Assembly (NCBI GenBank): GCA_030529455.1
Contig: JAUMWV010000001.1
Span: forward strand, 4,754 to 68,753
Origin: Propionibacteriaceae bacterium
GTDB taxonomy: Bacteria > Actinomycetota > Actinomycetes > Propionibacteriales > Propionibacteriaceae
Length of the DNA stretch: 64,000 bases
Direction of reading: 5' to 3'
Positions 1 to 64,000 of this stretch are shown here, piece after piece. The position numbers and the translations under genes are program-made. Under the pieces are notes generated by a model that was given only the letters and a program-made list of their open reading frames with translations, searched no databases and had not been told where the DNA came from. Position 1 is the stretch's first letter, and each line of letters starts with the position of its first letter.

Positions 1-3000
1 GGAGCCCCGCGCCGCCTTGACCCGCCCGGTGACCCGGACCTGGTGGTCGGTTCCGGTCGCGGTGGCTTCGGGTTTTTCGGGCTGGTCGGGGATACCGGTC
101 GCGTCCCACTCCTTCTCCGCATACGAGGAGTGGTCGTCGTCCCCGACCCCGTTGGTCGCCTTGACCCGGTAGACGTGTTTCTTGCCGTCGTAGGACACCT
201 GGGCGTCGGTGCACTGGGGCAGCGTGGTCGGCCCACACACCCGCTCCCCGTCCCGGGTGACGTTGTAAGACAGGTCCCCCGGCCCGTTCGGGTCGGGTTC
301 GGTCCACCTGATGATGACGACGGCTTGTTCCTGGGTCGTCACCTGGGGCGTGAGCGTGATGTCCATGGGTCCGCTCGGCCTGCCTGCGGACTGGCCGCGG
401 ATGCTGCTCCGGGGCCCGGCCCCCGCCGCGTTGGTCGCCCAGACCTGGATGTCGTAGGGGCTGTTGTTGCTGGGCATCTCGACCACGTGGCTGCGCGCTT
501 CCGGGGGAGCCTTCTGCTCTTCCTGCCCGGCGACCCGGATCCTGATGTCCAGCAGCTTGCTTCCTTCGACGACCACCGGGTCCCACGACAGGGTGAGCTT
601 CTTGTCGGCCAGGCTCGAGATCCTGAGACCGGTGACGGCGGACGGTTTGGCGTCGGGGGTCACGGGGGCCGACAGCGGACCGAAGTCGCTCCATCCCGCC
701 TTGTTCCGGGCCCGGACCTGGTAACGCAGCTGCTCCCCGTTGGTCAGCCCGGTCACGGTGCAGGGCGGGCCGGACGAGCACGGCTCGGCCTTGCGTCCCC
801 GGTCGTCGGTGACCTCCCACTCGGTGATCGGCGACCCGTTGCTGTTGGGCTGCGGCCAGGACGCGATAGTCACCTGCCCGCTGGCGGCCGAGCGGACCAC
901 GGGAGCGCCGGGAGCCTCCGGCAAACCGAACACCCGCAGGCTGAAGGTGGCGCTCACGTGCCGGTCGACGCGGCTGTGGTCAGCCACATCGGTAGCCACC
1001 ACCCGGTACACCAGCTCGCCGTGGGTCCCCGGCTCCGGGGTGATCGTGAGCGTGGTGCCGTCCACCGTCGCGGTGGCGTCGGGACCGCTGACCCGCGTGA
1101 CCGACACGACCTGCGGCTTGCCGTCCAGCAGGGGCGAGACGATGCCCAGCGGGATCGTGACCGGGAAGCCCGCCCTGATGTCGTTGAAACTCTGGCTGCG
1201 CATCGTGGGCGCAGGCGCCTCCTGGACGGCCACCGTCACTAGCTGGCTAGGGGTGTTGTAGCCAGCGATCCCGAGCCTCAACGTCCCGCTCGTCCCAGGC
1301 CGGGCCGCCCCCAGGGCGCGCAGCTTCAGCGTCGTGCCCGCCTGAACCTGGATGCCGGTCCCCGACCCGCTGTCCCAGGCCGCGGTGTAGGTCAGGTCAG
1401 AGGCGTCCTCCCCAGGGGGAAGCCACACGTGGCACCGCCTGGCCACGTCGAACTCCTTCTCGTCCCCGCCCGCGTTGAGTTCGATGGTCTGGTTCCGGCA
1501 GCGCAGCATGGGCGTGGCCAGGCCGACCTGGACTGGGACGCTGACGTAGGCCGAACGCACCCCCTCGTCGTTGAACCGTTCGCCGTCCATCACCTCGAAC
1601 GTCACCGCACCGGGACCGGCGTAGCCCTCCAGCGCCGTCACCTGGAAGGAGGTCGGGCTCAGCGGCTCAACCTTCAGCTTGCCCGCCGGAGAGGCCGAGA
1701 AGGATTCGGTGCGCGGCGTGAACCGCACCGGCAGGCCCCGCGGAGACACGGCGTAGTCGGCCAGGTTCAGCTCAGCCGACTGATTCTGGCCGATCTCGAT
1801 GATCGACTTCGCCCTGGTGTGCGGTGCCGCCGTACCGGCGGAGGGGACGAAGATCACCGCGGCGCTCACCGCCCCCGACTCGTCCGTCACCAGGTACGGG
1901 ATGATCTGCACCTGGCCGGTCAGCGGGATGACGGCGGTGCCGTCCACCATGGCCGCCCCGGCCGGGCCGCCGAGCAGCGTCACCCGAAGCCTGGCATCGT
2001 CGCCGTCCGGGTCCCAGGCGCGCTTCAGCAGGTCGGCCTTGGCGACATCACCCTCCGCGATCGCGACCTCGTCCCACACCACCGGCGGATGCTGGAAGCC
2101 CGGGCGGGAGCTGACCTTGATCGCGGCCGGTCTGCTCACCCCACCGTTGCCCCGCAACGCGTACTGGACCACCAGCGGCTGGGCGTCCTCCGCGGGGGCC
2201 TGAAGCGTGATCGGGCCCGTCTCCGAGTCCAGCGACACCCCCTGCGGCAGCCGTGGGTTGAGTTCCGCGAAAGAATCCACAACGACCTTGTCGGCCCTCT
2301 CGTACAGGTCGTTGGCGATCGGGTCCACCTGGACGGTGGCCTCCGGTGCGGCCACCACCTCGTCCGGCATGGCGATCGGAGGCTGGGCATCGCCGGGCGG
2401 AGTGACGCCGATCCGGACCACGGCCGCGCTGGCCTTCCCGAACCTGTCCGCCAGCAGCACCGTGAACGTGTCCGTGCCGTACTCCTCCGGGGCCGGATAG
2501 GCCTCGTAGGTGATGGAGGTCGGGCTCTGTTTGACGACCCGGCCAAGAACCGGAGCCGACCCCAGGCCGACCAGCACCACCGAGTCGCCGTCCGGGTCCT
2601 GGCTGGCCGTCGAGATCGAGATCTTCGCCACCTCGCCCGCGGTGACCCGCGCCTCGATCGGCTGTGGGCTCGGGGCGCGGTTCTCCCCCGCGGTCTTCGG
2701 CTCCGGTTTGATCGTGATGACGGCCTTGCCAGCGGCCGACTGCTTGCCCTGAGGCGTCTGCGCCCGGTATTCGACCACCACCTGGCGTTCCGCTTCGACC
2801 GCCGTCGGCGCGACGTAGCGGATCTGGTCGTGGCGGACGAAGGCCCGCCCGGGATCGCTCGCCCCCGACGGATCGCGCACCACCAGTTCGCCGGGCACCT
2901 GCCTCGGCCCCACGCTCGCGGCCAGGCTCAGCGGCTCCCCGTTGGGGGCGACGTCGTTGCTCAGTACGTTGAGCAGCACCGAGTCACCGGCCCGCACGGC

Positions 3001-5391
3001 CCCGATATCGTCCTTGACGATCGGCGCCGTCTCTTCCGCGGCGGGCAGCTGCGTGACCAGGATGACGCCATCGGCGGTCTCGGCGCCGTTGGAGACGGTA
3101 TAGCGGACGACCGAGGGGCTCGCCTGGGGGGACAGGGCGCGCGGCGTCACCAGCACCCAGCGCCCCCCGACCACCGCGACGTCCAGCTCGTCCGACTCCG
3201 CCTTGGCGCCGGTGACCGTGAGGATGCCCCCCGCCGGGTCGGAGTCGTTGGGCAACGGGTCGAGCCGAACCGTCTGGACTCCCCGCACCGTCAGCTGGTC
3301 AGGCATGACGATCGGGGCGTGGGACTGATCGGCGTTGCCGATGTCGATCCGCACCTTGCCCGCCTGCATCGGCGCCACCCCGAAGGCCGCGGTGTAGCTG
3401 ATCTCATAGCTCCCGGTCGTGGCGGCCGTCACCCTGACCTGGCCCGAATAGATATCCGACTCGATCTCCAGTCCGGGCACCGGCCTGATCTCCTGCCCGA
3501 GGCGCAGCCGCGCCTCCGGGGTCGCCGGGTCAGATCCCGGGATGTCATTGGCCAGCGGGTTGAACACCACGGGCTTGCCCGCCTCGCCCCGGACCGCGTC
3601 CGGGAAGGTGAGCGGGGGTGTCCCGGCCGGTGAGTCCTCCTCCAGGACCGTGATCGGCAGCTGATGCTCGATCGGTTCCGAACGGCCATCCGTCACCCGA
3701 TACACCAGATTGCGCGTGGTCCTGGAGCGCTCACCGCCAGCGGTGAACTCGATCCGGCCCTCGGGGGTCACGGGGACGCTCACCCCTTCGACCGCCGCCG
3801 ACAGCAGCGTGACCGGGTCGCCGTCGCCGTCCCGCCAGTCGCCGAGCACCGACAGGGGCAGCGTCCCGTGGGACGAGACGGCGTAGCTGGGCGCCGAGTA
3901 GCCGGGCCGCAGCGTCGGCTGGTCGTTGCCGCTGGTGCGGACCGTGACGCTCACGAGCGCCTCGGACACGTTGACCCCGTTGCTCACCCGGTAGGTGAAC
4001 GAGAACTCGCTCGCCCCATCTGGTGGTGTCACCGCCAGCGCCTGGCCATCCGGGGAGATGACCACGCGGGCCTCGGGTGGGACGCCAGCGACCGACTGCA
4101 CCATGAGCACCTGGCCGAGCGCATCAGTGTCGTTGTCGAGCACGTGGGCGACGGCGGTCCGCCCGGGTCGCACGCCGATGAAATCGGGATTGGCCTGCGG
4201 CTTGGCGTCCTGGGGTTTCGGCTGGGTGCTCTCCTTAGGCCGGATATCGTCCCCATCGCTGTCGGGCTTGATCTCGTCCCAGGCGTCGAGTCGGCTCTGG
4301 GTGACTAGGTCGAAGGTCCGGCCGTCGGCGGCATCGTTGAGGACGATCTGTTCCCGGTTCACCCGGAAGACCGGCCGCACCAGGGGACCGGCCGAACGGA
4401 TTCCCTGGAGCTCCTCGGCCTCCTGCTCGCCGCACACCCGCACCATGGTGCCCCGCTCCCCGGTCCACGCGCCGAAGTCGCAGCCCGCGACCCGCACCGG
4501 CACGGCAGGCAACCCGCTGAACCCGCTAGCCACCTGCGTGACGGCGCCGTCGTCGAGCCGGACCCGGAACAGGCCCGTGGCGGCGGCGACCAGGACCGTT
4601 GCCGCGTCCGGACCGCCCTGCTGGATGAACGACCCGGGGTCGGCCTCCAGCTGGGCGCTGCCACCTCCCGGCAGGATGAGGGTCCCGCTCGTCGGATCGT
4701 AGGCGACGGCCCTGCTGCCGAGCGCGGCGAGCTGGACCGATTGCAGCGCTCCCATCGTGTCAGCCTGCGGTTCGCCAAAACCTTCCCCGCGGACGCCGAC
4801 GGTCACCCTCTTGCCGTTGGCGAGAGCCGCATGGACCGTGCCGTCGGCGCCGACGCTCAGCGCCCCCGGCGAAGCGGAGCCCTTCGGCGCGGGACCGAGC
4901 TCAGCCAGCGGCTCAGCATCGGGGCCGAGCCCCCACACCGAGACCCTCGCCGCTTTCGGGTCGTAGCGCACCGCGGTTACTCGTCCGGTGGCCAGGTCGA
5001 GCGCGGCCAGCGTCCCGCCCCTCATGTCGACTAGGGCTCCGGGCGGCAGCTGAATCGTCTCCTCGACGAGGTTCTTCACGTCGTCGCTGGATACCGGGAT
5101 CAGAATCCTCTGGGTCAGGTCGTAATGCACGACGGCATTGCCGTCCTGCAGCACCTCCATGGATTGCTTGGCTTTCCCAGGGGCTTCCAGCCAGGCGTCG
5201 AGACCGGCCGCGGATTTGTTCACCCGACCGATCTGGTACTGGGCGTCATTGACCACCCAGACCCCGGCATCGTTGAGGTCCAGCTTACGGACCGGATATC
5301 CGTCGCTGACGATCGCGAAGGTGACCAGGAGGATGCAGCACAATGCACCGATGACGATCGAGGCTCCCCGATCTAATCCACGGCGCAGCAT
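1..5391 (-). CDS. Giant N-terminally membrane-anchored surface protein with cadherin/Ig-like repeats and FN3-like repeats (3' end beyond window; 1797 codons visible)
   Basis: Absent from the ORF track because it has no in-window stop. Minus-strand ATG at 5391-5389 is preceded by GGGAGG. My translation starts MLRRGLDRGASIVIGALCCILLVTFAIV (TM anchor) and has no stops in the parts I translated. This minus frame has no listed ORFs, and the other two hold only short ones. Repeated VLDNDTD / PLANDIPGSDP / PLPNDSDP motifs. The window edge encodes KHVYRVKATNGVGDD, an FN3-like strand. Confidence 0.8.
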   Translation of the reverse strand, partial: MLRRGLDRGASIVIGALCCILLVTFAIVSDGYPVRKLDLNDAGVWVVNDAQYQIGRVNKSAAGLDAWLEAPGKAKQSMEVLQDGNAVVHYDLTQRILIPVSSDDVKNLVEETIQLPPGALVDMRGGTLAALDLATGRVTAVRYDPKAARVSVWGLGPDAEPLAELGPAPKGSASPGALSVGADGTVHAALANGKRVTVGVRGEGFGEPQADTMGALQSVQLAALGSRAVAYDPTSGTLILPGGGSAQLEADPGSFIQQGGPDAATVLVAAATGLFRVRLDDGAVTQVASGFSGLPAVPVRVAGCDFGAWTGERGTMVRVCGEQEAEELQGIRSAGPLVRPVFRVNREQIVLNDAADGRTFDLVTQSRLDAWDEIKPDSDGDDIRPKESTQPKPQDAKPQANPDFIGVRPGRTAVAHVLDNDTDALGQVLMVQSVAGVPPEARVVISPDGQALAVTPPDGASEFSFTYRVSNGVNVSEALVSVTVRTSGNDQPTLRPGYSAPSYAVSSHGTLPLSVLGDWRDGDGDPVTLLSAAVEGVSVPVTPEGRIEFTAGGERSRTTRNLVYRVTDGRSEPIEHQLPITVLEEDSPAGTPPLTFPDAVRGEAGKPVVFNPLANDIPGSDPATPEARLRLGQEIRPVPGLEIESDIYSGQVRVTAATTGSYEISYTAAFGVAPMQAGKVRIDIGNADQSHAPIVMPDQLTVRGVQTVRLDPLPNDSDPAGGILTVTGAKAESDELDVAVVGGRWVLVTPRALSPQASPSVVRYTVSNGAETADGVILVTQLPAAEETAPIVKDDIGAVRAGDSVLLNVLSNDVAPNGEPLSLAASVGPRQVPGELVVRDPSGASDPGRAFVRHDQIRYVAPTAVEAERQVVVEYRAQTPQGKQSAAGKAVITIKPEPKTAGENRAPSPQPIEARVTAGEVAKISISTASQDPDGDSVVLVGLGSAPVLGRVVKQSPTSITYEAYPAPEEYGTDTFTVLLADRFGKASAAVVRIGVTPPGDAQPPIAMPDEVVAAPEATVQVDPIANDLYERADKVVVDSFAELNPRLPQGVSLDSETGPITLQAPAEDAQPLVVQYALRGNGGVSRPAAIKVSSRPGFQHPPVVWDEVAIAEGDVAKADLLKRAWDPDGDDARLRVTLLGGPAGAAMVDGTAVIPLTGQVQIIPYLVTDESGAVSAAVIFVPSAGTAAPHTRAKSIIEIGQNQSAELNLADYAVSPRGLPVRFTPRTESFSASPAGKLKVEPLSPTSFQVTALEGYAGPGAVTFEVMDGERFNDEGVRSAYVSVPVQVGLATPMLRCRNQTIELNAGGDEKEFDVARRCHVWLPPGEDASDLTYTAAWDSGSGTGIQVQAGTTLKLRALGAARPGTSGTLRLGIAGYNTPSQLVTVAVQEAPAPTMRSQSFNDIRAGFPVTIPLGIVSPLLDGKPQVVSVTRVSGPDATATVDGTTLTITPEPGTHGELVYRVVATDVADHSRVDRHVSATFSLRVFGLPEAPGAPVVRSAASGQVTIASWPQPNSNGSPITEWEVTDDRGRKAEPCSSGPPCTVTGLTNGEQLRYQVRARNKAGWSDFGPLSAPVTPDAKPSAVTGLRISSLADKKLTLSWDPVVVEGSKLLDIRIRVAGQEEQKAPPEARSHVVEMPSNNSPYDIQVWATNAAGAGPRSSIRGQSAGRPSGPMDITLTPQVTTQEQAVVIIRWTEPDPNGPGDLSYNVTRDGERVCGPTTLPQCTDAQVSYDGKKHVYRVKATNGVGDDDHSSYAEKEWDATGIPDQPEKPEATATGTDHQVRVTGRVKAARGS

Positions 5392-5513
5392 CCTGCTCCC
5401 CTCCCAAGGCACTAACTCATTGTGAAAGATTACCCCTCGGGATCAAAGCTCCAGCCCCGCGGTGGGCTTCGCCAAGTGACTCCGGGACGAGGCAGCCGGG
5501 GGCCCGGAACGGG

Positions 5514-6194
5514 TCAGGACGGCAGCAGGGCGAGGTCCTCGACCGTCACGATACGGGCCGCCATGGCGTATTCCACCAGCCGGGCCTTCCGGCTCAGCGC
5601 GAGCTTGGTGGGCCCACCGTGGAGCCCCCGGACGCCCAGGTCGGCGAGTTTCTCGCACACGTTGTCCAGCTTCCGGTTGAACTTGGTCACCGACCAGCCC
5701 AGCCTGGCCGCCGCCGCGGCGGACTGCGGTACCGCCCCGGCCCCCCGGTCGCCGCGCCGCAGCACGTTTTCGCACAGCGCGATGATGAGCAGCTTCTGGT
5801 CCGGGGTCAGCTTGACCGCGCCCACGGTGACGGAACCGTCAGTCGCCTGCACCGCGTCCACCGGTTCGAAGGTCGCCTGCTCGACGTAGATGTCGAACTC
5901 GTAGGTGGTCGGCCCGGCCGTGAACCAGACCACGGTGTGCGGGAAGACCAGCGGCAGCCCGGCCCCCGGCGCGAGCCAGGCCTGCATACCACCGTCGGTG
6001 TTGGCGACCGTGGCGGTGAGCTGACTACCGATGTTAGTGAGCCACCAGAACGTGTCCTGCTGGGTCAGCTGGAGGAACTGCCGGTGCAGGAACGGATTCT
6101 CATCGTCAACGACCAGATCGGCCTCGCGACCGATCGTAAACGGTTCGCCGGGCTTCGGGCTATACAGCTCGCCGCAGAAATCCACTGTCACCAT
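5514..6194 (-). CDS. FHA-like N-domain fused to a helix-turn-helix-like C-domain (putative phospho-dependent regulator)
   Basis: 226-aa ORF. FTIGREADLVVDD..HRQFLQL..WWLTNIGSQLTATV resembles a degenerate FHA core. The C-terminal LTPDQKLLIIALCE..ARLGWSVTKFNRKLDNVCEKL looks HTH-like. Its ATG directly abuts the kinase stop (TGAATG, 6197-6192). Confidence 0.65.
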   Translation of the reverse strand: MVTVDFCGELYSPKPGEPFTIGREADLVVDDENPFLHRQFLQLTQQDTFWWLTNIGSQLTATVANTDGGMQAWLAPGAGLPLVFPHTVVWFTAGPTTYEFDIYVEQATFEPVDAVQATDGSVTVGAVKLTPDQKLLIIALCENVLRRGDRGAGAVPQSAAAAARLGWSVTKFNRKLDNVCEKLADLGVRGLHGGPTKLALSRKARLVEYAMAARIVTVEDLALLPS

Positions 6195-7688
6195 TCAGGC
6201 ACACTCCTTAGTTCCCTTGCGAAGTGCATAGTTACCGGAGTAACGATGCACCTTCACCCAGACACAGACCTCTCCCGGGGGCTGGTCCTCAAGCACAATC
6301 TTGCGCTCCGACGTGGTGTGCCAGGGCCCATCCTCGCCGATCTCACTCCAGTAATAGGAATCGTCCGCCAGCTGATGCTGGTATGTCCACGTGAAGGTCA
6401 CCGTCGTCCCCTCCCGGAAACCGACGATGTTCAGCGCCCCCGGGGGCCGCTCGGAGTTCGGGTCCGGCGGCGGCAGGGAGACCGGCGTGCTGGGCTCCGG
6501 GGCCTGCCTCAGCCCGGGGCCTCTCCACAGCAGCGCGGCGATGATACCGGCGACCACCACGACGACGATCAGGGCTCCCCAGCCCAGCAGCGCCCGGGAC
6601 CGCCCACCTCCCTCGGCGCCCCGGCCGCTGTCGCCGTCGGGATCTCCGTGCTGGGGAAGGCTCAGCCTTCGCTGCACCGCGGTGTTCTCGCCCAGGTCCT
6701 CGCCGTGACTCTGGCTGCCGGCGGCTCGGCCACCCGGACTGCTACCGGCTCCGCCCTGGGCGTCAACCTGGTGCGTCTGCACCCTGGTCAGGTCGTCGAG
6801 CAGCACCGGCTGGTTCATCCTGAGGTCGGGGCGGTCGGCCGCCAGCAGCAGATTGGTGCGGGGCAGCGTCAGCTCCTGCTCGATAGCTTGCAGCGACCGG
6901 GCGAAGTTGAGCGCGGACGCGGGGCGCAGGGCGATGTCCTTGGCCATCGCGCTGCGCAGCAGCCGGTCGAGCGCCATCGGGACGTCCGGGCGTCCGGTGC
7001 TGGGCGGGGCGAGATCACGGATGCGTTTCATCAGCGCGAACTGCGAGTTGTCCCCACCGGGGTTCTCGAACGGGGAACGCCCGACCAGAAGGTGCCAAAG
7101 CGTCGCGGCCAGCGAATAGACATCGGACTGCACCCCCGGAGGGGCCGTGGCGTAGAGCAGTTCCGGCGGCGACCATGGCACCGACACGCCCAGGTCTCTG
7201 TCGTCGCTCGACGCGATGTCTCCGGCGATCCCGAAATCCCCCAGCCCGGGCTCGCCGTATTCGTCGGTCAGGATGTTGGCCGGTTTGATGTCGCGGTGCA
7301 GCATGCCCGCCATGTGGGCGGTCTCGATCGCCGAAGCGAGTTTGATGCCGATCTGCAGCGTCTCGGCCACCGACAGCCGGTCGCGCCGTGCGCGCTCCCC
7401 CAGCGATGCCCGGGGGTAGTACTTCATGACGAGGTAGGGACGCCCTCCCGGGGCCACCGAGGCGTAGTAGACCGGCACGATATTGGGGTGTGACAGCTGC
7501 GCCATCGCGTTGACTTCCTGCTGGAAGCGCAGCTGCAAGGCGGACGACACACTCGATGCCCGCAGCACTTTCACCGCGACCTCCCGCCGCGGCATCGTCT
7601 CCTGGTAGAGGTACACGTCGGCGTATCCGCCAGATCCGAGATCCCGGATATAGGTCAGCCCCTCTAGGTGGGGAGCGCGGTGGCTCAC
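6195..7688 (-). CDS. Ser/Thr protein kinase with one TM segment and a small Cys-containing extracytoplasmic domain
   Basis: GSGGYADVY (Gly loop), VAVKVL, HRDIKPANIL (catalytic loop), DFGIA. TM segment ALIVVVVVAGIIAALLW. GTG start overlaps the upstream stop (GTGA, 7688-7685). Confidence 0.92.
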   Translation of the reverse strand: MSHRAPHLEGLTYIRDLGSGGYADVYLYQETMPRREVAVKVLRASSVSSALQLRFQQEVNAMAQLSHPNIVPVYYASVAPGGRPYLVMKYYPRASLGERARRDRLSVAETLQIGIKLASAIETAHMAGMLHRDIKPANILTDEYGEPGLGDFGIAGDIASSDDRDLGVSVPWSPPELLYATAPPGVQSDVYSLAATLWHLLVGRSPFENPGGDNSQFALMKRIRDLAPPSTGRPDVPMALDRLLRSAMAKDIALRPASALNFARSLQAIEQELTLPRTNLLLAADRPDLRMNQPVLLDDLTRVQTHQVDAQGGAGSSPGGRAAGSQSHGEDLGENTAVQRRLSLPQHGDPDGDSGRGAEGGGRSRALLGWGALIVVVVVAGIIAALLWRGPGLRQAPEPSTPVSLPPPDPNSERPPGALNIVGFREGTTVTFTWTYQHQLADDSYYWSEIGEDGPWHTTSERKIVLEDQPPGEVCVWVKVHRYSGNYALRKGTKECA

Positions 7689-9022
7689 GGCTGGGCCTCG
7701 AACACGAACTCAAACACCCCAGCGAGCACCACCCGGGTGCCCGGTTCGATGGTCAGCGGATCGTGGGGCCGCAGCATGACCGGGGCGACCCCGGGAAGGA
7801 TCACCCGGGTGCCGTTGGTCGAGCCCAGGTCCTTGACCGCGACGTGCCACCCGTCGAGGCTGACCTCAAGGTGCTGGCTGGAGATGTCGCGTCCGGGGTC
7901 GGGTACCTGGACCAGGTGGGGCTGTTCCCCCGCGTAGGTGTGCGAGATGCGCGGGTTGCGTCCAATGATGACCGGGCGATCCAGCAGCACGACGTCGTTG
8001 ACGCCGAGCCGGAGGACGCCCAGGGGCGGGCGCGGGACGAGTTGCGGCTGCTGCGGGTCGATACCGGCGCCGCAGACCCGACACCTGGTCGCGTAGGGGG
8101 CGTTGAGGTGGCCCGCCCGGCACCTGGTCGCGATCACCTGCGGCTGCGCGCCAGCCCCAGGGCCGCGCAGTTCCTCCCGGCAGACCGTGGTATCGCCCGG
8201 CTGCACCGGCAGGGGCGGGGCCGGGCGGGCGACGGGAGCCTCGGGCCGCCGCGGCGCGGGCTCCGGGACGGGCGCGGGTTGCGCGGACGCTGCCGCCGGG
8301 GACGGAATCGCCTCCTGGGTCCAGGGGAAGGATTCGATGAGGCTGGGAAACTCAATGGGCGGTGGGGACGCCGGCTCGGGGGTGGGCTTTGGCAACTCGT
8401 CTGGGGAGGCCGACGAATCGGGCAGGTCGCCGGTAGAGACGGTCGGTATGGTGTTGCGCGCGACGCTGCCCGGCAGCGCGGCGAGAAGGTCCACCGGGTC
8501 CTGGGAGGAATACACGTCGGGGGTGGCGCCCCCAGCGCCGGGCCCGAGCGGGTCGGCGACGCGCTTAGCCGGGGTGTGCCCTGCGCCAGAACCGGGCAGG
8601 CAGGACAAGCTGAGGCTGGAGACTCGCACCGTGCCGTGGATCAGCCGCAGCGCCACCGGGCTGTTGTCGTCCTCGCCGGTATTGATCCGCAGGCAGGTCA
8701 CCGCGGGCAGCACATCGTCTGACCAGGGTTGGCGGGGTTTCAGTTGGGGCGATCCTGGCACCACGGCGTGGTACTGGCCGCGCAACACCAGCCGGACGCC
8801 GGACTCGGCGCGTTCGCATATCGCGAAAGATTTCAGCGCCCGCAACCCCGGCCGGATGAGCAGATCGAGCACATCATCGGTGCTCATCCCCGGGTGGGCA
8901 AGCAGGTCGAGCAGCTCAAGGACGAGCGCCTCGGTCGGCGCGAGCGGAGCGATGACGGCTACGCGGGGACCACAGACGAGCAGGGCTTTGCCTTCGGCGT
9001 ACCAGAAGCCGATATCCCTCAC
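7685..9022 (-). CDS. FHA-domain protein with Pro-rich linker and zinc-ribbon-like CxxC pair
   Basis: C-terminal VIIGRNP..DISSQHLEVS..DLGSTNGTRV is a canonical FHA core. CRAGHLNAPYATRCRVCG lies upstream of it. GTG start overlaps the PP2C stop (TAGTG, 9024-9020). Confidence 0.9.
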   Translation of the reverse strand: MRDIGFWYAEGKALLVCGPRVAVIAPLAPTEALVLELLDLLAHPGMSTDDVLDLLIRPGLRALKSFAICERAESGVRLVLRGQYHAVVPGSPQLKPRQPWSDDVLPAVTCLRINTGEDDNSPVALRLIHGTVRVSSLSLSCLPGSGAGHTPAKRVADPLGPGAGGATPDVYSSQDPVDLLAALPGSVARNTIPTVSTGDLPDSSASPDELPKPTPEPASPPPIEFPSLIESFPWTQEAIPSPAAASAQPAPVPEPAPRRPEAPVARPAPPLPVQPGDTTVCREELRGPGAGAQPQVIATRCRAGHLNAPYATRCRVCGAGIDPQQPQLVPRPPLGVLRLGVNDVVLLDRPVIIGRNPRISHTYAGEQPHLVQVPDPGRDISSQHLEVSLDGWHVAVKDLGSTNGTRVILPGVAPVMLRPHDPLTIEPGTRVVLAGVFEFVFEAQP

Positions 9023-9804
9023 TAGTCTCCTTGCCAGATGCGTTGCCTGGGATTCGTGGTCTCATCAACCGCATCGCCCGGCTCTCCCACAACCTGGACG
9101 ATGATGACACTCACATTATCGCGTGCACCGGCATCAAGCACATCTCTAATCAACAGATCGACGGCTAACTGCGGGTCGGGGCAGCAGCGCAGGGTTTCCG
9201 CGATCTGGAGGTCGGTGAGCTCCGAGGTCAAACCGTCGGAACAGATCAAGAAGGTTTCCCCCGGGTACTGGGGAAGCACCCACAGATCAACCTGTGGCGG
9301 CGGAATCGCGCCCACCGACCGGGTGATGACGTTACGCAGATAATGCGTCCGGGCCTCCTCTTCGGTGATCTTGCCTTCCAGGATCAATTCCTCGATCTCG
9401 GAGTGATCGACCGTGGCGCGCGAGAGCACTCCACCCCAGAACCGGTATACCCGGGAGTCCCCGACGTTGAAGATCGCCCAATGTGGCTCGCCCCCGACCT
9501 GCACCTCGGCCAGGCCCGCGACGGTCGAGCCGAGCCCCCACGTCTCCGGGTTCGCCCTGGCATGATTCACGACATCTTGGTTGGCGAGGGTGATCGTGTC
9601 CACCACATCCGCGGGACGCACCGGGTCCGCGGAATCCAGGTCGCTGAGCCGCTTCACGATGAGCGAACTGGCGACATCTCCAGCTGCGTGCCCGCCCATT
9701 CCATCCGCAACGGCCCAGATCTTTTTTCCGACCAGCACCGCGTCCTCGTTGAGACTCCGGCGACGCCCGACGTCGGTACCTGAGCCGTACCTGAGCACAG
9801 TCAT
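9022..9804 (-). CDS. PP2C-family Ser/Thr phosphatase
   Basis: VADGMGGHAAGDVAS, GDSRVY, LICSDGL, ARDNVSVIIV. I prefer the ATG at 9804 (MTVLRYGSGTDVG, GAGGAG upstream) over the longest-ORF start at 9936. Confidence 0.88.
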   Translation of the reverse strand: MTVLRYGSGTDVGRRRSLNEDAVLVGKKIWAVADGMGGHAAGDVASSLIVKRLSDLDSADPVRPADVVDTITLANQDVVNHARANPETWGLGSTVAGLAEVQVGGEPHWAIFNVGDSRVYRFWGGVLSRATVDHSEIEELILEGKITEEEARTHYLRNVITRSVGAIPPPQVDLWVLPQYPGETFLICSDGLTSELTDLQIAETLRCCPDPQLAVDLLIRDVLDAGARDNVSVIIVQVVGEPGDAVDETTNPRQRIWQGD

Positions 9805-10131
9805 TCCTATCTCGCTCCTCACTGCGCCAGGGTGAAACCCATAAACTTCCATCGCCACACTATCAACCCAGGGTGGCTGTTCACCGGTGGTTGCCCTCAT
9901 TCTGGCGGCCGAGAGTGTCAATTCCGACGGCCCCACGAACCCTCCTCAAAACTAGGCAAGGCGAGCCTGCCCAAACCTTCCCTTGGCCGCTCCCGCCGGG
10001 GGCCGGAAACACCGATACCCCAACGCCACCCGGGGCCCCTCACCCACTATCGGCCCGGACCGCGAGGCTGCCCTTCAGGGGAGGCCGACACTCGCCCTCT
10101 GCTGGACCGCACGCCCATCGACACTAGGGTG

Positions 10132-11019
10132 ATGCCTATGAGTCAACCAAGCCAGCTGACCCGAGGCACGTTCCGGCTCGCCACGGTGTGCACGCTGCTC
10201 GCCGTCATCGCCGGATCGATCGTGTGCGCCACCGAATCCGGCCTCGCCTGCCCGAACTGGCCGGGCTGCTACCCCGGCCAGGTCATCCCCGGCCTGCACC
10301 TGCCGCCCTGGATCGAGTTCGGTCACCGCATGATCTCGGCGGCCTGCCTCATCACGCTGGTGATGGCCGCGACCAGTGTGTGGCGCAGCCACCGCGACGA
10401 TCCGTGGGTCCGCTGGCTGCCGTGGGTCGCCGTCGTCGCCGCCATCGCGGCCGCGGTGTTCGGCATGAGCATCGTGCTGTGGGGCATCAGCTCGTGGCTC
10501 GGGGCGATCGACCTGCTCTGCTCGCTGATCGCGCTGATCGCGATCACTCTCGCCACGGTCGCGCTGGAACGCGGCGGCTTCTCCTGGCGCTGGAACCCGC
10601 CCACCGTGCTGGGCACCACAGTCGTCGCCACCCTGCTGGTCGTGCACGCCCTGGGCATCCTGGTCGCGGGGCCGGAGTCCTATACCAGGTGCATGGGCTG
10701 GCCGCTGCTCGCGATCCACGGCTACGACGGCCACCCGTCCCTCCAGGTGGCCCGGCTGTGCCTCGCCGCGCTGGCCCTCATGACGCTGACCGCGCTGGCC
10801 TGGATGACCAGGGCACGCGACCGCGCGGTCCTCGCCGCGCTGGCGCTCATCGTGGCCGAGGCCGCCCTCGGCGCCGTGTTGCTCACCCAGGGGATCTCCT
10901 ACGGGTTGGCGGCCATCTACTCGACGCTGGCCGTGCTGGTGCTCTGGCTGGTCGCCCTCGCCACGGCCCGGGAGGGCCTGGCCCAGCGTCCGCACGGTGC
11001 GGACGCGCCGTCTCGGTGA
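10132..11019 (+). CDS. ctaA: COX15/CtaA-family (heme A synthase-like) polytopic membrane protein
   Basis: CPNWPGC motif after the first TM segment and multiple hydrophobic helices. The start is taken at the internal ATG (MPMSQPSQL) because the longer ORF prefix is Pro/Arg-rich junk. Confidence 0.7.
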   Translation: MPMSQPSQLTRGTFRLATVCTLLAVIAGSIVCATESGLACPNWPGCYPGQVIPGLHLPPWIEFGHRMISAACLITLVMAATSVWRSHRDDPWVRWLPWVAVVAAIAAAVFGMSIVLWGISSWLGAIDLLCSLIALIAITLATVALERGGFSWRWNPPTVLGTTVVATLLVVHALGILVAGPESYTRCMGWPLLAIHGYDGHPSLQVARLCLAALALMTLTALAWMTRARDRAVLAALALIVAEAALGAVLLTQGISYGLAAIYSTLAVLVLWLVALATAREGLAQRPHGADAPSR

Positions 11020-12625
11020 CCGCTACTCTCGTCCGGTGATATCTCAGCAGTGGTGGCACAACGCGGTCATTTACCAGATCTACCCGCGCTCCTTCGCGGA
11101 CTCCAACGGCGACGGCATCGGTGACCTGCCGGGCATCACATCCCGGGTCGACTACCTGGCCAGCCTGGGGATCGACGCGGTCTGGCTGAGCCCGTTCTAC
11201 CCGTCGGCGCTCGCCGACGGCGGCTACGACGTGGACGACTACTGCGACGTGGACCCCCGCCTCGGGACGCTGTCCGATTTCGACGAGCTGGTGTCCGCGC
11301 TGCACGCCGCCGGGATCAAGATCCTCATCGACATCGTGCCGAACCACACCTCAGACCGGCATGAGTGGTTCCGGGCCGCCCTGGCCTCGGCCCCCGGCTC
11401 CCCCGAGCGCGACCGCTACATCTTCCGGCGCGGCACCGGCGGGGCCCCACCCAACGACTGGCAGTCCGGTTTCGGCGGGCCGATCTGGGAGCCGGTGGGC
11501 GACGACTGGTGGTATTTCCACTTCTTCGCCCGCGAACAGCCCGACCTCAACTGGGACAACCCCGAGGTCAGGGCCATGTTCCTTGACGTGTTGAGGTTCT
11601 GGCTCGACCGCGGCGTGGACGGTTTCCGGGTCGACGTCGCCCACGGCATGAAGAAGGACTGGGCCGGGTTCGACCGGCCGTGGTCCGAGGTCGGGCTCGA
11701 AACCAAACCGGGGCACCCGTTCTGGGACGTGGACCCCGGCCTGGAGCACTACCGCGAGTGGCGGGAGCTCTTCGCCTCCTACGACCCGCCCCGGTTCGCC
11801 GTCGCGGAGGCCGACGCCCGGGGCGAGCGCCGGGTGGCCTACGCCCGTGCGCTCGGGCAGTCCTTCAATTTCCAGATGCAGGATGCCGACTGGAACCCCC
11901 GTTCCTTCAGCGAGGCGATCCACGCCGGGCTCGCGGACGCCGCGCTCGCCGGTTCGACCACCTGGCTGCTCGGTTGCCACGATTCCCCGCGGGTGGCGAC
12001 CCGGTTCGGCCTCCCGCTGGATGGGACGCACGGCTCGCAGCACACCGCCCGGGCCTGGCTGCTGGCGAACGGCGCCGAGCCGGTGCTCGACCGCGCCGCG
12101 GGCACCCGCCGCGCCCGGGCCGCCGCCCTGGCCCTGCTGGCGCTGCCCGGCTCGGTGTACATCTACCAGGGCGACGAGCTGGGCCTGCACGAGGTCGGGG
12201 ACCTGCCCGACGAGGTGCTGCAGGACCCGATCGCGTTCCGCAACCGGGCCCGCGAGAAGGGACGCGACGGCTGCCGCGTCCCGCTGCCCTGGACGCCGCA
12301 TGGGCCGAGCTTCGGTTTCGGGGACGCCCCGGCCCACCTGCCGCAGCCCGCGTGGTTCGGCGAGCATGCGGTCGCGGCCCAGGGCGAGGGCTCCACCCTG
12401 GAGCTGTACCGCGCCGCCATTGCCGCCCGCCGCGGCCTGTCCGGCCCACTGGAATGGCTGGATTCGCCCCCGTCGACCCTCCGGTTCCGCCGCGGGGAGG
12501 TCGAATGCCTGGTGTGCTTCGACCACGCGGTGCCGGTCGACCCGGCGCGGGTGATCGTCTCCTCCGCCCCGCTCACGGACGCGGTGCTCGGCCCGGACCA
12601 GACGGCCTGGCTGCGGGCGGTCTGA
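10997..12625 (+). CDS. GH13 alpha-glucosidase / oligo-1,6-glucosidase-like
   Basis: WWHNAVIYQIYPRSFADSNGDGIGDL, DIVPNHTSDRHEWF, GFRVDVAHG, GCHDSPR. The true start may be the GTG at 11036 (VISQQWW). Confidence 0.9.
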   Translation: MRTRRLGDRYSRPVISQQWWHNAVIYQIYPRSFADSNGDGIGDLPGITSRVDYLASLGIDAVWLSPFYPSALADGGYDVDDYCDVDPRLGTLSDFDELVSALHAAGIKILIDIVPNHTSDRHEWFRAALASAPGSPERDRYIFRRGTGGAPPNDWQSGFGGPIWEPVGDDWWYFHFFAREQPDLNWDNPEVRAMFLDVLRFWLDRGVDGFRVDVAHGMKKDWAGFDRPWSEVGLETKPGHPFWDVDPGLEHYREWRELFASYDPPRFAVAEADARGERRVAYARALGQSFNFQMQDADWNPRSFSEAIHAGLADAALAGSTTWLLGCHDSPRVATRFGLPLDGTHGSQHTARAWLLANGAEPVLDRAAGTRRARAAALALLALPGSVYIYQGDELGLHEVGDLPDEVLQDPIAFRNRAREKGRDGCRVPLPWTPHGPSFGFGDAPAHLPQPAWFGEHAVAAQGEGSTLELYRAAIAARRGLSGPLEWLDSPPSTLRFRRGEVECLVCFDHAVPVDPARVIVSSAPLTDAVLGPDQTAWLRAV

Positions 12626-12757
12626 CCTACCCGTTGGGTGGGGCCGCCGGGCGACGGCGTGGGCCCACCTCTAGGCTGGTCGCGGACGCGCCCGCACCGG
12701 CGGCACCAGCGGCCGCGACGCCCCACGACACCGTGTGAAACCACCGAAGGAGTCACC

Positions 12758-13780
12758 ATGGCTGTGCCCCAGATCACCCTGGCCCCCGGGCTGGTCACCT
12801 CCAAGCTCGGTTTCGGCGGCATGGGTCTCACGCACGTCTACGGCAGCCCGGCAGACGAACCCACGGCGCTGCGCGTCCTCGCCCGGGCCCTCGACGAGGG
12901 GGTCACGCTCATCGACACCGCCGACGTCTACGGCGTCCCGCGTCCCGGGACGAGGGGACCGTCGGGGACCAACGAGGAACTGATCGGCACCTTCCTCAAG
13001 GACCACCGGTCGCGGGTGCAGGTGGCGACCAAGTTCGGGGTGACCGGCGCGCCCCCGGGGAACCCGCCCGCCCGCGGCGACCGCGCCTACGTGCGGGCGG
13101 CCTGCGAGGCGTCGCTGCGGCGCCTCGGCACGGAGGTCATCGACCTGTACTACCTGCACCGCCGCGAACTGGGGCGGCCCATCTCGGAGACCGTCGCGGC
13201 CATGGCGGAGCTGGTGGCCGAGGGCAAGGTCCGTCACCTCGGGCTGTCGGAGGTCACCGCGGCCGAGCTGCGCGAGGCGGCCTCGGTCCACCCGATCGCC
13301 GCGGTGCAGAGCGAGTGGAGCATCTGGTCTCGCGACGTCGAGAATCACGTGGTCGGCGCGGCGGTCGAGGTGGGGGCCGGGTTCGTTCCCTATGCGCCGC
13401 TCGGGCGGGGATTCCTGACCGGCTGCATGACCCGCGAGGAGGTCGCGGGCTCCGTGCGGGTTGGCAGCACCCGGTTCGGCGAGCATTTCGACGCGAACCA
13501 GGCGGTCGTCGAGGCTATTCGCGCGGTGGCTGAGCGTAACGGGGCCACGCCCGCCCAGGTGGCCTTGGCCTGGCTCTACGCCCAGGGCACCCGCCTCGGC
13601 ATCCCCGTCGTCCCGATCCCCGGGACCCGGCGCCCCGAGCGGGTCGCGGAGAATGCCGCCGCGGTTTCGTTGTCCCTGTCGGCTGGTGACCTGGAGCTGC
13701 TCGACGAGGCCGCCGGTCTCGTCCGCGGCGACCGCAACATCAGCGCCGATGCGTCCTGGATCTCTTCTGGACGCGAGTAG
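12758..13780 (+). CDS. Aldo/keto reductase
   Basis: GAAGGAG RBS then ATG. LGFGGMGLTHVYG, TLIDTADVYG, IDLYYLHR, GLSEV. Confidence 0.9.
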   Translation: MAVPQITLAPGLVTSKLGFGGMGLTHVYGSPADEPTALRVLARALDEGVTLIDTADVYGVPRPGTRGPSGTNEELIGTFLKDHRSRVQVATKFGVTGAPPGNPPARGDRAYVRAACEASLRRLGTEVIDLYYLHRRELGRPISETVAAMAELVAEGKVRHLGLSEVTAAELREAASVHPIAAVQSEWSIWSRDVENHVVGAAVEVGAGFVPYAPLGRGFLTGCMTREEVAGSVRVGSTRFGEHFDANQAVVEAIRAVAERNGATPAQVALAWLYAQGTRLGIPVVPIPGTRRPERVAENAAAVSLSLSAGDLELLDEAAGLVRGDRNISADASWISSGRE

Positions 13781-13917
13781 GACCGCGCCCCCGGAACCGG
13801 GCGGCTGGGCATGGGGAAACTGGCTTAGCGGCTGTTCCGCAGAACCGGCAACCTCGGCTTTTCTGACCCCATCGCGGAAATTATCGGCCTTCTGATAAAA
13901 CTCAGGCTAAAAGCACA

Positions 13918-13963
13918 CGCGCCGCGTTCTCGGTCCCCTCCCACTAACCAAGAACGCAGCGCG
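13918..13963 (+). terminator. Imperfect 13-bp stem (1 mismatch), 20-nt loop, in the convergent spacer
   Basis: CGCGCCGCGTTCT ... AGAACGCAGCGCG followed by TGTTCACGTT. It lies about 140 nt after the reductase stop and has no clean U-tract. Confidence 0.25.
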
Positions 13964-14213
13964 TGTTCACGTTGCCAGCAGCTCCCGATATCAGGGCCGT
14001 CCATGTACCCTGCGAAATCGCATAGTGACCCTCCCCGCCACTGGCAAAGCAAGATTACAACATGTTGTTAGATTCTCGCTAGTCGAAGCGAAAAAAGCTT
14101 AGGAGAGTTGCGCGATCCAGTAAAACTCCTAGTGAGACGGGCTGTCTGGCCGGGGTTCCGGCAAAGCCAGCCAGCGGATTCGTCGGCCATGGCCGGGGCA
14201 GGGGGCCGCTGAA

Positions 14214-15686
14214 TCAGCCGCGTGGACCACCCCGGCCGCCCCACGGCGCCTGCCCGGCGATGACGTTGATGGGGTTATTCCCGTCAACGTAGACGGCATA
14301 ACTGGAACCATTGACCAGGCCCTCAGCAGAGACCACCAGTGAGGCCGAGTTCTTCTTGGCGCGGTAGGTCGCCAGGACGGTGCCGGAGGAGTCCCGCACC
14401 TCGATGGTCTGCCCCGCCGAGTAGCTGGCCTGAATAGCGATCCAGCCCTGTCCGGAGGACGAATCCGGGGTGATCGCCATGCCCGCCGCGCCGCCAGCCA
14501 GCAGCGTCCCGCCGTTCACGACGAAACCGGAATCGACGTCCATCGCCCCGTTTCCGTCGTGGGTCGGCCCGTGCACGGTCACGGTTCCGCCGCTCATCGT
14601 GAAGGTACCGTTGACGTCGATGCCATCCCCCTCGGCGTCCAGGTTCACCGTCCCACCCGAAATGACCAGGGACGGCATCGCGGTGGAGGAGTCGCTGGCC
14701 GAGGCGTTGATCGCGTCGTCCGAGGAGGTGAGGTCCAGCGTTCCCCCGGTGATGGCGACCTCGGTGGACTCCAGTCCCTCAGTCGAGGCGGTGACCGTGG
14801 TGGTCCCGCCGCCGACGACGAGGACCGTGTTCGAGGTGAGGCCATCGCCGCCCGCCGACACCGTGACGTCTCCTCCCCCGACGATGGTGTCGGTCTGGCC
14901 ATGCACGCCGTCGTCCCCTGCGGTCACGGTCACGGCGCCGCCCTTGATCGCGACGAAACCCTTCGCCGCGTCCTCGGCGTTGTCGGATTTCAGGCCGTCC
15001 CCACCGGCAGTGACGGTGATGGTCCCGCCGTTGATCGCGAGGTAGTCCTTGCCCCGGATCGCGTCGTCCGCCGCGTTGACCGCGATGGTTCCGGAGTCGA
15101 TGACCAGGCCGTCCTTGGCGACGATGCCGTCGCTGTCGTTGCCGTTGACGGTGAGCGATCCCGTGCCGGTGATGGTGAGGTCGGCGCTGGAGTAGAGCGC
15201 CCCGCTCGGCCCGTCCTCGCCCGTGGCATAGCCGGGGGCGTCGCTCAGCGTGTTGGCCGAGCCGTCCGCCAGCACGACGACGACCTCGCCCGCACTGACG
15301 ATGTTCAGTGCCGCCGAGCTGGAGGAGGCGACGTTCACCCCGTCGAGGATCAGGTAGACCGCACCGGGGTCCGGCGAGTTCACGATGATCTGACCATCGC
15401 TGACAGTTCCGGTGAGGCGGTACACCCCCGGCGCCGAGATCTCGGTGCCCGCTCCGCCGAGTTCGATGGTCTGGGCGGCGTCCGCATCGTAATCGAGGCT
15501 GGTGGAGTGGACATCGGCGTTGGCTGCGAGCACGCTGGCGACATCCGCCGCGACGGTGGGGGCCGCGGCCACGGCCCCTCCGCCACGGTGCCCGCCCGGA
15601 ACTACCCCGCCACACGCCACGAGCGAGGCGGAGATGGCCAGACCGGCCAGGGCGGAGATGATCCTGGTTGAGATCTTGGTGAACAT
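14214..15686 (-). CDS. Lipoprotein with beta-helix-type carbohydrate-binding repeats (Cthe_2159-like)
   Basis: Lipobox LVAC in the signal peptide MFTKISTRIISALAGLAISASLVACGG. Recurrent DDAIRGKD / GDGLKSDN / DDGVHG / GDGLTSN / DDAINAS / GDGIDVNG turns. Confidence 0.75.
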   Translation of the reverse strand: MFTKISTRIISALAGLAISASLVACGGVVPGGHRGGGAVAAAPTVAADVASVLAANADVHSTSLDYDADAAQTIELGGAGTEISAPGVYRLTGTVSDGQIIVNSPDPGAVYLILDGVNVASSSSAALNIVSAGEVVVVLADGSANTLSDAPGYATGEDGPSGALYSSADLTITGTGSLTVNGNDSDGIVAKDGLVIDSGTIAVNAADDAIRGKDYLAINGGTITVTAGGDGLKSDNAEDAAKGFVAIKGGAVTVTAGDDGVHGQTDTIVGGGDVTVSAGGDGLTSNTVLVVGGGTTTVTASTEGLESTEVAITGGTLDLTSSDDAINASASDSSTAMPSLVISGGTVNLDAEGDGIDVNGTFTMSGGTVTVHGPTHDGNGAMDVDSGFVVNGGTLLAGGAAGMAITPDSSSGQGWIAIQASYSAGQTIEVRDSSGTVLATYRAKKNSASLVVSAEGLVNGSSYAVYVDGNNPINVIAGQAPWGGRGGPRG

Positions 15687-15716
15687 CGGTGGTCCTTTCG
15701 GTGCTGGGTGGGGGAA

Positions 15717-16466
15717 TCAGGCGAGTCGGCCGAGGGCGCGCGCCCACCGGTTGTGCGGTAGTCGGGGGTGCAGTCCGGCCAGGCCGGTCGCGTACTTGCT
15801 GATCCGGATGGGGCGGTGACCGGCTGCCCACAGGCGGCGGTCCAGCAGGCTCGCCCGGGGACCGCCCTTGGTCTCGACGACCAGCCAGCCGGACGCCTGG
15901 CGATCCCCACCGCCGATCCGGCTGGTCCAGCGCAGATCGGCGTCCATCGTGACCCGGACGCCGCCGGGCAGGAGGAGGGTAGTCCGCCGATAGGCGCTGT
16001 CGAGCACCGGGATCAACCGACCTAGCGAAACCATAGTGATACCAACCGAGTGGGCGCTGGCTCGGAGGAACTCAGCGTCGGCGGGCGTGAGGTCGTCCTC
16101 GCCGCCCGGACGCGGGACCCGGTCCTTGACGGTCACGCCACGCCGGTGGGTTTTGGCCTCGAGCCAGCACTCGCCCGAATCCAGGTAGGTGCGCGTGCGC
16201 ACCTTCATCCGGCGGCGGCGCCCGCGGGCCGACTGGACGAAGAAGTCGAGGGCCGGGCTATCGAAGTAGGTGGACGAGTAGCCGAAGTCGCGCCGCCCAC
16301 CAATCTCCAGAACCCGGGCCCCGGGCGGCAGGAGCCCGAACACCAGAGCGGCGTCCGCGCGAGGCAGGAGGTACTTCCGGTCGACGCGGCTGAGGAGGGC
16401 CGCGGTGTCGTCCAGCTCGGCGAGGCCGATGGGGGCGATGCGGTCGAGGAGAGCAGCGGCGGTCAT
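15717..16466 (-). CDS. VTC-domain (triphosphate-tunnel, polyphosphate-polymerase-like) protein
   Basis: RVDRKYLLP..YSSTYFDSP..RRRMKVRTRTY..WLEAKTHRRGVTVKDR matches the VTC/CYTH strand pattern. It overlaps the upstream gene by 4 nt. Confidence 0.78.
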   Translation of the reverse strand: MTAAALLDRIAPIGLAELDDTAALLSRVDRKYLLPRADAALVFGLLPPGARVLEIGGRRDFGYSSTYFDSPALDFFVQSARGRRRRMKVRTRTYLDSGECWLEAKTHRRGVTVKDRVPRPGGEDDLTPADAEFLRASAHSVGITMVSLGRLIPVLDSAYRRTTLLLPGGVRVTMDADLRWTSRIGGGDRQASGWLVVETKGGPRASLLDRRLWAAGHRPIRISKYATGLAGLHPRLPHNRWARALGRLA

Positions 16467-17056
16467 GCCAGGCTCCGCCCCTGGATCAGCGTGTCCCCGG
16501 CGCGCTGGCGTCCGATGGCTCGGGGACGGTAGCGGACATCGACCGTGGTGGAGTCGTTGACCTGATCGAGCCGGAGCACGCTGAACCCGAGGATGTCGGC
16601 GTCCAGGTCGTCGGACAGGCGCACCCGCAGCTCGGATTCCGTGGGGATCGCCCGATCGATGACCATGATCTGGCGGCGGTTCTTGGCCAGCACCTTCGGG
16701 TGGTCGGCGACGAAGATGCCGATCAGCAGGGCGGCCATGAGGGCACCGCTCAGCGCGGTGTCACCGATCGGGATTCCGCCGAGCAGCCCGAGAGCCAGGG
16801 CGGTGAAGTAGTAGGCGATCTCGTGCTGGGCGAGTTCGTCGGAGCGAAGCCGGATGATCGACAAAACCCCGAACAGGCCGAGCCCGACGCCAATGCCGAC
16901 GTTGACCCCGGCGAGGATCGTCGAGACCGCCAGCACGCCGAGGTTGACGCCGAGGAAGGCCGTGGCGAGATCGCGGCGGTGGTGGCGCGGGGCGTAGAGC
17001 CCGAAGACGAGCACGAGCACGGCCACGAGGTCGAGGGAAACAAGCGCGATGTCCAT
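16463..17056 (-). CDS. DUF4956-like membrane protein
   Basis: Four to five hydrophobic helices and LSIIRLRSDELAQHEIAYYFTALALGLLGG. Typical partner of bacterial VTC proteins. Confidence 0.78.
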   Translation of the reverse strand: MDIALVSLDLVAVLVLVFGLYAPRHHRRDLATAFLGVNLGVLAVSTILAGVNVGIGVGLGLFGVLSIIRLRSDELAQHEIAYYFTALALGLLGGIPIGDTALSGALMAALLIGIFVADHPKVLAKNRRQIMVIDRAIPTESELRVRLSDDLDADILGFSVLRLDQVNDSTTVDVRYRPRAIGRQRAGDTLIQGRSLA

Positions 17057-17058
17057 GT

Positions 17059-17101
17059 CGGTGTCCTTGGTCGGTGTTCGCTGACAACACCAAGGACACC
17101 G
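17059..17101 (-). terminator. 13-bp perfect stem-loop downstream of the CsoR-like gene that also buries the SD-like AAGGA of the DUF4956 gene
   Basis: CGGTGTCCTTGGT (17059-17071) pairs with ACCAAGGACACCG (17089-17101). On the minus strand the 3' arm ends 2 nt before the ATG at 17056. Confidence 0.45.
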
Positions 17102-17165
17102 CCCCCGGATATGCGGTGCTTGTGACGACCCTGTTCATCCCCTGTGAGGCGTGGGGAACGCTGGC

Positions 17166-19147
<1,982 letters not shown>

Positions 19148-19148
19148 G

Positions 19149-19325
19149 TCAGCGCCCAAAAAGCTTGGCGAAGAAGCCGCTGCCCGAGGCGTCGGGCTTC
19201 GGCTTGGTCCGGTCGCAGGTGCAGCGCTGCGAGACCGGGACGTCGCGCATCACCGAGTCGACGTGCTGGCCGCATCCGGCCCAGGTGGTCTTTCCGCAGT
19301 CTTTGCAGGTGGCGGGACGGCACAT
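19149..19325 (-). CDS. Unlisted 58-aa Cys-rich small protein, first gene of the CstR-like operon
   Basis: Hand translation: MCRPATCKDCGKTTWAGCGQHVDSVMRDVPVSQRCTCDRTKPKPDASGSGFFAKLFGR, stop TGA at 19151-19149. AAGGAG lies 7 nt upstream. It falls below the ORF-track length cutoff. Confidence 0.6.
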   Translation of the reverse strand: MCRPATCKDCGKTTWAGCGQHVDSVMRDVPVSQRCTCDRTKPKPDASGSGFFAKLFGR

Positions 19326-19361
19326 GTGGTTCTCCTTAGGTCAGGTCCAAAATCCATCAGA

Positions 19362-19391
19362 ATGATACCCCCGGGGGTATCTTTTGGTAAA
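19362..19391 (-). promoter_or_regulatory. Putative sigma-A promoter (TTTACC-18 nt-TATCAT) with an embedded CsoR-family operator GATACCCCCGGGGGTATC (19364-19381)
   Basis: Perfect 18-bp palindrome 39 nt upstream of the small-ORF ATG. It overlaps the spacer and the -10 element. The sequence resembles the ATACCC..GGGTAT operators known for CsoR/CstR repressors. Confidence 0.7.
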
Positions 19392-19421
19392 GCTGGCGTG
19401 ATCCCCGGCACCGGCTGAGAC

Positions 19422-20087
19422 TCAGCCCTCCAGCGCCGTGGCCACCGCCGGGTTGTAGGCCTCGGTCGTCCCGCCGAAGAGCAGGTCGTATTCCACCTTC
19501 GGGCCCGCGACCCACTCGCGCAGGGCGCCATCGCGCCACGACGCCGAGCCCCTCCTGGAATAGTCGCCCACCCCCACGGTATCGATGCCGACCGCCTCAC
19601 AGAGCGTGATCGCGCGGGGCACGTGATAGCCCTGGCTGATGACCGTGGCCGAGGTCACGCCATAGACCTGGCGCGCCCGCACACAGGAGTCGAAGGTGTC
19701 GTACCCCTTCGGGTCACCCACGACCTTGCTGGCCGGAACCCCAGCCCGGATCAGGTAATCGACCATGACGTTGGTCTCCCGGAAGGAGCCGACCGTGTTG
19801 GCCGCCGAGGCCAGCAGCACCTTCACCTTGCCCTGCCGGTACAGGCTCACGGCCAGGTCGAGCCGCGCGCGCAAGAACGGCGAAGGCGTCCCGTCCGGGT
19901 AGACGCGGGCGCCCAGCACGATGCCGACCTCGCGCTCGGGGACGTCGGCGGCGCTGAACTCCCTGCCCGCCGAGACGACCCCGATGTGGATCGCCGGGCC
20001 CACGATCCCCGCCAGCACGGCGGCGACGGCGAGGCCGCAGGCCCAGGCGAGCCGCCGGATCAGGCGCTTCGGTTGGCGAGATACCAA
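19422..20087 (-). CDS. SanA/YdcF (DUF218) family membrane-anchored protein
   Basis: N-terminal TM segment, then [49 protein letters not shown]. Confidence 0.78.
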
Positions 20088-21718
20088 GAGACCAGGGACT
20101 GGGTCGAAGCGTCCTGGGACGAGAGGGCGTCCAGGTCACCGAAGACCGCCGGGGCGATCTCCAGAGCGAGTTTCTTGCCCAGCTCGACACCCCACTGGTC
20201 GAAGGAGTCGATGCCCCAGACCACGCCTTGGACGAAGGTGATGTGCTCGTACAGCGCGATCAGCTGGCCGACCACGCTCGGGGTGAGCGCGGGCGCCATG
20301 ATCGAGGTCGTCGGCCGGTTGCCCTCGAAGACCCGCGCCGAGACGATGGGCTCCGGCGTCCCCTCGGCCCGGACCTCCTCGGCGGTCTTGCCGAACGCCA
20401 GCGCAGCGGTCTGGGCGAAGAAGTTCGCCAGGAACAGCCCGTGCACGTCGACGTCGCCGTCCTTGAGCGGGCGGGCCGGGTTGGCGACCGCGATGAAGTC
20501 GGCCGGAATCAGCCGGGTGCCCTGGTGGAGCAGCTGGTAGAACGCGTGCTGGCCGTTGGTCCCCGGCTCGCCCCAGAAGACCTCGCCGGTATGCGAGGTG
20601 ACCGGCGTGCCGTCGGCCCGCACCGACTTGCCGTTGGATTCCATGGTGAGCTGCTGCAGGTAGGCGGCGAAGCGGTGCAGGTATTGCGCATAGGGCAGCA
20701 CCGCGTGGGAGTGGGAGTCGAAGAAGTTGACATACCAGATGTTCAGCAAGCCCATCAGCAGCGGGACGTTCTCCCTAGCCGGGGCGGTGAGGAAGTGCTT
20801 GTCGATCTCGTAGAACCCGGCCAGGAAATCGCGGAAACTGTCCGGCCCGATGGCCACGGCGAGCGCGGTGCCGACCGCCGAGTCGACGCTGTAGCGTCCG
20901 CCCACCCAATCCCAGAAGCCGAAGGCGTTGGCCGGGTCGATCCCGAACTCGGCCACCTTGTCCAGCGCCGTCGAGACAGCCACGAAGTGTTTGGCGATCG
21001 CCGCCGCGTCGTCGGCGATGTCGCGCTCGTGCAGTTCCCGCAGCAGCCAGGCCTTCGCCAGGCGCGCATTGGTCAGCGTCTCCAGCGTCGTGAACGTCTT
21101 GGATGCCACGATGAACAGCGTGGTCTCCGGGTCCAGGCCAGAGACCTTCTCGTAGATGTCGGTCGGGTCGATGTTGCTGACGAAGCGGCACTCGATGCCG
21201 GGCTTCTTGTAGGGCAGCAGCGCCTCGTACACCATGACCGGGCCGAGGTCCGAGCCGCCGATACCGATGTTGACGACCGTCTCGATCCGCTTGCCGGTCA
21301 CGCCCACCCAGGCCCCGGAGCGGACCCGATCGGCGAAGGCGTAGACCTTGCCCAGCACCTCGTGCACGTCGTGCACGACATCCTGGCCGCCGACCTCCAG
21401 CCTGGCCGACTTCGGCAGCCGGAGCGCGGTGTGCAGCACGGAGCGGTCCTCGGTGACGTTGATCCGTTCGCCGGAGAACATGGCTGCCCGGCGTCCCGCC
21501 AGGTCGACCTCCTCGGCGAGCTGGACGAAAGCGTCCAGCACCTCACGGGTGATGAGGTTCTTGCTCAGGTCGACGAACAGGTCTCCAGCCTGGAAGCTGA
21601 AGCTGGCCGCTCGGGTCGGGTCGGCGGCGAACCAGGCGCGCAGGTCGGGCGTCATGGAGTCTTTGAGGGCCTGCAGCCTGGCCCACGCGGCGGTCTTCGT
21701 GGCATCAACCAAAGTCAT
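20060..21718 (-). CDS. pgi: Glucose-6-phosphate isomerase
   Basis: [24 protein letters not shown], 552 aa full length. Confidence 0.95.
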
Positions 21719-21763
21719 GCCCCCAGCCTAGCGCCAGCCCCGATGACGCCCGCCTGCTCCCGG

Positions 21764-22504
21764 TTAGCGAACCGAGACGTGCACGTGGTCGTAGTGGTTC
21801 GCGGTCGGGTTACCGCGGTCCTCCATCAGCCGCCAGTAGGGTTTGGCGGCAGTGAAGATCTTCTGCTCGTGGATCACGTACTTCGCCTTGAGCGGGGCCA
21901 ACCCACCGGCGATCCAGTTCGCGATCGCGCGCCGCTGCCCGAGCTCGCCCCAGCAGTCCAGGGCGTTGCCGGTGCGGTGGTCGCTGGACGGGTTCGAGCT
22001 GGCGTAGGTGTTGCAGGTCGACCCGGGGAAGCGCGCCTCGATCTCGCCCTTCAGCCACCACGCACTCGGCGTGTAGCCGCCGTTGGGCCCGATCGAGGGC
22101 TCGTGCGGGTTGGTGGGATAGCCCGGCTGCGCGCTATCGCAGGCCGGGATCGACCCGGCGGTGCCGCCCCGCACGTAAGCCGCCGAGACGTAGCCGGTCT
22201 TACCGGCGTAGGTGATCTTGTTCCAGACGTTGGTGGTGCCCTGGGTGCCCCGGATATTGGCTCCCGTGGTCTTACAGGTGAGGCTGATGGCCGTCCCGTT
22301 CGGCACCTTGCCCAGCCTGGACGAGGCGGTGGTGGGCGCGGACCTGATGGTCAGCGTCGCCCCGCCGGTGGCGACGACCCCCGTAGCGGCGTGCGCCACC
22401 CCCGGGACGAGAAGCACCGGCGCGACGGACAGCGCGATCGCGAGTGCGGCTGAAACGGTCAGCTTACGGACTGGAATGGACATGACTACTCTCCTTCCGG
22501 CCAC
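21764..22504 (-). CDS. Secreted SH3b-domain protein with C-terminal LAS-type (H-x6-D ... H-x-H) hydrolase-like domain
   Basis: Signal peptide ..VPGVAHA. The SH3b-like segment is LTIRSAPTTASSRLGKVPNGT..WNKITYAGKTGYVSAAYV. SSDHRTGNALD and C-terminal ANHYDHVHVSV. Confidence 0.72.
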   Translation of the reverse strand: MAGRRVVMSIPVRKLTVSAALAIALSVAPVLLVPGVAHAATGVVATGGATLTIRSAPTTASSRLGKVPNGTAISLTCKTTGANIRGTQGTTNVWNKITYAGKTGYVSAAYVRGGTAGSIPACDSAQPGYPTNPHEPSIGPNGGYTPSAWWLKGEIEARFPGSTCNTYASSNPSSDHRTGNALDCWGELGQRRAIANWIAGGLAPLKAKYVIHEQKIFTAAKPYWRLMEDRGNPTANHYDHVHVSVR

Positions 22505-22623
22505 GAGACACGGCCCCCATCCGGACAGGGGACTCTTACCTCCGCTGCGGAGTATCCCGCCAGGCGTTCCGGCGCGGATGGTGCGCCGTTGGCCCAGCCA
22601 GCAGGCCCCTCAGCCGGGCCCGC

Positions 22624-23712
22624 TTAGCCGACGGAGATGTGCACGTGGTCGTAGTGGTTGGCAGTCACGCTGCCGCGGTCGGCCATCGGACGCCAGGTTG
22701 GACGCTGCTTGGTCCAGATGCGCTGGGCGTAGATGACCTGGTCGATCTTCAGGGCACCGGCGTTGGCGGCCGCCCACTTGGCCATCTGCCAGCCGAGGTC
22801 GCGGTCGTAGACCATGGCGTCGATCGCGGCGCCGCGGGTGTGGTAGCTCCACGACTCGGCCCTGCGGTAGCCCCCGTAGCTCTTGATCTGCGGGAACTCA
22901 GCGCAGAAGGCGCGGAAGACCCGCTTGGTGTTGGCGGTGATGCCCGACTCGATGGCCGAACCGTGGCGGCACGGGGCCGTCGAGTAGCCGCCGCTGCTGC
23001 TCGCCACCTCCCCTTCCGGGACCTCGCTGGAGCGCGGCGCGGAAGGCTTCTTGCTGGGTTTGGCAGCGAGGAACTTGGACGCGACCCAGGCGGCCGAACC
23101 GTCCCGGTTGATCTGCTGCCACTCGTCTTGGACGACGTTGGTGATGGTCACCTGCTGCCCGCTGTTGAGTGTGGCGATCACCTCGCTGTCCGTGCCGGGA
23201 CCGCTGCGGAGGTTCACCCCGCCGCGGGTGACGTACCTGGTGCCAGCGTCCTTGCCGAGCGCCGGAACCGTCGGCTCCGCAGGCTTGGGGGCGGGGCTCT
23301 CGGCGGGCTCCTGCTCTGGCTCGGGCGATGCGGTGGCCTCCGGCGTCGGGGTGGGGCTCGGGACGCCCTCAGCGAGGTCGCCCTCCAGTTCGGGGCGGGT
23401 CGCTGCGCGGCTCAGGCCAGCCAGCTCGCTGCCGTCCGGCGCGACGCCCATCACGGCCTGCTCGGGAGCGGGCACGGCCTCCACGGGACGGTTGAAGATG
23501 CCCACGCCGACCATGGTCGAGAAGGCGGCCATGACGGCCACCGGCGCGAGGGAGCGGCGCCACAGGCCGATCCGGCGGGAGCTCTTGGTAAATGATGCGA
23601 CAGCGGGAGCCTCATCGCTCGCTGCCCGACGCGGGCTGCACTCGACACCCTCTGCTTCGACGGGCACGTCGAAGGCGTCGGTGTCGGCGTAAGCTCGTCG
23701 AGGTCCGGCCAT
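22624..23712 (-). CDS. Membrane-anchored paralog: SH3b + the same LAS-like C-domain
   Basis: TM segment LAPVAVMAAFSTMVGVGIF, Pro/Glu-rich linker, SH3b-like NLRSGPGTDSEVIATLNSGQQV..WQQINRDGSAAWVASKFL. SYHTRGAAID and TANHYDHVHISV. Confidence 0.72.
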   Translation of the reverse strand: MAGPRRAYADTDAFDVPVEAEGVECSPRRAASDEAPAVASFTKSSRRIGLWRRSLAPVAVMAAFSTMVGVGIFNRPVEAVPAPEQAVMGVAPDGSELAGLSRAATRPELEGDLAEGVPSPTPTPEATASPEPEQEPAESPAPKPAEPTVPALGKDAGTRYVTRGGVNLRSGPGTDSEVIATLNSGQQVTITNVVQDEWQQINRDGSAAWVASKFLAAKPSKKPSAPRSSEVPEGEVASSSGGYSTAPCRHGSAIESGITANTKRVFRAFCAEFPQIKSYGGYRRAESWSYHTRGAAIDAMVYDRDLGWQMAKWAAANAGALKIDQVIYAQRIWTKQRPTWRPMADRGSVTANHYDHVHISVG

Positions 23713-23732
23713 CTGTAGTCCTCCTGGTTGGG

Positions 23733-23763
23733 AATTCTCAGGAAATACTAAGCAATTCTCAGG
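23733..23763. repeat. Two exact AATTCTCAGG direct repeats, 21-bp period, in a divergent promoter region
   Basis: Copies at 23733-23742 and 23754-23763, between the starts at 23712 (-) and 23851 (+). Confidence 0.6.
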
Positions 23764-23850
23764 TTAGTTTCAAGGTGGGTCGTCCGATGTCTGCGAACCC
23801 CGTTGTCGCCCCCTATGATGAGGCGGGTCCTCAGGCCTGAAGGGAGACAC

Positions 23851-24873
23851 ATGCGTGTACGGCTCGCCATCCGGCGACACCTCGGCGCGATCCTGCTCGC
23901 TGGCGCGCTGGCGCTGTTCGCCGCGCCTGGCGCCCACGCAGCGGTGAAGACTGACACCCAGGCCGCGGCCGGTGTGACGGCATCGGGCGCGGTCTCCGGC
24001 ACCGGAACCGTGAGCGCGAAAGGTAAGGGCGTCGCCTCCGCACCCGTGGAGATCCTGCTGGACGGCGTCGTGGTCCAGACCACCACCACGGACGCCAAGG
24101 GCGAGTTCCCCATCGACTTCTCGATGGGCTCGGCCGGGGCAGGCACCCACACGATCACCGCCCGGTTCGGCGGCAACGCCACCTACACCGGCTCCAGCAT
24201 CGACCTGGTCGTCGAGATCGGGGGCGCGCTCCCGGGCCGGATCAGCGGCAGCGTCGATCCGGGCACCGTGGTCGCCGGGGACATTCTCAGCGTGAGCGGG
24301 GCCCTCGCCGACGCCAGCGGGGCGCCCGTGGCCAGCGCGCTCATCAGCTTCGCCCTTGGGGGACGCGCGGTGCAGGAGTCGACCACCTCGACCGGGCCGG
24401 ACGGCTCCTTCTCGTCCATCGTCGCGATCCCCGACGATCAGCAGCCGGGCTCGCTGCACCTCGTCGTCCGCTACGCCGGGAACGCCACGGTGGGGGCGGC
24501 CAGCGAAGGCTGGGACATCACGGTCGAGCGGCCCGCGCCCGTCAGCACACCCACCCCGAGCGAGTCCCCGGCACCGGAGCCTTCCCCCTCGGCATCGCCC
24601 GCCCCCAGCCCGGAGACGGCTCCGTCGCCCTCCGCCCAGGCGAGCGCCGCCGCGACCCCGCTTCCCGGGGGCAGCGCGTCCGGGGGCATCCCGTGGTTCG
24701 CCGTCACGACGCTGGCGATCGCCGTCGGGGTCGGCACCGTCACCGCTTTCTTCGCCTATCGTTCCCGGGCCGGACGCGGCGGGCGTTACCTGGCGGCCGA
24801 CACCGACCGGGGCCTGCTGGACGATCTGGGCGGCTCGCTCACCGGCCACGACGATCCCCCCGCGACCCGCTGA
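23851..24873 (+). CDS. Secreted Ig-like-repeat protein with Pro-rich stalk and C-terminal TM anchor
   Basis: GAAGGGAG RBS. Signal peptide ..FAAPGAHAA. The repeat ends are ITARFGGNATYTGSS and LVVRYAGNATVGAAS. PSPxP stalk, TM segment WFAVTTLAIAVGVGTVTAFFA. Confidence 0.7.
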   Translation: MRVRLAIRRHLGAILLAGALALFAAPGAHAAVKTDTQAAAGVTASGAVSGTGTVSAKGKGVASAPVEILLDGVVVQTTTTDAKGEFPIDFSMGSAGAGTHTITARFGGNATYTGSSIDLVVEIGGALPGRISGSVDPGTVVAGDILSVSGALADASGAPVASALISFALGGRAVQESTTSTGPDGSFSSIVAIPDDQQPGSLHLVVRYAGNATVGAASEGWDITVERPAPVSTPTPSESPAPEPSPSASPAPSPETAPSPSAQASAAATPLPGGSASGGIPWFAVTTLAIAVGVGTVTAFFAYRSRAGRGGRYLAADTDRGLLDDLGGSLTGHDDPPATR

Positions 24874-24953
24874 CCGGGCGACGGGCTCCTGAATCGGGCC
24901 GTGGCCGGGTCGCGGCTAGGCCGCCGGTGTGGCCTTCTCCTATTCTCTACGGC

Positions 24954-25769
24954 ATGACTTCGACGCAACCAGCCCCGAGCCCGTCCGGGCAGCCCTCCTC
25001 CCAGCCCCGCGGCCCCATGATCGCCTGGGTGCTGGTGGGTGTCCTCGCCGTCGCCTGCGCGGTCCTGGCCGGGATGCTGGTGATGCAGTCGGCCCAGCTC
25101 GCCGAGCTGCGGGCCACCCCGGCCACCGCGGCCGTGCCAGCCACCCACGCCCCCAGCGCCACCGCGCGCCCCCAGGCGGCCGATCTGCCCCAGCCGGTGA
25201 CCGACCCCAAGGCCCTCGAGATCGCCCGCGGGCTGCCGCGGCGGGACGCGAACGACCCGCTCGCGCTGGGCAAGACCGACGCCAAGGTCGTCCTCACGGT
25301 CTGGAGCGATTTCCGCTGCCCGTTCTGCTCTAAGTGGGAGCGGGAGACCCTCCCCGCCCTCAAACCGTTCGTCGACTCGGGCAGCCTGCGGATCGAGCAC
25401 CGTGACCTGGTGCTGTTCGGGGAGGATTCCGAGCGCGCCGCCGTCGCCGCCCGCGCCGCGGGCCGCCAGGGCAAGTTCTGGGAGTACGCTGCCGCGGTCG
25501 CCCAGGCCGCCCCGGCCTCGGGCCATCCCCCGATGCCGGAAGCGAAGGTCAAGGAGTTCGCCACCTCGGCGGGCCTGGACGCCGCCCGGTTCGCCGCCGA
25601 CCTCGCCGACCCAGAGCTGGCGAAGGCCGCGCAGGCCGACACCGCCCACGCCAACCAGATCGGCATCACGGGGACACCGTTCTTCATCGTCAACGACACC
25701 CCGATCCATGGGGCCTACCCCACCGAGGTCTTCGTCAAGGTCATCGAGTCCTACGGCGGCACGAAGTAG
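24954..25769 (+). CDS. DsbA-family thioredoxin-fold oxidoreductase, membrane-anchored
   Basis: TM segment IAWVLVGVLAVACAVLAGMLV. WSDFRCPFCSKWE (CPFC active site). GITGTPFFIVN. Confidence 0.85.
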   Translation: MTSTQPAPSPSGQPSSQPRGPMIAWVLVGVLAVACAVLAGMLVMQSAQLAELRATPATAAVPATHAPSATARPQAADLPQPVTDPKALEIARGLPRRDANDPLALGKTDAKVVLTVWSDFRCPFCSKWERETLPALKPFVDSGSLRIEHRDLVLFGEDSERAAVAARAAGRQGKFWEYAAAVAQAAPASGHPPMPEAKVKEFATSAGLDAARFAADLADPELAKAAQADTAHANQIGITGTPFFIVNDTPIHGAYPTEVFVKVIESYGGTK

Positions 25770-25790
25770 CCCGGCGAGTCGCCGCGACGG

Positions 25791-26381
25791 CTAGCCGCTG
25801 AGCGAGGCGAACGAGCCGCAGCGGTCTCGCAGGGCGGCCAGGTCGCCGTCGTCCAGCGCGTCCCCGAGCAGGTTCGCATCGGCGACGGCCGCCCTGGCGC
25901 CCGCCTTGAACCAGCGTTCGATCGCGTAGGCGCCCAGCGCGTGCCGCGGCAGGCAGCGCTCCGCCAGCCCGAGCGAGGCGACCGCCTCGGCGAAGCTCGG
26001 GCCGAGGACGTCGGCGGGAAACACCTGCGCCCCGGCGACCGGAAGGTCGAGGACGCGGCGGATCTCGTCGGGGGTCATCGCCATGGGGTAGACCGCGGCG
26101 TCCCCGCAGGCGGCCAGCAGGTCGGCGTCGGCGACGTCGCTCAGCACGAAGCTCGCCCCGACCGCGACCGCCTCGGCGGCCTGCTGCGGGGTGCGCACGC
26201 CGTGCACCCCGATCCGGGCGCGGGAGCCGTAGATGTTCACCCAGGATTCCAGGCCGGGCTCAGCCGCGGGGAAGGACAGGGTGGCCAAGCCCTCCTGGAC
26301 CAGCACCTCCACCACGCCGATCAGGTCATCGAAAGGGGCTTCGGTGAGGGCAACGACAACGCCGGTGAGAGGTTCGGTCAT
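25791..26381 (-). CDS. KDPG/KHG aldolase-family-like protein
   Basis: About 196 aa TIM-barrel-like pattern (VVALTEAP..VEVLVQEGL..IGVHGVRTPQQAAEAV..GASFV..PMAMTPDEI..VFPADVLG). I did not confirm the catalytic Lys. Confidence 0.5.
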   Translation of the reverse strand: MTEPLTGVVVALTEAPFDDLIGVVEVLVQEGLATLSFPAAEPGLESWVNIYGSRARIGVHGVRTPQQAAEAVAVGASFVLSDVADADLLAACGDAAVYPMAMTPDEIRRVLDLPVAGAQVFPADVLGPSFAEAVASLGLAERCLPRHALGAYAIERWFKAGARAAVADANLLGDALDDGDLAALRDRCGSFASLSG

Positions 26382-26388
26382 GCCCCCA

Positions 26389-27618
26389 TCATGCCGCACG
26401 GGTCAGGCGTCCCAGTAGCACCGCTAGGCCGAGGGTGAGGACCCACAGGCCGCCGACCAGGGCTAGGACGCCGGGCCAGGCCCCAGCCGACCAGGCGGGC
26501 CCGGCCAACCCGCCGAGGACACCCGCCCCCAGGTAATAGGAGAACAGGTAGAACGACGCCGCCTGCCCCGGCCCGTTGCCGGTCTGGCTCGCCCGGATCG
26601 CCACCCAGCCGCTGGCCACCCCGTGGGCGGCGAAGAAACCCGCCGTGAACACCACGACCCCCACGATGACCAGCGGCAGCGGCGCCGCGGCGGTCAGCCC
26701 CAGCCCGGCGAGGGCCAGCACCATCGCCCAGAGCAGCACCCGGGCGTAGCCGTGGCGGTCCGCCAGGGCTCCGGCGCCACCCGCCGAGACCGACCCGACG
26801 GCGTAGGTGACGAAGACCAGGGAGGACACCGCCAGGGGCAGCCCGTAGGGTTCGGCGGTCAACCGGAACCCGAGCGCGTTGAACACCGCGACGAAACCGC
26901 CCATGAGCGTCCCCGAGACGCAGTACAGGCACACCAGGCCGGGCTCGCGCAGGGCCCGGAACGCGCCACCGAGCACCTCTCGCGGCTGGGGGCTCGCTGG
27001 GACGAAGCGGCGGGACGGCGGCAGCAGCCACCACGCGGTGATCGCGCAGCCCAGCGCCAGCGTCCCCAGAGCCGCGAAGGCGAAGCGCCAGCCCAGCGCG
27101 TCCCCGAGTATCCCGGCGATGAGGCGTCCCGACATGCCGCCGATCGCGGTGCCGCCGATGTAGAGCCCGACGGCGCGGGAGGTGGCGCTGGGGTGCACCT
27201 CCTCCCGCAGGTAGGCGGTCGCGACCGCGGGCAGCCCGGCCAGCGCGACCCCCTGCACCGCCCGCAGCACGATCAGGACGGGCCAGCTGGGGGCCAGGCT
27301 GCAGGCGAGCGCCACCACGGCCGAGGTGAACAGGGAGGCGAAGATCAGCGGCGTCCGCCCGAGGACCTCGGTGCCGGGCCCGGCGATCAGCAGGGCGAGG
27401 CCGAGCCCGACCATCGTCGCCGAGACGCTCAGCATCGCCTGGCCGGGGCTGAGCACGAAATCGGCGGCCAGTTCGGGCAGCAGCGGCTGCGGGGCGTGCA
27501 CCAGCGCGAAGGTCGCCAGGCCAGCGAGGAACAACGCCACGGCGACCCTGCGGTAGCCGGGCTCTCCTGGCCGGTAGCCCTCGCTCATACCACCTAGGTC
27601 TACACCCAGCGCGGTCAT
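26389..27618 (-). CDS. MFS transporter
   Basis: 409 aa with about 12 hydrophobic helices and a typical MFS loop (GPGTEVLGRTP). The antisense ORF 26378-27781 is Arg/Pro junk. Confidence 0.85.
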   Translation of the reverse strand: MTALGVDLGGMSEGYRPGEPGYRRVAVALFLAGLATFALVHAPQPLLPELAADFVLSPGQAMLSVSATMVGLGLALLIAGPGTEVLGRTPLIFASLFTSAVVALACSLAPSWPVLIVLRAVQGVALAGLPAVATAYLREEVHPSATSRAVGLYIGGTAIGGMSGRLIAGILGDALGWRFAFAALGTLALGCAITAWWLLPPSRRFVPASPQPREVLGGAFRALREPGLVCLYCVSGTLMGGFVAVFNALGFRLTAEPYGLPLAVSSLVFVTYAVGSVSAGGAGALADRHGYARVLLWAMVLALAGLGLTAAAPLPLVIVGVVVFTAGFFAAHGVASGWVAIRASQTGNGPGQAASFYLFSYYLGAGVLGGLAGPAWSAGAWPGVLALVGGLWVLTLGLAVLLGRLTRAA

Positions 27619-27751
27619 CCCGTGGGGACCGCACCGGTTCCGGCGTCCCGCGCTCCCCCAGCCCGGCGGGCGATCGCGCCCCGCCCGCCCGGGGTCGGTC
27701 TCGCGGCATCCTGCCCTGTCCCGGCGGGGTCCCAGGGGGTATCGTCACCCC

Positions 27752-28390
27752 ATGACAACGCGCATCATCTTGTGTCGGCACGGTGTCACGGCGCTGACCG
27801 AATCCGGACGCTGGGATGGTCGCGGCGGGCTCAACCCGCCGCTCAACGACACCGGACGCGCCCAGGCGGCCTACCTGGCGGCACGCGCGAGCGCGCTACT
27901 GTCTGGTTCGGGACCGGTGCGGGTGTTCTCGTCCACGCTGGAGCGCGCGGTCCAGACCGCGGCTCCGGTCGCCGCGGCCCTCGGTGTGGAGCCCTGCCCC
28001 GACCCGGTCTGGGACGAGCTGGCCTTCGGCGAGTGGGACGGCCGCAGCGGGCACGAGTTGCGCACCGCCCACCCCGACCTGGTCGAACGGTTCTGGCACG
28101 ACGAGACCTTCCGTCCACCCGGCGGGGAGAGCCACACCGACCTGCACGCCCGGGTGCGTCCGGCCTTCCAGGCGCTGCTGGACGCGGGCGGGACCACGGT
28201 CGTGGTGTCCCACTGGGGGCCGATCATGAGCGTGTTCTCGCTGCTGCTCGGCCTGGACCTCGGCCCCGCCCGGAGGCTGGCCTTCGCCCCGGCCAGCATG
28301 TCTGGGGTCTCCACCAACCGGTTCGGCCCCGTGGTGGAGTTCATCAACGACCTTGGCGCACTGCCAGCGTCGGACCTGGCCAACCGGTAA
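27752..28390 (+). CDS. Histidine phosphatase (phosphoglycerate-mutase-like) family protein
   Basis: ILCRHGVT (RHG motif), ERAVQTA, VVSHWGPI. Confidence 0.85.
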   Translation: MTTRIILCRHGVTALTESGRWDGRGGLNPPLNDTGRAQAAYLAARASALLSGSGPVRVFSSTLERAVQTAAPVAAALGVEPCPDPVWDELAFGEWDGRSGHELRTAHPDLVERFWHDETFRPPGGESHTDLHARVRPAFQALLDAGGTTVVVSHWGPIMSVFSLLLGLDLGPARRLAFAPASMSGVSTNRFGPVVEFINDLGALPASDLANR

Positions 28391-28420
28391 CCTCGGACAA
28401 ACGACCAAGGAGGGTAGTCC

Positions 28421-28885
28421 ATGCGCATATTCAGCGAAGCCATCCCCGACGGCGCCGAGATCGGGATGGATCAGGCCGAGACCGGCACCGGCGGCCGCAA
28501 CATCAGCCCCGACCTCACCTGGGGAGGCGCACCGAAGGGCACCAAGAGTTTCGCGATCACGGTCTTCGACCCGGACGCCCCCACCGGTTCCGGGTGGTGG
28601 CACTGGGTCGTCGTCGACATCCCGGCCGATGTGGGCCACCTGCCAGCCGGAGGCCCCCTGCCGGAGGGCGCGGTCGAGAAGATCAACGACTTCGGCTACG
28701 CCGGATACGGTGGCCCCTACCCGCCGCCCGGCCCGGCCCACCGCTACGTCCACACCGTTCACGCCCTCGACGTCGAGACCCTGGGGCTGCCCGAGGACGC
28801 CTCGTGCGCGATGGCGCGGCTCTACGTGAGTTTCCACGAGCTGGGGCGGGCGAGCTTCACCGGGACCTTCCAGAACCGGGGCTAA
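28421..28885 (+). CDS. YbhB/YbcL (PEBP, Raf-kinase-inhibitor-like) family protein
   Basis: ISPDLTWGG, FDPDAPTGSGWWHW, GPYPPPGPAHRYVHTVHALD. Confidence 0.9.
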   Translation: MRIFSEAIPDGAEIGMDQAETGTGGRNISPDLTWGGAPKGTKSFAITVFDPDAPTGSGWWHWVVVDIPADVGHLPAGGPLPEGAVEKINDFGYAGYGGPYPPPGPAHRYVHTVHALDVETLGLPEDASCAMARLYVSFHELGRASFTGTFQNRG

Positions 28886-28939
28886 ACCCAGCGGGGCTGG
28901 CCGGGTCACCTTGACCCCACCGCCCGTACGCTGTCTGGC

Positions 28940-29803
28940 ATGTCCCAGACTCTGACCAGTCTCCTTCTCGCCGGGGCCGGTGGCGTGCTGCTGTGGCTGT
29001 GGGCGGCGGCCGTGTGGGGCCGGGGCAGTCTCGCCCGGATCGTCGGCGCAGCCAGGCAGGCCCCCGCGGCTTCGGCGGTCTCGGCGGCGGCCCGGCTGTG
29101 GCTGCTGTCGCTGCTGCCGCTCGGCGCCTGCCTGCTGATCCTGGGGACCATGATGGTGCCGGGCTTCCCCGCCCCCTGGATTCCGGCGGCGGCCATGCTG
29201 TTCGTGGGTGTCACCGTCGTGCTGGTCGTGAGCCTGGTCTGGGCCGTTATCCCGGGGCTTGGCCTGCCCGCTTTCCTGACCGCGGGCCCAGCCCGGCCCG
29301 CTGACCAGCTGCCCGAGGTCGGGCTGGAGCCGGGGACGACGCAGGTCCTCCCCGCGCCGCGGCCGGTCGCCGTAGCGGTGTCGGGCCTAGCCTTGGCGGC
29401 GCTGGGGGCCTGGGGCCTCTGGTCGGCGGTTCACCCGGTGGCGAAGGTCCTGGCCACGCTCGGGCTGCTGCTCGGCGTGGCGGCGCTGCTGATCGCGGCT
29501 CCCCGGCTGCTCAGGGGCGGACGGCTGGTGCTCGACCGGACGGGGCTGGTCGACCAGACCACCGCGGTCACCAAGACGGTCCGCTGGGTGGATGTGGTCG
29601 ATATCCGCCCCGGGCCGCTGTCGGCGGTCCTCACCCTGAGCAGCGTGGAGGCTGCCCGCGCCGCCTTCCCCCGCGCCATGCGGTGGGCGGTGCAGGGCCC
29701 CCAGATCGAGGTGGCGGCCTTCCCGCTCAGGCTGAGCGTCCCGCAGCTGGTTCAGGTGCTGACCCTGGCCCGGCAGCGGTCCGGCGACCCTGGCCGCTGG
29801 TAG
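28940..29803 (+). CDS. Polytopic membrane protein with C-terminal PH-like cytoplasmic domain
   Basis: Several hydrophobic helices, then GGRLVLDRTGLVDQTTAVTKTVRWVDVVDIRPG, a bacterial-PH-like strand pattern. Confidence 0.55.
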   Translation: MSQTLTSLLLAGAGGVLLWLWAAAVWGRGSLARIVGAARQAPAASAVSAAARLWLLSLLPLGACLLILGTMMVPGFPAPWIPAAAMLFVGVTVVLVVSLVWAVIPGLGLPAFLTAGPARPADQLPEVGLEPGTTQVLPAPRPVAVAVSGLALAALGAWGLWSAVHPVAKVLATLGLLLGVAALLIAAPRLLRGGRLVLDRTGLVDQTTAVTKTVRWVDVVDIRPGPLSAVLTLSSVEAARAAFPRAMRWAVQGPQIEVAAFPLRLSVPQLVQVLTLARQRSGDPGRW

Positions 29804-29832
29804 CGTCGTGCCTGCTTGTTAGGAGGTTCGCG

Positions 29833-30111
29833 ATGGGAAGTGGCACCCTCGCCGTCGACACCGCCGCGCTGCGGTCGGTTTACTCCACGTACGAGGACCT
29901 TCACTCCACGATGGCGGCCGCCGCGATCCAGCAGCCAGCCGGTTTCGACCGGTCCAACGGGCACGCGACCAACGCAGCTGGCACCATCGGCGAGGGGATC
30001 TCTGGTTTCGTCACCGCGATCGGCGAACTGGCGAGCGCGGTGTGGGAGGTCGCCCAGCACTATCAGCACGTGGACGCCTGCGTCAGCCACGACTTCGACA
30101 GGTTCGACTGA
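29833..30111 (+). CDS. Small (92 aa) helical protein, candidate secretion partner of the downstream WXG-type protein
   Basis: AGGAGG RBS. MGSGTLAVDTAALRSVYSTYEDLHSTM..IGELASAVWEVAQHYQHVD. The stop lies 2 nt before the next ATG. Confidence 0.55.
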   Translation: MGSGTLAVDTAALRSVYSTYEDLHSTMAAAAIQQPAGFDRSNGHATNAAGTIGEGISGFVTAIGELASAVWEVAQHYQHVDACVSHDFDRFD

Positions 30112-30113
30112 CC

Positions 30114-31301
30114 ATGAGCCTGGATGTGTCCTTCAAGACCGATACCGCCCAGGTCGCCTCCCACGAGGCGGCCCTGCAAACCCTCCGCGCCGACCTCGAC
30201 GGCTGGATCGAGTCCGCGAACCGGGCGCGGGTCTCCGCGCTGAGCGCCTGGCAGGGCGAGGCGGCCGACGCCTTCGACACCCGGGCCCGCAAGATCGACG
30301 ACGGTATCCAGGAGGTCCTCTCCGCGCTAGACACCTACCTGAACGCCGTCCGGGTCTTCCACGGCTCGGCCTCGGCGGTGAAGGACAGCCTGCAGCAGAT
30401 CAAGGACGAGGCCCTAGCCGCTGGACTCATGGTCGCCGGGGACGTCGTGCACGAGCCCAGGCCGCCCCAGTTCATCGGGCCACCCGGGAGCGCCTACCCG
30501 ACGGCCGCGGAAAGCCCGCTGGTTGCCGCCTATGAGCGGCAGAAATCGGCCTACCTATCGCTGGAGGGCCGCGTCCACGAGGCCCGCAGCAGCGAGGCCC
30601 AGGCACATAATGCGCTGCAACGCGGCTGCGACCAGGCGTCCGCCCCGTCTGGCTGGGACCTCGCCTGGGCGGCCCTGGGAATCCCGACCACCGTGGGCGC
30701 CGGTTTCTTCTTCGCCGCCAAGATGGCCCCCGACGCAGCCAATCTCGCTGGCACGGGCGTGCTGCACAAGTTTGGCCGGTTCGCCTACCGCGAGGGCGGG
30801 AAGTACGCCAAGCTGCCGCCCGGCCTGCTCAACCGGCTCGCGGCGACCGGTACCGTCACGAACTGGCAGAACCTGCCGAATGCGACCAGCACCCAGCGCT
30901 GGTGGGTCGGGTTCGGCAAGGGGGCCAAGGGCTTCGCCAGCCGGGCGGCTGCTCCGGTGACGCTCGCCTTCGCGGGCTGGGACGCCTGGCAGTCTGGCTC
31001 CGAGCAGTGGGAACGCGACTCCTATGACCCGACCCTGTCCACCAGCGCCCGGATCTCCCGGGCCGCCATCGAAGGCGTGGGAGATGCCGCGCTGCCCGTT
31101 CTGGGGGGCGTCCTCGGGGCTGCTGGCGGCGCCGTCGCGGGGGCCGCCATCGGGTCCGTAGTGCCGATCGTTGGCACTGCGGTGGGCGGGGTCATCGGCG
31201 CCGTCCTCGGCGGTTTCCTCGTCGGCTGGGGAGGCCAGGCCGCGGCCGACGCGAGCGACACGATGCGCAAGGAATGGGTGGATGAGAACGTTCGATGGTG
31301 A
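30114..31301 (+). CDS. WXG100-like N-terminal helical domain + C-terminal glycine-zipper membrane segment (candidate T7SS-type effector)
   Basis: WQG at residues 46-48 (SALSAWQGEAADAFD). The C-terminus is LPVLGGVLGAAGGAVAGAAIGSVVPIVGTAVGGVIGAVLGGFLVGWGG. Confidence 0.6.
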   Translation: MSLDVSFKTDTAQVASHEAALQTLRADLDGWIESANRARVSALSAWQGEAADAFDTRARKIDDGIQEVLSALDTYLNAVRVFHGSASAVKDSLQQIKDEALAAGLMVAGDVVHEPRPPQFIGPPGSAYPTAAESPLVAAYERQKSAYLSLEGRVHEARSSEAQAHNALQRGCDQASAPSGWDLAWAALGIPTTVGAGFFFAAKMAPDAANLAGTGVLHKFGRFAYREGGKYAKLPPGLLNRLAATGTVTNWQNLPNATSTQRWWVGFGKGAKGFASRAAAPVTLAFAGWDAWQSGSEQWERDSYDPTLSTSARISRAAIEGVGDAALPVLGGVLGAAGGAVAGAAIGSVVPIVGTAVGGVIGAVLGGFLVGWGGQAAADASDTMRKEWVDENVRW

Positions 31302-31740
31302 TAGCCCCATTCCGCTTCCGCGCGGCTGGGCCCCGGTAGAACCGCCAGCGCAGCTGCCTTCTGCGGAGTTCGCCGCGCTCGGCCCGGCCGGGCACGGCGG
31401 GATCTGCCCGTCCGTGGTGTTCACCCGCACCGAGCTCGATGGCCGGTCCTTCGAGGAATGGACCCTGGCCTCGGCCGAGGCGGCCCGGCAGCTGATCCCC
31501 TCGCTGTTCCTCATCGACCGCCAGCCCGCCCACATCGGCGGATACCCCGGCGTCATGCAGCTGTCGGCCTTCACCCTGGAGGGACGAAACCACACGCAGC
31601 AACAGTTCTACTGCCAGGTCGCGGCCCAGGCGGCCGCCGTGCTGACCCTCACGTGTTCCAGCGCCGATTTCGACCGGCTGAGCGCGGTGTTCAACGAGCT
31701 GGCCGACCATTTCGACCCGGAGTGGGTGAGCCAGCCGTGA
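31282..31740 (+). CDS. DUF1795/LpqN-like (PsbP-fold-like) protein, candidate chaperone or immunity factor
   Basis: It overlaps the preceding gene by 20 nt. SPIPLPRGWAPVE..PSVVFTRTELDGRSFEEWT follows the usual opening of this fold family. No signal peptide. Confidence 0.45.
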   Translation: MRTFDGDSPIPLPRGWAPVEPPAQLPSAEFAALGPAGHGGICPSVVFTRTELDGRSFEEWTLASAEAARQLIPSLFLIDRQPAHIGGYPGVMQLSAFTLEGRNHTQQQFYCQVAAQAAAVLTLTCSSADFDRLSAVFNELADHFDPEWVSQP

Positions 31741-32429
31741 GTACCGAACGCGATGTCGAGCTGAGCGGCGCGGCGTGGGTCGCGCTCCAGGCCATCGTGG
31801 CCGGGCGAGCCCCCGGCGAGGACGGCGAGCTGGTGAGCCGCGGCCTGGTCGTGGAGGGACGCCTGACGCCGCGGGCCGAGGCGCTGCTCGCCCCGTTCCG
31901 CGAGGCGGTGGCCGTGGTGCGGGTCGGCCGGGGCGGACCCGATGAGACGCGCGAAGCCACGGTCTGGGTCAGCGCCGACCGGGCCTGCCTGGCCGAGCTG
32001 ACCGTGGGCGAGAGCGTCCGCCTGCGGGCCCTGGCCCCGGGCTATCTGCCCCTGCTGCTGGGTGGGCTGGTGCAGCTGCGGCCGAGCCCGCTGCCCGCCC
32101 TGGTCTCCAGCCAGGCCGTCCCGGCTGCCTGGCTGCTGGCGCTGGCCGGGGCGAACGGACAGGCGCCGGTGAGCGAGCTCGCCGCCGAGATCCGCCCCTT
32201 GTGGCCCGAGATCGCAGACGAGTTCGAGGCCGGTTCGTGGCATTGGTGGGCAGTCGAGGCGTTCGCCCTGGAGGACGACAAGGCCCGGCTGCGCGGGTCG
32301 GTATTCGTCCTCGACACCGGGGCGGGCTTGCTCGGGATCGACCTCGGTGCGGCCGAAGCCACCCTCACCCCGATCGCGCCCACCGACGCCTGGCGCAGGC
32401 TCACCTTCCTGGTCGCCCCCTCGGCCTGA
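31737..32429 (+). CDS. EspG-like protein (candidate T7SS substrate chaperone)
   Basis: GTGA overlap with the upstream stop. 230 aa. The call rests on size, context and the VELSGAAWVALQAIV opening only. Confidence 0.4.
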   Translation: MSTERDVELSGAAWVALQAIVAGRAPGEDGELVSRGLVVEGRLTPRAEALLAPFREAVAVVRVGRGGPDETREATVWVSADRACLAELTVGESVRLRALAPGYLPLLLGGLVQLRPSPLPALVSSQAVPAAWLLALAGANGQAPVSELAAEIRPLWPEIADEFEAGSWHWWAVEAFALEDDKARLRGSVFVLDTGAGLLGIDLGAAEATLTPIAPTDAWRRLTFLVAPSA

Positions 32430-32447
32430 CCGGGCCAGCCCCTCGTC

Positions 32448-33971
32448 CTAGCCCTGCGGCTTGAGGAGGGGGAAGAGGATGGTCTCGCGGATACCCACGC
32501 CGGTGAACAGCATGACGAGGCGGTCCACGCCCAGCCCGAGGCCGCCCATCGGCGGGGCGCCGTATTCGAGGGCCTCCAGGAAGTCCTCGTCCAACTGCAT
32601 GGCCTCGGGGTCACCGGCGGCGGCCTTGACCGACTGCGCGGTGAGCACCTCGCGCTGCACCACCGGGTCGATCAGCTCGGTGAAGCCGGTGCCGCGTTCC
32701 ATGCCGCCGATGATGAGGTCCCAGGCCTCGACCTTGCCGGGTTCGCCGCGGTGCGGCCGCGCGAGCGGCTGGGCGATCGCCGGGTAGTCGTAGACGAAGG
32801 TCGGCTGGATCAGCCCGGGCTCGACCAGTTCGCCGAAGAGTTCCATGACGAGCTTGCCCGCCTCCCAGGCCGGGTCGTATTCGATCTCGTGGGCGTCGCA
32901 GGCCGCCCGCAGCTCGGCGGCGGGGGTCTCGGTGGTGATCTCGCGTCCCAGCGCCTCGGAGACCGCCGGGTAGACCGACAGCCACGTCCAGTCCCCGTCG
33001 AGGTCGATGACACCGGCCTCGGTCTCGATCTGGTGCTTGCCCGCGACCTCGGCGGCCGCCATGACGATGGACTTCATCACGGCGGCGATGGTCGCCTGGT
33101 CGCCCCAGGACATGTAGGCCTCCAGCATCGTGAACTCCGCCGAATGCGACGAATCGATGCCCTCGTTGCGGAAGATCCGGCCCATCTCGTAGACCCGGTC
33201 GGCGCCGCCGACCATCGTGCGCTTGAGGTGCAGTTCCAGCGCGATGCGCAGGCTCATGTCAATGCCGAAGGCGTTGAGGTGAGTGTTGAAGGGCCGGGCG
33301 GCCGCCCCGCCGTGCACGAGCTGCAGCGTCGGGGTCTCCACCTCGAGGAAGCCCTGCGTGTGCAGGGTCTCGCGGATCGCGCGGGTGATCGCCGCGCGGG
33401 TCCGCAACACCGACCGGGCCTCGTCGCGCACGATCAGGTCGGCGTAGCGGCGCCGGACGCGGGACTCCTCCGACAACTCCTTGTGCAGCGTCGGCAGCGG
33501 ACGCAGCGCCTTGGACGCCATCCGCCACTCGCTCGCCATGACCGACAGCTCTCCCCGCTTGGAGGAGATCACCCGGCCCCGCACCCAGACGTGGTCGCCG
33601 AGGTCGACGTCCGACTTCCAGGCCGCGAGGGCGTCCTCGCCCACCTCGGCGAGGCTCAGCATCACCTGGAGCCGCTCACCGTTGTTGTCCACGGTGAAGC
33701 CGTCCTGAAGCGTCGCGAAGGCCAGCTTGCCGGTGTTGCGGATGAACACGGCCCGGCCGCCGATCGTCACCTCGTCGCCGGTCTCCTGGCCAGCCTCCAG
33801 GTGCCCCCACCCAGCGCGAACCTCGGCGAGGGTGTGGCTTCTGGACAGGTCAGCCGGGTAGGGCTGGGTGCCAGCGTCCAAGAGGCGGGCGCGCTTGGCC
33901 TTGCGCACCTGGGTCTGCTCAGAATCAGTCGTCGGCTCGATCACCGGACAAGCGTACCCGCTCCACGGCAC
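32448..33971 (-). CDS. lysS: Lysine--tRNA ligase (class II)
   Basis: FRNEGIDSSHSAEFTMLEAY, GGLGLGVDRLVM, N-terminal OB-fold region. Confidence 0.95.
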   Translation of the reverse strand: MPWSGYACPVIEPTTDSEQTQVRKAKRARLLDAGTQPYPADLSRSHTLAEVRAGWGHLEAGQETGDEVTIGGRAVFIRNTGKLAFATLQDGFTVDNNGERLQVMLSLAEVGEDALAAWKSDVDLGDHVWVRGRVISSKRGELSVMASEWRMASKALRPLPTLHKELSEESRVRRRYADLIVRDEARSVLRTRAAITRAIRETLHTQGFLEVETPTLQLVHGGAAARPFNTHLNAFGIDMSLRIALELHLKRTMVGGADRVYEMGRIFRNEGIDSSHSAEFTMLEAYMSWGDQATIAAVMKSIVMAAAEVAGKHQIETEAGVIDLDGDWTWLSVYPAVSEALGREITTETPAAELRAACDAHEIEYDPAWEAGKLVMELFGELVEPGLIQPTFVYDYPAIAQPLARPHRGEPGKVEAWDLIIGGMERGTGFTELIDPVVQREVLTAQSVKAAAGDPEAMQLDEDFLEALEYGAPPMGGLGLGVDRLVMLFTGVGIRETILFPLLKPQG

Positions 33972-34383
33972 GGGCAGCTCAGGGCTCGGGAGATGGCCCT
34001 TAGAGACTCATCTTTGACCCAAAAGGCCCGATGCCACGCTCTCCGCCAGTTCGCCCCGGCCGATCGCGGTATCGTGTTTCTCGACGTTTCAGAGAGGATG
34101 GACTTATCCGATCATGACGTACCGATCAGCTGCCGCTCGCGGTCGAGTGGAACTTCGTCAGGGCCGACGTAGGGCTGGCGCCTGGCTCCATTTCCCGCTC
34201 CTCAGCAGCAGCCTTCTGGAACCGTCGCCAATGCTTTCCCTGACCGGACTCCCGGCTGTATCCGTCCGGCCTTCGCACGGGGCTCCCCAGCTTGAGCCCG
34301 CAGCATCAACCGCATCCGCGGCTGCCCTCTGCTCCCGCTAGCGGCCCTGAACCAGAGCAGCAGCGGACACGAAAGGAGACCCG

Positions 34384-36207
34384 GTGTCCCACGACTGGAC
34401 GGAGTGCTTCACCCTTGACGGCGGCCGCGGCGAGCTGCTGGCCGGAGAATCCATATCGGTGCACGACCTCTTCTGGTCGACCGAATTAGCACCCAGCGGA
34501 GTGGAGCGCTTCGGCTTCCGCACCCTGGGGCCCATCCACGCCGATGATTTTCAGGTCGACTACCTGAACGCGAGCGGGAACCGGCTGTCCACTGGGACCC
34601 CGGCCTGCCACGTCACTACCGACGACGACGGACTCACGGTCGTCGTCCTCGAGCTCACCGGCCCCGCCGACTGCCACTCGGCCCGGATCAGCGCGAGCTC
34701 CAAGGCCCGACCGCAGCGGATCTTCGGTCCGGTCGCGCGGGAGTCCTACCGCTCGGCTGGTCGTAGCAAACTCCTCGGCCGCCAGCAGGTCGTGGCACTC
34801 CCCGACGGTACCGGAAGCATCAAACTCAGGTCGCTGCTGGTTTCTGGCCAGGGCAGCACCCCCGCCCACGTCGGACTGCGCTTCTACGATCAGGCAGGCA
34901 ACGAGTTGATGGGGCCCGCCGACGCCAGCGTGAGCCCGGTCCACGGCGCCTACCTCACGCTCTCCTCCGGGACGTCCACGGGCTGGGCAGAGACCTCACT
35001 CCGACTGCCGGAAGGCACCCGTTCGGTTGCCGTCACCCCGTTCAAGTCCCGGATCGAGGCCGCGGTATCGGCCCACCTGTCGCTGTCGGTCAGGGATGCC
35101 AGCGCCGACTCGCTCACCTCGTTCCTCTCTGAGCTGTCTGCTACGACACCCCTCATCCTGATCGATTCGACCGCCCCACCCCTGGGGTATGGACTCATCA
35201 CGATCCGGCCCAACAACTTGACGATGCAGTATTCGGCGATGGGATACGGCGTCATTTCGGTGGGCTATGGCACGCTTCAGGGCAAGGATCGACGGCCCTT
35301 ACCGCTGGTCTATCAGGCACCTCGGGTTGAGTTCAGGCAGGTCATCGCCAAGGTCGCAGACGAGGCTAGGCACCGACCCTGTCTCTACGTCTGCAGCTCG
35401 TTCCCCTCCCCCCAGGCCGTCGCCACGCTGGATACCCTCGGCAGTCACGGCTGGCGGACGCTCTACGAGATCCGTGACGACATGGAGGAGTTCAAACGGG
35501 TTGGCTACTCCCAGTGGTACACGGTGGAGTCGGAGACCTTGATCTGTCAGCGCGCCGACTACATCACGGCCGTGAGCCCAGCCCTGAGCGCGAAAGCCAA
35601 AACGCTGAGCGGTGGCCGGGCCGAGCCGGTCACCATCCCGAACGCCATCCATGAGCACTACATCGAGAAAGCCGCCCCGTTACGCACGCTGCAGGTGGTC
35701 GAAGCAAAGCGACGGAGCGGGATCGTCGGCTATGTTGGGCACCTCACCGAGGCCTGGTTCGACTGGGATCTTTTTCTCGGCTGCGCTGAACGGCTTACCC
35801 GCACCCGCTTCGAGATCATCGGCATGGGCCTGCCCGAGAACATCGACCTGCCCGGAAATGTCTTCTTTCATGGACCGAAGAAGCAACAGGAACTACAGGA
35901 CATCACTCAGGCCTGGGCGGTCGGCCTGATCCCGTTCAAGAAGTCTCCCCTGACCCGGGGTGTGGACCCGAACAAGCTCTTCGAGTACTGCGCTTGGGGT
36001 CTGAGAACGGTCTCGGCCGCTATGGGTTCGATCGACGAGTGCCCGACCGCACGCTCTTACAACACCTTCGACGAGATGCTGAGCGCACTCAAGGACGCCC
36101 TCAACAGGCCCTGGACGCAACACGAACTGGATCACGCCGAGGTGTATCTGAGAGCAGCTACCTGGCGCAATCGAGCGGAACGCACACTTGAGGTGGTAGG
36201 CCTATGA
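34384..36207 (+). CDS. Glycosyltransferase (GT-B C-terminal half) with about 300-aa N-terminal beta-rich module
   Basis: GAAAGGAG RBS + GTG. IVGYVGHLTEAWFDWDL..FHGPKKQQEL..NKLFEYCAWGL (E-x7-E-like). Confidence 0.72.
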   Translation: MSHDWTECFTLDGGRGELLAGESISVHDLFWSTELAPSGVERFGFRTLGPIHADDFQVDYLNASGNRLSTGTPACHVTTDDDGLTVVVLELTGPADCHSARISASSKARPQRIFGPVARESYRSAGRSKLLGRQQVVALPDGTGSIKLRSLLVSGQGSTPAHVGLRFYDQAGNELMGPADASVSPVHGAYLTLSSGTSTGWAETSLRLPEGTRSVAVTPFKSRIEAAVSAHLSLSVRDASADSLTSFLSELSATTPLILIDSTAPPLGYGLITIRPNNLTMQYSAMGYGVISVGYGTLQGKDRRPLPLVYQAPRVEFRQVIAKVADEARHRPCLYVCSSFPSPQAVATLDTLGSHGWRTLYEIRDDMEEFKRVGYSQWYTVESETLICQRADYITAVSPALSAKAKTLSGGRAEPVTIPNAIHEHYIEKAAPLRTLQVVEAKRRSGIVGYVGHLTEAWFDWDLFLGCAERLTRTRFEIIGMGLPENIDLPGNVFFHGPKKQQELQDITQAWAVGLIPFKKSPLTRGVDPNKLFEYCAWGLRTVSAAMGSIDECPTARSYNTFDEMLSALKDALNRPWTQHELDHAEVYLRAATWRNRAERTLEVVGL

Positions 36208-37124
36208 CAACGATCCTGAGGGTGGCTCACAACGTGGGGATGGACGAGATGCTGGCGCTATCCGACGGTGGCCACACGGTGACGGCCATCCTGGCGAATA
36301 CCGACCAGATACTGCCCGAGCGCGGAATCTCCTGCCGACAGGTCTCGGCCGCCCGGTTGCCAAATGTGTCTCGCGCTTTCGGTCGGCTCCGCTTCCATCA
36401 CGAGATCCGCGTCTCCGATGATGCGAAAACTGCCCAGGCCTTGCTAACCGACCACCAGATCCGGGGATCGGTCAAGAGTTACCTTCTCCGGGCAACCGCG
36501 GGCGACGAGATCGACTCCTGCCTACAAGACCTCGACCTCGACTTATTCGACCGGATTCTGGTGACCTCGAACATCACCGAGGAATACCTTCGCCGCCGCC
36601 ACGCGCTGCCGGTCCCCGTGGAGCAGATCCGGTTCGTGAACGGCCCCGCGCAAACCCCATCGCTGGGGGGACCCATCACCAGCCTCACCTGGATCGGTTC
36701 GGCCCACCCGAACGAAGGCGTTCAGGATTTCCTCCGGATACTGTCCCTGACCGGCCTGTCAGCCCAGATCTTGTGGACTAGCCCACCCGCTCCGGAGCGG
36801 TTCACTTCGGTCGTCGCGACCATGTCGCTGCTAGGCGTCACCGACCGGGTACGGTTCAGCTGGCCCGGCCCCTTCGAGGGCTTCCTCTCCACCATTCAGT
36901 CAACGATGCATCACACCTTATGGGTGTCCACCGCACGCGCCTACGCGCCCCGCTCAGCGGTCGAGCTGATCCTGCACCTCGGCGGCCGGGTGGTCTCCTT
37001 CGACAGCATCTACGCGATGGAACTCGCCGAGCAGTTCCCCGACCACCTCACGCTCACACCCGAAGGCTCGGCGCCGGACGCTGCCGCCGCGGTCCAGGCA
37101 CTAGCCGAGAAAGAGATTCCATGA
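36204..37124 (+). CDS. Degenerate GT-B-like protein
   Basis: ATGA overlap with the upstream gene. Rossmann-like halves (ILRVAHNVG..; LTWIGSAHPNEG..). No clear catalytic motif. Confidence 0.5.
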   Translation: MTTILRVAHNVGMDEMLALSDGGHTVTAILANTDQILPERGISCRQVSAARLPNVSRAFGRLRFHHEIRVSDDAKTAQALLTDHQIRGSVKSYLLRATAGDEIDSCLQDLDLDLFDRILVTSNITEEYLRRRHALPVPVEQIRFVNGPAQTPSLGGPITSLTWIGSAHPNEGVQDFLRILSLTGLSAQILWTSPPAPERFTSVVATMSLLGVTDRVRFSWPGPFEGFLSTIQSTMHHTLWVSTARAYAPRSAVELILHLGGRVVSFDSIYAMELAEQFPDHLTLTPEGSAPDAAAAVQALAEKEIP

Positions 37125-37891
37125 AAACGACAATACTGCTGAAGGTCGGTTTGGCCGTCATCGCGCTAGGCGCGGCGGTCTCGGTCGTCGCCTTCGCGTC
37201 GAACAATCTGCGGTTGGGCCTTTCCGCACTGGCGGTCGTCCTCGCTACGGGCTTTGCAAGCATTTTGGCCTACCTTCGCCGCAGTGCCAGGATCGCCGCC
37301 ACTGTCAACCGGGCCCGTAAGCAGGCCGAGACTGAGCTGCGCCGCAACGTGGAGGAGTTGGTGAACATAGCGAACAGCTCGGCCACCGCGGAGGATCTTC
37401 GCTGGATTCAGCACCGCCACGTCAAGCGAGAGAACGCTCTGCAACAGGCAGACCAGTCCGAACCGGTGGCGCTGACTGTCGGCCCATTGACCGCACCACT
37501 CGCCAGCGCCGCTACCGAGCCCACCGGCCAAGCAGTCAAACACCTGGTGGGGATCGGGTTGCCACCCGGGAACCTGGTGTCGGGCTTACCCGTATCCCCC
37601 CTGCTCCCCGGCGGGTTCACCAGCGCGGTGCTAGTCGGCCCGACCGCGGGGGTCGTGATCGACGAAAACGCCTTCACCCGCGGGCTCTGGAAAAGCCTTG
37701 GCCCAGACCAAGACAACTATCTGCTGTCGCAACTCACCGCCCTGCTCAAGAGCACCTCTCAGCGCGGTCTCCCGGTGGTGATCGTGCGCAGGCCGGATAC
37801 CCCGGAGCATCTGCTCTTCACCCGCCAGGCCGGGACGGTGGTAGACGACCCCGCAGAGATCCCCTCTTCTGTTTTTGCCCGCATCCCCTAG
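37121..37891 (+). CDS. 2-TM + coiled-coil + conserved C-domain protein (paralog 1 of 3)
   Basis: ATGA overlap. TM segments VGLAVIALGAAVSVVAF and LSALAVVLATGFASILAY. Coiled-coil-like VNRARKQAETELRRNVEELVNIA. C-domain motif GVVIDENAFTRGLWKSLG..LPVVIVRR. Confidence 0.65.
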   Translation: MKTTILLKVGLAVIALGAAVSVVAFASNNLRLGLSALAVVLATGFASILAYLRRSARIAATVNRARKQAETELRRNVEELVNIANSSATAEDLRWIQHRHVKRENALQQADQSEPVALTVGPLTAPLASAATEPTGQAVKHLVGIGLPPGNLVSGLPVSPLLPGGFTSAVLVGPTAGVVIDENAFTRGLWKSLGPDQDNYLLSQLTALLKSTSQRGLPVVIVRRPDTPEHLLFTRQAGTVVDDPAEIPSSVFARIP

Positions 37892-37983
37892 GCCCATGCT
37901 GCGACCCACCTTGACCGTCCCACCCAGGCAGTTCCAGCGCCTGGGCGGGCGCATCAGCCCCGCGGCCTACCTGAAGGAGCAGC

Positions 37984-39642
37984 ATGCCGAATAACTCTGT
38001 ACCGCGGAACGGCTTTTCGTTCGTCGTCGACCTCTCTCAGTTCGACGCCGATGACGCCATCCGGCACCTCACGAGCCTGGCGGGCGCGCTCCGGGGGCAC
38101 CCTTTCTCACTGATTGCCATTGTGGACAGCGCCCCGGAATCCGTCGCTGACCTGGAGAACCTGACGCTGGTCGAAACCGGCACCGAGCTCAACCCGGTGA
38201 GCCGAATCGGCCTGGCGATGCAGCTGGTCAGCAGTCCGTTCTGTGTCGTGTCGTCCACCGCGGTGAACCTGAGCCCCGGAACGGTCGATGCGTTATGTTC
38301 CGCGCTCACCCGTTACGGGCTCGTAGACCTCACCGTCCCCACCGCGTGGTCCCTGGGTTCGGGGTGTCGTGCGGCCTCGTCCCGGACGGTCATCTTCGGG
38401 ATGAGCACCCGCCTGTATCGCATGCTGCGGGGCTTCGACCTACGAATCCGCACCGTGCGGGACGCCTACACCGATCTGTGCCGTCGCGCCCGGGCTTGGG
38501 GAGAGGAAACGACCTGCATGAACGGCACCGAAACAGACTGTGCCGTCGAACCACCCCGTATCGAACTGACCTCACCCCAGGTTTTCAACTTCAACGCCTC
38601 ACAAGCCACTTTCGTCAACCTGCCCCGCTGGCTCTATCGTCCGTTCAGCGGCGACCCCGTGGTGAGCCTGATCCGGACCGGGCGGAGCACCCAGAAATCC
38701 GGGTACGAAGCAGTCGCAGCGCAGTCCTTCGACGATTACGAGATCGTGGACGCCAACGGCTGCGACCCGGCCGCCCTAGAGCGGGCTATCCGTCAGGCCC
38801 GCGGCGACATCATCGCCATCGTCGGTCCGGGCTGCGTGACCCCGCCGTGGCGGCTCATGGAACAGCTCCAGCCCTACCGGTCGAAACGGAGCTACTGTGT
38901 CGGCGCCGCCGCCTTCCTGCGCAAGAAGAACGTTGTCGCGGTGCCCGCCACACCCGAGGCGCAGCCTTTGACCGGGCCCGACCCCGCCGGATGGGGCACT
39001 CTGCTCGCCCACCGGGAGGTCTTCCTTAGGCTGCTGGGCGGGGCCCGGCCAGACGAGTTCGGCCGGGTCCAGACCCGTCAGGTCGTGGCGGCCGCGAGCT
39101 CCTGGCCCGGCGACGGCGGCGAGACTGCCGAACCGGGCGTGGCTCAGCGCGTTCTGCCTTATCTCGGCGGCTATGAGTCGTCCGCCTTGATGCTGTTCGA
39201 CCAGTATGCGGTGGGCCGCATTGACTACATCGGCGCCTACGATCGGATCGCGGCCGTAGCGACGATCTATGACGACCAGCGCAAACCGGTACGGGAGATG
39301 GCCGCCGTGCACAGCCCGAGCCAGCAAGACATCGAATGCCTCTCTCGCTTGGGTCTGCCCTTCGAGATCATCGTCCCGCCCCCAGGCAGAGAACCGGCCG
39401 CCGCACTGGTCGGGGAACTGCTGAAGAAGCGATTCAGGCAGGCCGTATCGATCCGCCCTCTTCCCGGCTACCGGCTCTTGGGCGAAGAACAGCAACCGGA
39501 GCACCACCTGCTGTACCTCAGGATTCCCGGCGCGGCAGAAGGATGGTTTGCTCTCGCCGATGCCCCGCCGGGGACCGGGTCACCAATCGTGACCACAGCA
39601 ACAATGTTCAGCGCACAGGGACAGATCTGGGAGCAAGAGTGA
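37984..39642 (+). CDS. Tandem GT-A-like glycosyltransferase
   Basis: AAGGAG RBS. FSFVVDLSQFDADDAIRHLTSL..LIAIVDSAPES. The second module is VVSLIRTGRST..QSFDDYEIVDANG..GDIIAIVGPGC. Confidence 0.6.
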   Translation: MPNNSVPRNGFSFVVDLSQFDADDAIRHLTSLAGALRGHPFSLIAIVDSAPESVADLENLTLVETGTELNPVSRIGLAMQLVSSPFCVVSSTAVNLSPGTVDALCSALTRYGLVDLTVPTAWSLGSGCRAASSRTVIFGMSTRLYRMLRGFDLRIRTVRDAYTDLCRRARAWGEETTCMNGTETDCAVEPPRIELTSPQVFNFNASQATFVNLPRWLYRPFSGDPVVSLIRTGRSTQKSGYEAVAAQSFDDYEIVDANGCDPAALERAIRQARGDIIAIVGPGCVTPPWRLMEQLQPYRSKRSYCVGAAAFLRKKNVVAVPATPEAQPLTGPDPAGWGTLLAHREVFLRLLGGARPDEFGRVQTRQVVAAASSWPGDGGETAEPGVAQRVLPYLGGYESSALMLFDQYAVGRIDYIGAYDRIAAVATIYDDQRKPVREMAAVHSPSQQDIECLSRLGLPFEIIVPPPGREPAAALVGELLKKRFRQAVSIRPLPGYRLLGEEQQPEHHLLYLRIPGAAEGWFALADAPPGTGSPIVTTATMFSAQGQIWEQE

Positions 39643-40733
39643 AACCGCTACGCATACTCCTCCCCGTACACACGGTCGCAACCTGGGGCGGGCTCCAGGA
39701 CTGGACGGTGGGCATGGTGAAAGGCCTCGCCACCCGCGGAGCGGACGTTTACATCGTCGCGAACAATCGGCGGATCGTCGAGGAGTGTCAGGGTTTCGCC
39801 AGACACTCCTTCCTGGTCGATTGGGGATCCTGGCGCGGCTCGGTACAAGAAATCCTGACGGCCTGCGAGTTCGATGTTATATTCACCCAGCCCTACGCCT
39901 CGCGAGAACTAGCTATTGAACTTCGACGGCGCACCGGCGTACCGATCGTCCACATGTTCCACGGCAATAACTCTGATTTTGCTTATGGCTGGCACGATGA
40001 GATAGCCAAGTTCCTGGTCGCCAGCAGCTCACTCATCCCCATGCTGACGAAGTTCTGCGGGGTCAAAGACACCCCAATCGAGGTCTTACCTAACGGCGTC
40101 CCAGATTCTCTATTCGACACCCCTCCGATGAGCTACCAGGCGAGGATCGACAAGGGAAGCTACGACTTCGTGCTGGCTGCCCGGCTCATGTCCGACAAGC
40201 TCTCTCAGGTTGATGGCCTGATCTCCCTGATCTCTTCCTTGCTGCGGTCGAGGAAGATCCCCCGGGCTACCGTGCACCTCATGGGTGGCGGGCCTTCCAA
40301 AGAACACTTCTTGGCCCGGCTCGGTGCCTTCGTCTGCGAGAACCCACGGGTTGAACTCAACTATCATGGCTGGGTGAGCCCGGAGGAGGTCGTAGACCAA
40401 CTTCGTTCAGCGATATTCTCTGTCGCAGGAGGGGTCACTGGCGCCCAAAGCATAGCCGTCGGCACACCCTGCCTCGGCGCAGGAGCTAGAGGAATCTGCG
40501 GAGTGTCCACCCCAGCCAATATTGACCGGATTCTAGGCAGCAATTTCGGCGACCACAGCGCTCTGACAAATATGCCCCCAGAAGAGATCGAGCGCGACTA
40601 CCAGTGGATATGCGAACCCGAGAACTTCCACGCCTTCCAGGAATACTACGTCCCACTGATGCGCAAAGAACGGACCCACGGCGCCATCGCCGAACTCGCG
40701 CTCAGACAGCTATCCGAGGTCGTGTCTCGCTGA
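39639..40733 (+). CDS. GT4-type glycosyltransferase
   Basis: GTGA overlap. LRILLPVHTVATWGGLQDWTVGMVKGLATRGADVYIV is a typical GT4 N-terminus. Confidence 0.72.
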   Translation: MKPLRILLPVHTVATWGGLQDWTVGMVKGLATRGADVYIVANNRRIVEECQGFARHSFLVDWGSWRGSVQEILTACEFDVIFTQPYASRELAIELRRRTGVPIVHMFHGNNSDFAYGWHDEIAKFLVASSSLIPMLTKFCGVKDTPIEVLPNGVPDSLFDTPPMSYQARIDKGSYDFVLAARLMSDKLSQVDGLISLISSLLRSRKIPRATVHLMGGGPSKEHFLARLGAFVCENPRVELNYHGWVSPEEVVDQLRSAIFSVAGGVTGAQSIAVGTPCLGAGARGICGVSTPANIDRILGSNFGDHSALTNMPPEEIERDYQWICEPENFHAFQEYYVPLMRKERTHGAIAELALRQLSEVVSR

Positions 40734-40974
40734 CTTGGTTCCGGCGGCCCTACGGTTCCGCGCTTGGGCGGTTCCCGTCAAGCCTCGACAGCCGGTCGTG
40801 TGTCACTCACTCCGAGACGTGGTTCACGCGAGCCACACCCTCGACATTGAGCCGCATAAGCGAGACGTGTCCACGATTCGCGGAGAAACCCAAAGTCGGG
40901 TCGAGGTTTCTTCACCACGCGCACACCCTGGCTGCTGGACGCTTGCGCCACCTTTCTTCGCCCACGAAGGAGCG

Positions 40975-42141
40975 TCACTGACGGGTGGTGTCGGCTAAGG
41001 CTTTGGCCAGCATCCGCCGGATGCCTGCGGTATCACCAGAGCGCGCCTTCCAACGGATCGCCAACTTGTCTAGCGGGCTTCCGGGAAGTGTCACCGCCAT
41101 GATGGGTGTGACACTTCCTCGGTAGTCGGAGACCTTAGATGGCAGGAATGGTGAAGCCACCGGGAACGGGCCCGTGCTGATGTCCGTTACCAGCAACGCC
41201 GAATAATCGCTGCTTCGCCTCAGGAAGCTTCGGAACGGCAACGGATTCTTCACCTGCACCCGTTCCTCCAAGCCAAGCGCCTTCGCCGCCCGACGCACGG
41301 ATGCCGCCGTGGTGGAGTAAACATCCAACGAGATTCGTGACGCCTCCTCCTTCGGCATGGAAGACCATGCCTCGAGAAACTCCCCGGCGCCCCGGTTCGG
41401 GTAGAAGTTGCCGAAGTACCCGATCCTCAGCTCATCAGACGATGCCGTCGAATCAGCTGCATAATACTCAGCGGGAAGGGTCGGGTGAGGCGATATGACG
41501 CTCTTGGCCGTCAGCTTCTTGCGGAACTCCTCCGGCACGTCTCGAATCATCACTTCGCACTGCTGCTCGTTGGTGAACACCAGCGTATCGGCCAGGAAGA
41601 AGGGAACGAACTGAGCCCACTCCAGCAGCGTCCGGCGCGAGCTGAGGAAACGTCTCTCCTTGGGCGGCAGGGCCTCCAGGATCTCTGTACGGTAATTACT
41701 CAGCGGCAAGCTCGGGGAGCTCCGCTGCCCGCCCTCAACCGTCCAGAGGATGGGATCAGAAAACTCTGCTTCCCAGCGCTGAGCAAAGGATCGGACCTTG
41801 ACCAGAGCCGCCAGAAAATGGGAGTGCGGCCACATCGATCGGGAGTACACCGACTCGTAGTGGTGCCCGCGAAAGGCCAAAACCTCACTGCCCAGTTCAA
41901 CGAACTCAGCGACCGATTCCCATCGCGAGAAAGCCACCAAGGTACGCGCGACGAAGTGAAAATTCACGTACGGCGCGACAAGTTCAGCCAAACTTGGATC
42001 TACGCTCCGATGAGCACTCAGATCGGCCGATATCACGTCGATCCGACTGCCGTTGAGCACCACCCGCTTAGCCACCGTGACTGCGCTGCCATCGTTGAAG
42101 GGTGGAAAGTTGTACGCGACAACTAGGCGCTGGCTTGTCAT
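40975..42141 (-). CDS. GT-B-fold glycosyltransferase-like protein
   Basis: ATGA overlap at 42141-42138. LRIGYFGNFYPNRGAGEFLEAW..ERVQVKNPLPFRSFL..PSKVSDYRGS. Confidence 0.62.
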   Translation of the reverse strand: MTSQRLVVAYNFPPFNDGSAVTVAKRVVLNGSRIDVISADLSAHRSVDPSLAELVAPYVNFHFVARTLVAFSRWESVAEFVELGSEVLAFRGHHYESVYSRSMWPHSHFLAALVKVRSFAQRWEAEFSDPILWTVEGGQRSSPSLPLSNYRTEILEALPPKERRFLSSRRTLLEWAQFVPFFLADTLVFTNEQQCEVMIRDVPEEFRKKLTAKSVISPHPTLPAEYYAADSTASSDELRIGYFGNFYPNRGAGEFLEAWSSMPKEEASRISLDVYSTTAASVRRAAKALGLEERVQVKNPLPFRSFLRRSSDYSALLVTDISTGPFPVASPFLPSKVSDYRGSVTPIMAVTLPGSPLDKLAIRWKARSGDTAGIRRMLAKALADTTRQ

Positions 42142-42755
42142 CTCACCAGACCCAAGCTCACACATTCGAGCAGCCGAGCTGCCCGGTCAAAGAGATCTGG
42201 ACGCTCCGCCCGCAGCTTCGGAAATGACAGCGTGTTGATGTGAAGCTGCTCGGCGCTCAAGACCACGGCAGCCAACGCCGCCAGCAGAACTGGGCTAGAG
42301 TCACCTGGCAGGGCAAAGAAGCTTGCGTTGGACGCGAGTTCCACCCACTCGGGCCGGACAGCAGTGCCCGTCGACGGTCCGACCATGGCGATCGGCAACG
42401 CTCCCGGGAGGGACTCGTGCACGTCTCCCAAGACCAGGCATGCGGACCTGCTGCCGCGAGGAAGGAAAAGCCCTCCCGTACGTACCGGTCCAGGGGATAC
42501 CCACACGTTATCCACCGCGTACCATTCGGTGATCCGCTGAGCCGTCAAAGCCGAGATTGGCTTCTGAAAGTCCATCCGCCCAGCCGACCAATGTGAGAAG
42601 GCAAGTGCTCCAGCCACCGCAATCCGGTCAGAACTAGTGGTTTCGTATGGCCAGTCCACCCGCAGCGTATTGACCGGAGGAAGCCCATCGAAGTCGACGA
42701 CTTCAGCTTTCAAACTCGTCCATCGGGGCGAGGCCGGAAGGTAATCGATTTTCAT
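42138..42755 (-). CDS. Hypothetical protein (205 aa)
   Basis: It is the only long ORF here and is chained by overlaps to both neighbours. I recognise no motif. Confidence 0.5.
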   Translation of the reverse strand: MKIDYLPASPRWTSLKAEVVDFDGLPPVNTLRVDWPYETTSSDRIAVAGALAFSHWSAGRMDFQKPISALTAQRITEWYAVDNVWVSPGPVRTGGLFLPRGSRSACLVLGDVHESLPGALPIAMVGPSTGTAVRPEWVELASNASFFALPGDSSPVLLAALAAVVLSAEQLHINTLSFPKLRAERPDLFDRAARLLECVSLGLVR

Positions 42756-44731
42756 CAGGCACCTGCCTCCTTTGCTTCGGGCAAGAACAGTCTCATGGGC
42801 ATCTCACCTTGACTGATACGACCGAGCACGCCAATGACCACCTCGGCCGAGCATGTGGTTGTCCTAGCCAGGACAAAGTACTGAGGAGACTCACCGTCGG
42901 TCGACACCATTCGCCCGAAAGCGGTGGTGACCTCAGCCATCGTGTGAAGCTGTTGGACAAGGTCTTTAGCCAGCGCCTTAGATGCAGGCTGAGCGACGAT
43001 CCACCAGGTCGGTGTGCCCTCGCCATAGACGGACTCGTACTCTTCGACGAGCTGCCTCTCACCTCGTAGCGACTCGGTGCTGCGGCGCGCTCCGAAAGTG
43101 AGTCGGGCGTCGGCCTCGGCAGCGAACGAATACAGCTCCGCCAAGCATTCCAGGCCGTTGCCGAAGACCCTCACCGTCTGCCTCAACGGCCCCTCATCCA
43201 GGTCTGAGACGGTCACCGTCGAAGCCTGCCAACCCTGCAGGCGGCCGGAGATGCGCCTCATGTCCTGGCTCAGGTTCTGCCCGACCAGCTCCACGCTCAC
43301 GAAGTAGCTATCCCGGTTCGTGATCGCCTGAACGGACGGGCTGAATTGGATCTTCTCGGGAGTAACCTCCGGGATCGTGATGCCGCTCAGGCTAGCTCTG
43401 ACCCGCCCATCGCTGTCTTGCCGCGATACCGCGATCTGAGTCTTTTCCTCGTGTTCGGGGCCAACCAGCGCGTGCCGGAGCACATCGCCGATCGCTACCC
43501 ACGGCGCACCGGACTCAGCGACCGCGACAACAAGATCATCCCAGCTGGTAGCCGGGTAGATCCCCGCAAGCAGGGAAGCACGAATCAGGCTCCCGCCAAC
43601 AGCGAACGGCATGAAATGGGCCGTCGGCTCGTGCCGCGCCCCAGCGATATCGATCACGGTCGACGACGAGACGTCGCTGACCAGCCCTGTGTTGGCAGGC
43701 GCCGCGTCGAGGAGCTTCTCCAGACGATTCGGTTCCCAGATCTCCCCAGAAGAAGCCACGGCGACGTAGCAGCCTCGAGCCATCAGCCCAGCGGGTGCCG
43801 CCCATGGAACGACACGAATCCTCTTGTCAAGGGCAGTTAACGCATTATTCGCGCCGAGGACCAGCACCTCAATGTCACTAACTGTCTGATTCAGCACGCC
43901 GATCAGCGTGCCCAGCACAGCGTCCTCATCGGCGCTGTGCGGAATGACGACGCTGACAATAGGAACCATTTCACGCGGCAGATAGCGGGCCTGCCTGCGG
44001 TTACGAACACAGGTGAGGTCGTTGGTGTGAATGGCTCGGTTGTGTGCGATCGCTTCCTTCGCTTGGACTGAGCGTTGCGCGGCCAAGGCTGTGGAGGGGT
44101 GCCAGATGTGATACATCGCCACGCCAGGTTCGTCCAGCCAGTTGACCCGAGCACCGAAGCGTTGAGCGCGTCTGGCGAAATCGATGTCCTCTCCACCGTA
44201 GGTGTGCATCCGCTCGTCCCAACCACGCAATGTCTCCCACATAGCGCGCTGGACTGCGACCAGCCCGCCCATGCCCCACCGTGGGCGGATCTGAGCGATC
44301 TGGGCGAACCGGTCCCAATCAGTGCCCTCCCGGCGCACCGTCTCGTGGCCATAGCCGCATGGGAGGTCGCGACATTGCAAGATGCAAATCTGCTGCGGGT
44401 GGGCCGTCACTTCCTCGACCGCACGGGTCAGTGCCTTCGGGGTAAACAGCATGTCCGCATCGGTGGCAAGAATCACGGCTCCGCGACTGGCAGCAACACC
44501 ACCGTTCAACGCACGGGACCGGGACCAGCCGCCGTCGGTCTCAACCCTGGCGCAGATCGCGCCGACCGATTCGACCACCGCACGAACCTCGTCGTGATCG
44601 CTGCTTCCGTAGTCACATACGATCACCTCATGCTCGATATCCCTCAACGAGCCATGAATGCTTTCGATCGACAGCGCGAGTCGTTCCAGACCCCAGTCCT
44701 TGAAACCGATTACGGCCGAGACCATCGTCAC
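42755..44731 (-). CDS. Tandem GT2 (GT-A) glycosyltransferase with about 250-aa C-terminal extension
   Basis: VSAVIGFKDWG..VIVCDYGSSD..ATDADMLF. The second module is IVSVVIPHSADEDAVLGTLIGVLNQT..EVLVLG. Confidence 0.8.
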   Translation of the reverse strand: MTMVSAVIGFKDWGLERLALSIESIHGSLRDIEHEVIVCDYGSSDHDEVRAVVESVGAICARVETDGGWSRSRALNGGVAASRGAVILATDADMLFTPKALTRAVEEVTAHPQQICILQCRDLPCGYGHETVRREGTDWDRFAQIAQIRPRWGMGGLVAVQRAMWETLRGWDERMHTYGGEDIDFARRAQRFGARVNWLDEPGVAMYHIWHPSTALAAQRSVQAKEAIAHNRAIHTNDLTCVRNRRQARYLPREMVPIVSVVIPHSADEDAVLGTLIGVLNQTVSDIEVLVLGANNALTALDKRIRVVPWAAPAGLMARGCYVAVASSGEIWEPNRLEKLLDAAPANTGLVSDVSSSTVIDIAGARHEPTAHFMPFAVGGSLIRASLLAGIYPATSWDDLVVAVAESGAPWVAIGDVLRHALVGPEHEEKTQIAVSRQDSDGRVRASLSGITIPEVTPEKIQFSPSVQAITNRDSYFVSVELVGQNLSQDMRRISGRLQGWQASTVTVSDLDEGPLRQTVRVFGNGLECLAELYSFAAEADARLTFGARRSTESLRGERQLVEEYESVYGEGTPTWWIVAQPASKALAKDLVQQLHTMAEVTTAFGRMVSTDGESPQYFVLARTTTCSAEVVIGVLGRISQGEMPMRLFLPEAKEAGA

Positions 44732-45138
44732 GACTCTTCCTCCCCCCTCGCTCGCAACACTTCATATTCACGCGGCTTTGAGCCGGCGCCGATCACCGCA
44801 ACCCCAAAGTAGCCGGAGGCATCGTCTTTCTTACGCCACGGCCTCACCCTGACCTCAACCTCATCGACCGCGGTATCACCAGACCACGAGACCCTCAGCA
44901 GGCCAGCTTCTCTGCTCGGATAGACGAAGTAAGCGTCGAAAACCGTAGACCAGCGAGGCCGCTCTCCAATCGGCCTCAGCATCTCCCCATCGGCATCACG
45001 GCACAGTATCGTGACCACATAGTCACGCTCGCTGTCCAGCGCCTCGGTCTGCTGGATAGCAAAGATCAAGTCGCGGACCTCCCCGACCGGGTGCCAACGG
45101 AAACAAAGAACGCCATCACCCTTAGCAACCATCGTCAT
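44728..45138 (-). CDS. Hypothetical small beta-rich protein
   Basis: The stop overlaps the GT2 start (GTGA). The start is ambiguous (ATG 45138 or 45132; AGGAG upstream). ILCRDADGEMLRP resembles LRFYDQAGNELMG in the N-module of the 34384 gene. Confidence 0.45.
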   Translation of the reverse strand: MTMVAKGDGVLCFRWHPVGEVRDLIFAIQQTEALDSERDYVVTILCRDADGEMLRPIGERPRWSTVFDAYFVYPSREAGLLRVSWSGDTAVDEVEVRVRPWRKKDDASGYFGVAVIGAGSKPREYEVLRARGEEES

Positions 45139-45184
45139 ACTCCTGTCCACAGCGTTGCCCCCTCGGCACCACCACAATACTCCT

Positions 45185-46411
45185 TCACATCATGACCCTT
45201 CGCCCGTAGCCACGCCTACATCGCCACGGAAGGGAACCACCACGAAGCCCTCGCCGCCGATCTTTGAGGCCGACGCCGACCTGCTTCCCGCAGATGTTCA
45301 CCCACCGGCCACCATTCATCAAAATACACTTGCGCTCGACGTAGACAGGGTCCCCGATTAGCGAAACATCGGCGTAGGCGAGTCTGATTGATACGCCGCC
45401 GCAAGGATTGTGCGCATAGCTGACATGTCTGCCGGTGAGCAAAAAGAGAGCGCTCCTGCAGGAATACCCGACAAAGCCCTGCTGCTCGATAACTAAACAA
45501 GGCCTCCGAGCCGAACGGAGCCGCGGCGGATGCGAATAAAAGCCGCCGATAGGCAACAGCTTACCCGCGCGATCCGCAAAATGCCTCAGCTCGGACCGAA
45601 CCTTTCTCGCCGACTCCCCCACATCCGTGCATGCTGCTGAAGCGAGAGACCAGGCCAAACGCATCTGAGCAGATGGTGATAGTAGACCAACCCACCGTGA
45701 TTGATGCTCAGAGCAATACTCGCCGACTGCTCTATCATCGCCGAATCGGACATAGCGGATCACCACCAGATCCCGCCTACCAACATTGACGACCGGGCGA
45801 TCAGGAGTATCGAAGATGGCCAGAGCAGACACCAGCGCGACGTGACCATGAGACCGACGACAGGTTTTAGCATAACTTAGGATGGATTCCAGATCAGGCT
45901 CCGGCAGAAAGAAAGCCGATTCCGGCAAACCAGCGCCGTCGCTGTGAGGCAGGGCAGCAATCGCACTTACTGCCTTCCTCCGGCCAGCACTGACGTGATC
46001 GATAAGGTTCACACAGATCGCTCGATCTGACCACGCCTCCGACTGTGCAGGGAGCCAGAGAGAACGCAGAATCTCACCTACCACCCAGATCACTCGCGCC
46101 TCTCGGCGAACCAACAAGAAATCTCCTAGAGAGCATCTCCAAAGCACTCCACTTTGAGGCTCCTGACCGCCCAGAGAGGCCCACACCTGAGGCCGACCTG
46201 AGCGAAAGACCATCTTCCACGGAAAACGACGGGCAAACACCCAGTTCAGCCTCAAGAACTGAATGACCCACGGGTCTAATTCTTGATCGGCGGCGGGGAC
46301 ATACCGAGCGCTCAGATAGCGATCCGATTGCACACAGCCGAGCTTGCGAACCTTGATCCTCTCCCCGCACGGACGCCGCTCAGCTTGATAAACACCAGGA
46401 CCAGTCAACAC
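45185..46411 (-). CDS. Hypothetical Trp/Arg/Cys-rich protein (408 aa)
   Basis: It is the only long ORF in an A/T-richer stretch. GTG/TTG start near AGGAG. No recognisable motif, and the C-terminal tail (RRGLRGGSLPWRCRRGYGRRVMM) looks odd. Confidence 0.45.
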   Translation of the reverse strand: MLTGPGVYQAERRPCGERIKVRKLGCVQSDRYLSARYVPAADQELDPWVIQFLRLNWVFARRFPWKMVFRSGRPQVWASLGGQEPQSGVLWRCSLGDFLLVRREARVIWVVGEILRSLWLPAQSEAWSDRAICVNLIDHVSAGRRKAVSAIAALPHSDGAGLPESAFFLPEPDLESILSYAKTCRRSHGHVALVSALAIFDTPDRPVVNVGRRDLVVIRYVRFGDDRAVGEYCSEHQSRWVGLLSPSAQMRLAWSLASAACTDVGESARKVRSELRHFADRAGKLLPIGGFYSHPPRLRSARRPCLVIEQQGFVGYSCRSALFLLTGRHVSYAHNPCGGVSIRLAYADVSLIGDPVYVERKCILMNGGRWVNICGKQVGVGLKDRRRGLRGGSLPWRCRRGYGRRVMM

Positions 46412-46877
46412 GAACTCCTACTCTCGGGAAGCCCCAGAGTTTGGATCACATGTCCCAGCAGAATATTTGGGTCGATCTGGGTCTATCCAGAAGAAACTGT
46501 GCGGGCCTGACTTTTTAGCGCCAAGTTTTCCGAATTATCCTCTACGAACTAGCTTACTAGCCCAATCAATACAAGATTGATATTGTCCTCGCATAGCATA
46601 GCCGACGCTTGCCAGTCTGGTCAAGCGCTCACTGACGCTTAGCTGTAATGCGCAGCAACCTGGATGTTTACCTCGCCTGGGCGAACTGACGTCACGCCCT
46701 TGACGTGCGAGCATCGAGCGGCTGCCGTACACAATGATCCGCCGGAGAACGGGGGCATCGCGCGGCTGATGAAGGAAACGCCCTCGTCGATGTTGAACCA
46801 GCGAGCCTGCCCCACTGCGCCCTCCGCTCAAGGTTGCCCTAGTGGAAGCTCCAGCACAGTTTCTTTGTCCGCACTGG

Positions 46878-46916
46878 GGCTCCTCTGTGGAAGCTCTGGG
46901 CTTCCACAGAGGAGCC
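46878..46916. repeat. Perfect 17-bp inverted repeat with 5-nt loop in a 700-bp non-coding spacer
   Basis: GGCTCCTCTGTGGAAGC tctgg GCTTCCACAGAGGAGCC. A partial third copy GTGGAAGCTC lies at 46842-46851. Confidence 0.9.
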
Positions 46917-47108
46917 TGGCGTCACGTTCTGTTTGGTGGGGCATCAGAGAGAGTACACCCCGCTTGCCGACCCCGTGGCAGGCTGTGGCCTGTGCTCATT
47001 AGTGCTCATCGCGCGACGATCGGCCGGGCACCCTGGAGCCGGCCGGCCTAGCTCAGGCTCGGTCAGCTATCGAGATCCGCCGCCTTCCCACAATGACCTG
47101 CCCACTGC

Positions 47109-48977
47109 TCACACCTCAGGACACTCATACTCTTTCGTCGGAATAGGCAGCCGCCGATGATCCTCAATCCCATCGACGACCAGCACTAACATCGTCAGCA
47201 GATGCCACATTATGGTCGGCCACCGCGGCGCCTCGTCCCGCAACAATCCGTTCAGCTTGTCGAAATTGATGAGCCCATCCGGCGCTGCCAGCGCGCGCTC
47301 TCGGATGGCCTCGAATACCTCGGAGCGGTAGCCAGGATGCATCAGCCATTTTGCCTCATGGCGACGCTGCGCCAACTCGACCTTCATCGAGAACCGGGCG
47401 GCCCAGGTGTCTCGGACATGGGATGGCATATCCGCAGCTGGACCCTCACTCTCAAAGCGCCACCGACTCCCCTCGATCGGCACATCCACCAGTTGCGGGG
47501 CAAGTTGCAGAAGCACGTCAAAGAACATCCGCTCGGTCCAGCGAATAGCAGGAGCAATCCGCAACATGCTCAGCACCACCCGGTTGTCTAGCAACGGATC
47601 CGCAACGTGAGCCCTCAGACGTTCCCCATTCCGGCGGGCTGCCACCCACCGCCGGTTCCGGTCCTGATGGTAGAGACGGTCCAAGACAAGGAACGGGTCT
47701 GACTCAGCCATAGCCAACCAAGGTCTTGCTCGCTCGCGCACGATCGCGTCACCCGAGGGATCAAACACCGAACCCTCACGGACCATGATGGTGTTGATAA
47801 CGCCAGCCGCCCGTTCGACCGTCGGCGCCACGGGGTAGGTCGCAGCATAACCGCCACGCATGATCTCGCCGCCCACGCCGCTAGCCGAAACCCTGTTAAC
47901 AAACTGACGATACGGCACCACGTTATCCCAGGCAGAGGATGTCAGATCAAACTGATCGAGAACTGTCTTCGCTTTCGCTACGGGATCCTCAGCCTTGATT
48001 AGAGTCGGGACCGGCGATGGCGGGGTAAACGTGTGTGGCCAGCCGAAACGTTCCGCGATGATGCGTGCGATGACCACATCCGGGTGGTCTGGCATACCAG
48101 AAGTTGAAGCGCTGAAGGTAGTTTCCGTCCAATGGCTGGCAGCCGCCGCGATCAACCGGCTGTCCCGGCCACCTGAGATCGGGAGGTTACACACCCCGGA
48201 AGCAACCATAGGGCGGCACGCATCTACTAGAGCGTCGGCGAGCTGCGCAAGAATCTCCGCGTAGTCACGATCCCCGGGCTGTAGTGCACTCTCGGTCTGG
48301 AACCAGGTCCGTGTGCTGACCCCCTCGCCAGTAAGCCTGAGCAGTTCGTGCACACCCATCGCCTTCACGTCCTCGAAGCAGGTGTCGCGGCCGAAGTAGT
48401 GGCTTTGGTTGCCGTAATGCCGAAGAGAAGCCAGATCCCAGCTGCGGGGCTTGCCCGTTAGGGCCTCTCGCACATGCTCAACTAGCGCCAGCCGGTTGCT
48501 GACTAGCCAGTGGGCACCGGCCTCTGCCCAGAAGACGGGATACAGCGCAGCTGCGTCGGTGACCACGTCGATACCGGCGTCGTCGGCCCGGATCCCCAGG
48601 AACGCCCCCGGCGCGCGACGCAACGCACTCTCAGAGAATCCGTAAGAGCCGGTTATCGTGTCGAGGCTGATCCCGAAGCTCGATAAAACTAACCCTGCCT
48701 CGCGCTCCCCCGTCAGCACAGGTTCGGAAGCCCCCTCATTCGAGGCCAACCAGATAGCCGACCTTCTCTCCGGGGACCACCAAGACTCTGTCGAGCACTC
48801 GCGATCGAAGTCGATCACCGGAAAGTACTTAGCCAACGCAGCACAGACGATCCGGTCGAGCTCCTTCTCAGGCAGCAGCCGATCTGCTTGACCGATCCGA
48901 CGTTCGCTCTTCCTGACCAGCGCAAGAAACAGTTGCACGACAACCCCCGTAGTCTTTAGGCGATTCCAACCTAACAC
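47109..48977 (-). CDS. Asparagine-synthase-family (PP-loop ATP pyrophosphatase) protein without the N-terminal catalytic Cys
   Basis: ISGGRDSRLIAAAA (SGGxDS PP-loop). GATase-like VVTDAAALYPVFWAE..WLVSNRLAL. The N-terminus is MLGWNR rather than MCG. Confidence 0.78.
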   Translation of the reverse strand: MLGWNRLKTTGVVVQLFLALVRKSERRIGQADRLLPEKELDRIVCAALAKYFPVIDFDRECSTESWWSPERRSAIWLASNEGASEPVLTGEREAGLVLSSFGISLDTITGSYGFSESALRRAPGAFLGIRADDAGIDVVTDAAALYPVFWAEAGAHWLVSNRLALVEHVREALTGKPRSWDLASLRHYGNQSHYFGRDTCFEDVKAMGVHELLRLTGEGVSTRTWFQTESALQPGDRDYAEILAQLADALVDACRPMVASGVCNLPISGGRDSRLIAAAASHWTETTFSASTSGMPDHPDVVIARIIAERFGWPHTFTPPSPVPTLIKAEDPVAKAKTVLDQFDLTSSAWDNVVPYRQFVNRVSASGVGGEIMRGGYAATYPVAPTVERAAGVINTIMVREGSVFDPSGDAIVRERARPWLAMAESDPFLVLDRLYHQDRNRRWVAARRNGERLRAHVADPLLDNRVVLSMLRIAPAIRWTERMFFDVLLQLAPQLVDVPIEGSRWRFESEGPAADMPSHVRDTWAARFSMKVELAQRRHEAKWLMHPGYRSEVFEAIRERALAAPDGLINFDKLNGLLRDEAPRWPTIMWHLLTMLVLVVDGIEDHRRLPIPTKEYECPEV

Positions 48978-49127
48978 GTCCTCGCCCTAAGCGGGCCTAC
49001 TCTATCTCGCCAGGCGGCATCAAGACGAAAACAGCCCGTTGAAGCGAGTGTCGGCCGGAACATTTGTCAACTAAGGCTGGTACCGGCGCCGCGAGGCGCA
49101 GAGCGCTGGGCGCCAGAGGCATGGCTC

Positions 49128-49952
49128 TCAGAGGTGTTTCGCCTCTTCGAATAGCTCGAGCGCCTTCTCGGGTTCGTCCTTGGCGACCGCCCAGGCCCAT
49201 TTGCGGTAGTGCAGGGCAACTGTTTCGGCGGGGCCGTCGGCGATCAGCTCGCCCTCGTGCAGCCAGACCGCCCGGCTGCACATTTCCTCGATGGTCTTCG
49301 CGGCGTGCGAAACCAGGAAGATGGTGCCCGCCCCGGCCCGCAGCTCGTCGATGGCTTTCTTCGCCTTCTCGGTGAAGCCAGCGTCGCCGGTGCCGAGGGC
49401 CTCGTCGATCAGCAGGATCTCGGGTTTGACGGACGCGGCGATGGCGAACCGCAGGCGTGCCCCCATGCCGGAGGAATAGGTGTTCATCGGGCGGTGGAGC
49501 GCCCGCCCGATGCCTGCGAGTTCGGCGACCGCCGGGGCGGTGGCGCGAGCCTGGGCCGGGGTGTAGCCGAGCGCCAGCAGGCCGAGATGGATGTTCTTCG
49601 CGCCGGTCAGGTGCGGGATCAGCGCCGCGTTCACCCCGAGCAGCGTCGGCATCGCGGTCGCCCGGACGGAGCCGGAGGTGGGTGGCTCGATGCCCGCGAT
49701 GGTGCGCAGCAGCGTGCTCTTGCCGGAGCCGTTGGTGCCGACGATCCCCACGTGCTCGCCCTCGTAGACCCGCAGCGTCACGTTCTTCAGGGCGTGCACA
49801 TCGGCGCGGTAGGGCAGCCCGAAGACCCGACCGAGGCGGGCGCGGAACCGCCGGTTTTCTGGCACGTCGCTGAGGTCGTCGGTGGTCGGCCGGTAGACCA
49901 CGCTGAGGTCGTCCACGACGACCGAGAGGTTACTCCAAGGCGTTACGGGCAT
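49128..49952 (-). CDS. Polysaccharide/teichoic-acid-type ABC exporter ATPase (Wzt/TagH-like, NBD only)
   Basis: GGAGGTG RBS. GIVGTNGSGKSTLL, YSSGMGARLRF, LLIDEALGTGD. 274 aa with no C-terminal glycan-binding extension. Confidence 0.9.
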   Translation of the reverse strand: MPVTPWSNLSVVVDDLSVVYRPTTDDLSDVPENRRFRARLGRVFGLPYRADVHALKNVTLRVYEGEHVGIVGTNGSGKSTLLRTIAGIEPPTSGSVRATAMPTLLGVNAALIPHLTGAKNIHLGLLALGYTPAQARATAPAVAELAGIGRALHRPMNTYSSGMGARLRFAIAASVKPEILLIDEALGTGDAGFTEKAKKAIDELRAGAGTIFLVSHAAKTIEEMCSRAVWLHEGELIADGPAETVALHYRKWAWAVAKDEPEKALELFEEAKHL

Positions 49953-50820
49953 ATTTCACCTCCGCCTGCCAGAAGAAGATCATGCCGATGACCAGGGAGC
50001 CAAACGCCCAGGCCGACAGCTGCCACCAGAGCTCGGGTGCGGGCACCCGGTTGTAGAGCAGGATTGAGCGGCAGGCATCCAGCACAAGGAAGATTGGGTT
50101 GTTGCGCGCGATGACGTTCAGCGGGGGGTGAGCGTCGAAACGTTCCACCGCGAACATCACCGCGGAGGTGTAGAGCAACAGCCTCATCAGGTAGGGGACG
50201 AGGTGGCGCAGGTCGGGAAGCCGGGCGCCCAGCCGCGCCGCGATCAGCCCGAACCCGAGGTTGAGCGCGGTCTGCAGCCCAAGCAGCGGCAGGAAGTACA
50301 GCCAGGCCCAGCCGAGGGTGCCGTAGGGGGGCACCACGAACAGCAGGATCGCTAGGGCGTACAGCACCGGCAGCAGGCCGATCAGCTCCCGCCACACCAC
50401 CGCGACTGGGAGCGCCGCCCGCGGGAAAGCGAAGGCCCGGATGAGGCCCCGCCCATCGTCCACACAGCGGACGCAGTTACTCACCACCCGCGAGGTGAAG
50501 GTGAACATGAACATGCCGATGATGAGGTAGCCGAAGAAGTTCGGGATCCCCCGGCCGCCCGCGAACAGCACCCCGAAGATGAAGAAATAGACCAGGCCGT
50601 CCAGCACCGGCGCGACGATCAGCCAGAGGTTGCCCAGCAGCGTCCCCTGGTGCTGCCCCATGGCCTGGGCCCAGCCCTGCATGGAAATGAAGTGCCGCCG
50701 CTGCCACAGCTGCCCGAGGTAGCGGTGCAGCGGGGGGCGGGCGCTGACCGGGCGCAGTGCGGGGGCTTCGCCGCGCTGGGCCCGGGCTAGGGCAACGTCG
50801 TCGGGGATGAACCTAGACAT
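49930..50820 (-). CDS. ABC-2-type exporter permease (Wzm/TagG-like)
   Basis: Start taken at MSRFIPDD (ATG 50820). Six hydrophobic helices. It overlaps both neighbours. Confidence 0.85.
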   Translation of the reverse strand: MSRFIPDDVALARAQRGEAPALRPVSARPPLHRYLGQLWQRRHFISMQGWAQAMGQHQGTLLGNLWLIVAPVLDGLVYFFIFGVLFAGGRGIPNFFGYLIIGMFMFTFTSRVVSNCVRCVDDGRGLIRAFAFPRAALPVAVVWRELIGLLPVLYALAILLFVVPPYGTLGWAWLYFLPLLGLQTALNLGFGLIAARLGARLPDLRHLVPYLMRLLLYTSAVMFAVERFDAHPPLNVIARNNPIFLVLDACRSILLYNRVPAPELWWQLSAWAFGSLVIGMIFFWQAEVKYARNALE

Positions 50821-52489
50821 GGCAGATGTCCTGATAGATCTGGCGGCAGCGGGCCGCGTTGGCGGGCCAGGTCCGGCCCGCGGCGAACCGGCGCCCATTC
50901 GAGGCCAGCCGGGAGCGCAGGCCCTCGTCGGCGGCCAGTCGGCCGATGGCCTCGGCGAGGGAGTCGGCGTCGCCTGGCGTGGTGAGCAGCCCGCTGCCCG
51001 GAGTTTTCGCGAGTTCGGCGAGCGCGGGCAGGTCGCTGGCGATCACAGGGCGGCCCAGCGCCATCGCCTCGATCGGCTTCAGCGGGGTCACGACGCGGGT
51101 GACCGCGAGGTCGTGGCGGGGCACGGCGAAGGCGTCCAAGGCCTGGTGCCACAGCGCAGCCCGGTCGCGAGGCTGGCGTCCGGGCAGGACCACGGCATCG
51201 CCCAGCCCGAGAGCTTCGGCCTGGGCGGCTAGGCCGGGCCGGGACACCCCGTCACCGGCGATGGCGCAGCGCACGTCGATGCCGTTGGTACGACAGCGCG
51301 CGACAGCGTCTAGCAGCACATCGAATCCTTCATAGCCGACCAGGGACGAGACCGATCCGACCCAGACGCCTTCTGCGGGGAGTCCGAGCTCAACCCGGGC
51401 TTGACCTGGGGAGAGGTCCTGGTTGAGCAGGCTGGGATCGGTGGCGTTGGGCAACACGGCGATCCGTTCGGGCGGCACCCCCCGCGAGATCAGGTCTTCT
51501 CGCTGCACCTGGGACAGCACGATGACGGCGTGGGCGTCGGTGGCCAGCTCGGCTTCCTTGGCCCGCAACAGCCGGACGCGTTCGCTGATCGCTGCCTCGT
51601 CCCGAAGGGATTCGGGGCGGGAGGCGACCCAGGTGAGTTCCAGCTGGCCGCGCATCTCGTAGACCCAGGGCAGGCTGAAGCGGGAACTGAGCTCGCGGGC
51701 GACCAGCGCGTTGGTGTAATCGGTGGTGCAGTGCAGGACGCCGGGCCGGATGCGGGTGAGGAGCCGCGCGGCGGCTTCGGTGTGGGCCGCGACCCGCTCG
51801 TCGAGCCGGACCGGGAGGCGCCAGGCGGGCAGCCGGTGGTAGGGGATTCCGTCCACGACGCTGGTCAGCGGCGAGCCGAGGATTCCGACTGTGGTGGGGT
51901 ACCCGATCCTGGTGGCAGCGTTCACCTCGACCCCGGCGGCGCTCAGGGCGGTGAGCATCTCGTGGCTGCGGACGGTGTAGCCCGAGCGGGTGTGGGGCAG
52001 CGAATTGGTTAGCAGGAACAGCGCGGAGCTGGGATGCCCGCGGTGGCCGCGGGACCGCTGGGCGGCGGGGGCCAGAACGGCCCGCTCGGAGGCGAGGCGG
52101 GCGGCCAGCCGCGAACCGGGCGGCGCGGCGTCCGCGGCGGCGCTGAGCGCCCCCGCCTGGGCCAGGTCCTGGGCCCGCAGCCGGGGTGGGTCGTTCGCCT
52201 CGGCTCGGAACATGCCGAGTTGGACCGCCAGGCGACGGGCCAGGCGACGGCGCCAGCCGGTCGCCTGGGACATCCCGGACAGGGCGTCGCGGGCCTGGTC
52301 GGGCTGGTCGGCGAGAAACCATCGGTAGGCCGCGAGCAGGCCATCGTGGTGGCGGCCCGGCGGCCCGACCAGTTTCAGGCGGCGGGCGACCTGGACAGCG
52401 AAATGCAGCGGGTCCTCCATGAGCCCACGCACACTCGTGTCCAGCGCGAGCACCACATCGGTGAGCCGTCGCCGCAGCGGCACGATCAT
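50813..52489 (-). CDS. GT4 glycosyltransferase with about 190-aa helical N-terminal extension
   Basis: Start at MIVPLRRR (ATGA overlap with the upstream stop at 52489-52486). LFLLTNSLPHTRSGYTVRSHE, KPIEAMALGRPVIASD. Confidence 0.85.
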   Translation of the reverse strand: MIVPLRRRLTDVVLALDTSVRGLMEDPLHFAVQVARRLKLVGPPGRHHDGLLAAYRWFLADQPDQARDALSGMSQATGWRRRLARRLAVQLGMFRAEANDPPRLRAQDLAQAGALSAAADAAPPGSRLAARLASERAVLAPAAQRSRGHRGHPSSALFLLTNSLPHTRSGYTVRSHEMLTALSAAGVEVNAATRIGYPTTVGILGSPLTSVVDGIPYHRLPAWRLPVRLDERVAAHTEAAARLLTRIRPGVLHCTTDYTNALVARELSSRFSLPWVYEMRGQLELTWVASRPESLRDEAAISERVRLLRAKEAELATDAHAVIVLSQVQREDLISRGVPPERIAVLPNATDPSLLNQDLSPGQARVELGLPAEGVWVGSVSSLVGYEGFDVLLDAVARCRTNGIDVRCAIAGDGVSRPGLAAQAEALGLGDAVVLPGRQPRDRAALWHQALDAFAVPRHDLAVTRVVTPLKPIEAMALGRPVIASDLPALAELAKTPGSGLLTTPGDADSLAEAIGRLAADEGLRSRLASNGRRFAAGRTWPANAARCRQIYQDICHV

Positions 52490-53727
52490 CGGCCGCTGCC
52501 TCGCAGAACGGAGCGCAGCGCGGTGGCGTACCAGTCGGCGAGTTCGTCCCGGTCGGTGTTGGTGCTGAGCCACTCGGAGGCGCTGGGCCGGATGAGCCGG
52601 GACCGGTCGGCCGCCAGCGAGGTCCAGAGCCGGGCCAGCGCGGTGGGGTCTTTCGGCGGGACGACGTCCCCGGCCTGGGTGACGGAGACCAGCTCGGCGG
52701 TCTCCCCGGCCGCGCTGGCGCTGATGTGGCGTCCGGTGGCCAGTGCCTCGTAGAGCTTGGACGGGACCGTCATGGTCAAGGGGGGCCACTCCCGCAGCAT
52801 CACCAGCAGCGTGTCCGCCCAGAGGTAGTGCTCCCCGACCTCGGAACGCGGCACCCGGCGGTGGAACTCGACTGGCGCGTTCAGCTGGTCGGCCAGCGCC
52901 CGAACCGCCTTCAGCTGGGCGCCGTCGCCGACGATGCGCAGCCGGATCGCCGCCCCAGCGTCCTGGGCGAGGGCGGCGGCCCGCACCGCGGTGGCCAGGT
53001 GCTGGGCCCGGCCCACGTTGCCGAGGTAGAGAATCCGCAGCTCCCCTTCCGCGGGCGGCGGGGGGTAGCTGCCGGTGGGGGCCGACGGGGCGTTGCGGAT
53101 GCACAGCACCCACCCTGGCACCCGGGACCGGACGGCGTCGGCGTAGCGGACGGATGTCGTGACGATGAGGTCGCTGCGGCGCTGGAGCCGACTTACCCAT
53201 CGGCCGAGGACGCCGAACGCAGTAGCGAGGACGCGTTCCCGGAGCCCGGGTTCCCGGTCTGGGTGGATACCGTCCTGGTTCCACTCCCGCCAGGATTCGA
53301 GCAGTTCCGGCCAAGCATCTCGCAGGTCACACACCAGCGGACAGCGGTAGCGCAGGGCTAGCATCCGAGCGAGGGGCAAAGTGGTGAGCGGCGGGGCGGT
53401 GGCGATGATGACGTCTGGCCGCCGCCGGTTCCGGCGGGCGAAGAGGGATTTCGCGGCGACGAGCGCCTCGTTGGCAAGCCGGTTGAGGATGCCAGCCCCG
53501 GACACCATGTTCGGGACGCGGTTCACCACCAGCCCTGGGATGTCCCGCTCGATACTGCTGGTTCCCCAGGTCGCGGTCAGCACCTCGACCTGGAAACCAC
53601 GCTTCAGCAACCCTGCTGTCAGCCAGGCCCATCGGGTGGCCGGAGCATTCTCCTCCGGCGGGAAGTGCTGGCTGAGCAGCAGGGCCAGCGGTCTTCGCCC
53701 TGTCGCGGCGGTGGTGAGCTCAGCCAC
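52486..53727 (-). CDS. GT4 glycosyltransferase (WbuB-like N-terminus)
   Basis: LALLLSQHFPPEENAPATRWAWL, LRILYLGNVGRAQ, PSKLYEALATGRHI. Confidence 0.85.
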   Translation of the reverse strand: MAELTTAATGRRPLALLLSQHFPPEENAPATRWAWLTAGLLKRGFQVEVLTATWGTSSIERDIPGLVVNRVPNMVSGAGILNRLANEALVAAKSLFARRNRRRPDVIIATAPPLTTLPLARMLALRYRCPLVCDLRDAWPELLESWREWNQDGIHPDREPGLRERVLATAFGVLGRWVSRLQRRSDLIVTTSVRYADAVRSRVPGWVLCIRNAPSAPTGSYPPPPAEGELRILYLGNVGRAQHLATAVRAAALAQDAGAAIRLRIVGDGAQLKAVRALADQLNAPVEFHRRVPRSEVGEHYLWADTLLVMLREWPPLTMTVPSKLYEALATGRHISASAAGETAELVSVTQAGDVVPPKDPTALARLWTSLAADRSRLIRPSASEWLSTNTDRDELADWYATALRSVLRGSGR

Positions 53728-53728
53728 G

Positions 53729-54880
53729 CTAAGCTTCTACGTCCCCGGCGAAATCCGGCAGGCGGGTGCCGACGCCCAGCATCTGCGCGACCGCGGCGAT
53801 GGATCGTTCCGTGGCGTGCCCGTCGCCGTAGGGGTTGACGGCGTTCGCCATGGAGGCGTAGGCCCGCGGGTCTTCCAGCAGGCGCGCCACCTCGTCGACG
53901 ATCCGGTCCTCCTGGGTGCCGATTAGCCGGACGGTTCCGGCGGTGACGGCTTCGGGCCGCTCGGTGTTGTCCCGCATTACCAGCACGGGCTTACCCAGCG
54001 ACGGTGCCTCTTCCTGGACGCCGCCGGAGTCGGTCAGGATCAGCTTGGCGTGTTTCATCACCTTGGCGAATTCCCCATAGGGCAGGGGTTCGGTGGCGAT
54101 GACGTTGTCGCAGTCCTGCAGCTGGGGCAGGATGGCCTTCCGTACGGTCGGGTTGCGGTGGGCGGGCAGGACGATCACCAGCTCGGGGTAGCGGTGGGCC
54201 AGACGCCGCAGCGCTCGCCCCACTCCCGACATGCCGGCCCAGTTCTCTCGGCGGTGGGTGGTGACCAGCAAGTAGGGCACCTGGTCGGCTACCGCCTGGG
54301 CGAGCCTCGGGTCGGTTTCGATCTCGTAGTCGTGTGACACGGTCTGGAGCAGGGCATCGATCACCGTGTTCCCGGTGACGGCGATATCGTCTGGGCGGAA
54401 GGATTCCCTAATCAGGTTTTCTTTCGAGCCCGGCGTTGGAGCCAGGTGGAGCGCGGAAATCTGCGAGGTGATGCGGCGGTTCGCTTCCTCAGGGAAAGGA
54501 GAGGCGATGTCGCCGCTGCGCAGCCCAGCTTCCAGGTGCACCACGGGGATGTTCCGGTAGAAGGCGGCCATGGACGCGGCGGCAGCGGTCGAGGTGTCGC
54601 CCTGCACGATGACCGCGTCCGGCGCATACTCTTCCAGCACTGGGTCGAGCCGCGAAAAGGCTTTCGCCATGAGGCCGTTGAGCGGCTGGCCCGGCTCGAA
54701 AACGTTGAGGTCGCAGTCCGGTGTGATGCCGAAGACTTCGTTGACCTGGTCCAGCATTTCGCGGTGCTGGCCGGTGGTGATGGCCACAGATTCGAAGCGC
54801 GAATCATTCTGCAGCGCCTGGATTACAGGAGCGACTTTGATGGCTTCCGGGCGCGTTCCGTACACAGTCATGATCTGCAT
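53729..54880 (-). CDS. wecB: UDP-N-acetylglucosamine 2-epimerase (non-hydrolysing)
   Basis: VYGTRPEAIKVAPV, VVHLEAGLRS, ILTDSGGVQEEAPSLGKPVLVMR. Confidence 0.95.
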   Translation of the reverse strand: MQIMTVYGTRPEAIKVAPVIQALQNDSRFESVAITTGQHREMLDQVNEVFGITPDCDLNVFEPGQPLNGLMAKAFSRLDPVLEEYAPDAVIVQGDTSTAAAASMAAFYRNIPVVHLEAGLRSGDIASPFPEEANRRITSQISALHLAPTPGSKENLIRESFRPDDIAVTGNTVIDALLQTVSHDYEIETDPRLAQAVADQVPYLLVTTHRRENWAGMSGVGRALRRLAHRYPELVIVLPAHRNPTVRKAILPQLQDCDNVIATEPLPYGEFAKVMKHAKLILTDSGGVQEEAPSLGKPVLVMRDNTERPEAVTAGTVRLIGTQEDRIVDEVARLLEDPRAYASMANAVNPYGDGHATERSIAAVAQMLGVGTRLPDFAGDVEA

Positions 54881-55177
54881 GGTTCCCCAACGTCTTCCTG
54901 AACTCTTCGCGAAAGCGCGGCTGCGACTCCGTCAATGCCCCGCGGTCCGACTCGTTTCCCCAGGCGAAATTATAGGCAGATGACCCCGAGCTGGCCTAAA
55001 ATTCGAGTCACTTTGCCCGCGCCTCCCTGCGGAAAGATGACGTTACCCATTGTCACAGGGGTGTCGCTGGGGAAAAATGGCCCTCGTGGTACCTGTCGTC
55101 GGGCGCGCATGAGCGGACCACCGGCTCGAGTGCGGTAGCCTGTACGCCGCAGGGGCGCGATTCAGGAAGAGGGTGCT

Positions 55178-56440
55178 ATGGCTGCCGGGCAGGTAATCGC
55201 AGTAATCGGATTGGGGTACATCGGATTGCCGACTGCGGCGATCCTAGCGGCTAGGGGGGCCAACGTCGTCGGGGTCGACGTCTCGGACCGGCACGTGGAC
55301 GCGGTCAACGCTGGCACGGTCCCGTTCGTCGAGCCAGACTTGGCCGAGCACGTCGCGGCGGCGGTCGCCGCGGGCCGCCTGCGGGCGCAGAAGGAAACGC
55401 CGAAGGCCGACGTCTACATCATCGCGGTCCCGACTCCGTTCACCGACAATCAGGAACCAGATCTGAGCTACGTCGACGCCGCGACCGACGCCCTAGCCGG
55501 GCACCTGAGTGGCGGGGAACTGATCGTCCTGGAGTCCACCTCCCCGCCCGGTGCCACCCGGCACGTCGCCGAGCGGGTGCTGGCGGCGCGTCCCGACCTG
55601 TCGATCGACGGTGCGGGCGGCAAGCCGGTGGTGGAGTTCGCGCACTGCCCGGAGCGGGTGCTGCCGGGGCGGGTCATGATCGAACTGGTCACCAACGACC
55701 GCATCGTCGGCGGGCTGAGCGCGTCGGCGGCTCGCCGCGCCAAGGAGCTCTACCAGACCTTCTGTGAGGCCGAGATTCACCTCACCGACGCCACCACCGC
55801 CGAGATGGCGAAGCTCACCGAGAACTCGTTCCGGGACGTGAACATTGCCTTCGCCAACGAGCTGTCGGTGGTGTGCGAGCGGCTCGACATCGACGTCTTC
55901 GAGCTGATCGAACTGGCCAACAAGCACCCGCGGGTGAACATCCTGCAGCCCGGCCCGGGCGTGGGCGGCCACTGCATCGCGGTCGACCCGTGGTTTATCG
56001 TCAGCGCGGCGCCGGAAGAGTCCAGGCTGATCCGGATGGCTCGCGCCGTCAACGACGACAAGCCGGCTTTCGTGCTTCGCCAGGTCGCGGAGGCCCTCGC
56101 CGGGGCTGAGCGGCCCACCATCGCGGTGTTGGGGCTGGCCTTCAAACCCGATATCGACGACCTGCGGGAGTCGCCCGCTCTGGCCATCGCCCGCAGCGTC
56201 GCCGAGGCCTACCCGGACGGGACGATCCTCGCGGTAGAACCGAACATCGACGAGCTGCCGCCGGTCCTCGCGGGACTGCCCAATGTCGCGCTGGCCAGCC
56301 TGGAGCAGGCCTTCGCTGAGGCTGACGCGGTCGTCCTGCTGGTGGACCACCGGGAGTTCAAGCAGCTCAAGGCCGAGGATCTCCCGGCCTGCCCGCTCGT
56401 GGACACCCGGGGCGTGTGGCGGACTGCCCGGGAGGTGTGA
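55178..56440 (+). CDS. wecC: UDP-N-acetyl-D-mannosamine dehydrogenase (nucleotide-sugar dehydrogenase)
   Basis: IAVIGLGYIGLPTAA, GPGVGGHCIAVDP (catalytic Cys), LGLAFKPDIDDLRESP. Divergent from wecB. Confidence 0.9.
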   Translation: MAAGQVIAVIGLGYIGLPTAAILAARGANVVGVDVSDRHVDAVNAGTVPFVEPDLAEHVAAAVAAGRLRAQKETPKADVYIIAVPTPFTDNQEPDLSYVDAATDALAGHLSGGELIVLESTSPPGATRHVAERVLAARPDLSIDGAGGKPVVEFAHCPERVLPGRVMIELVTNDRIVGGLSASAARRAKELYQTFCEAEIHLTDATTAEMAKLTENSFRDVNIAFANELSVVCERLDIDVFELIELANKHPRVNILQPGPGVGGHCIAVDPWFIVSAAPEESRLIRMARAVNDDKPAFVLRQVAEALAGAERPTIAVLGLAFKPDIDDLRESPALAIARSVAEAYPDGTILAVEPNIDELPPVLAGLPNVALASLEQAFAEADAVVLLVDHREFKQLKAEDLPACPLVDTRGVWRTAREV

Positions 56441-56443
56441 GCA

Positions 56444-57334
56444 GTGGAGATGAAGAAGAACATCGTCCGGCTGAGCACCAAGGTGTGGGTGGTGGCCCTA
56501 GCCGGGGTGCAGGCGCTGGCCCTAGGGCTGCTTGCCCTGAGCTCGCTGCGCTGGTTCCTGGCGGTCGAAGCGTGCGCGCTGCTGCTGCTCGGGGTGCTGG
56601 TCTCGTCCAAGTTCGCCGATGTGCTCGGCCAGCTCGCGGCCCAGCGGCGGCAACTCGACCGTATTCAGGCTGGCCTCGGTCGCGCCCAGTGGCAGCTACA
56701 GGAGGCCATGACGGTCCTGAAGAGCCCGCAGGGCCGGATGCAGCGGATGGGTGGACGCGCCGTTCCTTCCGGGCCCAGCGCAGCGGCGACGAGTGGCGAC
56801 GGGGCCGGTCCGGTCGTCGGCCGGGCCGCGGGGGATTCTAGCGATTTCCGATCCCGGGAGGAGTTATTCCTGGACGCGGCCGGGTCGGCCGTCCAGCGGC
56901 TGGAGGCCCAGTCTTTCGCCGTTGTGCTCGGGTCCGGGCAACAGCTCCCCGAGTCGCTGGCGAAGGCGCGCCGTCTGACGCCCAGTTTCGTCACCATGCA
57001 GCTGGACAAGTTGCAGCCTGGCGGGGTGATCGTGGACGAGGCCGCCTTCGCCGAGGGACCCTGGGCCGGTGCCGACCGCGCCGGTGGGGAACACCTCGTG
57101 GCGAGCCTGCTTCAGCTGGTGGACTGGTGTAGCGACAACTCCGCTTCGCTGGTGCTGGTCCGCCGGGACGGGACGGTGGGAGAGAACACGGGGCTCATCC
57201 GGTCGTTCACGACGCTGCACGTTCCCCTGAGGAATGACCTTCCCGACGGCATCCCGGTCCCCGCGGTGGTGCGGGGAGCGCTCGACTTGGCCTCGGAAAA
57301 GCTCGAACTGGCCTCGAAAGAGCAAGCGGGATGA
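56444..57334 (+). CDS. 2-TM + coiled-coil + conserved C-domain protein (paralog 2 of 3)
   Basis: GTG 8 nt after GGGAGG. TM segments VWVVALAGVQALALGLLAL and AVEACALLLLGVLVSS. Coiled-coil-like LGQLAAQRRQLDRIQAGLGRAQWQLQEAM. C-domain motif GVIVDEAAFAEGPWAGAD..SLVLVRR. Confidence 0.65.
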   Translation: MEMKKNIVRLSTKVWVVALAGVQALALGLLALSSLRWFLAVEACALLLLGVLVSSKFADVLGQLAAQRRQLDRIQAGLGRAQWQLQEAMTVLKSPQGRMQRMGGRAVPSGPSAAATSGDGAGPVVGRAAGDSSDFRSREELFLDAAGSAVQRLEAQSFAVVLGSGQQLPESLAKARRLTPSFVTMQLDKLQPGGVIVDEAAFAEGPWAGADRAGGEHLVASLLQLVDWCSDNSASLVLVRRDGTVGENTGLIRSFTTLHVPLRNDLPDGIPVPAVVRGALDLASEKLELASKEQAG

Positions 57335-59481
57335 CCGAGCAGCCGGGCCGCGTTGTCCGGGTGCTGCTGTATGGGGACGTCAACCTGAACCTGCTGGACG
57401 GGTCGGCGCTGTGGCTGACTTCAATGGCCCAACTGCTTCCCCTGGCGGGCTGCCAGGTGGACCTGCTGCTCAAGGCCCCGGTGGTGAACGACCGGCTCGT
57501 ACGGCCGCTGCGCGACCTGCCCGGGCTGAACCTGCTGGACGAGCTCAGCGGCACGGGCCGGGAGGCCTACAGCACGCCGGAGGCCGCCCGCCGGATCGTC
57601 GAGTTATCCGGGCAGGGCTATGACCTGGTGCTGCTGCGGGGCCTGGCGGTGAACCAGGCGGTGGCTGGGGACCGGGCGTTCACGGGGCGGCTGTGGTCGT
57701 ACGTGACCGACTACCCGCAGACCGCGGCCGAGTTCACCGAAGGGAAGCGAGACGAGCTGCGCAAGGTCGCGGCCAGCTGCCACGTGTTCTTCGCCCAGAC
57801 CGAATCGAGCCGTTCCTACCTCGAGTACCACCTGCCCGAACTGGCCGGGAAGACGCTGCTGATGCCCCCGCCGATCCCGGGCTTCGAGGCCTCCGAGCCT
57901 GAGCCGGACAACCCCAGCCAGGTACGGATGATCTACGCCGGGAAGCTGGCGGAGCAGTGGCGCACCAAGGAGATGTGCGAGCTGCCCTCGCTACTGGCCG
58001 AGGAGGGGATCGCGGCGAACCTGACCGTCTTCGGCGATAAGTTCCACCAGGGGACATCCAAGAAGTCCTGGACCGGGGAGATGACCGAGGCCCTGGGGCT
58101 GCCCGGCGTCGACTGGCGCGGTGGCGTGGCCAGGGAGGAGATGCTGGCCGAGCTGGCCCAGTTCAACCTGGGCATGAGCTGGCGGGACCCAGAGCTCGAC
58201 GCGAGCCACGAGTTGTCCACCAAGCTGCTGGAATACGGTTCCTGCGGGCTGCCGGTGCTGGTGAACCGCAACGCGCTGCACGAAGAGATCTTGGGCGCGG
58301 ATTACCCGCTCTATGTCGAACAGGACGATCCGGTCGCGGCGATCCGGGGGGCTCTGGCCGAGCCGGGTTCCTTCGCCGAGGCGGCCCGGCGCTGCCAGCG
58401 GGCGGCTCAGCGCCACACCTTCCCGGTCGTGGCCGAGCGGTTCCAAGACTACCTGCGGGAATGGCTTCCCCGTCCCACGCTCAGCGTGGACCAGAAGATC
58501 ACGGTCCTGGTGGCGGGCCACGACTTCAAGTTCTGCGGTGAACTGTTCGACCTGCTGAAGGCCGAACCGGCGGTGAACCTTTTGGTCGATCACTGGTCCG
58601 GCCTGCATCACCACGACCCGGGGACCAGCGAGAACCTGCTGAACCGCGCCGACGTCGTCATGTGTGAGTGGTGCGGCCCGAACGCGGTCTGGTACGCCAA
58701 GCACAAACGCCCCGGTCAGCGGCTGGTCGTCCGGCTGCACATGTTCGAGCTGAGCGCGCCCTGGATGAGCTCGCTCAACACGTCCGCGATCGACGCCATG
58801 GTGTGTGTCTCCGATTACTACGCCCGCACCACTGAGGCTGCCCTCGGCCTGGCGGAGGGATCGGTGCGGATGATCCCCAACACCATCCGGGTCAGCGACT
58901 TCGAGCGCCCCAAACAGGACGGTGCGCGGTTCAGCCTGGGACTCGTGGGGGTCGTGCCACTGCGCAAACGGCCGGACCGGGCGATCGGGCTGCTGCGGGA
59001 GTTGCTGGCCTATGACCACCGCTACACGCTGCGCATCCGCGGCCGCTTCCCCAACGAGTATCCGTGGCTGTGGCGCGACCCGCTCTACCGCTCCTATTAC
59101 CAGGACATTTTCGACCAGATGTTGCACGACCCGGTCGTGGCTGGCCACCTGACCTGGGACTATTTCGGCCCCGACATGGCCAACTGGCTGCGCGGCATCG
59201 GCTGGGTGCTGTCGCCCAGCACGGACGAGAGTTTCCACATCGCCCCGCTGGAGGGGATGGCGTCGTCCGCCGTGCCGGTGATCTGGGAACGTCCGGGAGC
59301 GGAACAGATCTTCGGCAGCCACTGGGTGCGCCCGGACGGGGCGGCCGAGCTGGCTCGTTTTATCCACGAGGCCAATACCGGTGCCGGGTGGCAGCGCCTC
59401 GGGGCACAGGCCCGGCGGGAGGCGCGCCGCTACGACGTGGCAGAGGTTCAAAGATCATGGCGTGAGGTGCTCTGGGGATGA
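57331..59481 (+). CDS. Tandem GT-B (two GT4-like modules) glycosyltransferase, polymerase-like
   Basis: ATGA overlap. Module 1 ends ELSTKLLEYGSCGLPVLV. Module 2 has ITVLVAGHDFKF.. and ESFHIAPLEGMASSAVPVI. Confidence 0.75.
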   Translation: MTEQPGRVVRVLLYGDVNLNLLDGSALWLTSMAQLLPLAGCQVDLLLKAPVVNDRLVRPLRDLPGLNLLDELSGTGREAYSTPEAARRIVELSGQGYDLVLLRGLAVNQAVAGDRAFTGRLWSYVTDYPQTAAEFTEGKRDELRKVAASCHVFFAQTESSRSYLEYHLPELAGKTLLMPPPIPGFEASEPEPDNPSQVRMIYAGKLAEQWRTKEMCELPSLLAEEGIAANLTVFGDKFHQGTSKKSWTGEMTEALGLPGVDWRGGVAREEMLAELAQFNLGMSWRDPELDASHELSTKLLEYGSCGLPVLVNRNALHEEILGADYPLYVEQDDPVAAIRGALAEPGSFAEAARRCQRAAQRHTFPVVAERFQDYLREWLPRPTLSVDQKITVLVAGHDFKFCGELFDLLKAEPAVNLLVDHWSGLHHHDPGTSENLLNRADVVMCEWCGPNAVWYAKHKRPGQRLVVRLHMFELSAPWMSSLNTSAIDAMVCVSDYYARTTEAALGLAEGSVRMIPNTIRVSDFERPKQDGARFSLGLVGVVPLRKRPDRAIGLLRELLAYDHRYTLRIRGRFPNEYPWLWRDPLYRSYYQDIFDQMLHDPVVAGHLTWDYFGPDMANWLRGIGWVLSPSTDESFHIAPLEGMASSAVPVIWERPGAEQIFGSHWVRPDGAAELARFIHEANTGAGWQRLGAQARREARRYDVAEVQRSWREVLWG

Positions 59482-62423
59482 AAAAATGGCTTGTCGGCTG
59501 GCTGCTCTGCGCCCTGTCGGTCGTTTTTGTGGCCAGCTCGCCGCCGCAGGCCTATGCGGCTGAGGAACAGTTCTTAGGGGAGCCTTTATCAGCAGAAGCC
59601 ACCGGTTTCAAGGCCAAGGATGCCGCGGTCGGGATGGTCGGGGAGACTCCTCTGGCCGCTTTCCTGGTGGCCGGGCACGCCGGGGAGGGCGCGCGTTTCG
59701 TTGTGACGAATCTCACCGGCAACGTGCTGGTCGACTGGTCGGGTCCGCTCCCCACCGCCTCGGCGGTCACCTATTCGCCCGCCGACCGGGCCTTCTATTT
59801 CGCGTTCAGTGACAGCGTCGAGTCCGGCCGGGCCGAGGTGTACCGATGGTCCGGTGGGCGGCCAGCGAAGCTGGCCACCGTCGAGCGGCAGCAGATCGTC
59901 TCGCTGGCCCCGGCGTCTTCTGGCGGGGTCTATGTTGGCACCTTCGCGCAGGCGGGCGGGCAGCTGTACTCCCTGACCGAGACCAAGCTGACCAGACTCC
60001 GGCAGCCGTTCCCCGGCCAGGCCTATGTGCGCACGATCGTCGCCGATTCCAGATCGGTCTTCGTGTCCAACTATGTGAGCTCAGGGTTTCGGCTCCTGCG
60101 TTACGACCTGGCCGCGGGCAGGTACCACGAGATCGAGCTGCCCCGGGAGCTGAAGGCGCAGCGGGCAGCCCACACGATGACCCTCGCCGGGGACTACCTC
60201 GTCCTGCGCTCGATCGACGGTGCGCAACTGTGGCTGTACCACCGGAAGAAGAACCGGTTCGTGCCGATTGACGACCAGGTGGGGCGCAGCTTCCGCAAGC
60301 CCGAGGTCGAGAACCGTCGCTCTCACCTGGATCGTGTGAGCCAATTCGCTATCTCAGGTCTCGTCGAGGGCCGCTACGTCTTCTTCCAGCGTGCCCGCGC
60401 GGGGCTGATGAGGCTAGACCTGTCGCTGCCGGTGCCGAAGGCGATCCGGATGGACAAGTACTCGCCCCGGGACAACCCGAGCCCCATGGAAGGGGCAAGT
60501 GCGGGCAATGCCACCGGTTACCTGATGCTTCCCGCGACCAAGGAGATTCCTACTTCCACTCTGGTCGCGGTGACGACGGACGGCCAGATCCTGAAGAACC
60601 AGCCGGGGCATGCCCAGACCTCGGTGTCGGTCCGGGCGCAGGGCACGGCCATCCGGCTGTGGTCGGTGAACCAGGTCACCGGCGGACGGATCGCGCTGGG
60701 CGGCTTCCACCCCCAGCAGGGGCTGGCCCTCTTCGACCCGATCACGATGGAATACGCCACGCCGAAGGTCGTCCAGATCGAGGGGGCTGGGTCCTTCCAG
60801 GGCCGCTCAGTCTTCGGCGGGTACACCGGCGGGGCCCAGGACGGTGCGCCGGTCTTCGGCCAACAAAAAGATGGGACGCTGAAACGGCTCGCCACGATCG
60901 GGCATTCGCAGGAGCGTCCGGTGGCGCTGGCCGAGGCCGACGGGAAACTGGCAATCGGCACGATCCCCGGCAAGGAACAAAACGGTGGGGCGCTGTCGCT
61001 GTGGGACCCCAGGTCCGGCAAGACCACCGTGAAACGCAATCTCATCCCCGGCCAGTCGGTCATCTCGCTGGTGGGCCACGGCAAGAGGCTCGTCGGCGGG
61101 TCGTCCAACACCGGCGGCACCGGGGCCAAACCAACCCCGGGAGTGGGACAGATCTTCACCTACGACCCCGCGACCGACGGCCTGAAGACCATGCGGACCG
61201 TGGATACCTCCGGGGCGTTTTCCTGGGTGGCGGCCATCACCCCCGACCCGGAGGCTGCGGACCACTTCTGGGCGATCGCGACCGGGCGGCTGATCCAGTT
61301 CCGGGTGGAGGCCAACGGCCAGCCGGTGCTCACCCGAGACCTTGGTGCTTTCCCCAAGACTTCCGCTCCGAGCGGACGCGGGCTGGGGATCGCCTTCGCG
61401 CCGGGCAAGATCTATGCCACCCTCAGCGAATCGGTCATGGAGATCGACCGGGCCTCCGGGAAGGCCAGTGCGCTCGCTGGCCCGACCTCGGACGGGCCCG
61501 TCATCGGATTAGTGAGGGTCAGCGACTACCTCTATTACGCCCGGGGAGCCAAGCTGTTCCGGCTCGCCCTGCGTCCGGCGGTTACCGATTGCTCTTTCGC
61601 CGCACCGCAGCTGGTGTCGCCGCAGCCCGGAACCTCGCACGGGCAAGGGCCGGTCTCCTTCACCGGAACCGGCACGCCAGGCACCCAGGTGAGCGTGCAG
61701 GCCGGGGGCAGGAACGTGGACGCGGTGGTCGGCCAGGACGGCAGCTGGCGCACCCCGCAGGTCCAGATGCCGGCCGGGCGCACCGCCGTGAAACTCAGCG
61801 CGACTAAGCCGGGTTGTCCGGCGAAGACGGCCTCGGCGACGCTCACCTTCACCGCGAAGCAGCCTGAGCTGGTCGCACCGACCCTCACCTCGCACCGCCC
61901 GGGCCAGTACTACCCGGCCGGTCGGGTGGTCTTCGCTGGACGCGCCCAGCCCGGCAGCCAGGTGAAGCTGCGGGTCGGCTCCCAGCACCGCGTCGCCACG
62001 GTTGAGGCGGACGGACGCTGGGAGATGGCCCCGATGAGGGTCTCTCCCCAGGGCATCGACCTCGTCTTCGAAGCCCATCGTCCGGGTGCGGCCCCGCGTC
62101 CGGCGGCCTACACGCTGTTCTTTGGACCAGCTCCCAAGAAGCTGTCGGCGCCCTCGCTGCTCAGCCATCGGCCGGGCCAGTGCTATCCCGGGGCCAGTGA
62201 TGTCCGGCTCGCCGGGCGGGGTATTCCCGGGGCGAAGATCACCGCCAGGATCGGGTCTAGGACCAGGGTCGCCTACGTGCGCAGCAATGGCAGGTGGAAT
62301 ACCGGCCCGATTCCGATCAACCCGAAGCGGCGGACCGCGGTCACGGTCCACTACGAGGTCACCGCGCCCGGGCTCCCCAGCGTGAGCCACGCCGAGACCT
62401 ATTACTTCGGGTGCAGCAGCTAA
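59478..62423 (+). CDS. Secreted 981-aa protein: propeller-like N-region + three tandem Ig-like repeats of about 90 aa
   Basis: ATGA overlap. Signal peptide MKKWLVGWLLCALSVVFVASSPPQAYA. The repeats start LVSPQPGTSHGQGPVSF, LVAPTLTSHRPGQYYPAG and LSAPSLLSHRPGQCYPGA (about 61600-62420). Confidence 0.75.
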   Translation: MKKWLVGWLLCALSVVFVASSPPQAYAAEEQFLGEPLSAEATGFKAKDAAVGMVGETPLAAFLVAGHAGEGARFVVTNLTGNVLVDWSGPLPTASAVTYSPADRAFYFAFSDSVESGRAEVYRWSGGRPAKLATVERQQIVSLAPASSGGVYVGTFAQAGGQLYSLTETKLTRLRQPFPGQAYVRTIVADSRSVFVSNYVSSGFRLLRYDLAAGRYHEIELPRELKAQRAAHTMTLAGDYLVLRSIDGAQLWLYHRKKNRFVPIDDQVGRSFRKPEVENRRSHLDRVSQFAISGLVEGRYVFFQRARAGLMRLDLSLPVPKAIRMDKYSPRDNPSPMEGASAGNATGYLMLPATKEIPTSTLVAVTTDGQILKNQPGHAQTSVSVRAQGTAIRLWSVNQVTGGRIALGGFHPQQGLALFDPITMEYATPKVVQIEGAGSFQGRSVFGGYTGGAQDGAPVFGQQKDGTLKRLATIGHSQERPVALAEADGKLAIGTIPGKEQNGGALSLWDPRSGKTTVKRNLIPGQSVISLVGHGKRLVGGSSNTGGTGAKPTPGVGQIFTYDPATDGLKTMRTVDTSGAFSWVAAITPDPEAADHFWAIATGRLIQFRVEANGQPVLTRDLGAFPKTSAPSGRGLGIAFAPGKIYATLSESVMEIDRASGKASALAGPTSDGPVIGLVRVSDYLYYARGAKLFRLALRPAVTDCSFAAPQLVSPQPGTSHGQGPVSFTGTGTPGTQVSVQAGGRNVDAVVGQDGSWRTPQVQMPAGRTAVKLSATKPGCPAKTASATLTFTAKQPELVAPTLTSHRPGQYYPAGRVVFAGRAQPGSQVKLRVGSQHRVATVEADGRWEMAPMRVSPQGIDLVFEAHRPGAAPRPAAYTLFFGPAPKKLSAPSLLSHRPGQCYPGASDVRLAGRGIPGAKITARIGSRTRVAYVRSNGRWNTGPIPINPKRRTAVTVHYEVTAPGLPSVSHAETYYFGCSS

Positions 62424-62880
62424 ACCGCCGGGGAACTTCAGGCGTGCTTCGTCCGGCCCAGTTCTTCCGAGCAGATAACTCGTGAACGGGTTTCGTTGAG
62501 AGCGCTAACCAGGACCGGGCAGCGCGACCCGGGGTCTGTCTCGGTCTTGCCGGGCCCACGCACGCGTGATCTGCGAGCCGCAGATACCGGATAACCCAGT
62601 TGCCCCGGTCCTAGCTACCCAGCCCAATCGCGTGCGCCGGGCTGCATTCGGAGAGCATCCGCCGTGACCTCTACCGGTCACCTAATGGAGACCGGATGGC
62701 CGTGATCCCTACCTGGAAGCAAACTCTTCGGTCGCGCCGGAACGGTTCGCAACGCATCGAAGGAGTAGAACCATCAGACCTCCGAGGACACGGACACGCC
62801 CTGACCATTCAGGCGCATACGGACAGTAGACTGAATGCTCAACGTCAGGTTGCAGGGGTAGCGAGGTGGGAGGCAACAAC

Positions 62881-63837
62881 GTGACGATGAGGCATAAAGA
62901 CATGAAGGCGACCCTCGCCGTGAGTGCTGTCGGGCTGGTCGTAGCGGGCGCGACGTTCGTCAGCTTGACCCCGCTGAACTTTCATCCCCTGACGTCGACG
63001 ATGTGGAGCCTACTGGCTGGCCTGGCTGCGCTGGCGGGCTGCTCCCTCTTGATTGCTAGCCGCCGGGCCCATGCCTGGTCGAGGAAGCTAGTGGTGAGCG
63101 ACACACAAAGCCAGAAGAAGCTCGCAGAACTCGCAAAGCATCTTCACCGGCAGAGCCAGCTTCTGAAGCGCCTGGAGGGAGAGATCCAGCAGCTGGAGGG
63201 AACCAGATCTTCAGCCCCTCAAGAGATCGCAGAACAGCTTGCCGCTGCCTCAGCCCCGGCCTTGATCCAGCCACGCAGCGTCTTCGATCCAGACTTGGTA
63301 GCTAGCTTCACGCCGACGAACGCCTCAAAGAGTGTCATCGCGGGCAGAGGGGCTGCTGATCGTTTGACGGATCCGATGTCCCCGGCAAAGCTCTGGGCCT
63401 TGACGCATGCGGATGCCGATCCCAGCCGCATGCGGGTAGCGACCATTGCCCCAGTGGCTGTTCGTGAGCGTCTAGAAGAATCGTTCGAGGTCGTCACGCT
63501 CCACCCAACCATGCTGTACCCGGAACTGTTGCGTGGGCTCTCGGCGATCGTGCTACACATGGCTGCCTTCAACGAGGGTCAGTGGTTCGGCTACGACTCT
63601 TCTCATGCCACGGTGGGGGCTGCCGACCTTCAAGGCTTTCTGCGCCAGGCCAACCGCCGTAAGGTACCTATTTACGCGGTTCCGGACGGGCGGATTGCCC
63701 ACTTCACGCACCAGATCATAAGCCTTGCCGACCGGGTCGTTCGGCGAGAAGGCTCTGGGAGGGAGCCGACAGCGCTTGGGGTTACGACAGTGGAGCGCGT
63801 GCTGCTGGACCTGGTGAAGGGAAATGGTCATGTCTAA
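62881..63837 (+). CDS. 2-TM + coiled-coil + conserved C-domain protein (paralog 3 of 3)
   Basis: GTG 7 nt after GGGAGG (alternative starts 62866 and 62887). TM segments LAVSAVGLVVAGATFV and MWSLLAGLAALAGCSLLIA. Coiled-coil-like KKLAELAKHLHRQSQLLKRLEGEIQQLEG. C-domain motif AIVLHMAAFNEGQWFGYD. Confidence 0.65.
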   Translation: MTMRHKDMKATLAVSAVGLVVAGATFVSLTPLNFHPLTSTMWSLLAGLAALAGCSLLIASRRAHAWSRKLVVSDTQSQKKLAELAKHLHRQSQLLKRLEGEIQQLEGTRSSAPQEIAEQLAAASAPALIQPRSVFDPDLVASFTPTNASKSVIAGRGAADRLTDPMSPAKLWALTHADADPSRMRVATIAPVAVRERLEESFEVVTLHPTMLYPELLRGLSAIVLHMAAFNEGQWFGYDSSHATVGAADLQGFLRQANRRKVPIYAVPDGRIAHFTHQIISLADRVVRREGSGREPTALGVTTVERVLLDLVKGNGHV

Positions 63838-64000
63838 GTCGGTTCTTCTTTACGGCGATGTGAGTCTCAACGTTGTCGATGGCTCATCGATCTGGCTGAT
63901 TTCCATGGCCGAGGTGCTGAGCCGGGTCGCGGACGAGGTTCATTTGCTGAGCAAGGTGCAGGTCAACAGCGATCTGCTGCTAGGACAGCTCCTGCGGATC
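63830..64000 (+). CDS. N-terminus of a second tandem-GT-B-type enzyme (paralog of the 57331 gene; truncated by the window end)
   Basis: The ATG overlaps the upstream stop by 8 nt. MSKSVLLYGDVSLNVVDGSSIWLISMAEVL matches VVRVLLYGDVNLNLLDGSALWLTSMAQLL of the 57331 gene. It is not in the ORF track because it has no in-window stop. Confidence 0.6.
   Translation, partial: MSKSVLLYGDVSLNVVDGSSIWLISMAEVLSRVADEVHLLSKVQVNSDLLLGQLLRI

What the first reader, a model, noticed from the sequence alone, without database searches (positions are those of the whole stretch)
37121..64000. Three paralogous 2-TM + coiled-coil + C-domain proteins, two of them start/stop-overlapped with paralogous tandem-GT-B enzymes
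The proteins at 37121-37891, 56444-57334 and 62881-63837 share one architecture. Each has two N-terminal TM helices, a heptad-like charged stretch, and a C-domain with a common motif (GVVIDENAFTRGLWKS / GVIVDEAAFAEGPWAG / AIVLHMAAFNEGQWFG, followed by a hydrophobic strand ending VRR or VPD). Two of them are overlapped (ATGA at 57331; 8 nt at 63830) with large enzymes whose N-termini are clearly paralogous (LLYGDVNLNLLDGSALWLTSMAQLL versus LLYGDVSLNVVDGSSIWLISMAEVL). So a two-gene cassette has been duplicated inside one glycopolymer locus. I know of no named family with this layout. In ABC-transporter-dependent O-antigen systems, chain length is set by a coiled-coil ruler protein (WbdD). By analogy, these could be membrane tethers or length and localisation regulators for cytoplasmic polymerases. 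That role is pure inference.
Basis: partly seen in the sequence, partly recalled or inferred. Interest (0 to 1): 0.7.

Follow-up and report, generated by a model that had tools for sequence, protein, structure and literature searches.

The report
Membrane partner protein of wall-polymer glycosyltransferases
Three small membrane proteins in this cell-wall sugar-polymer locus belong to an unnamed Actinomycetota family that almost always sits directly upstream of a large double glycosyltransferase, and most likely anchors or organises that enzyme at the membrane.

Summary
Three ORFs (A 37121-37891, B 56444-57334, C 62866/62881-63837) share a two-helix membrane hairpin, a helical stalk and a C-terminal alpha/beta domain with an A[FL]xxGxW motif. 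B and C overlap the starts of two paralogous double GT-B enzymes.

The family is real and unnamed. An exhaustive profile search found 104 cluster representatives, and none of the 91 scanned members hits Pfam. In at least 72 of the 80 best genome loci holding this double glycosyltransferase, a gene carrying the domain lies immediately upstream. UDP-ManNAc dehydrogenase and 2-epimerase genes are usually nearby, which suggests a teichuronic-acid-like polymer.

The C-domain is not orphan. It is remotely homologous (HHalign 95%, E 3e-8) to the N-terminal Rossmann domain of CgeB-like glycosyltransferases. It lacks a donor-binding half and has no conserved catalytic-type Ser, His or Asn.

My best reading is a non-catalytic, membrane-anchored partner subunit that tethers and oligomerises the soluble polymerase. 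The WbdD-style ruler idea is weakly supported: there is no terminator domain, the heptad segment I detected is short, stalk length varies widely, and the ABC ATPase has no carbohydrate-binding module.

The two cassettes are old paralogs, not a recent in-locus duplication. A is an outlier: no detectable heptads, no GRxAA motif and no double-GT partner. All function is inferred.

The parts
56444..57334 (+). Protein B (296 aa; alternative start ATG 56450). Layout: membrane hairpin aa ~14-55; heptad coiled-coil window aa 56-83; low-confidence linker aa ~103-125; GRxAA motif aa 126-130 (nt 56819-56833); alpha/beta domain aa ~138-295; AFAEGPW motif aa 201-207 (nt 57044-57064).
   Evidence: (AF2 mean pLDDT 84, most 10-residue blocks after ~160 above 90).
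57331..59481 (+). GT1, a 716-aa double GT-B glycosyltransferase with no TM segment. ATGA-overlapped with B. Candidate bifunctional polymerase.
   Evidence: (Glyco_trans_1_2 at 230-371; Glyco_transf_4 at 438-520).
62866..63837 (+). Protein C (318-323 aa; possible starts 62866, 62881, 62902). Membrane hairpin, the strongest heptad segment of the three (aa ~78-105), GRGAA motif, C-domain with AFNEGQW.
   Evidence: (145.8 bits).
63830..64000 (+). N-terminus of GT2, the second double GT-B, cut by the window end. Overlaps C by 8 nt. The full-length ortholog is 737 aa in L001.
37121..37891 (+). Protein A (256 aa), a divergent family member. It has the membrane hairpin, a charged helix without a significant heptad pattern, no GRxAA motif, and a C-domain with AFTRGLW. 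It is not adjacent to a double GT of the GT1/GT2 family.
   Evidence: (71.7 bits).
36204..37124 (+). 306-aa protein of unknown family, ATGA-overlapped with A at 37121. The order 607 aa, 306 aa, A is conserved in relatives L086 and L087.
34384..36207 (+). 607-aa glycosyltransferase with a TuaH-like GT-B C-terminal half. First gene of the unit that contains A.
55178..56440 (+). UDP-N-acetyl-D-mannosamine dehydrogenase (WecC equivalog), directly upstream of B. Its stop ends at 56440.
   Evidence: (570.9 bits against a cutoff of 459).
53729..54880 (-). Non-hydrolysing UDP-GlcNAc 2-epimerase (WecB/MnaA).
   Evidence: 447.9 bits.
49128..50898 (-). ABC-2 exporter. Permease at 49930-50898 (Wzm-like). 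ATPase at 49128-49952 (TagH/Wzt-like, 274 aa, no C-terminal carbohydrate-binding module).
59478..62423 (+). 981-aa secreted protein with an N-terminal signal peptide and Ig-like repeats. Its start at 59478 overlaps the last 4 nt of GT1 (which ends at 59481). Conserved downstream of GT1 in L001 and L002.

Best explanation
B and C, and their relatives in other Actinomycetota, are non-catalytic, membrane-anchored partner subunits of a soluble double GT-B polymerase. That polymerase builds a ManNAcA-containing (teichuronic-acid-type) wall polymer, which an ABC-2 transporter exports.

Proposed mechanism:
1. The N-terminal two-helix hairpin sits in the cytoplasmic membrane with both ends inside.
2. 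The short coiled coil oligomerises the protein.
3. A flexible linker carries a cytoplasmic Rossmann-like domain. This domain derives from the N-terminal (acceptor-side) half of a CgeB-like GT-B enzyme and has lost the donor-binding half.
4. That domain, with its fixed-distance GRxAA motif, docks the polymerase. The enzyme is thereby held and concentrated at the membrane, next to its polyprenol-linked acceptor and the exporter.
5. Overlapping stop and start codons would favour co-production of the two proteins.

Shown here: the architecture, the family, the homology of the domain, the gene linkage and the pathway context. Inferred: the physical interaction, the tethering role and the identity of the polymer.
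For: 1. The family is real and its architecture is uniform. There are 104 representatives at E <= 1e-3, and the matched domain lies towards the C-terminus in almost all of them. 90 of 95 full-length members have a ~50-aa hydrophobic block with positive charge on both flanks, which implies a cytoplasmic C-domain.

2. Linkage seen from the GT side. The double GT has 352 relatives in species-representative genomes. In the best 80 loci, 68 have an ORF immediately upstream that matches the C-domain HMM at E <= 1e-3, and 72 at E <= 0.1. Most of the 12 loci missed at the strict threshold carry the long variant of the same protein.

3. Linkage seen from the small-protein side. P0013, P0016, P0020, P0021, P0023, P0026 and P0033 are all followed by a GT of this family, usually with overlapping codons.

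4. The partner GT has no TM segment. Variants of the partner that lack TM helices (Actinomadura, Nocardiopsis) instead have an N-terminal coiled coil plus a basic helix, 'LPRDLxRLWR'.

5. There is no catalytic signature. The best-conserved positions are G126, R127, P180, D/E198, G205 and W207 (100%). No Ser, His or Asn is among the positions conserved in at least half the members. No Pfam, NCBIfam or PDB sequence hit was found.

6. The domain is homologous to the N-domain of CgeB-like GTs (HHalign 95%, E 3e-8). The long partner variants align along a whole CgeB-like/GT2 enzyme, but one long variant lacks the acidic DxD-like stretch and gets no Pfam hit. I read this as descent from a glycosyltransferase to a pseudoenzyme.

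7. Pathway context. WecC and WecB genes lie within 6 kb in 63 of 80 loci each. LCP ligase genes and ABC-2 transporter genes appear in related loci.

8. Precedent. Coiled-coil proteins act as membrane-associated scaffolds that recruit dual-GT polymerases in Gram-negative ABC-dependent systems (PMC11231755). The M. luteus teichuronic acid synthetase is a lipid-dependent membrane complex (PMC3005890).
Against: - No interaction evidence was obtained.
- Adjacency and correlated divergence (r = 0.96) are expected for any two co-inherited neighbours.
- Conserved R127, D/E198 and W207, which also line up with the ESAWxGxxGxW motif of active CgeB-like GTs, could form a ligand-binding site rather than a docking surface.
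- A is not next to a double GT, so the family is not strictly tied to that partner.
- The subunit sizes reported for M. luteus TUAS (54 and 52.5 kDa, PMC3005890) match neither protein.
- Foldseek found only generic flavodoxin-like matches (best E 2.8e-3).
Confidence: 0.55

Rival explanations
1. Chain-length ruler in the WbdD/WbbB sense. The stalk would set the distance between the membrane and a distal domain that ends or limits elongation, and so fix polymer length.
For: - The geometry mirrors WbdD: anchor, coiled coil, distal globular domain. Coiled-coil proteins are a hallmark of length-controlled ABC-dependent systems (PMC11231755).
- B and C have significant heptads.
- The two paralogs differ in stalk length, 64 against 94 aa, as would be expected if each polymer had its own length.
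Against: - There is no kinase, methyltransferase or full GT domain at the distal end.
- The ABC ATPase is 274 aa and lacks a CBM. All terminated systems carry a CBM, while CBM-less systems set length by coupling export to synthesis (PMC11231755).
- The heptad signal was found in a 28-residue window and is followed by a low-confidence linker.
- Family stalk lengths range continuously from 25 to 164 aa.
Confidence: 0.13
2. Acceptor-handling or activating subunit, Alg14-like in logic. The retained GT-B N-domain would bind the lipid-linked primer or the growing chain end and present it to the polymerase. It would then be needed for catalysis or processivity, not only for localisation.
For: - The domain is homologous to the acceptor-side N-domain of CgeB-like GTs. 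The residues conserved in both (acidic residue, G, W) line up.
- The spacing from GRxAA to W is tightly fixed at 76-99 aa, which suggests one folded binding unit.
- Membrane-anchored half-GT-B proteins that activate a partner are known (Alg14/Alg13; my own knowledge, papers listed but not read).
Against: - The partner appears to have two GT-B modules of its own. Pfam supports the C-half of module 1 and the N-half of module 2; the remaining halves are inferred. This is unlike Alg13, which lacks an N-domain.
- No Alg14 Pfam match.
- No ligand evidence.
Confidence: 0.22
3. An enzyme in its own right, for example an SGNH-type esterase or acyltransferase that modifies the polymer, and merely co-transcribed with the GT.
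For: The top Foldseek hits are SGNH hydrolases (E. coli TesA; probability 0.99, E 2.8e-3). O-acetylated chain ends occur in a Streptomyces teichuronic-acid-like polymer (PMC13274773).
Against: - No Ser, His or Asn is among the positions conserved in at least half of 91 members.
- TM-scores are low (0.27/0.41), CheY-like receivers score similarly, and no match has E < 1e-3.
- The HHalign relationship is to a GT-B N-domain instead.
Confidence: 0.04
4. Extracytoplasmic co-polymerase (Wzz/PCP-like), acting outside the membrane.
For: Two TM helices plus a coiled-coil segment superficially recall the PCP proteins.
Against: - The two TM helices are adjacent and form a hairpin. Both flanks are net positive, so the C-terminal part is cytoplasmic.
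- TM-less variants have no TM segment by hydropathy and no recognisable signal peptide on reading the sequences.
- The locus uses an ABC-2 exporter, and none of the genes I scanned matched a Wzy or Wzx family.
Confidence: 0.02

Closest known systems
WbdD-WbdA (E. coli O9a / K. pneumoniae O3) and related coiled-coil scaffold proteins of ABC-transporter-dependent O-antigen assembly
   Same: A membrane-associated coiled-coil protein paired with a soluble dual-GT-module polymerase in an ABC-transporter-dependent pathway. The scaffold recruits the polymerase (PMC11231755).
   Different: - WbdD carries a kinase/methyltransferase terminator at the distal end, has an extended coiled-coil ruler, and is anchored by a C-terminal amphipathic helix (PMC11231755).
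- Its transporter has a CBM (PMC11231755).
- Here the anchor is an N-terminal TM hairpin and the detected heptad segment is short.
- The distal domain is a half GT-B without catalytic signature, and the ATPase lacks a CBM.
- No sequence relationship was found.
CgeB-like glycosyltransferases (Pfam Glyco_trans_1_2 PF13524 with DUF3880 PF12996), for example the 626-636-aa GT-B/GT2 fusions found in the same kind of locus in Arthrobacter
   Same: The C-domain of A, B and C is homologous to the N-terminal Rossmann domain of these enzymes (HHalign 95%, E 3e-8), with AFxxGxW matching ESAWNGNxGxW. The long partner variants align along the whole enzyme.
   Different: - The small proteins stop after the N-domain. 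They have no donor-binding Glyco_trans_1_2 domain and no GT2 module.
- They have gained a TM hairpin and a stalk.
- They get no Pfam hit.
Alg14/Alg13 (eukaryotic UDP-GlcNAc transferase). From my own knowledge; the papers listed were not read.
   Same: A membrane-anchored protein consisting of a GT-B N-domain that recruits a soluble partner to the membrane.
   Different: - Alg13 is only the C-half, so the two proteins together make one GT-B. Here the partner already appears to have two GT-B modules.
- No Alg14 Pfam match.
Teichuronic acid synthetase complex (TUAS) of Micrococcus luteus
   Same: A membrane-bound, lipid-dependent, bifunctional ManNAcA/Glc polymerising complex in a Micrococcaceae species (PMC3005890). 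The double GT plus partner gene pair occurs in Micrococcus antarcticus (L070), with WecC next to it. In most of the 80 loci it sits with both WecC and WecB.
   Different: - The TUAS genes were never identified.
- The reported subunits are 54 and 52.5 kDa (PMC3005890), not the roughly 80 and 30 kDa expected from the 716-aa and ~300-aa proteins.
- The link is an inference.

Membership tests
WbdD-type coiled-coil terminator/ruler | Chain-terminating catalytic domain (kinase, methyltransferase or Kdo transferase) at the end of the coiled coil distal to the membrane | tested here: not met
   No Pfam or NCBIfam domain in A, B, C or 91 relatives. No Ser, His or Asn among the well-conserved positions.
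WbdD-type coiled-coil terminator/ruler | Extended coiled coil acting as a spacer | tested here: inconclusive
   Significant heptads in B and C over a 28-residue test window; none in A. Stalk length across the family ranges from 25 to 164 aa.
WbdD-type coiled-coil terminator/ruler | Cognate ABC transporter ATPase carries a C-terminal carbohydrate-binding module that reads the chain cap (PMC11231755) | tested here: not met
   The ATPase at 49128-49952 is 274 aa. It matches short TagH across positions 36-239 of a 264-position model.
WbdD-type coiled-coil terminator/ruler | Physically recruits a dual-GT polymerase to the membrane | not testable with these tools
   Only gene linkage is available: at least 72 of 80 loci, with overlapping codons.
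CgeB-like GT-B glycosyltransferase (PF13524 with DUF3880) | N-terminal Rossmann domain with the ESAWxGxxGxW-type motif | tested here: met
   HHalign probability 95%, E 3.3e-8 over 108 columns.
CgeB-like GT-B glycosyltransferase (PF13524 with DUF3880) | C-terminal nucleotide-sugar-binding domain (Glyco_trans_1_2) | tested here: not met
   The proteins end after the N-domain and have no PF13524 hit. The AF2 model shows a single alpha/beta domain.
Alg14-like membrane anchor | Match to the Alg14 family, and a partner that is only a GT-B C-half | tested here: not met
   No Pfam hit. The partner appears to have two GT-B modules: Pfam supports the C-half of module 1 and the N-half of module 2.
SGNH hydrolase | Conserved Ser-Gly-Asn-His catalytic residues | tested here: not met
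   No Ser, His or Asn among the positions conserved in at least half of members. The Foldseek match is weak (E 2.8e-3, TM 0.27/0.41).
Polysaccharide co-polymerase (Wzz/PCP) | Two TM helices flanking a large extracytoplasmic coiled-coil domain | tested here: not met
   The TM helices are adjacent in a ~50-aa block, and both flanks are positively charged.
The new family itself (hairpin-stalk-domain partner of the double GT) | C-domain HMM match with A[FL]xxGxW, an N-terminal TM hairpin, and a double GT immediately downstream | tested here: met
   B and C meet all three criteria. A meets the first two but not the third, and it lacks GRxAA.

The most novel reading that the evidence does not exclude
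The family is the Gram-positive (Actinomycetota) counterpart of the coiled-coil ruler proteins of Gram-negative O-antigen assembly, but it works without any capping chemistry. A pseudo-glycosyltransferase domain, held on a stalk of lineage-specific length, would bind the growing chain end or the polymerase. That would set the length of teichuronic-acid-type wall polymers. On this reading, the two cassettes in this locus would give two polymers, or two blocks, of different length.
Probability: 0.12. Interest if true: 0.8.

Novelty: new variant of a known kind. Interest (0 to 1): 0.55.

Why it matters
How Gram-positive bacteria hold soluble polymerising glycosyltransferases at the membrane is poorly understood. 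So is how they control wall-glycopolymer length in ABC-transporter-dependent pathways.

This work defines an unnamed protein family with an almost invariant gene partnership across many Actinomycetota: Micrococcaceae, Propionibacteriaceae, Actinomyces, Nocardiopsis, Actinomadura and Nanopelagicales. It gives that family an evolutionary origin, a glycosyltransferase N-domain turned into a membrane-anchored pseudoenzyme.

It also nominates concrete candidate genes for the teichuronic acid synthetase complex, whose genes were not identified in the 2010 biochemical study (PMC3005890).

The hypothesis can be tested directly in culturable Arthrobacter or Micrococcus strains.

Tried and rejected
- The word-indexed homolog search found only close relatives, at least 66% identical. 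The exhaustive profile search was needed to see the family.
- The first AF2 run, with 11 sequences, was poor (mean pLDDT 60). The rerun with 91 sequences gave 84.
- Foldseek against the PDB gave only generic flavodoxin-like, SGNH and CheY matches, none with E < 1e-3.
- Profile and single-sequence searches of PDB sequences found nothing for the small family, the double GT, or the 306-aa and 552-aa neighbours of A.
- The search for related loci with the small-protein alignment failed because no stretch was conserved enough. I used the GT alignment instead.
- I tested whether A's neighbours (607, 306 and 552 aa) are a split or divergent double GT. HHalign gave no relationship.
- I tested whether absence of GRxAA predicts absence of the GT partner. 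It does not: GR-less P0020 is still followed by a GT of the family.
- The Streptomyces Utr teichuronic-acid-like cluster, as that paper describes its genes, is a different system.
- Literature searches found no description of this family.
- The correlation between small-protein and GT divergence (r = 0.96) is uninformative about interaction, because shared descent explains it.

Full report
**Source and locus**

The window comes from a Propionibacteriaceae metagenome-assembled genome. B is 100% identical to NCBI protein Q3997_00250.

Positions 34-64 kb form a cell-wall glycopolymer locus next to lysS. It encodes:
- several glycosyltransferases;
- an AsnB-like amidotransferase;
- an ABC-2 exporter: a Wzm-like permease at 49930-50898 and a TagH-like 274-aa ATPase at 49128-49952;
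- WecB UDP-GlcNAc 2-epimerase, 447.9 bits;
- WecC UDP-ManNAc dehydrogenase, 570.9 bits against a cutoff of 459.

The locus can therefore make UDP-ManNAcA. I infer a teichuronic-acid-type polymer.

**Checking the observation**

The overlaps are real:
- ATGA at 57331 between B and GT1.
- 8 nt at 63830-63837 between C and GT2.
- ATGA at 37121 between the upstream 306-aa gene and A.
- WecC stops at 56440, just before B's GTG at 56444 or ATG at 56450, with a GGAGG upstream.

Pairwise BLASTP similarity is restricted to the C-domain and is weak: E 4e-6, 1e-3 and 6e-3. All three proteins score strongly against a family HMM, at 71.7 to 145.8 bits. The two GT N-termini are 52% identical, E 4e-14.

A simple heptad test supports a coiled coil in B (a/d enrichment 0.70; about 1% of shuffles reach it) and in C (0.82; no shuffle of 500 reaches it). 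It does not support one in A (0.40; 44% of shuffles reach it).

**The family**

None of the three proteins hits Pfam or NCBIfam.

Word-indexed searches found only near-identical relatives. An exhaustive HMMER search with a C-domain profile found 104 cluster representatives at E <= 1e-3. They are 146-378 aa long, and the matched domain lies towards the C-terminus in almost all of them.

Of the full-length members, 90 of 95 have a hydrophobic block of about 50 residues, enough for two adjacent TM helices. Both flanks are net positive, which implies an N-in/C-in hairpin and a cytoplasmic C-domain.

In a 91-sequence alignment the best-conserved positions (B numbering) are:

| Position | Conservation |
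|---|---|
| W207 | 100% |
| G205 | 98% |
| P180 | 96% |
| D/E198 | 96% |
| R127 | 95% |
| G126 | 93% |
| A129, A130 | ~85% |

No Ser, His or Asn is among the positions conserved in at least half the members.

The stalk, measured from the end of the hairpin to GRxAA, varies from 25 to 164 aa. The spacing from GRxAA to W207 is fixed at 76-99 aa. GRxAA therefore belongs to the globular module.

None of the 91 members has a meaningful Pfam hit. A profile search of PDB sequences found nothing. All named members are 'hypothetical protein'.

**Structure**

With the 91-sequence alignment, AF2 gives mean pLDDT 84.3 for B. The model has:
- one long N-terminal helix covering residues 5-93, which includes the hairpin and stalk;
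- a low-confidence linker at about 103-125;
- a confident alpha/beta domain, with most 10-residue blocks after residue ~160 above pLDDT 90.

Foldseek against the PDB returns only generic flavodoxin-like matches: TesA and other SGNH hydrolases, and CheY receivers. The best E is 2.8e-3 with TM-scores 0.27/0.41, and no match has E < 1e-3. Because the SGNH catalytic residues are not conserved, I reject an SGNH enzyme.

**Origin of the domain**

The HMM weakly hit the N-terminal part of 616-694-aa ORFs in Arthrobacter loci. Those I scanned carry DUF3880 plus Glyco_trans_1_2 (CgeB-like GT-B), and two of the three also carry a GT2 module.

Profile-profile comparison confirms the homology: probability 95%, E 3.3e-8 over 108 columns. 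The family motif AFxxGxW aligns with ESAWNGNxGxW.

In other lineages (Nocardiopsis, Streptomonospora, Actinomyces, Nanopelagicales) the gene upstream of the double GT is a 530-600-aa protein with the same domain near its N-terminus (97.4%, E 1.6e-11). This long form aligns over about 500 columns with the CgeB-like/GT2 enzyme (94.8%). One long variant lacks the acidic DxD-like stretch in that alignment, and the four long forms I scanned get no Pfam hit. In Actinomadura and Spirillospora the partner is a short TM-less form with an N-terminal coiled coil and a basic helix.

I read this as a glycosyltransferase-derived pseudoenzyme. In the Micrococcaceae/Propionibacteriaceae type it has been reduced to the N-domain and fitted with a TM hairpin.

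**Conserved linkage**

A GT alignment (A4) found 352 relatives in species-representative genomes, all from Actinomycetota among the best 80.
- In 68 of those 80 loci, an ORF that ends at the GT start matches the C-domain HMM at E <= 1e-3. At E <= 0.1 the count is 72.
- Of the 12 missed at the strict threshold, most have the long variant in the same place, and the rest have too little upstream sequence.
- From the small-protein side, P0013, P0016, P0020, P0021, P0023, P0026 and P0033 are each followed immediately by a GT of this family.
- WecC-like and WecB-like genes lie within 6 kb in 63 of 80 loci each.
- LCP ligase and ABC-2 genes occur nearby in related loci.

**The exception, A**

A and its orthologs (P0006, P0007, P0012) sit in a conserved order: 607-aa GT, 306-aa protein, then A. 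A 552-554-aa protein and a GT4 follow, with an extra 598-aa GT2 inserted after A in one relative. None of the 607-, 306- or 552-aa proteins is related to the double GT. A also lacks GRxAA and shows no heptads.

Absence of GRxAA does not by itself predict loss of the partner. P0020 lacks the motif but still has a related GT downstream.

**Was the cassette duplicated?**

GT1 and GT2 are 37% identical to each other, while each is about 43% identical to an Arthrobacter ortholog. B and C are about as far from each other as from Arthrobacter members. GC3 is 0.70 for C, against 0.84-0.89 for B and GT1.

The two cassettes are old paralogs or were acquired separately. They are not a recent in-locus duplication. 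A related genome (L001) keeps both cassettes in the same order. Another (L002/L086) has the B cassette and the A unit on the 15.9-kb contig examined, with no C cassette seen there.

**Mechanism**

The best-supported reading is a non-catalytic membrane partner. The hairpin anchors it, the short coiled coil oligomerises it, and the cytoplasmic pseudo-GT domain with its GRxAA motif docks the TM-less double GT. This places the GT at the membrane next to its lipid-linked acceptor and the exporter. The overlapping codons would favour co-production of the two proteins.

This matches the scaffold role described for coiled-coil proteins in Klebsiella and E. coli O-antigen systems (PMC11231755). It also fits the lipid-dependent membrane complex that makes M. 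luteus teichuronic acid (PMC3005890). The interaction itself is inferred.

The WbdD-style ruler is less likely for four reasons:
- There is no terminator domain.
- The heptad segment I detected is short.
- Stalk length varies continuously across the family.
- The ABC ATPase has no CBM. All terminated systems have one, whereas CBM-less systems set length by coupling export to synthesis (PMC11231755).

An acceptor-presenting or activating role, Alg14-like in logic, remains a serious alternative. The residues conserved here coincide with those conserved in active CgeB-like N-domains.

**Novelty**

No Pfam or NCBIfam model, solved structure or paper describes this family. The type of solution, a membrane-bound coiled-coil scaffold for a dual-GT polymerase, is known from Gram-negative bacteria. 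I therefore rate this a new variant of a known kind, of moderate interest, and readily testable.

Noticed in passing
window 59478-62423 (+): A 981-aa protein with a clear N-terminal signal peptide (MKKWLVGWLLCALSVVFVASSPPQAYA) and C-terminal Ig-like repeats (weak Big_6 and Ca_tandemer hits). Its start overlaps the last 4 nt of the cytoplasmic GT1. It is conserved downstream of GT1 in L001 and L002 but absent from all 80 genome loci of other genera. It could be a lineage-specific surface protein tied to the polymer.
   Followed up: partly
window 34000-48000 and 62000-64000: G+C falls to 0.59-0.65, against about 0.70 elsewhere. GC3 of the genes there is 0.67-0.80, against 0.84-0.95. The regions include A, C and the start of GT2. 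This is typical of a laterally exchanged, variable part of a glycan locus.
   Followed up: partly
window 47109-48977 (-): An asparagine-synthase-like (AsnB-type) amidotransferase inside the glycopolymer locus. It might amidate the uronic acid (ManNAcA to its amide), as WbpS-type enzymes do in O-antigens. That comparison is from my own knowledge and was not tested.
   Followed up: no
window 37984-39642 (+) and 36204-37124 (+): Two conserved proteins (552 aa and 306 aa) flank A. They have no Pfam, NCBIfam or PDB sequence match. The 552-aa protein has two stretches that look like GT-A N-termini by eye. Both may be unclassified glycosyltransferases.
   Followed up: partly
L006-L016, L004 4826-6733, L089 544-2454, L090 1793-3673, L093 1798-3699: In Micrococcaceae-type loci, a 626-636-aa CgeB-like GT-B (with a GT2 module in those I scanned) sits two genes upstream, giving the order GT, wecC, small protein, double GT. 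This is the apparently active enzyme whose N-domain the small proteins resemble. The window has no ortholog of it.
   Followed up: partly
window 30042-31301 (+): A 419-aa protein with an N-terminal helical region resembling WXG100/LXG-type secretion substrates, followed by a glycine-rich hydrophobic C-terminus. It lies just outside the glycan locus and may be a type VII secretion-associated toxin or effector.
   Followed up: no
window 1-5412 (-): A very long ORF of more than 1803 aa runs off the window start. Not examined.
   Followed up: no
L051-type and Actinomadura/Nocardiopsis loci (e.g. L030 5294-5977, L083 4271-5995): The TM-less partner variants share a conserved segment after the coiled coil, 'S-T-S-x-x-V-G-R-x-L-x-x-A-A-K-R-P ... 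L-P-R-D-L-x-R-L-W-R'. It may be an in-plane membrane-binding helix that replaces the TM hairpin.
   Followed up: no
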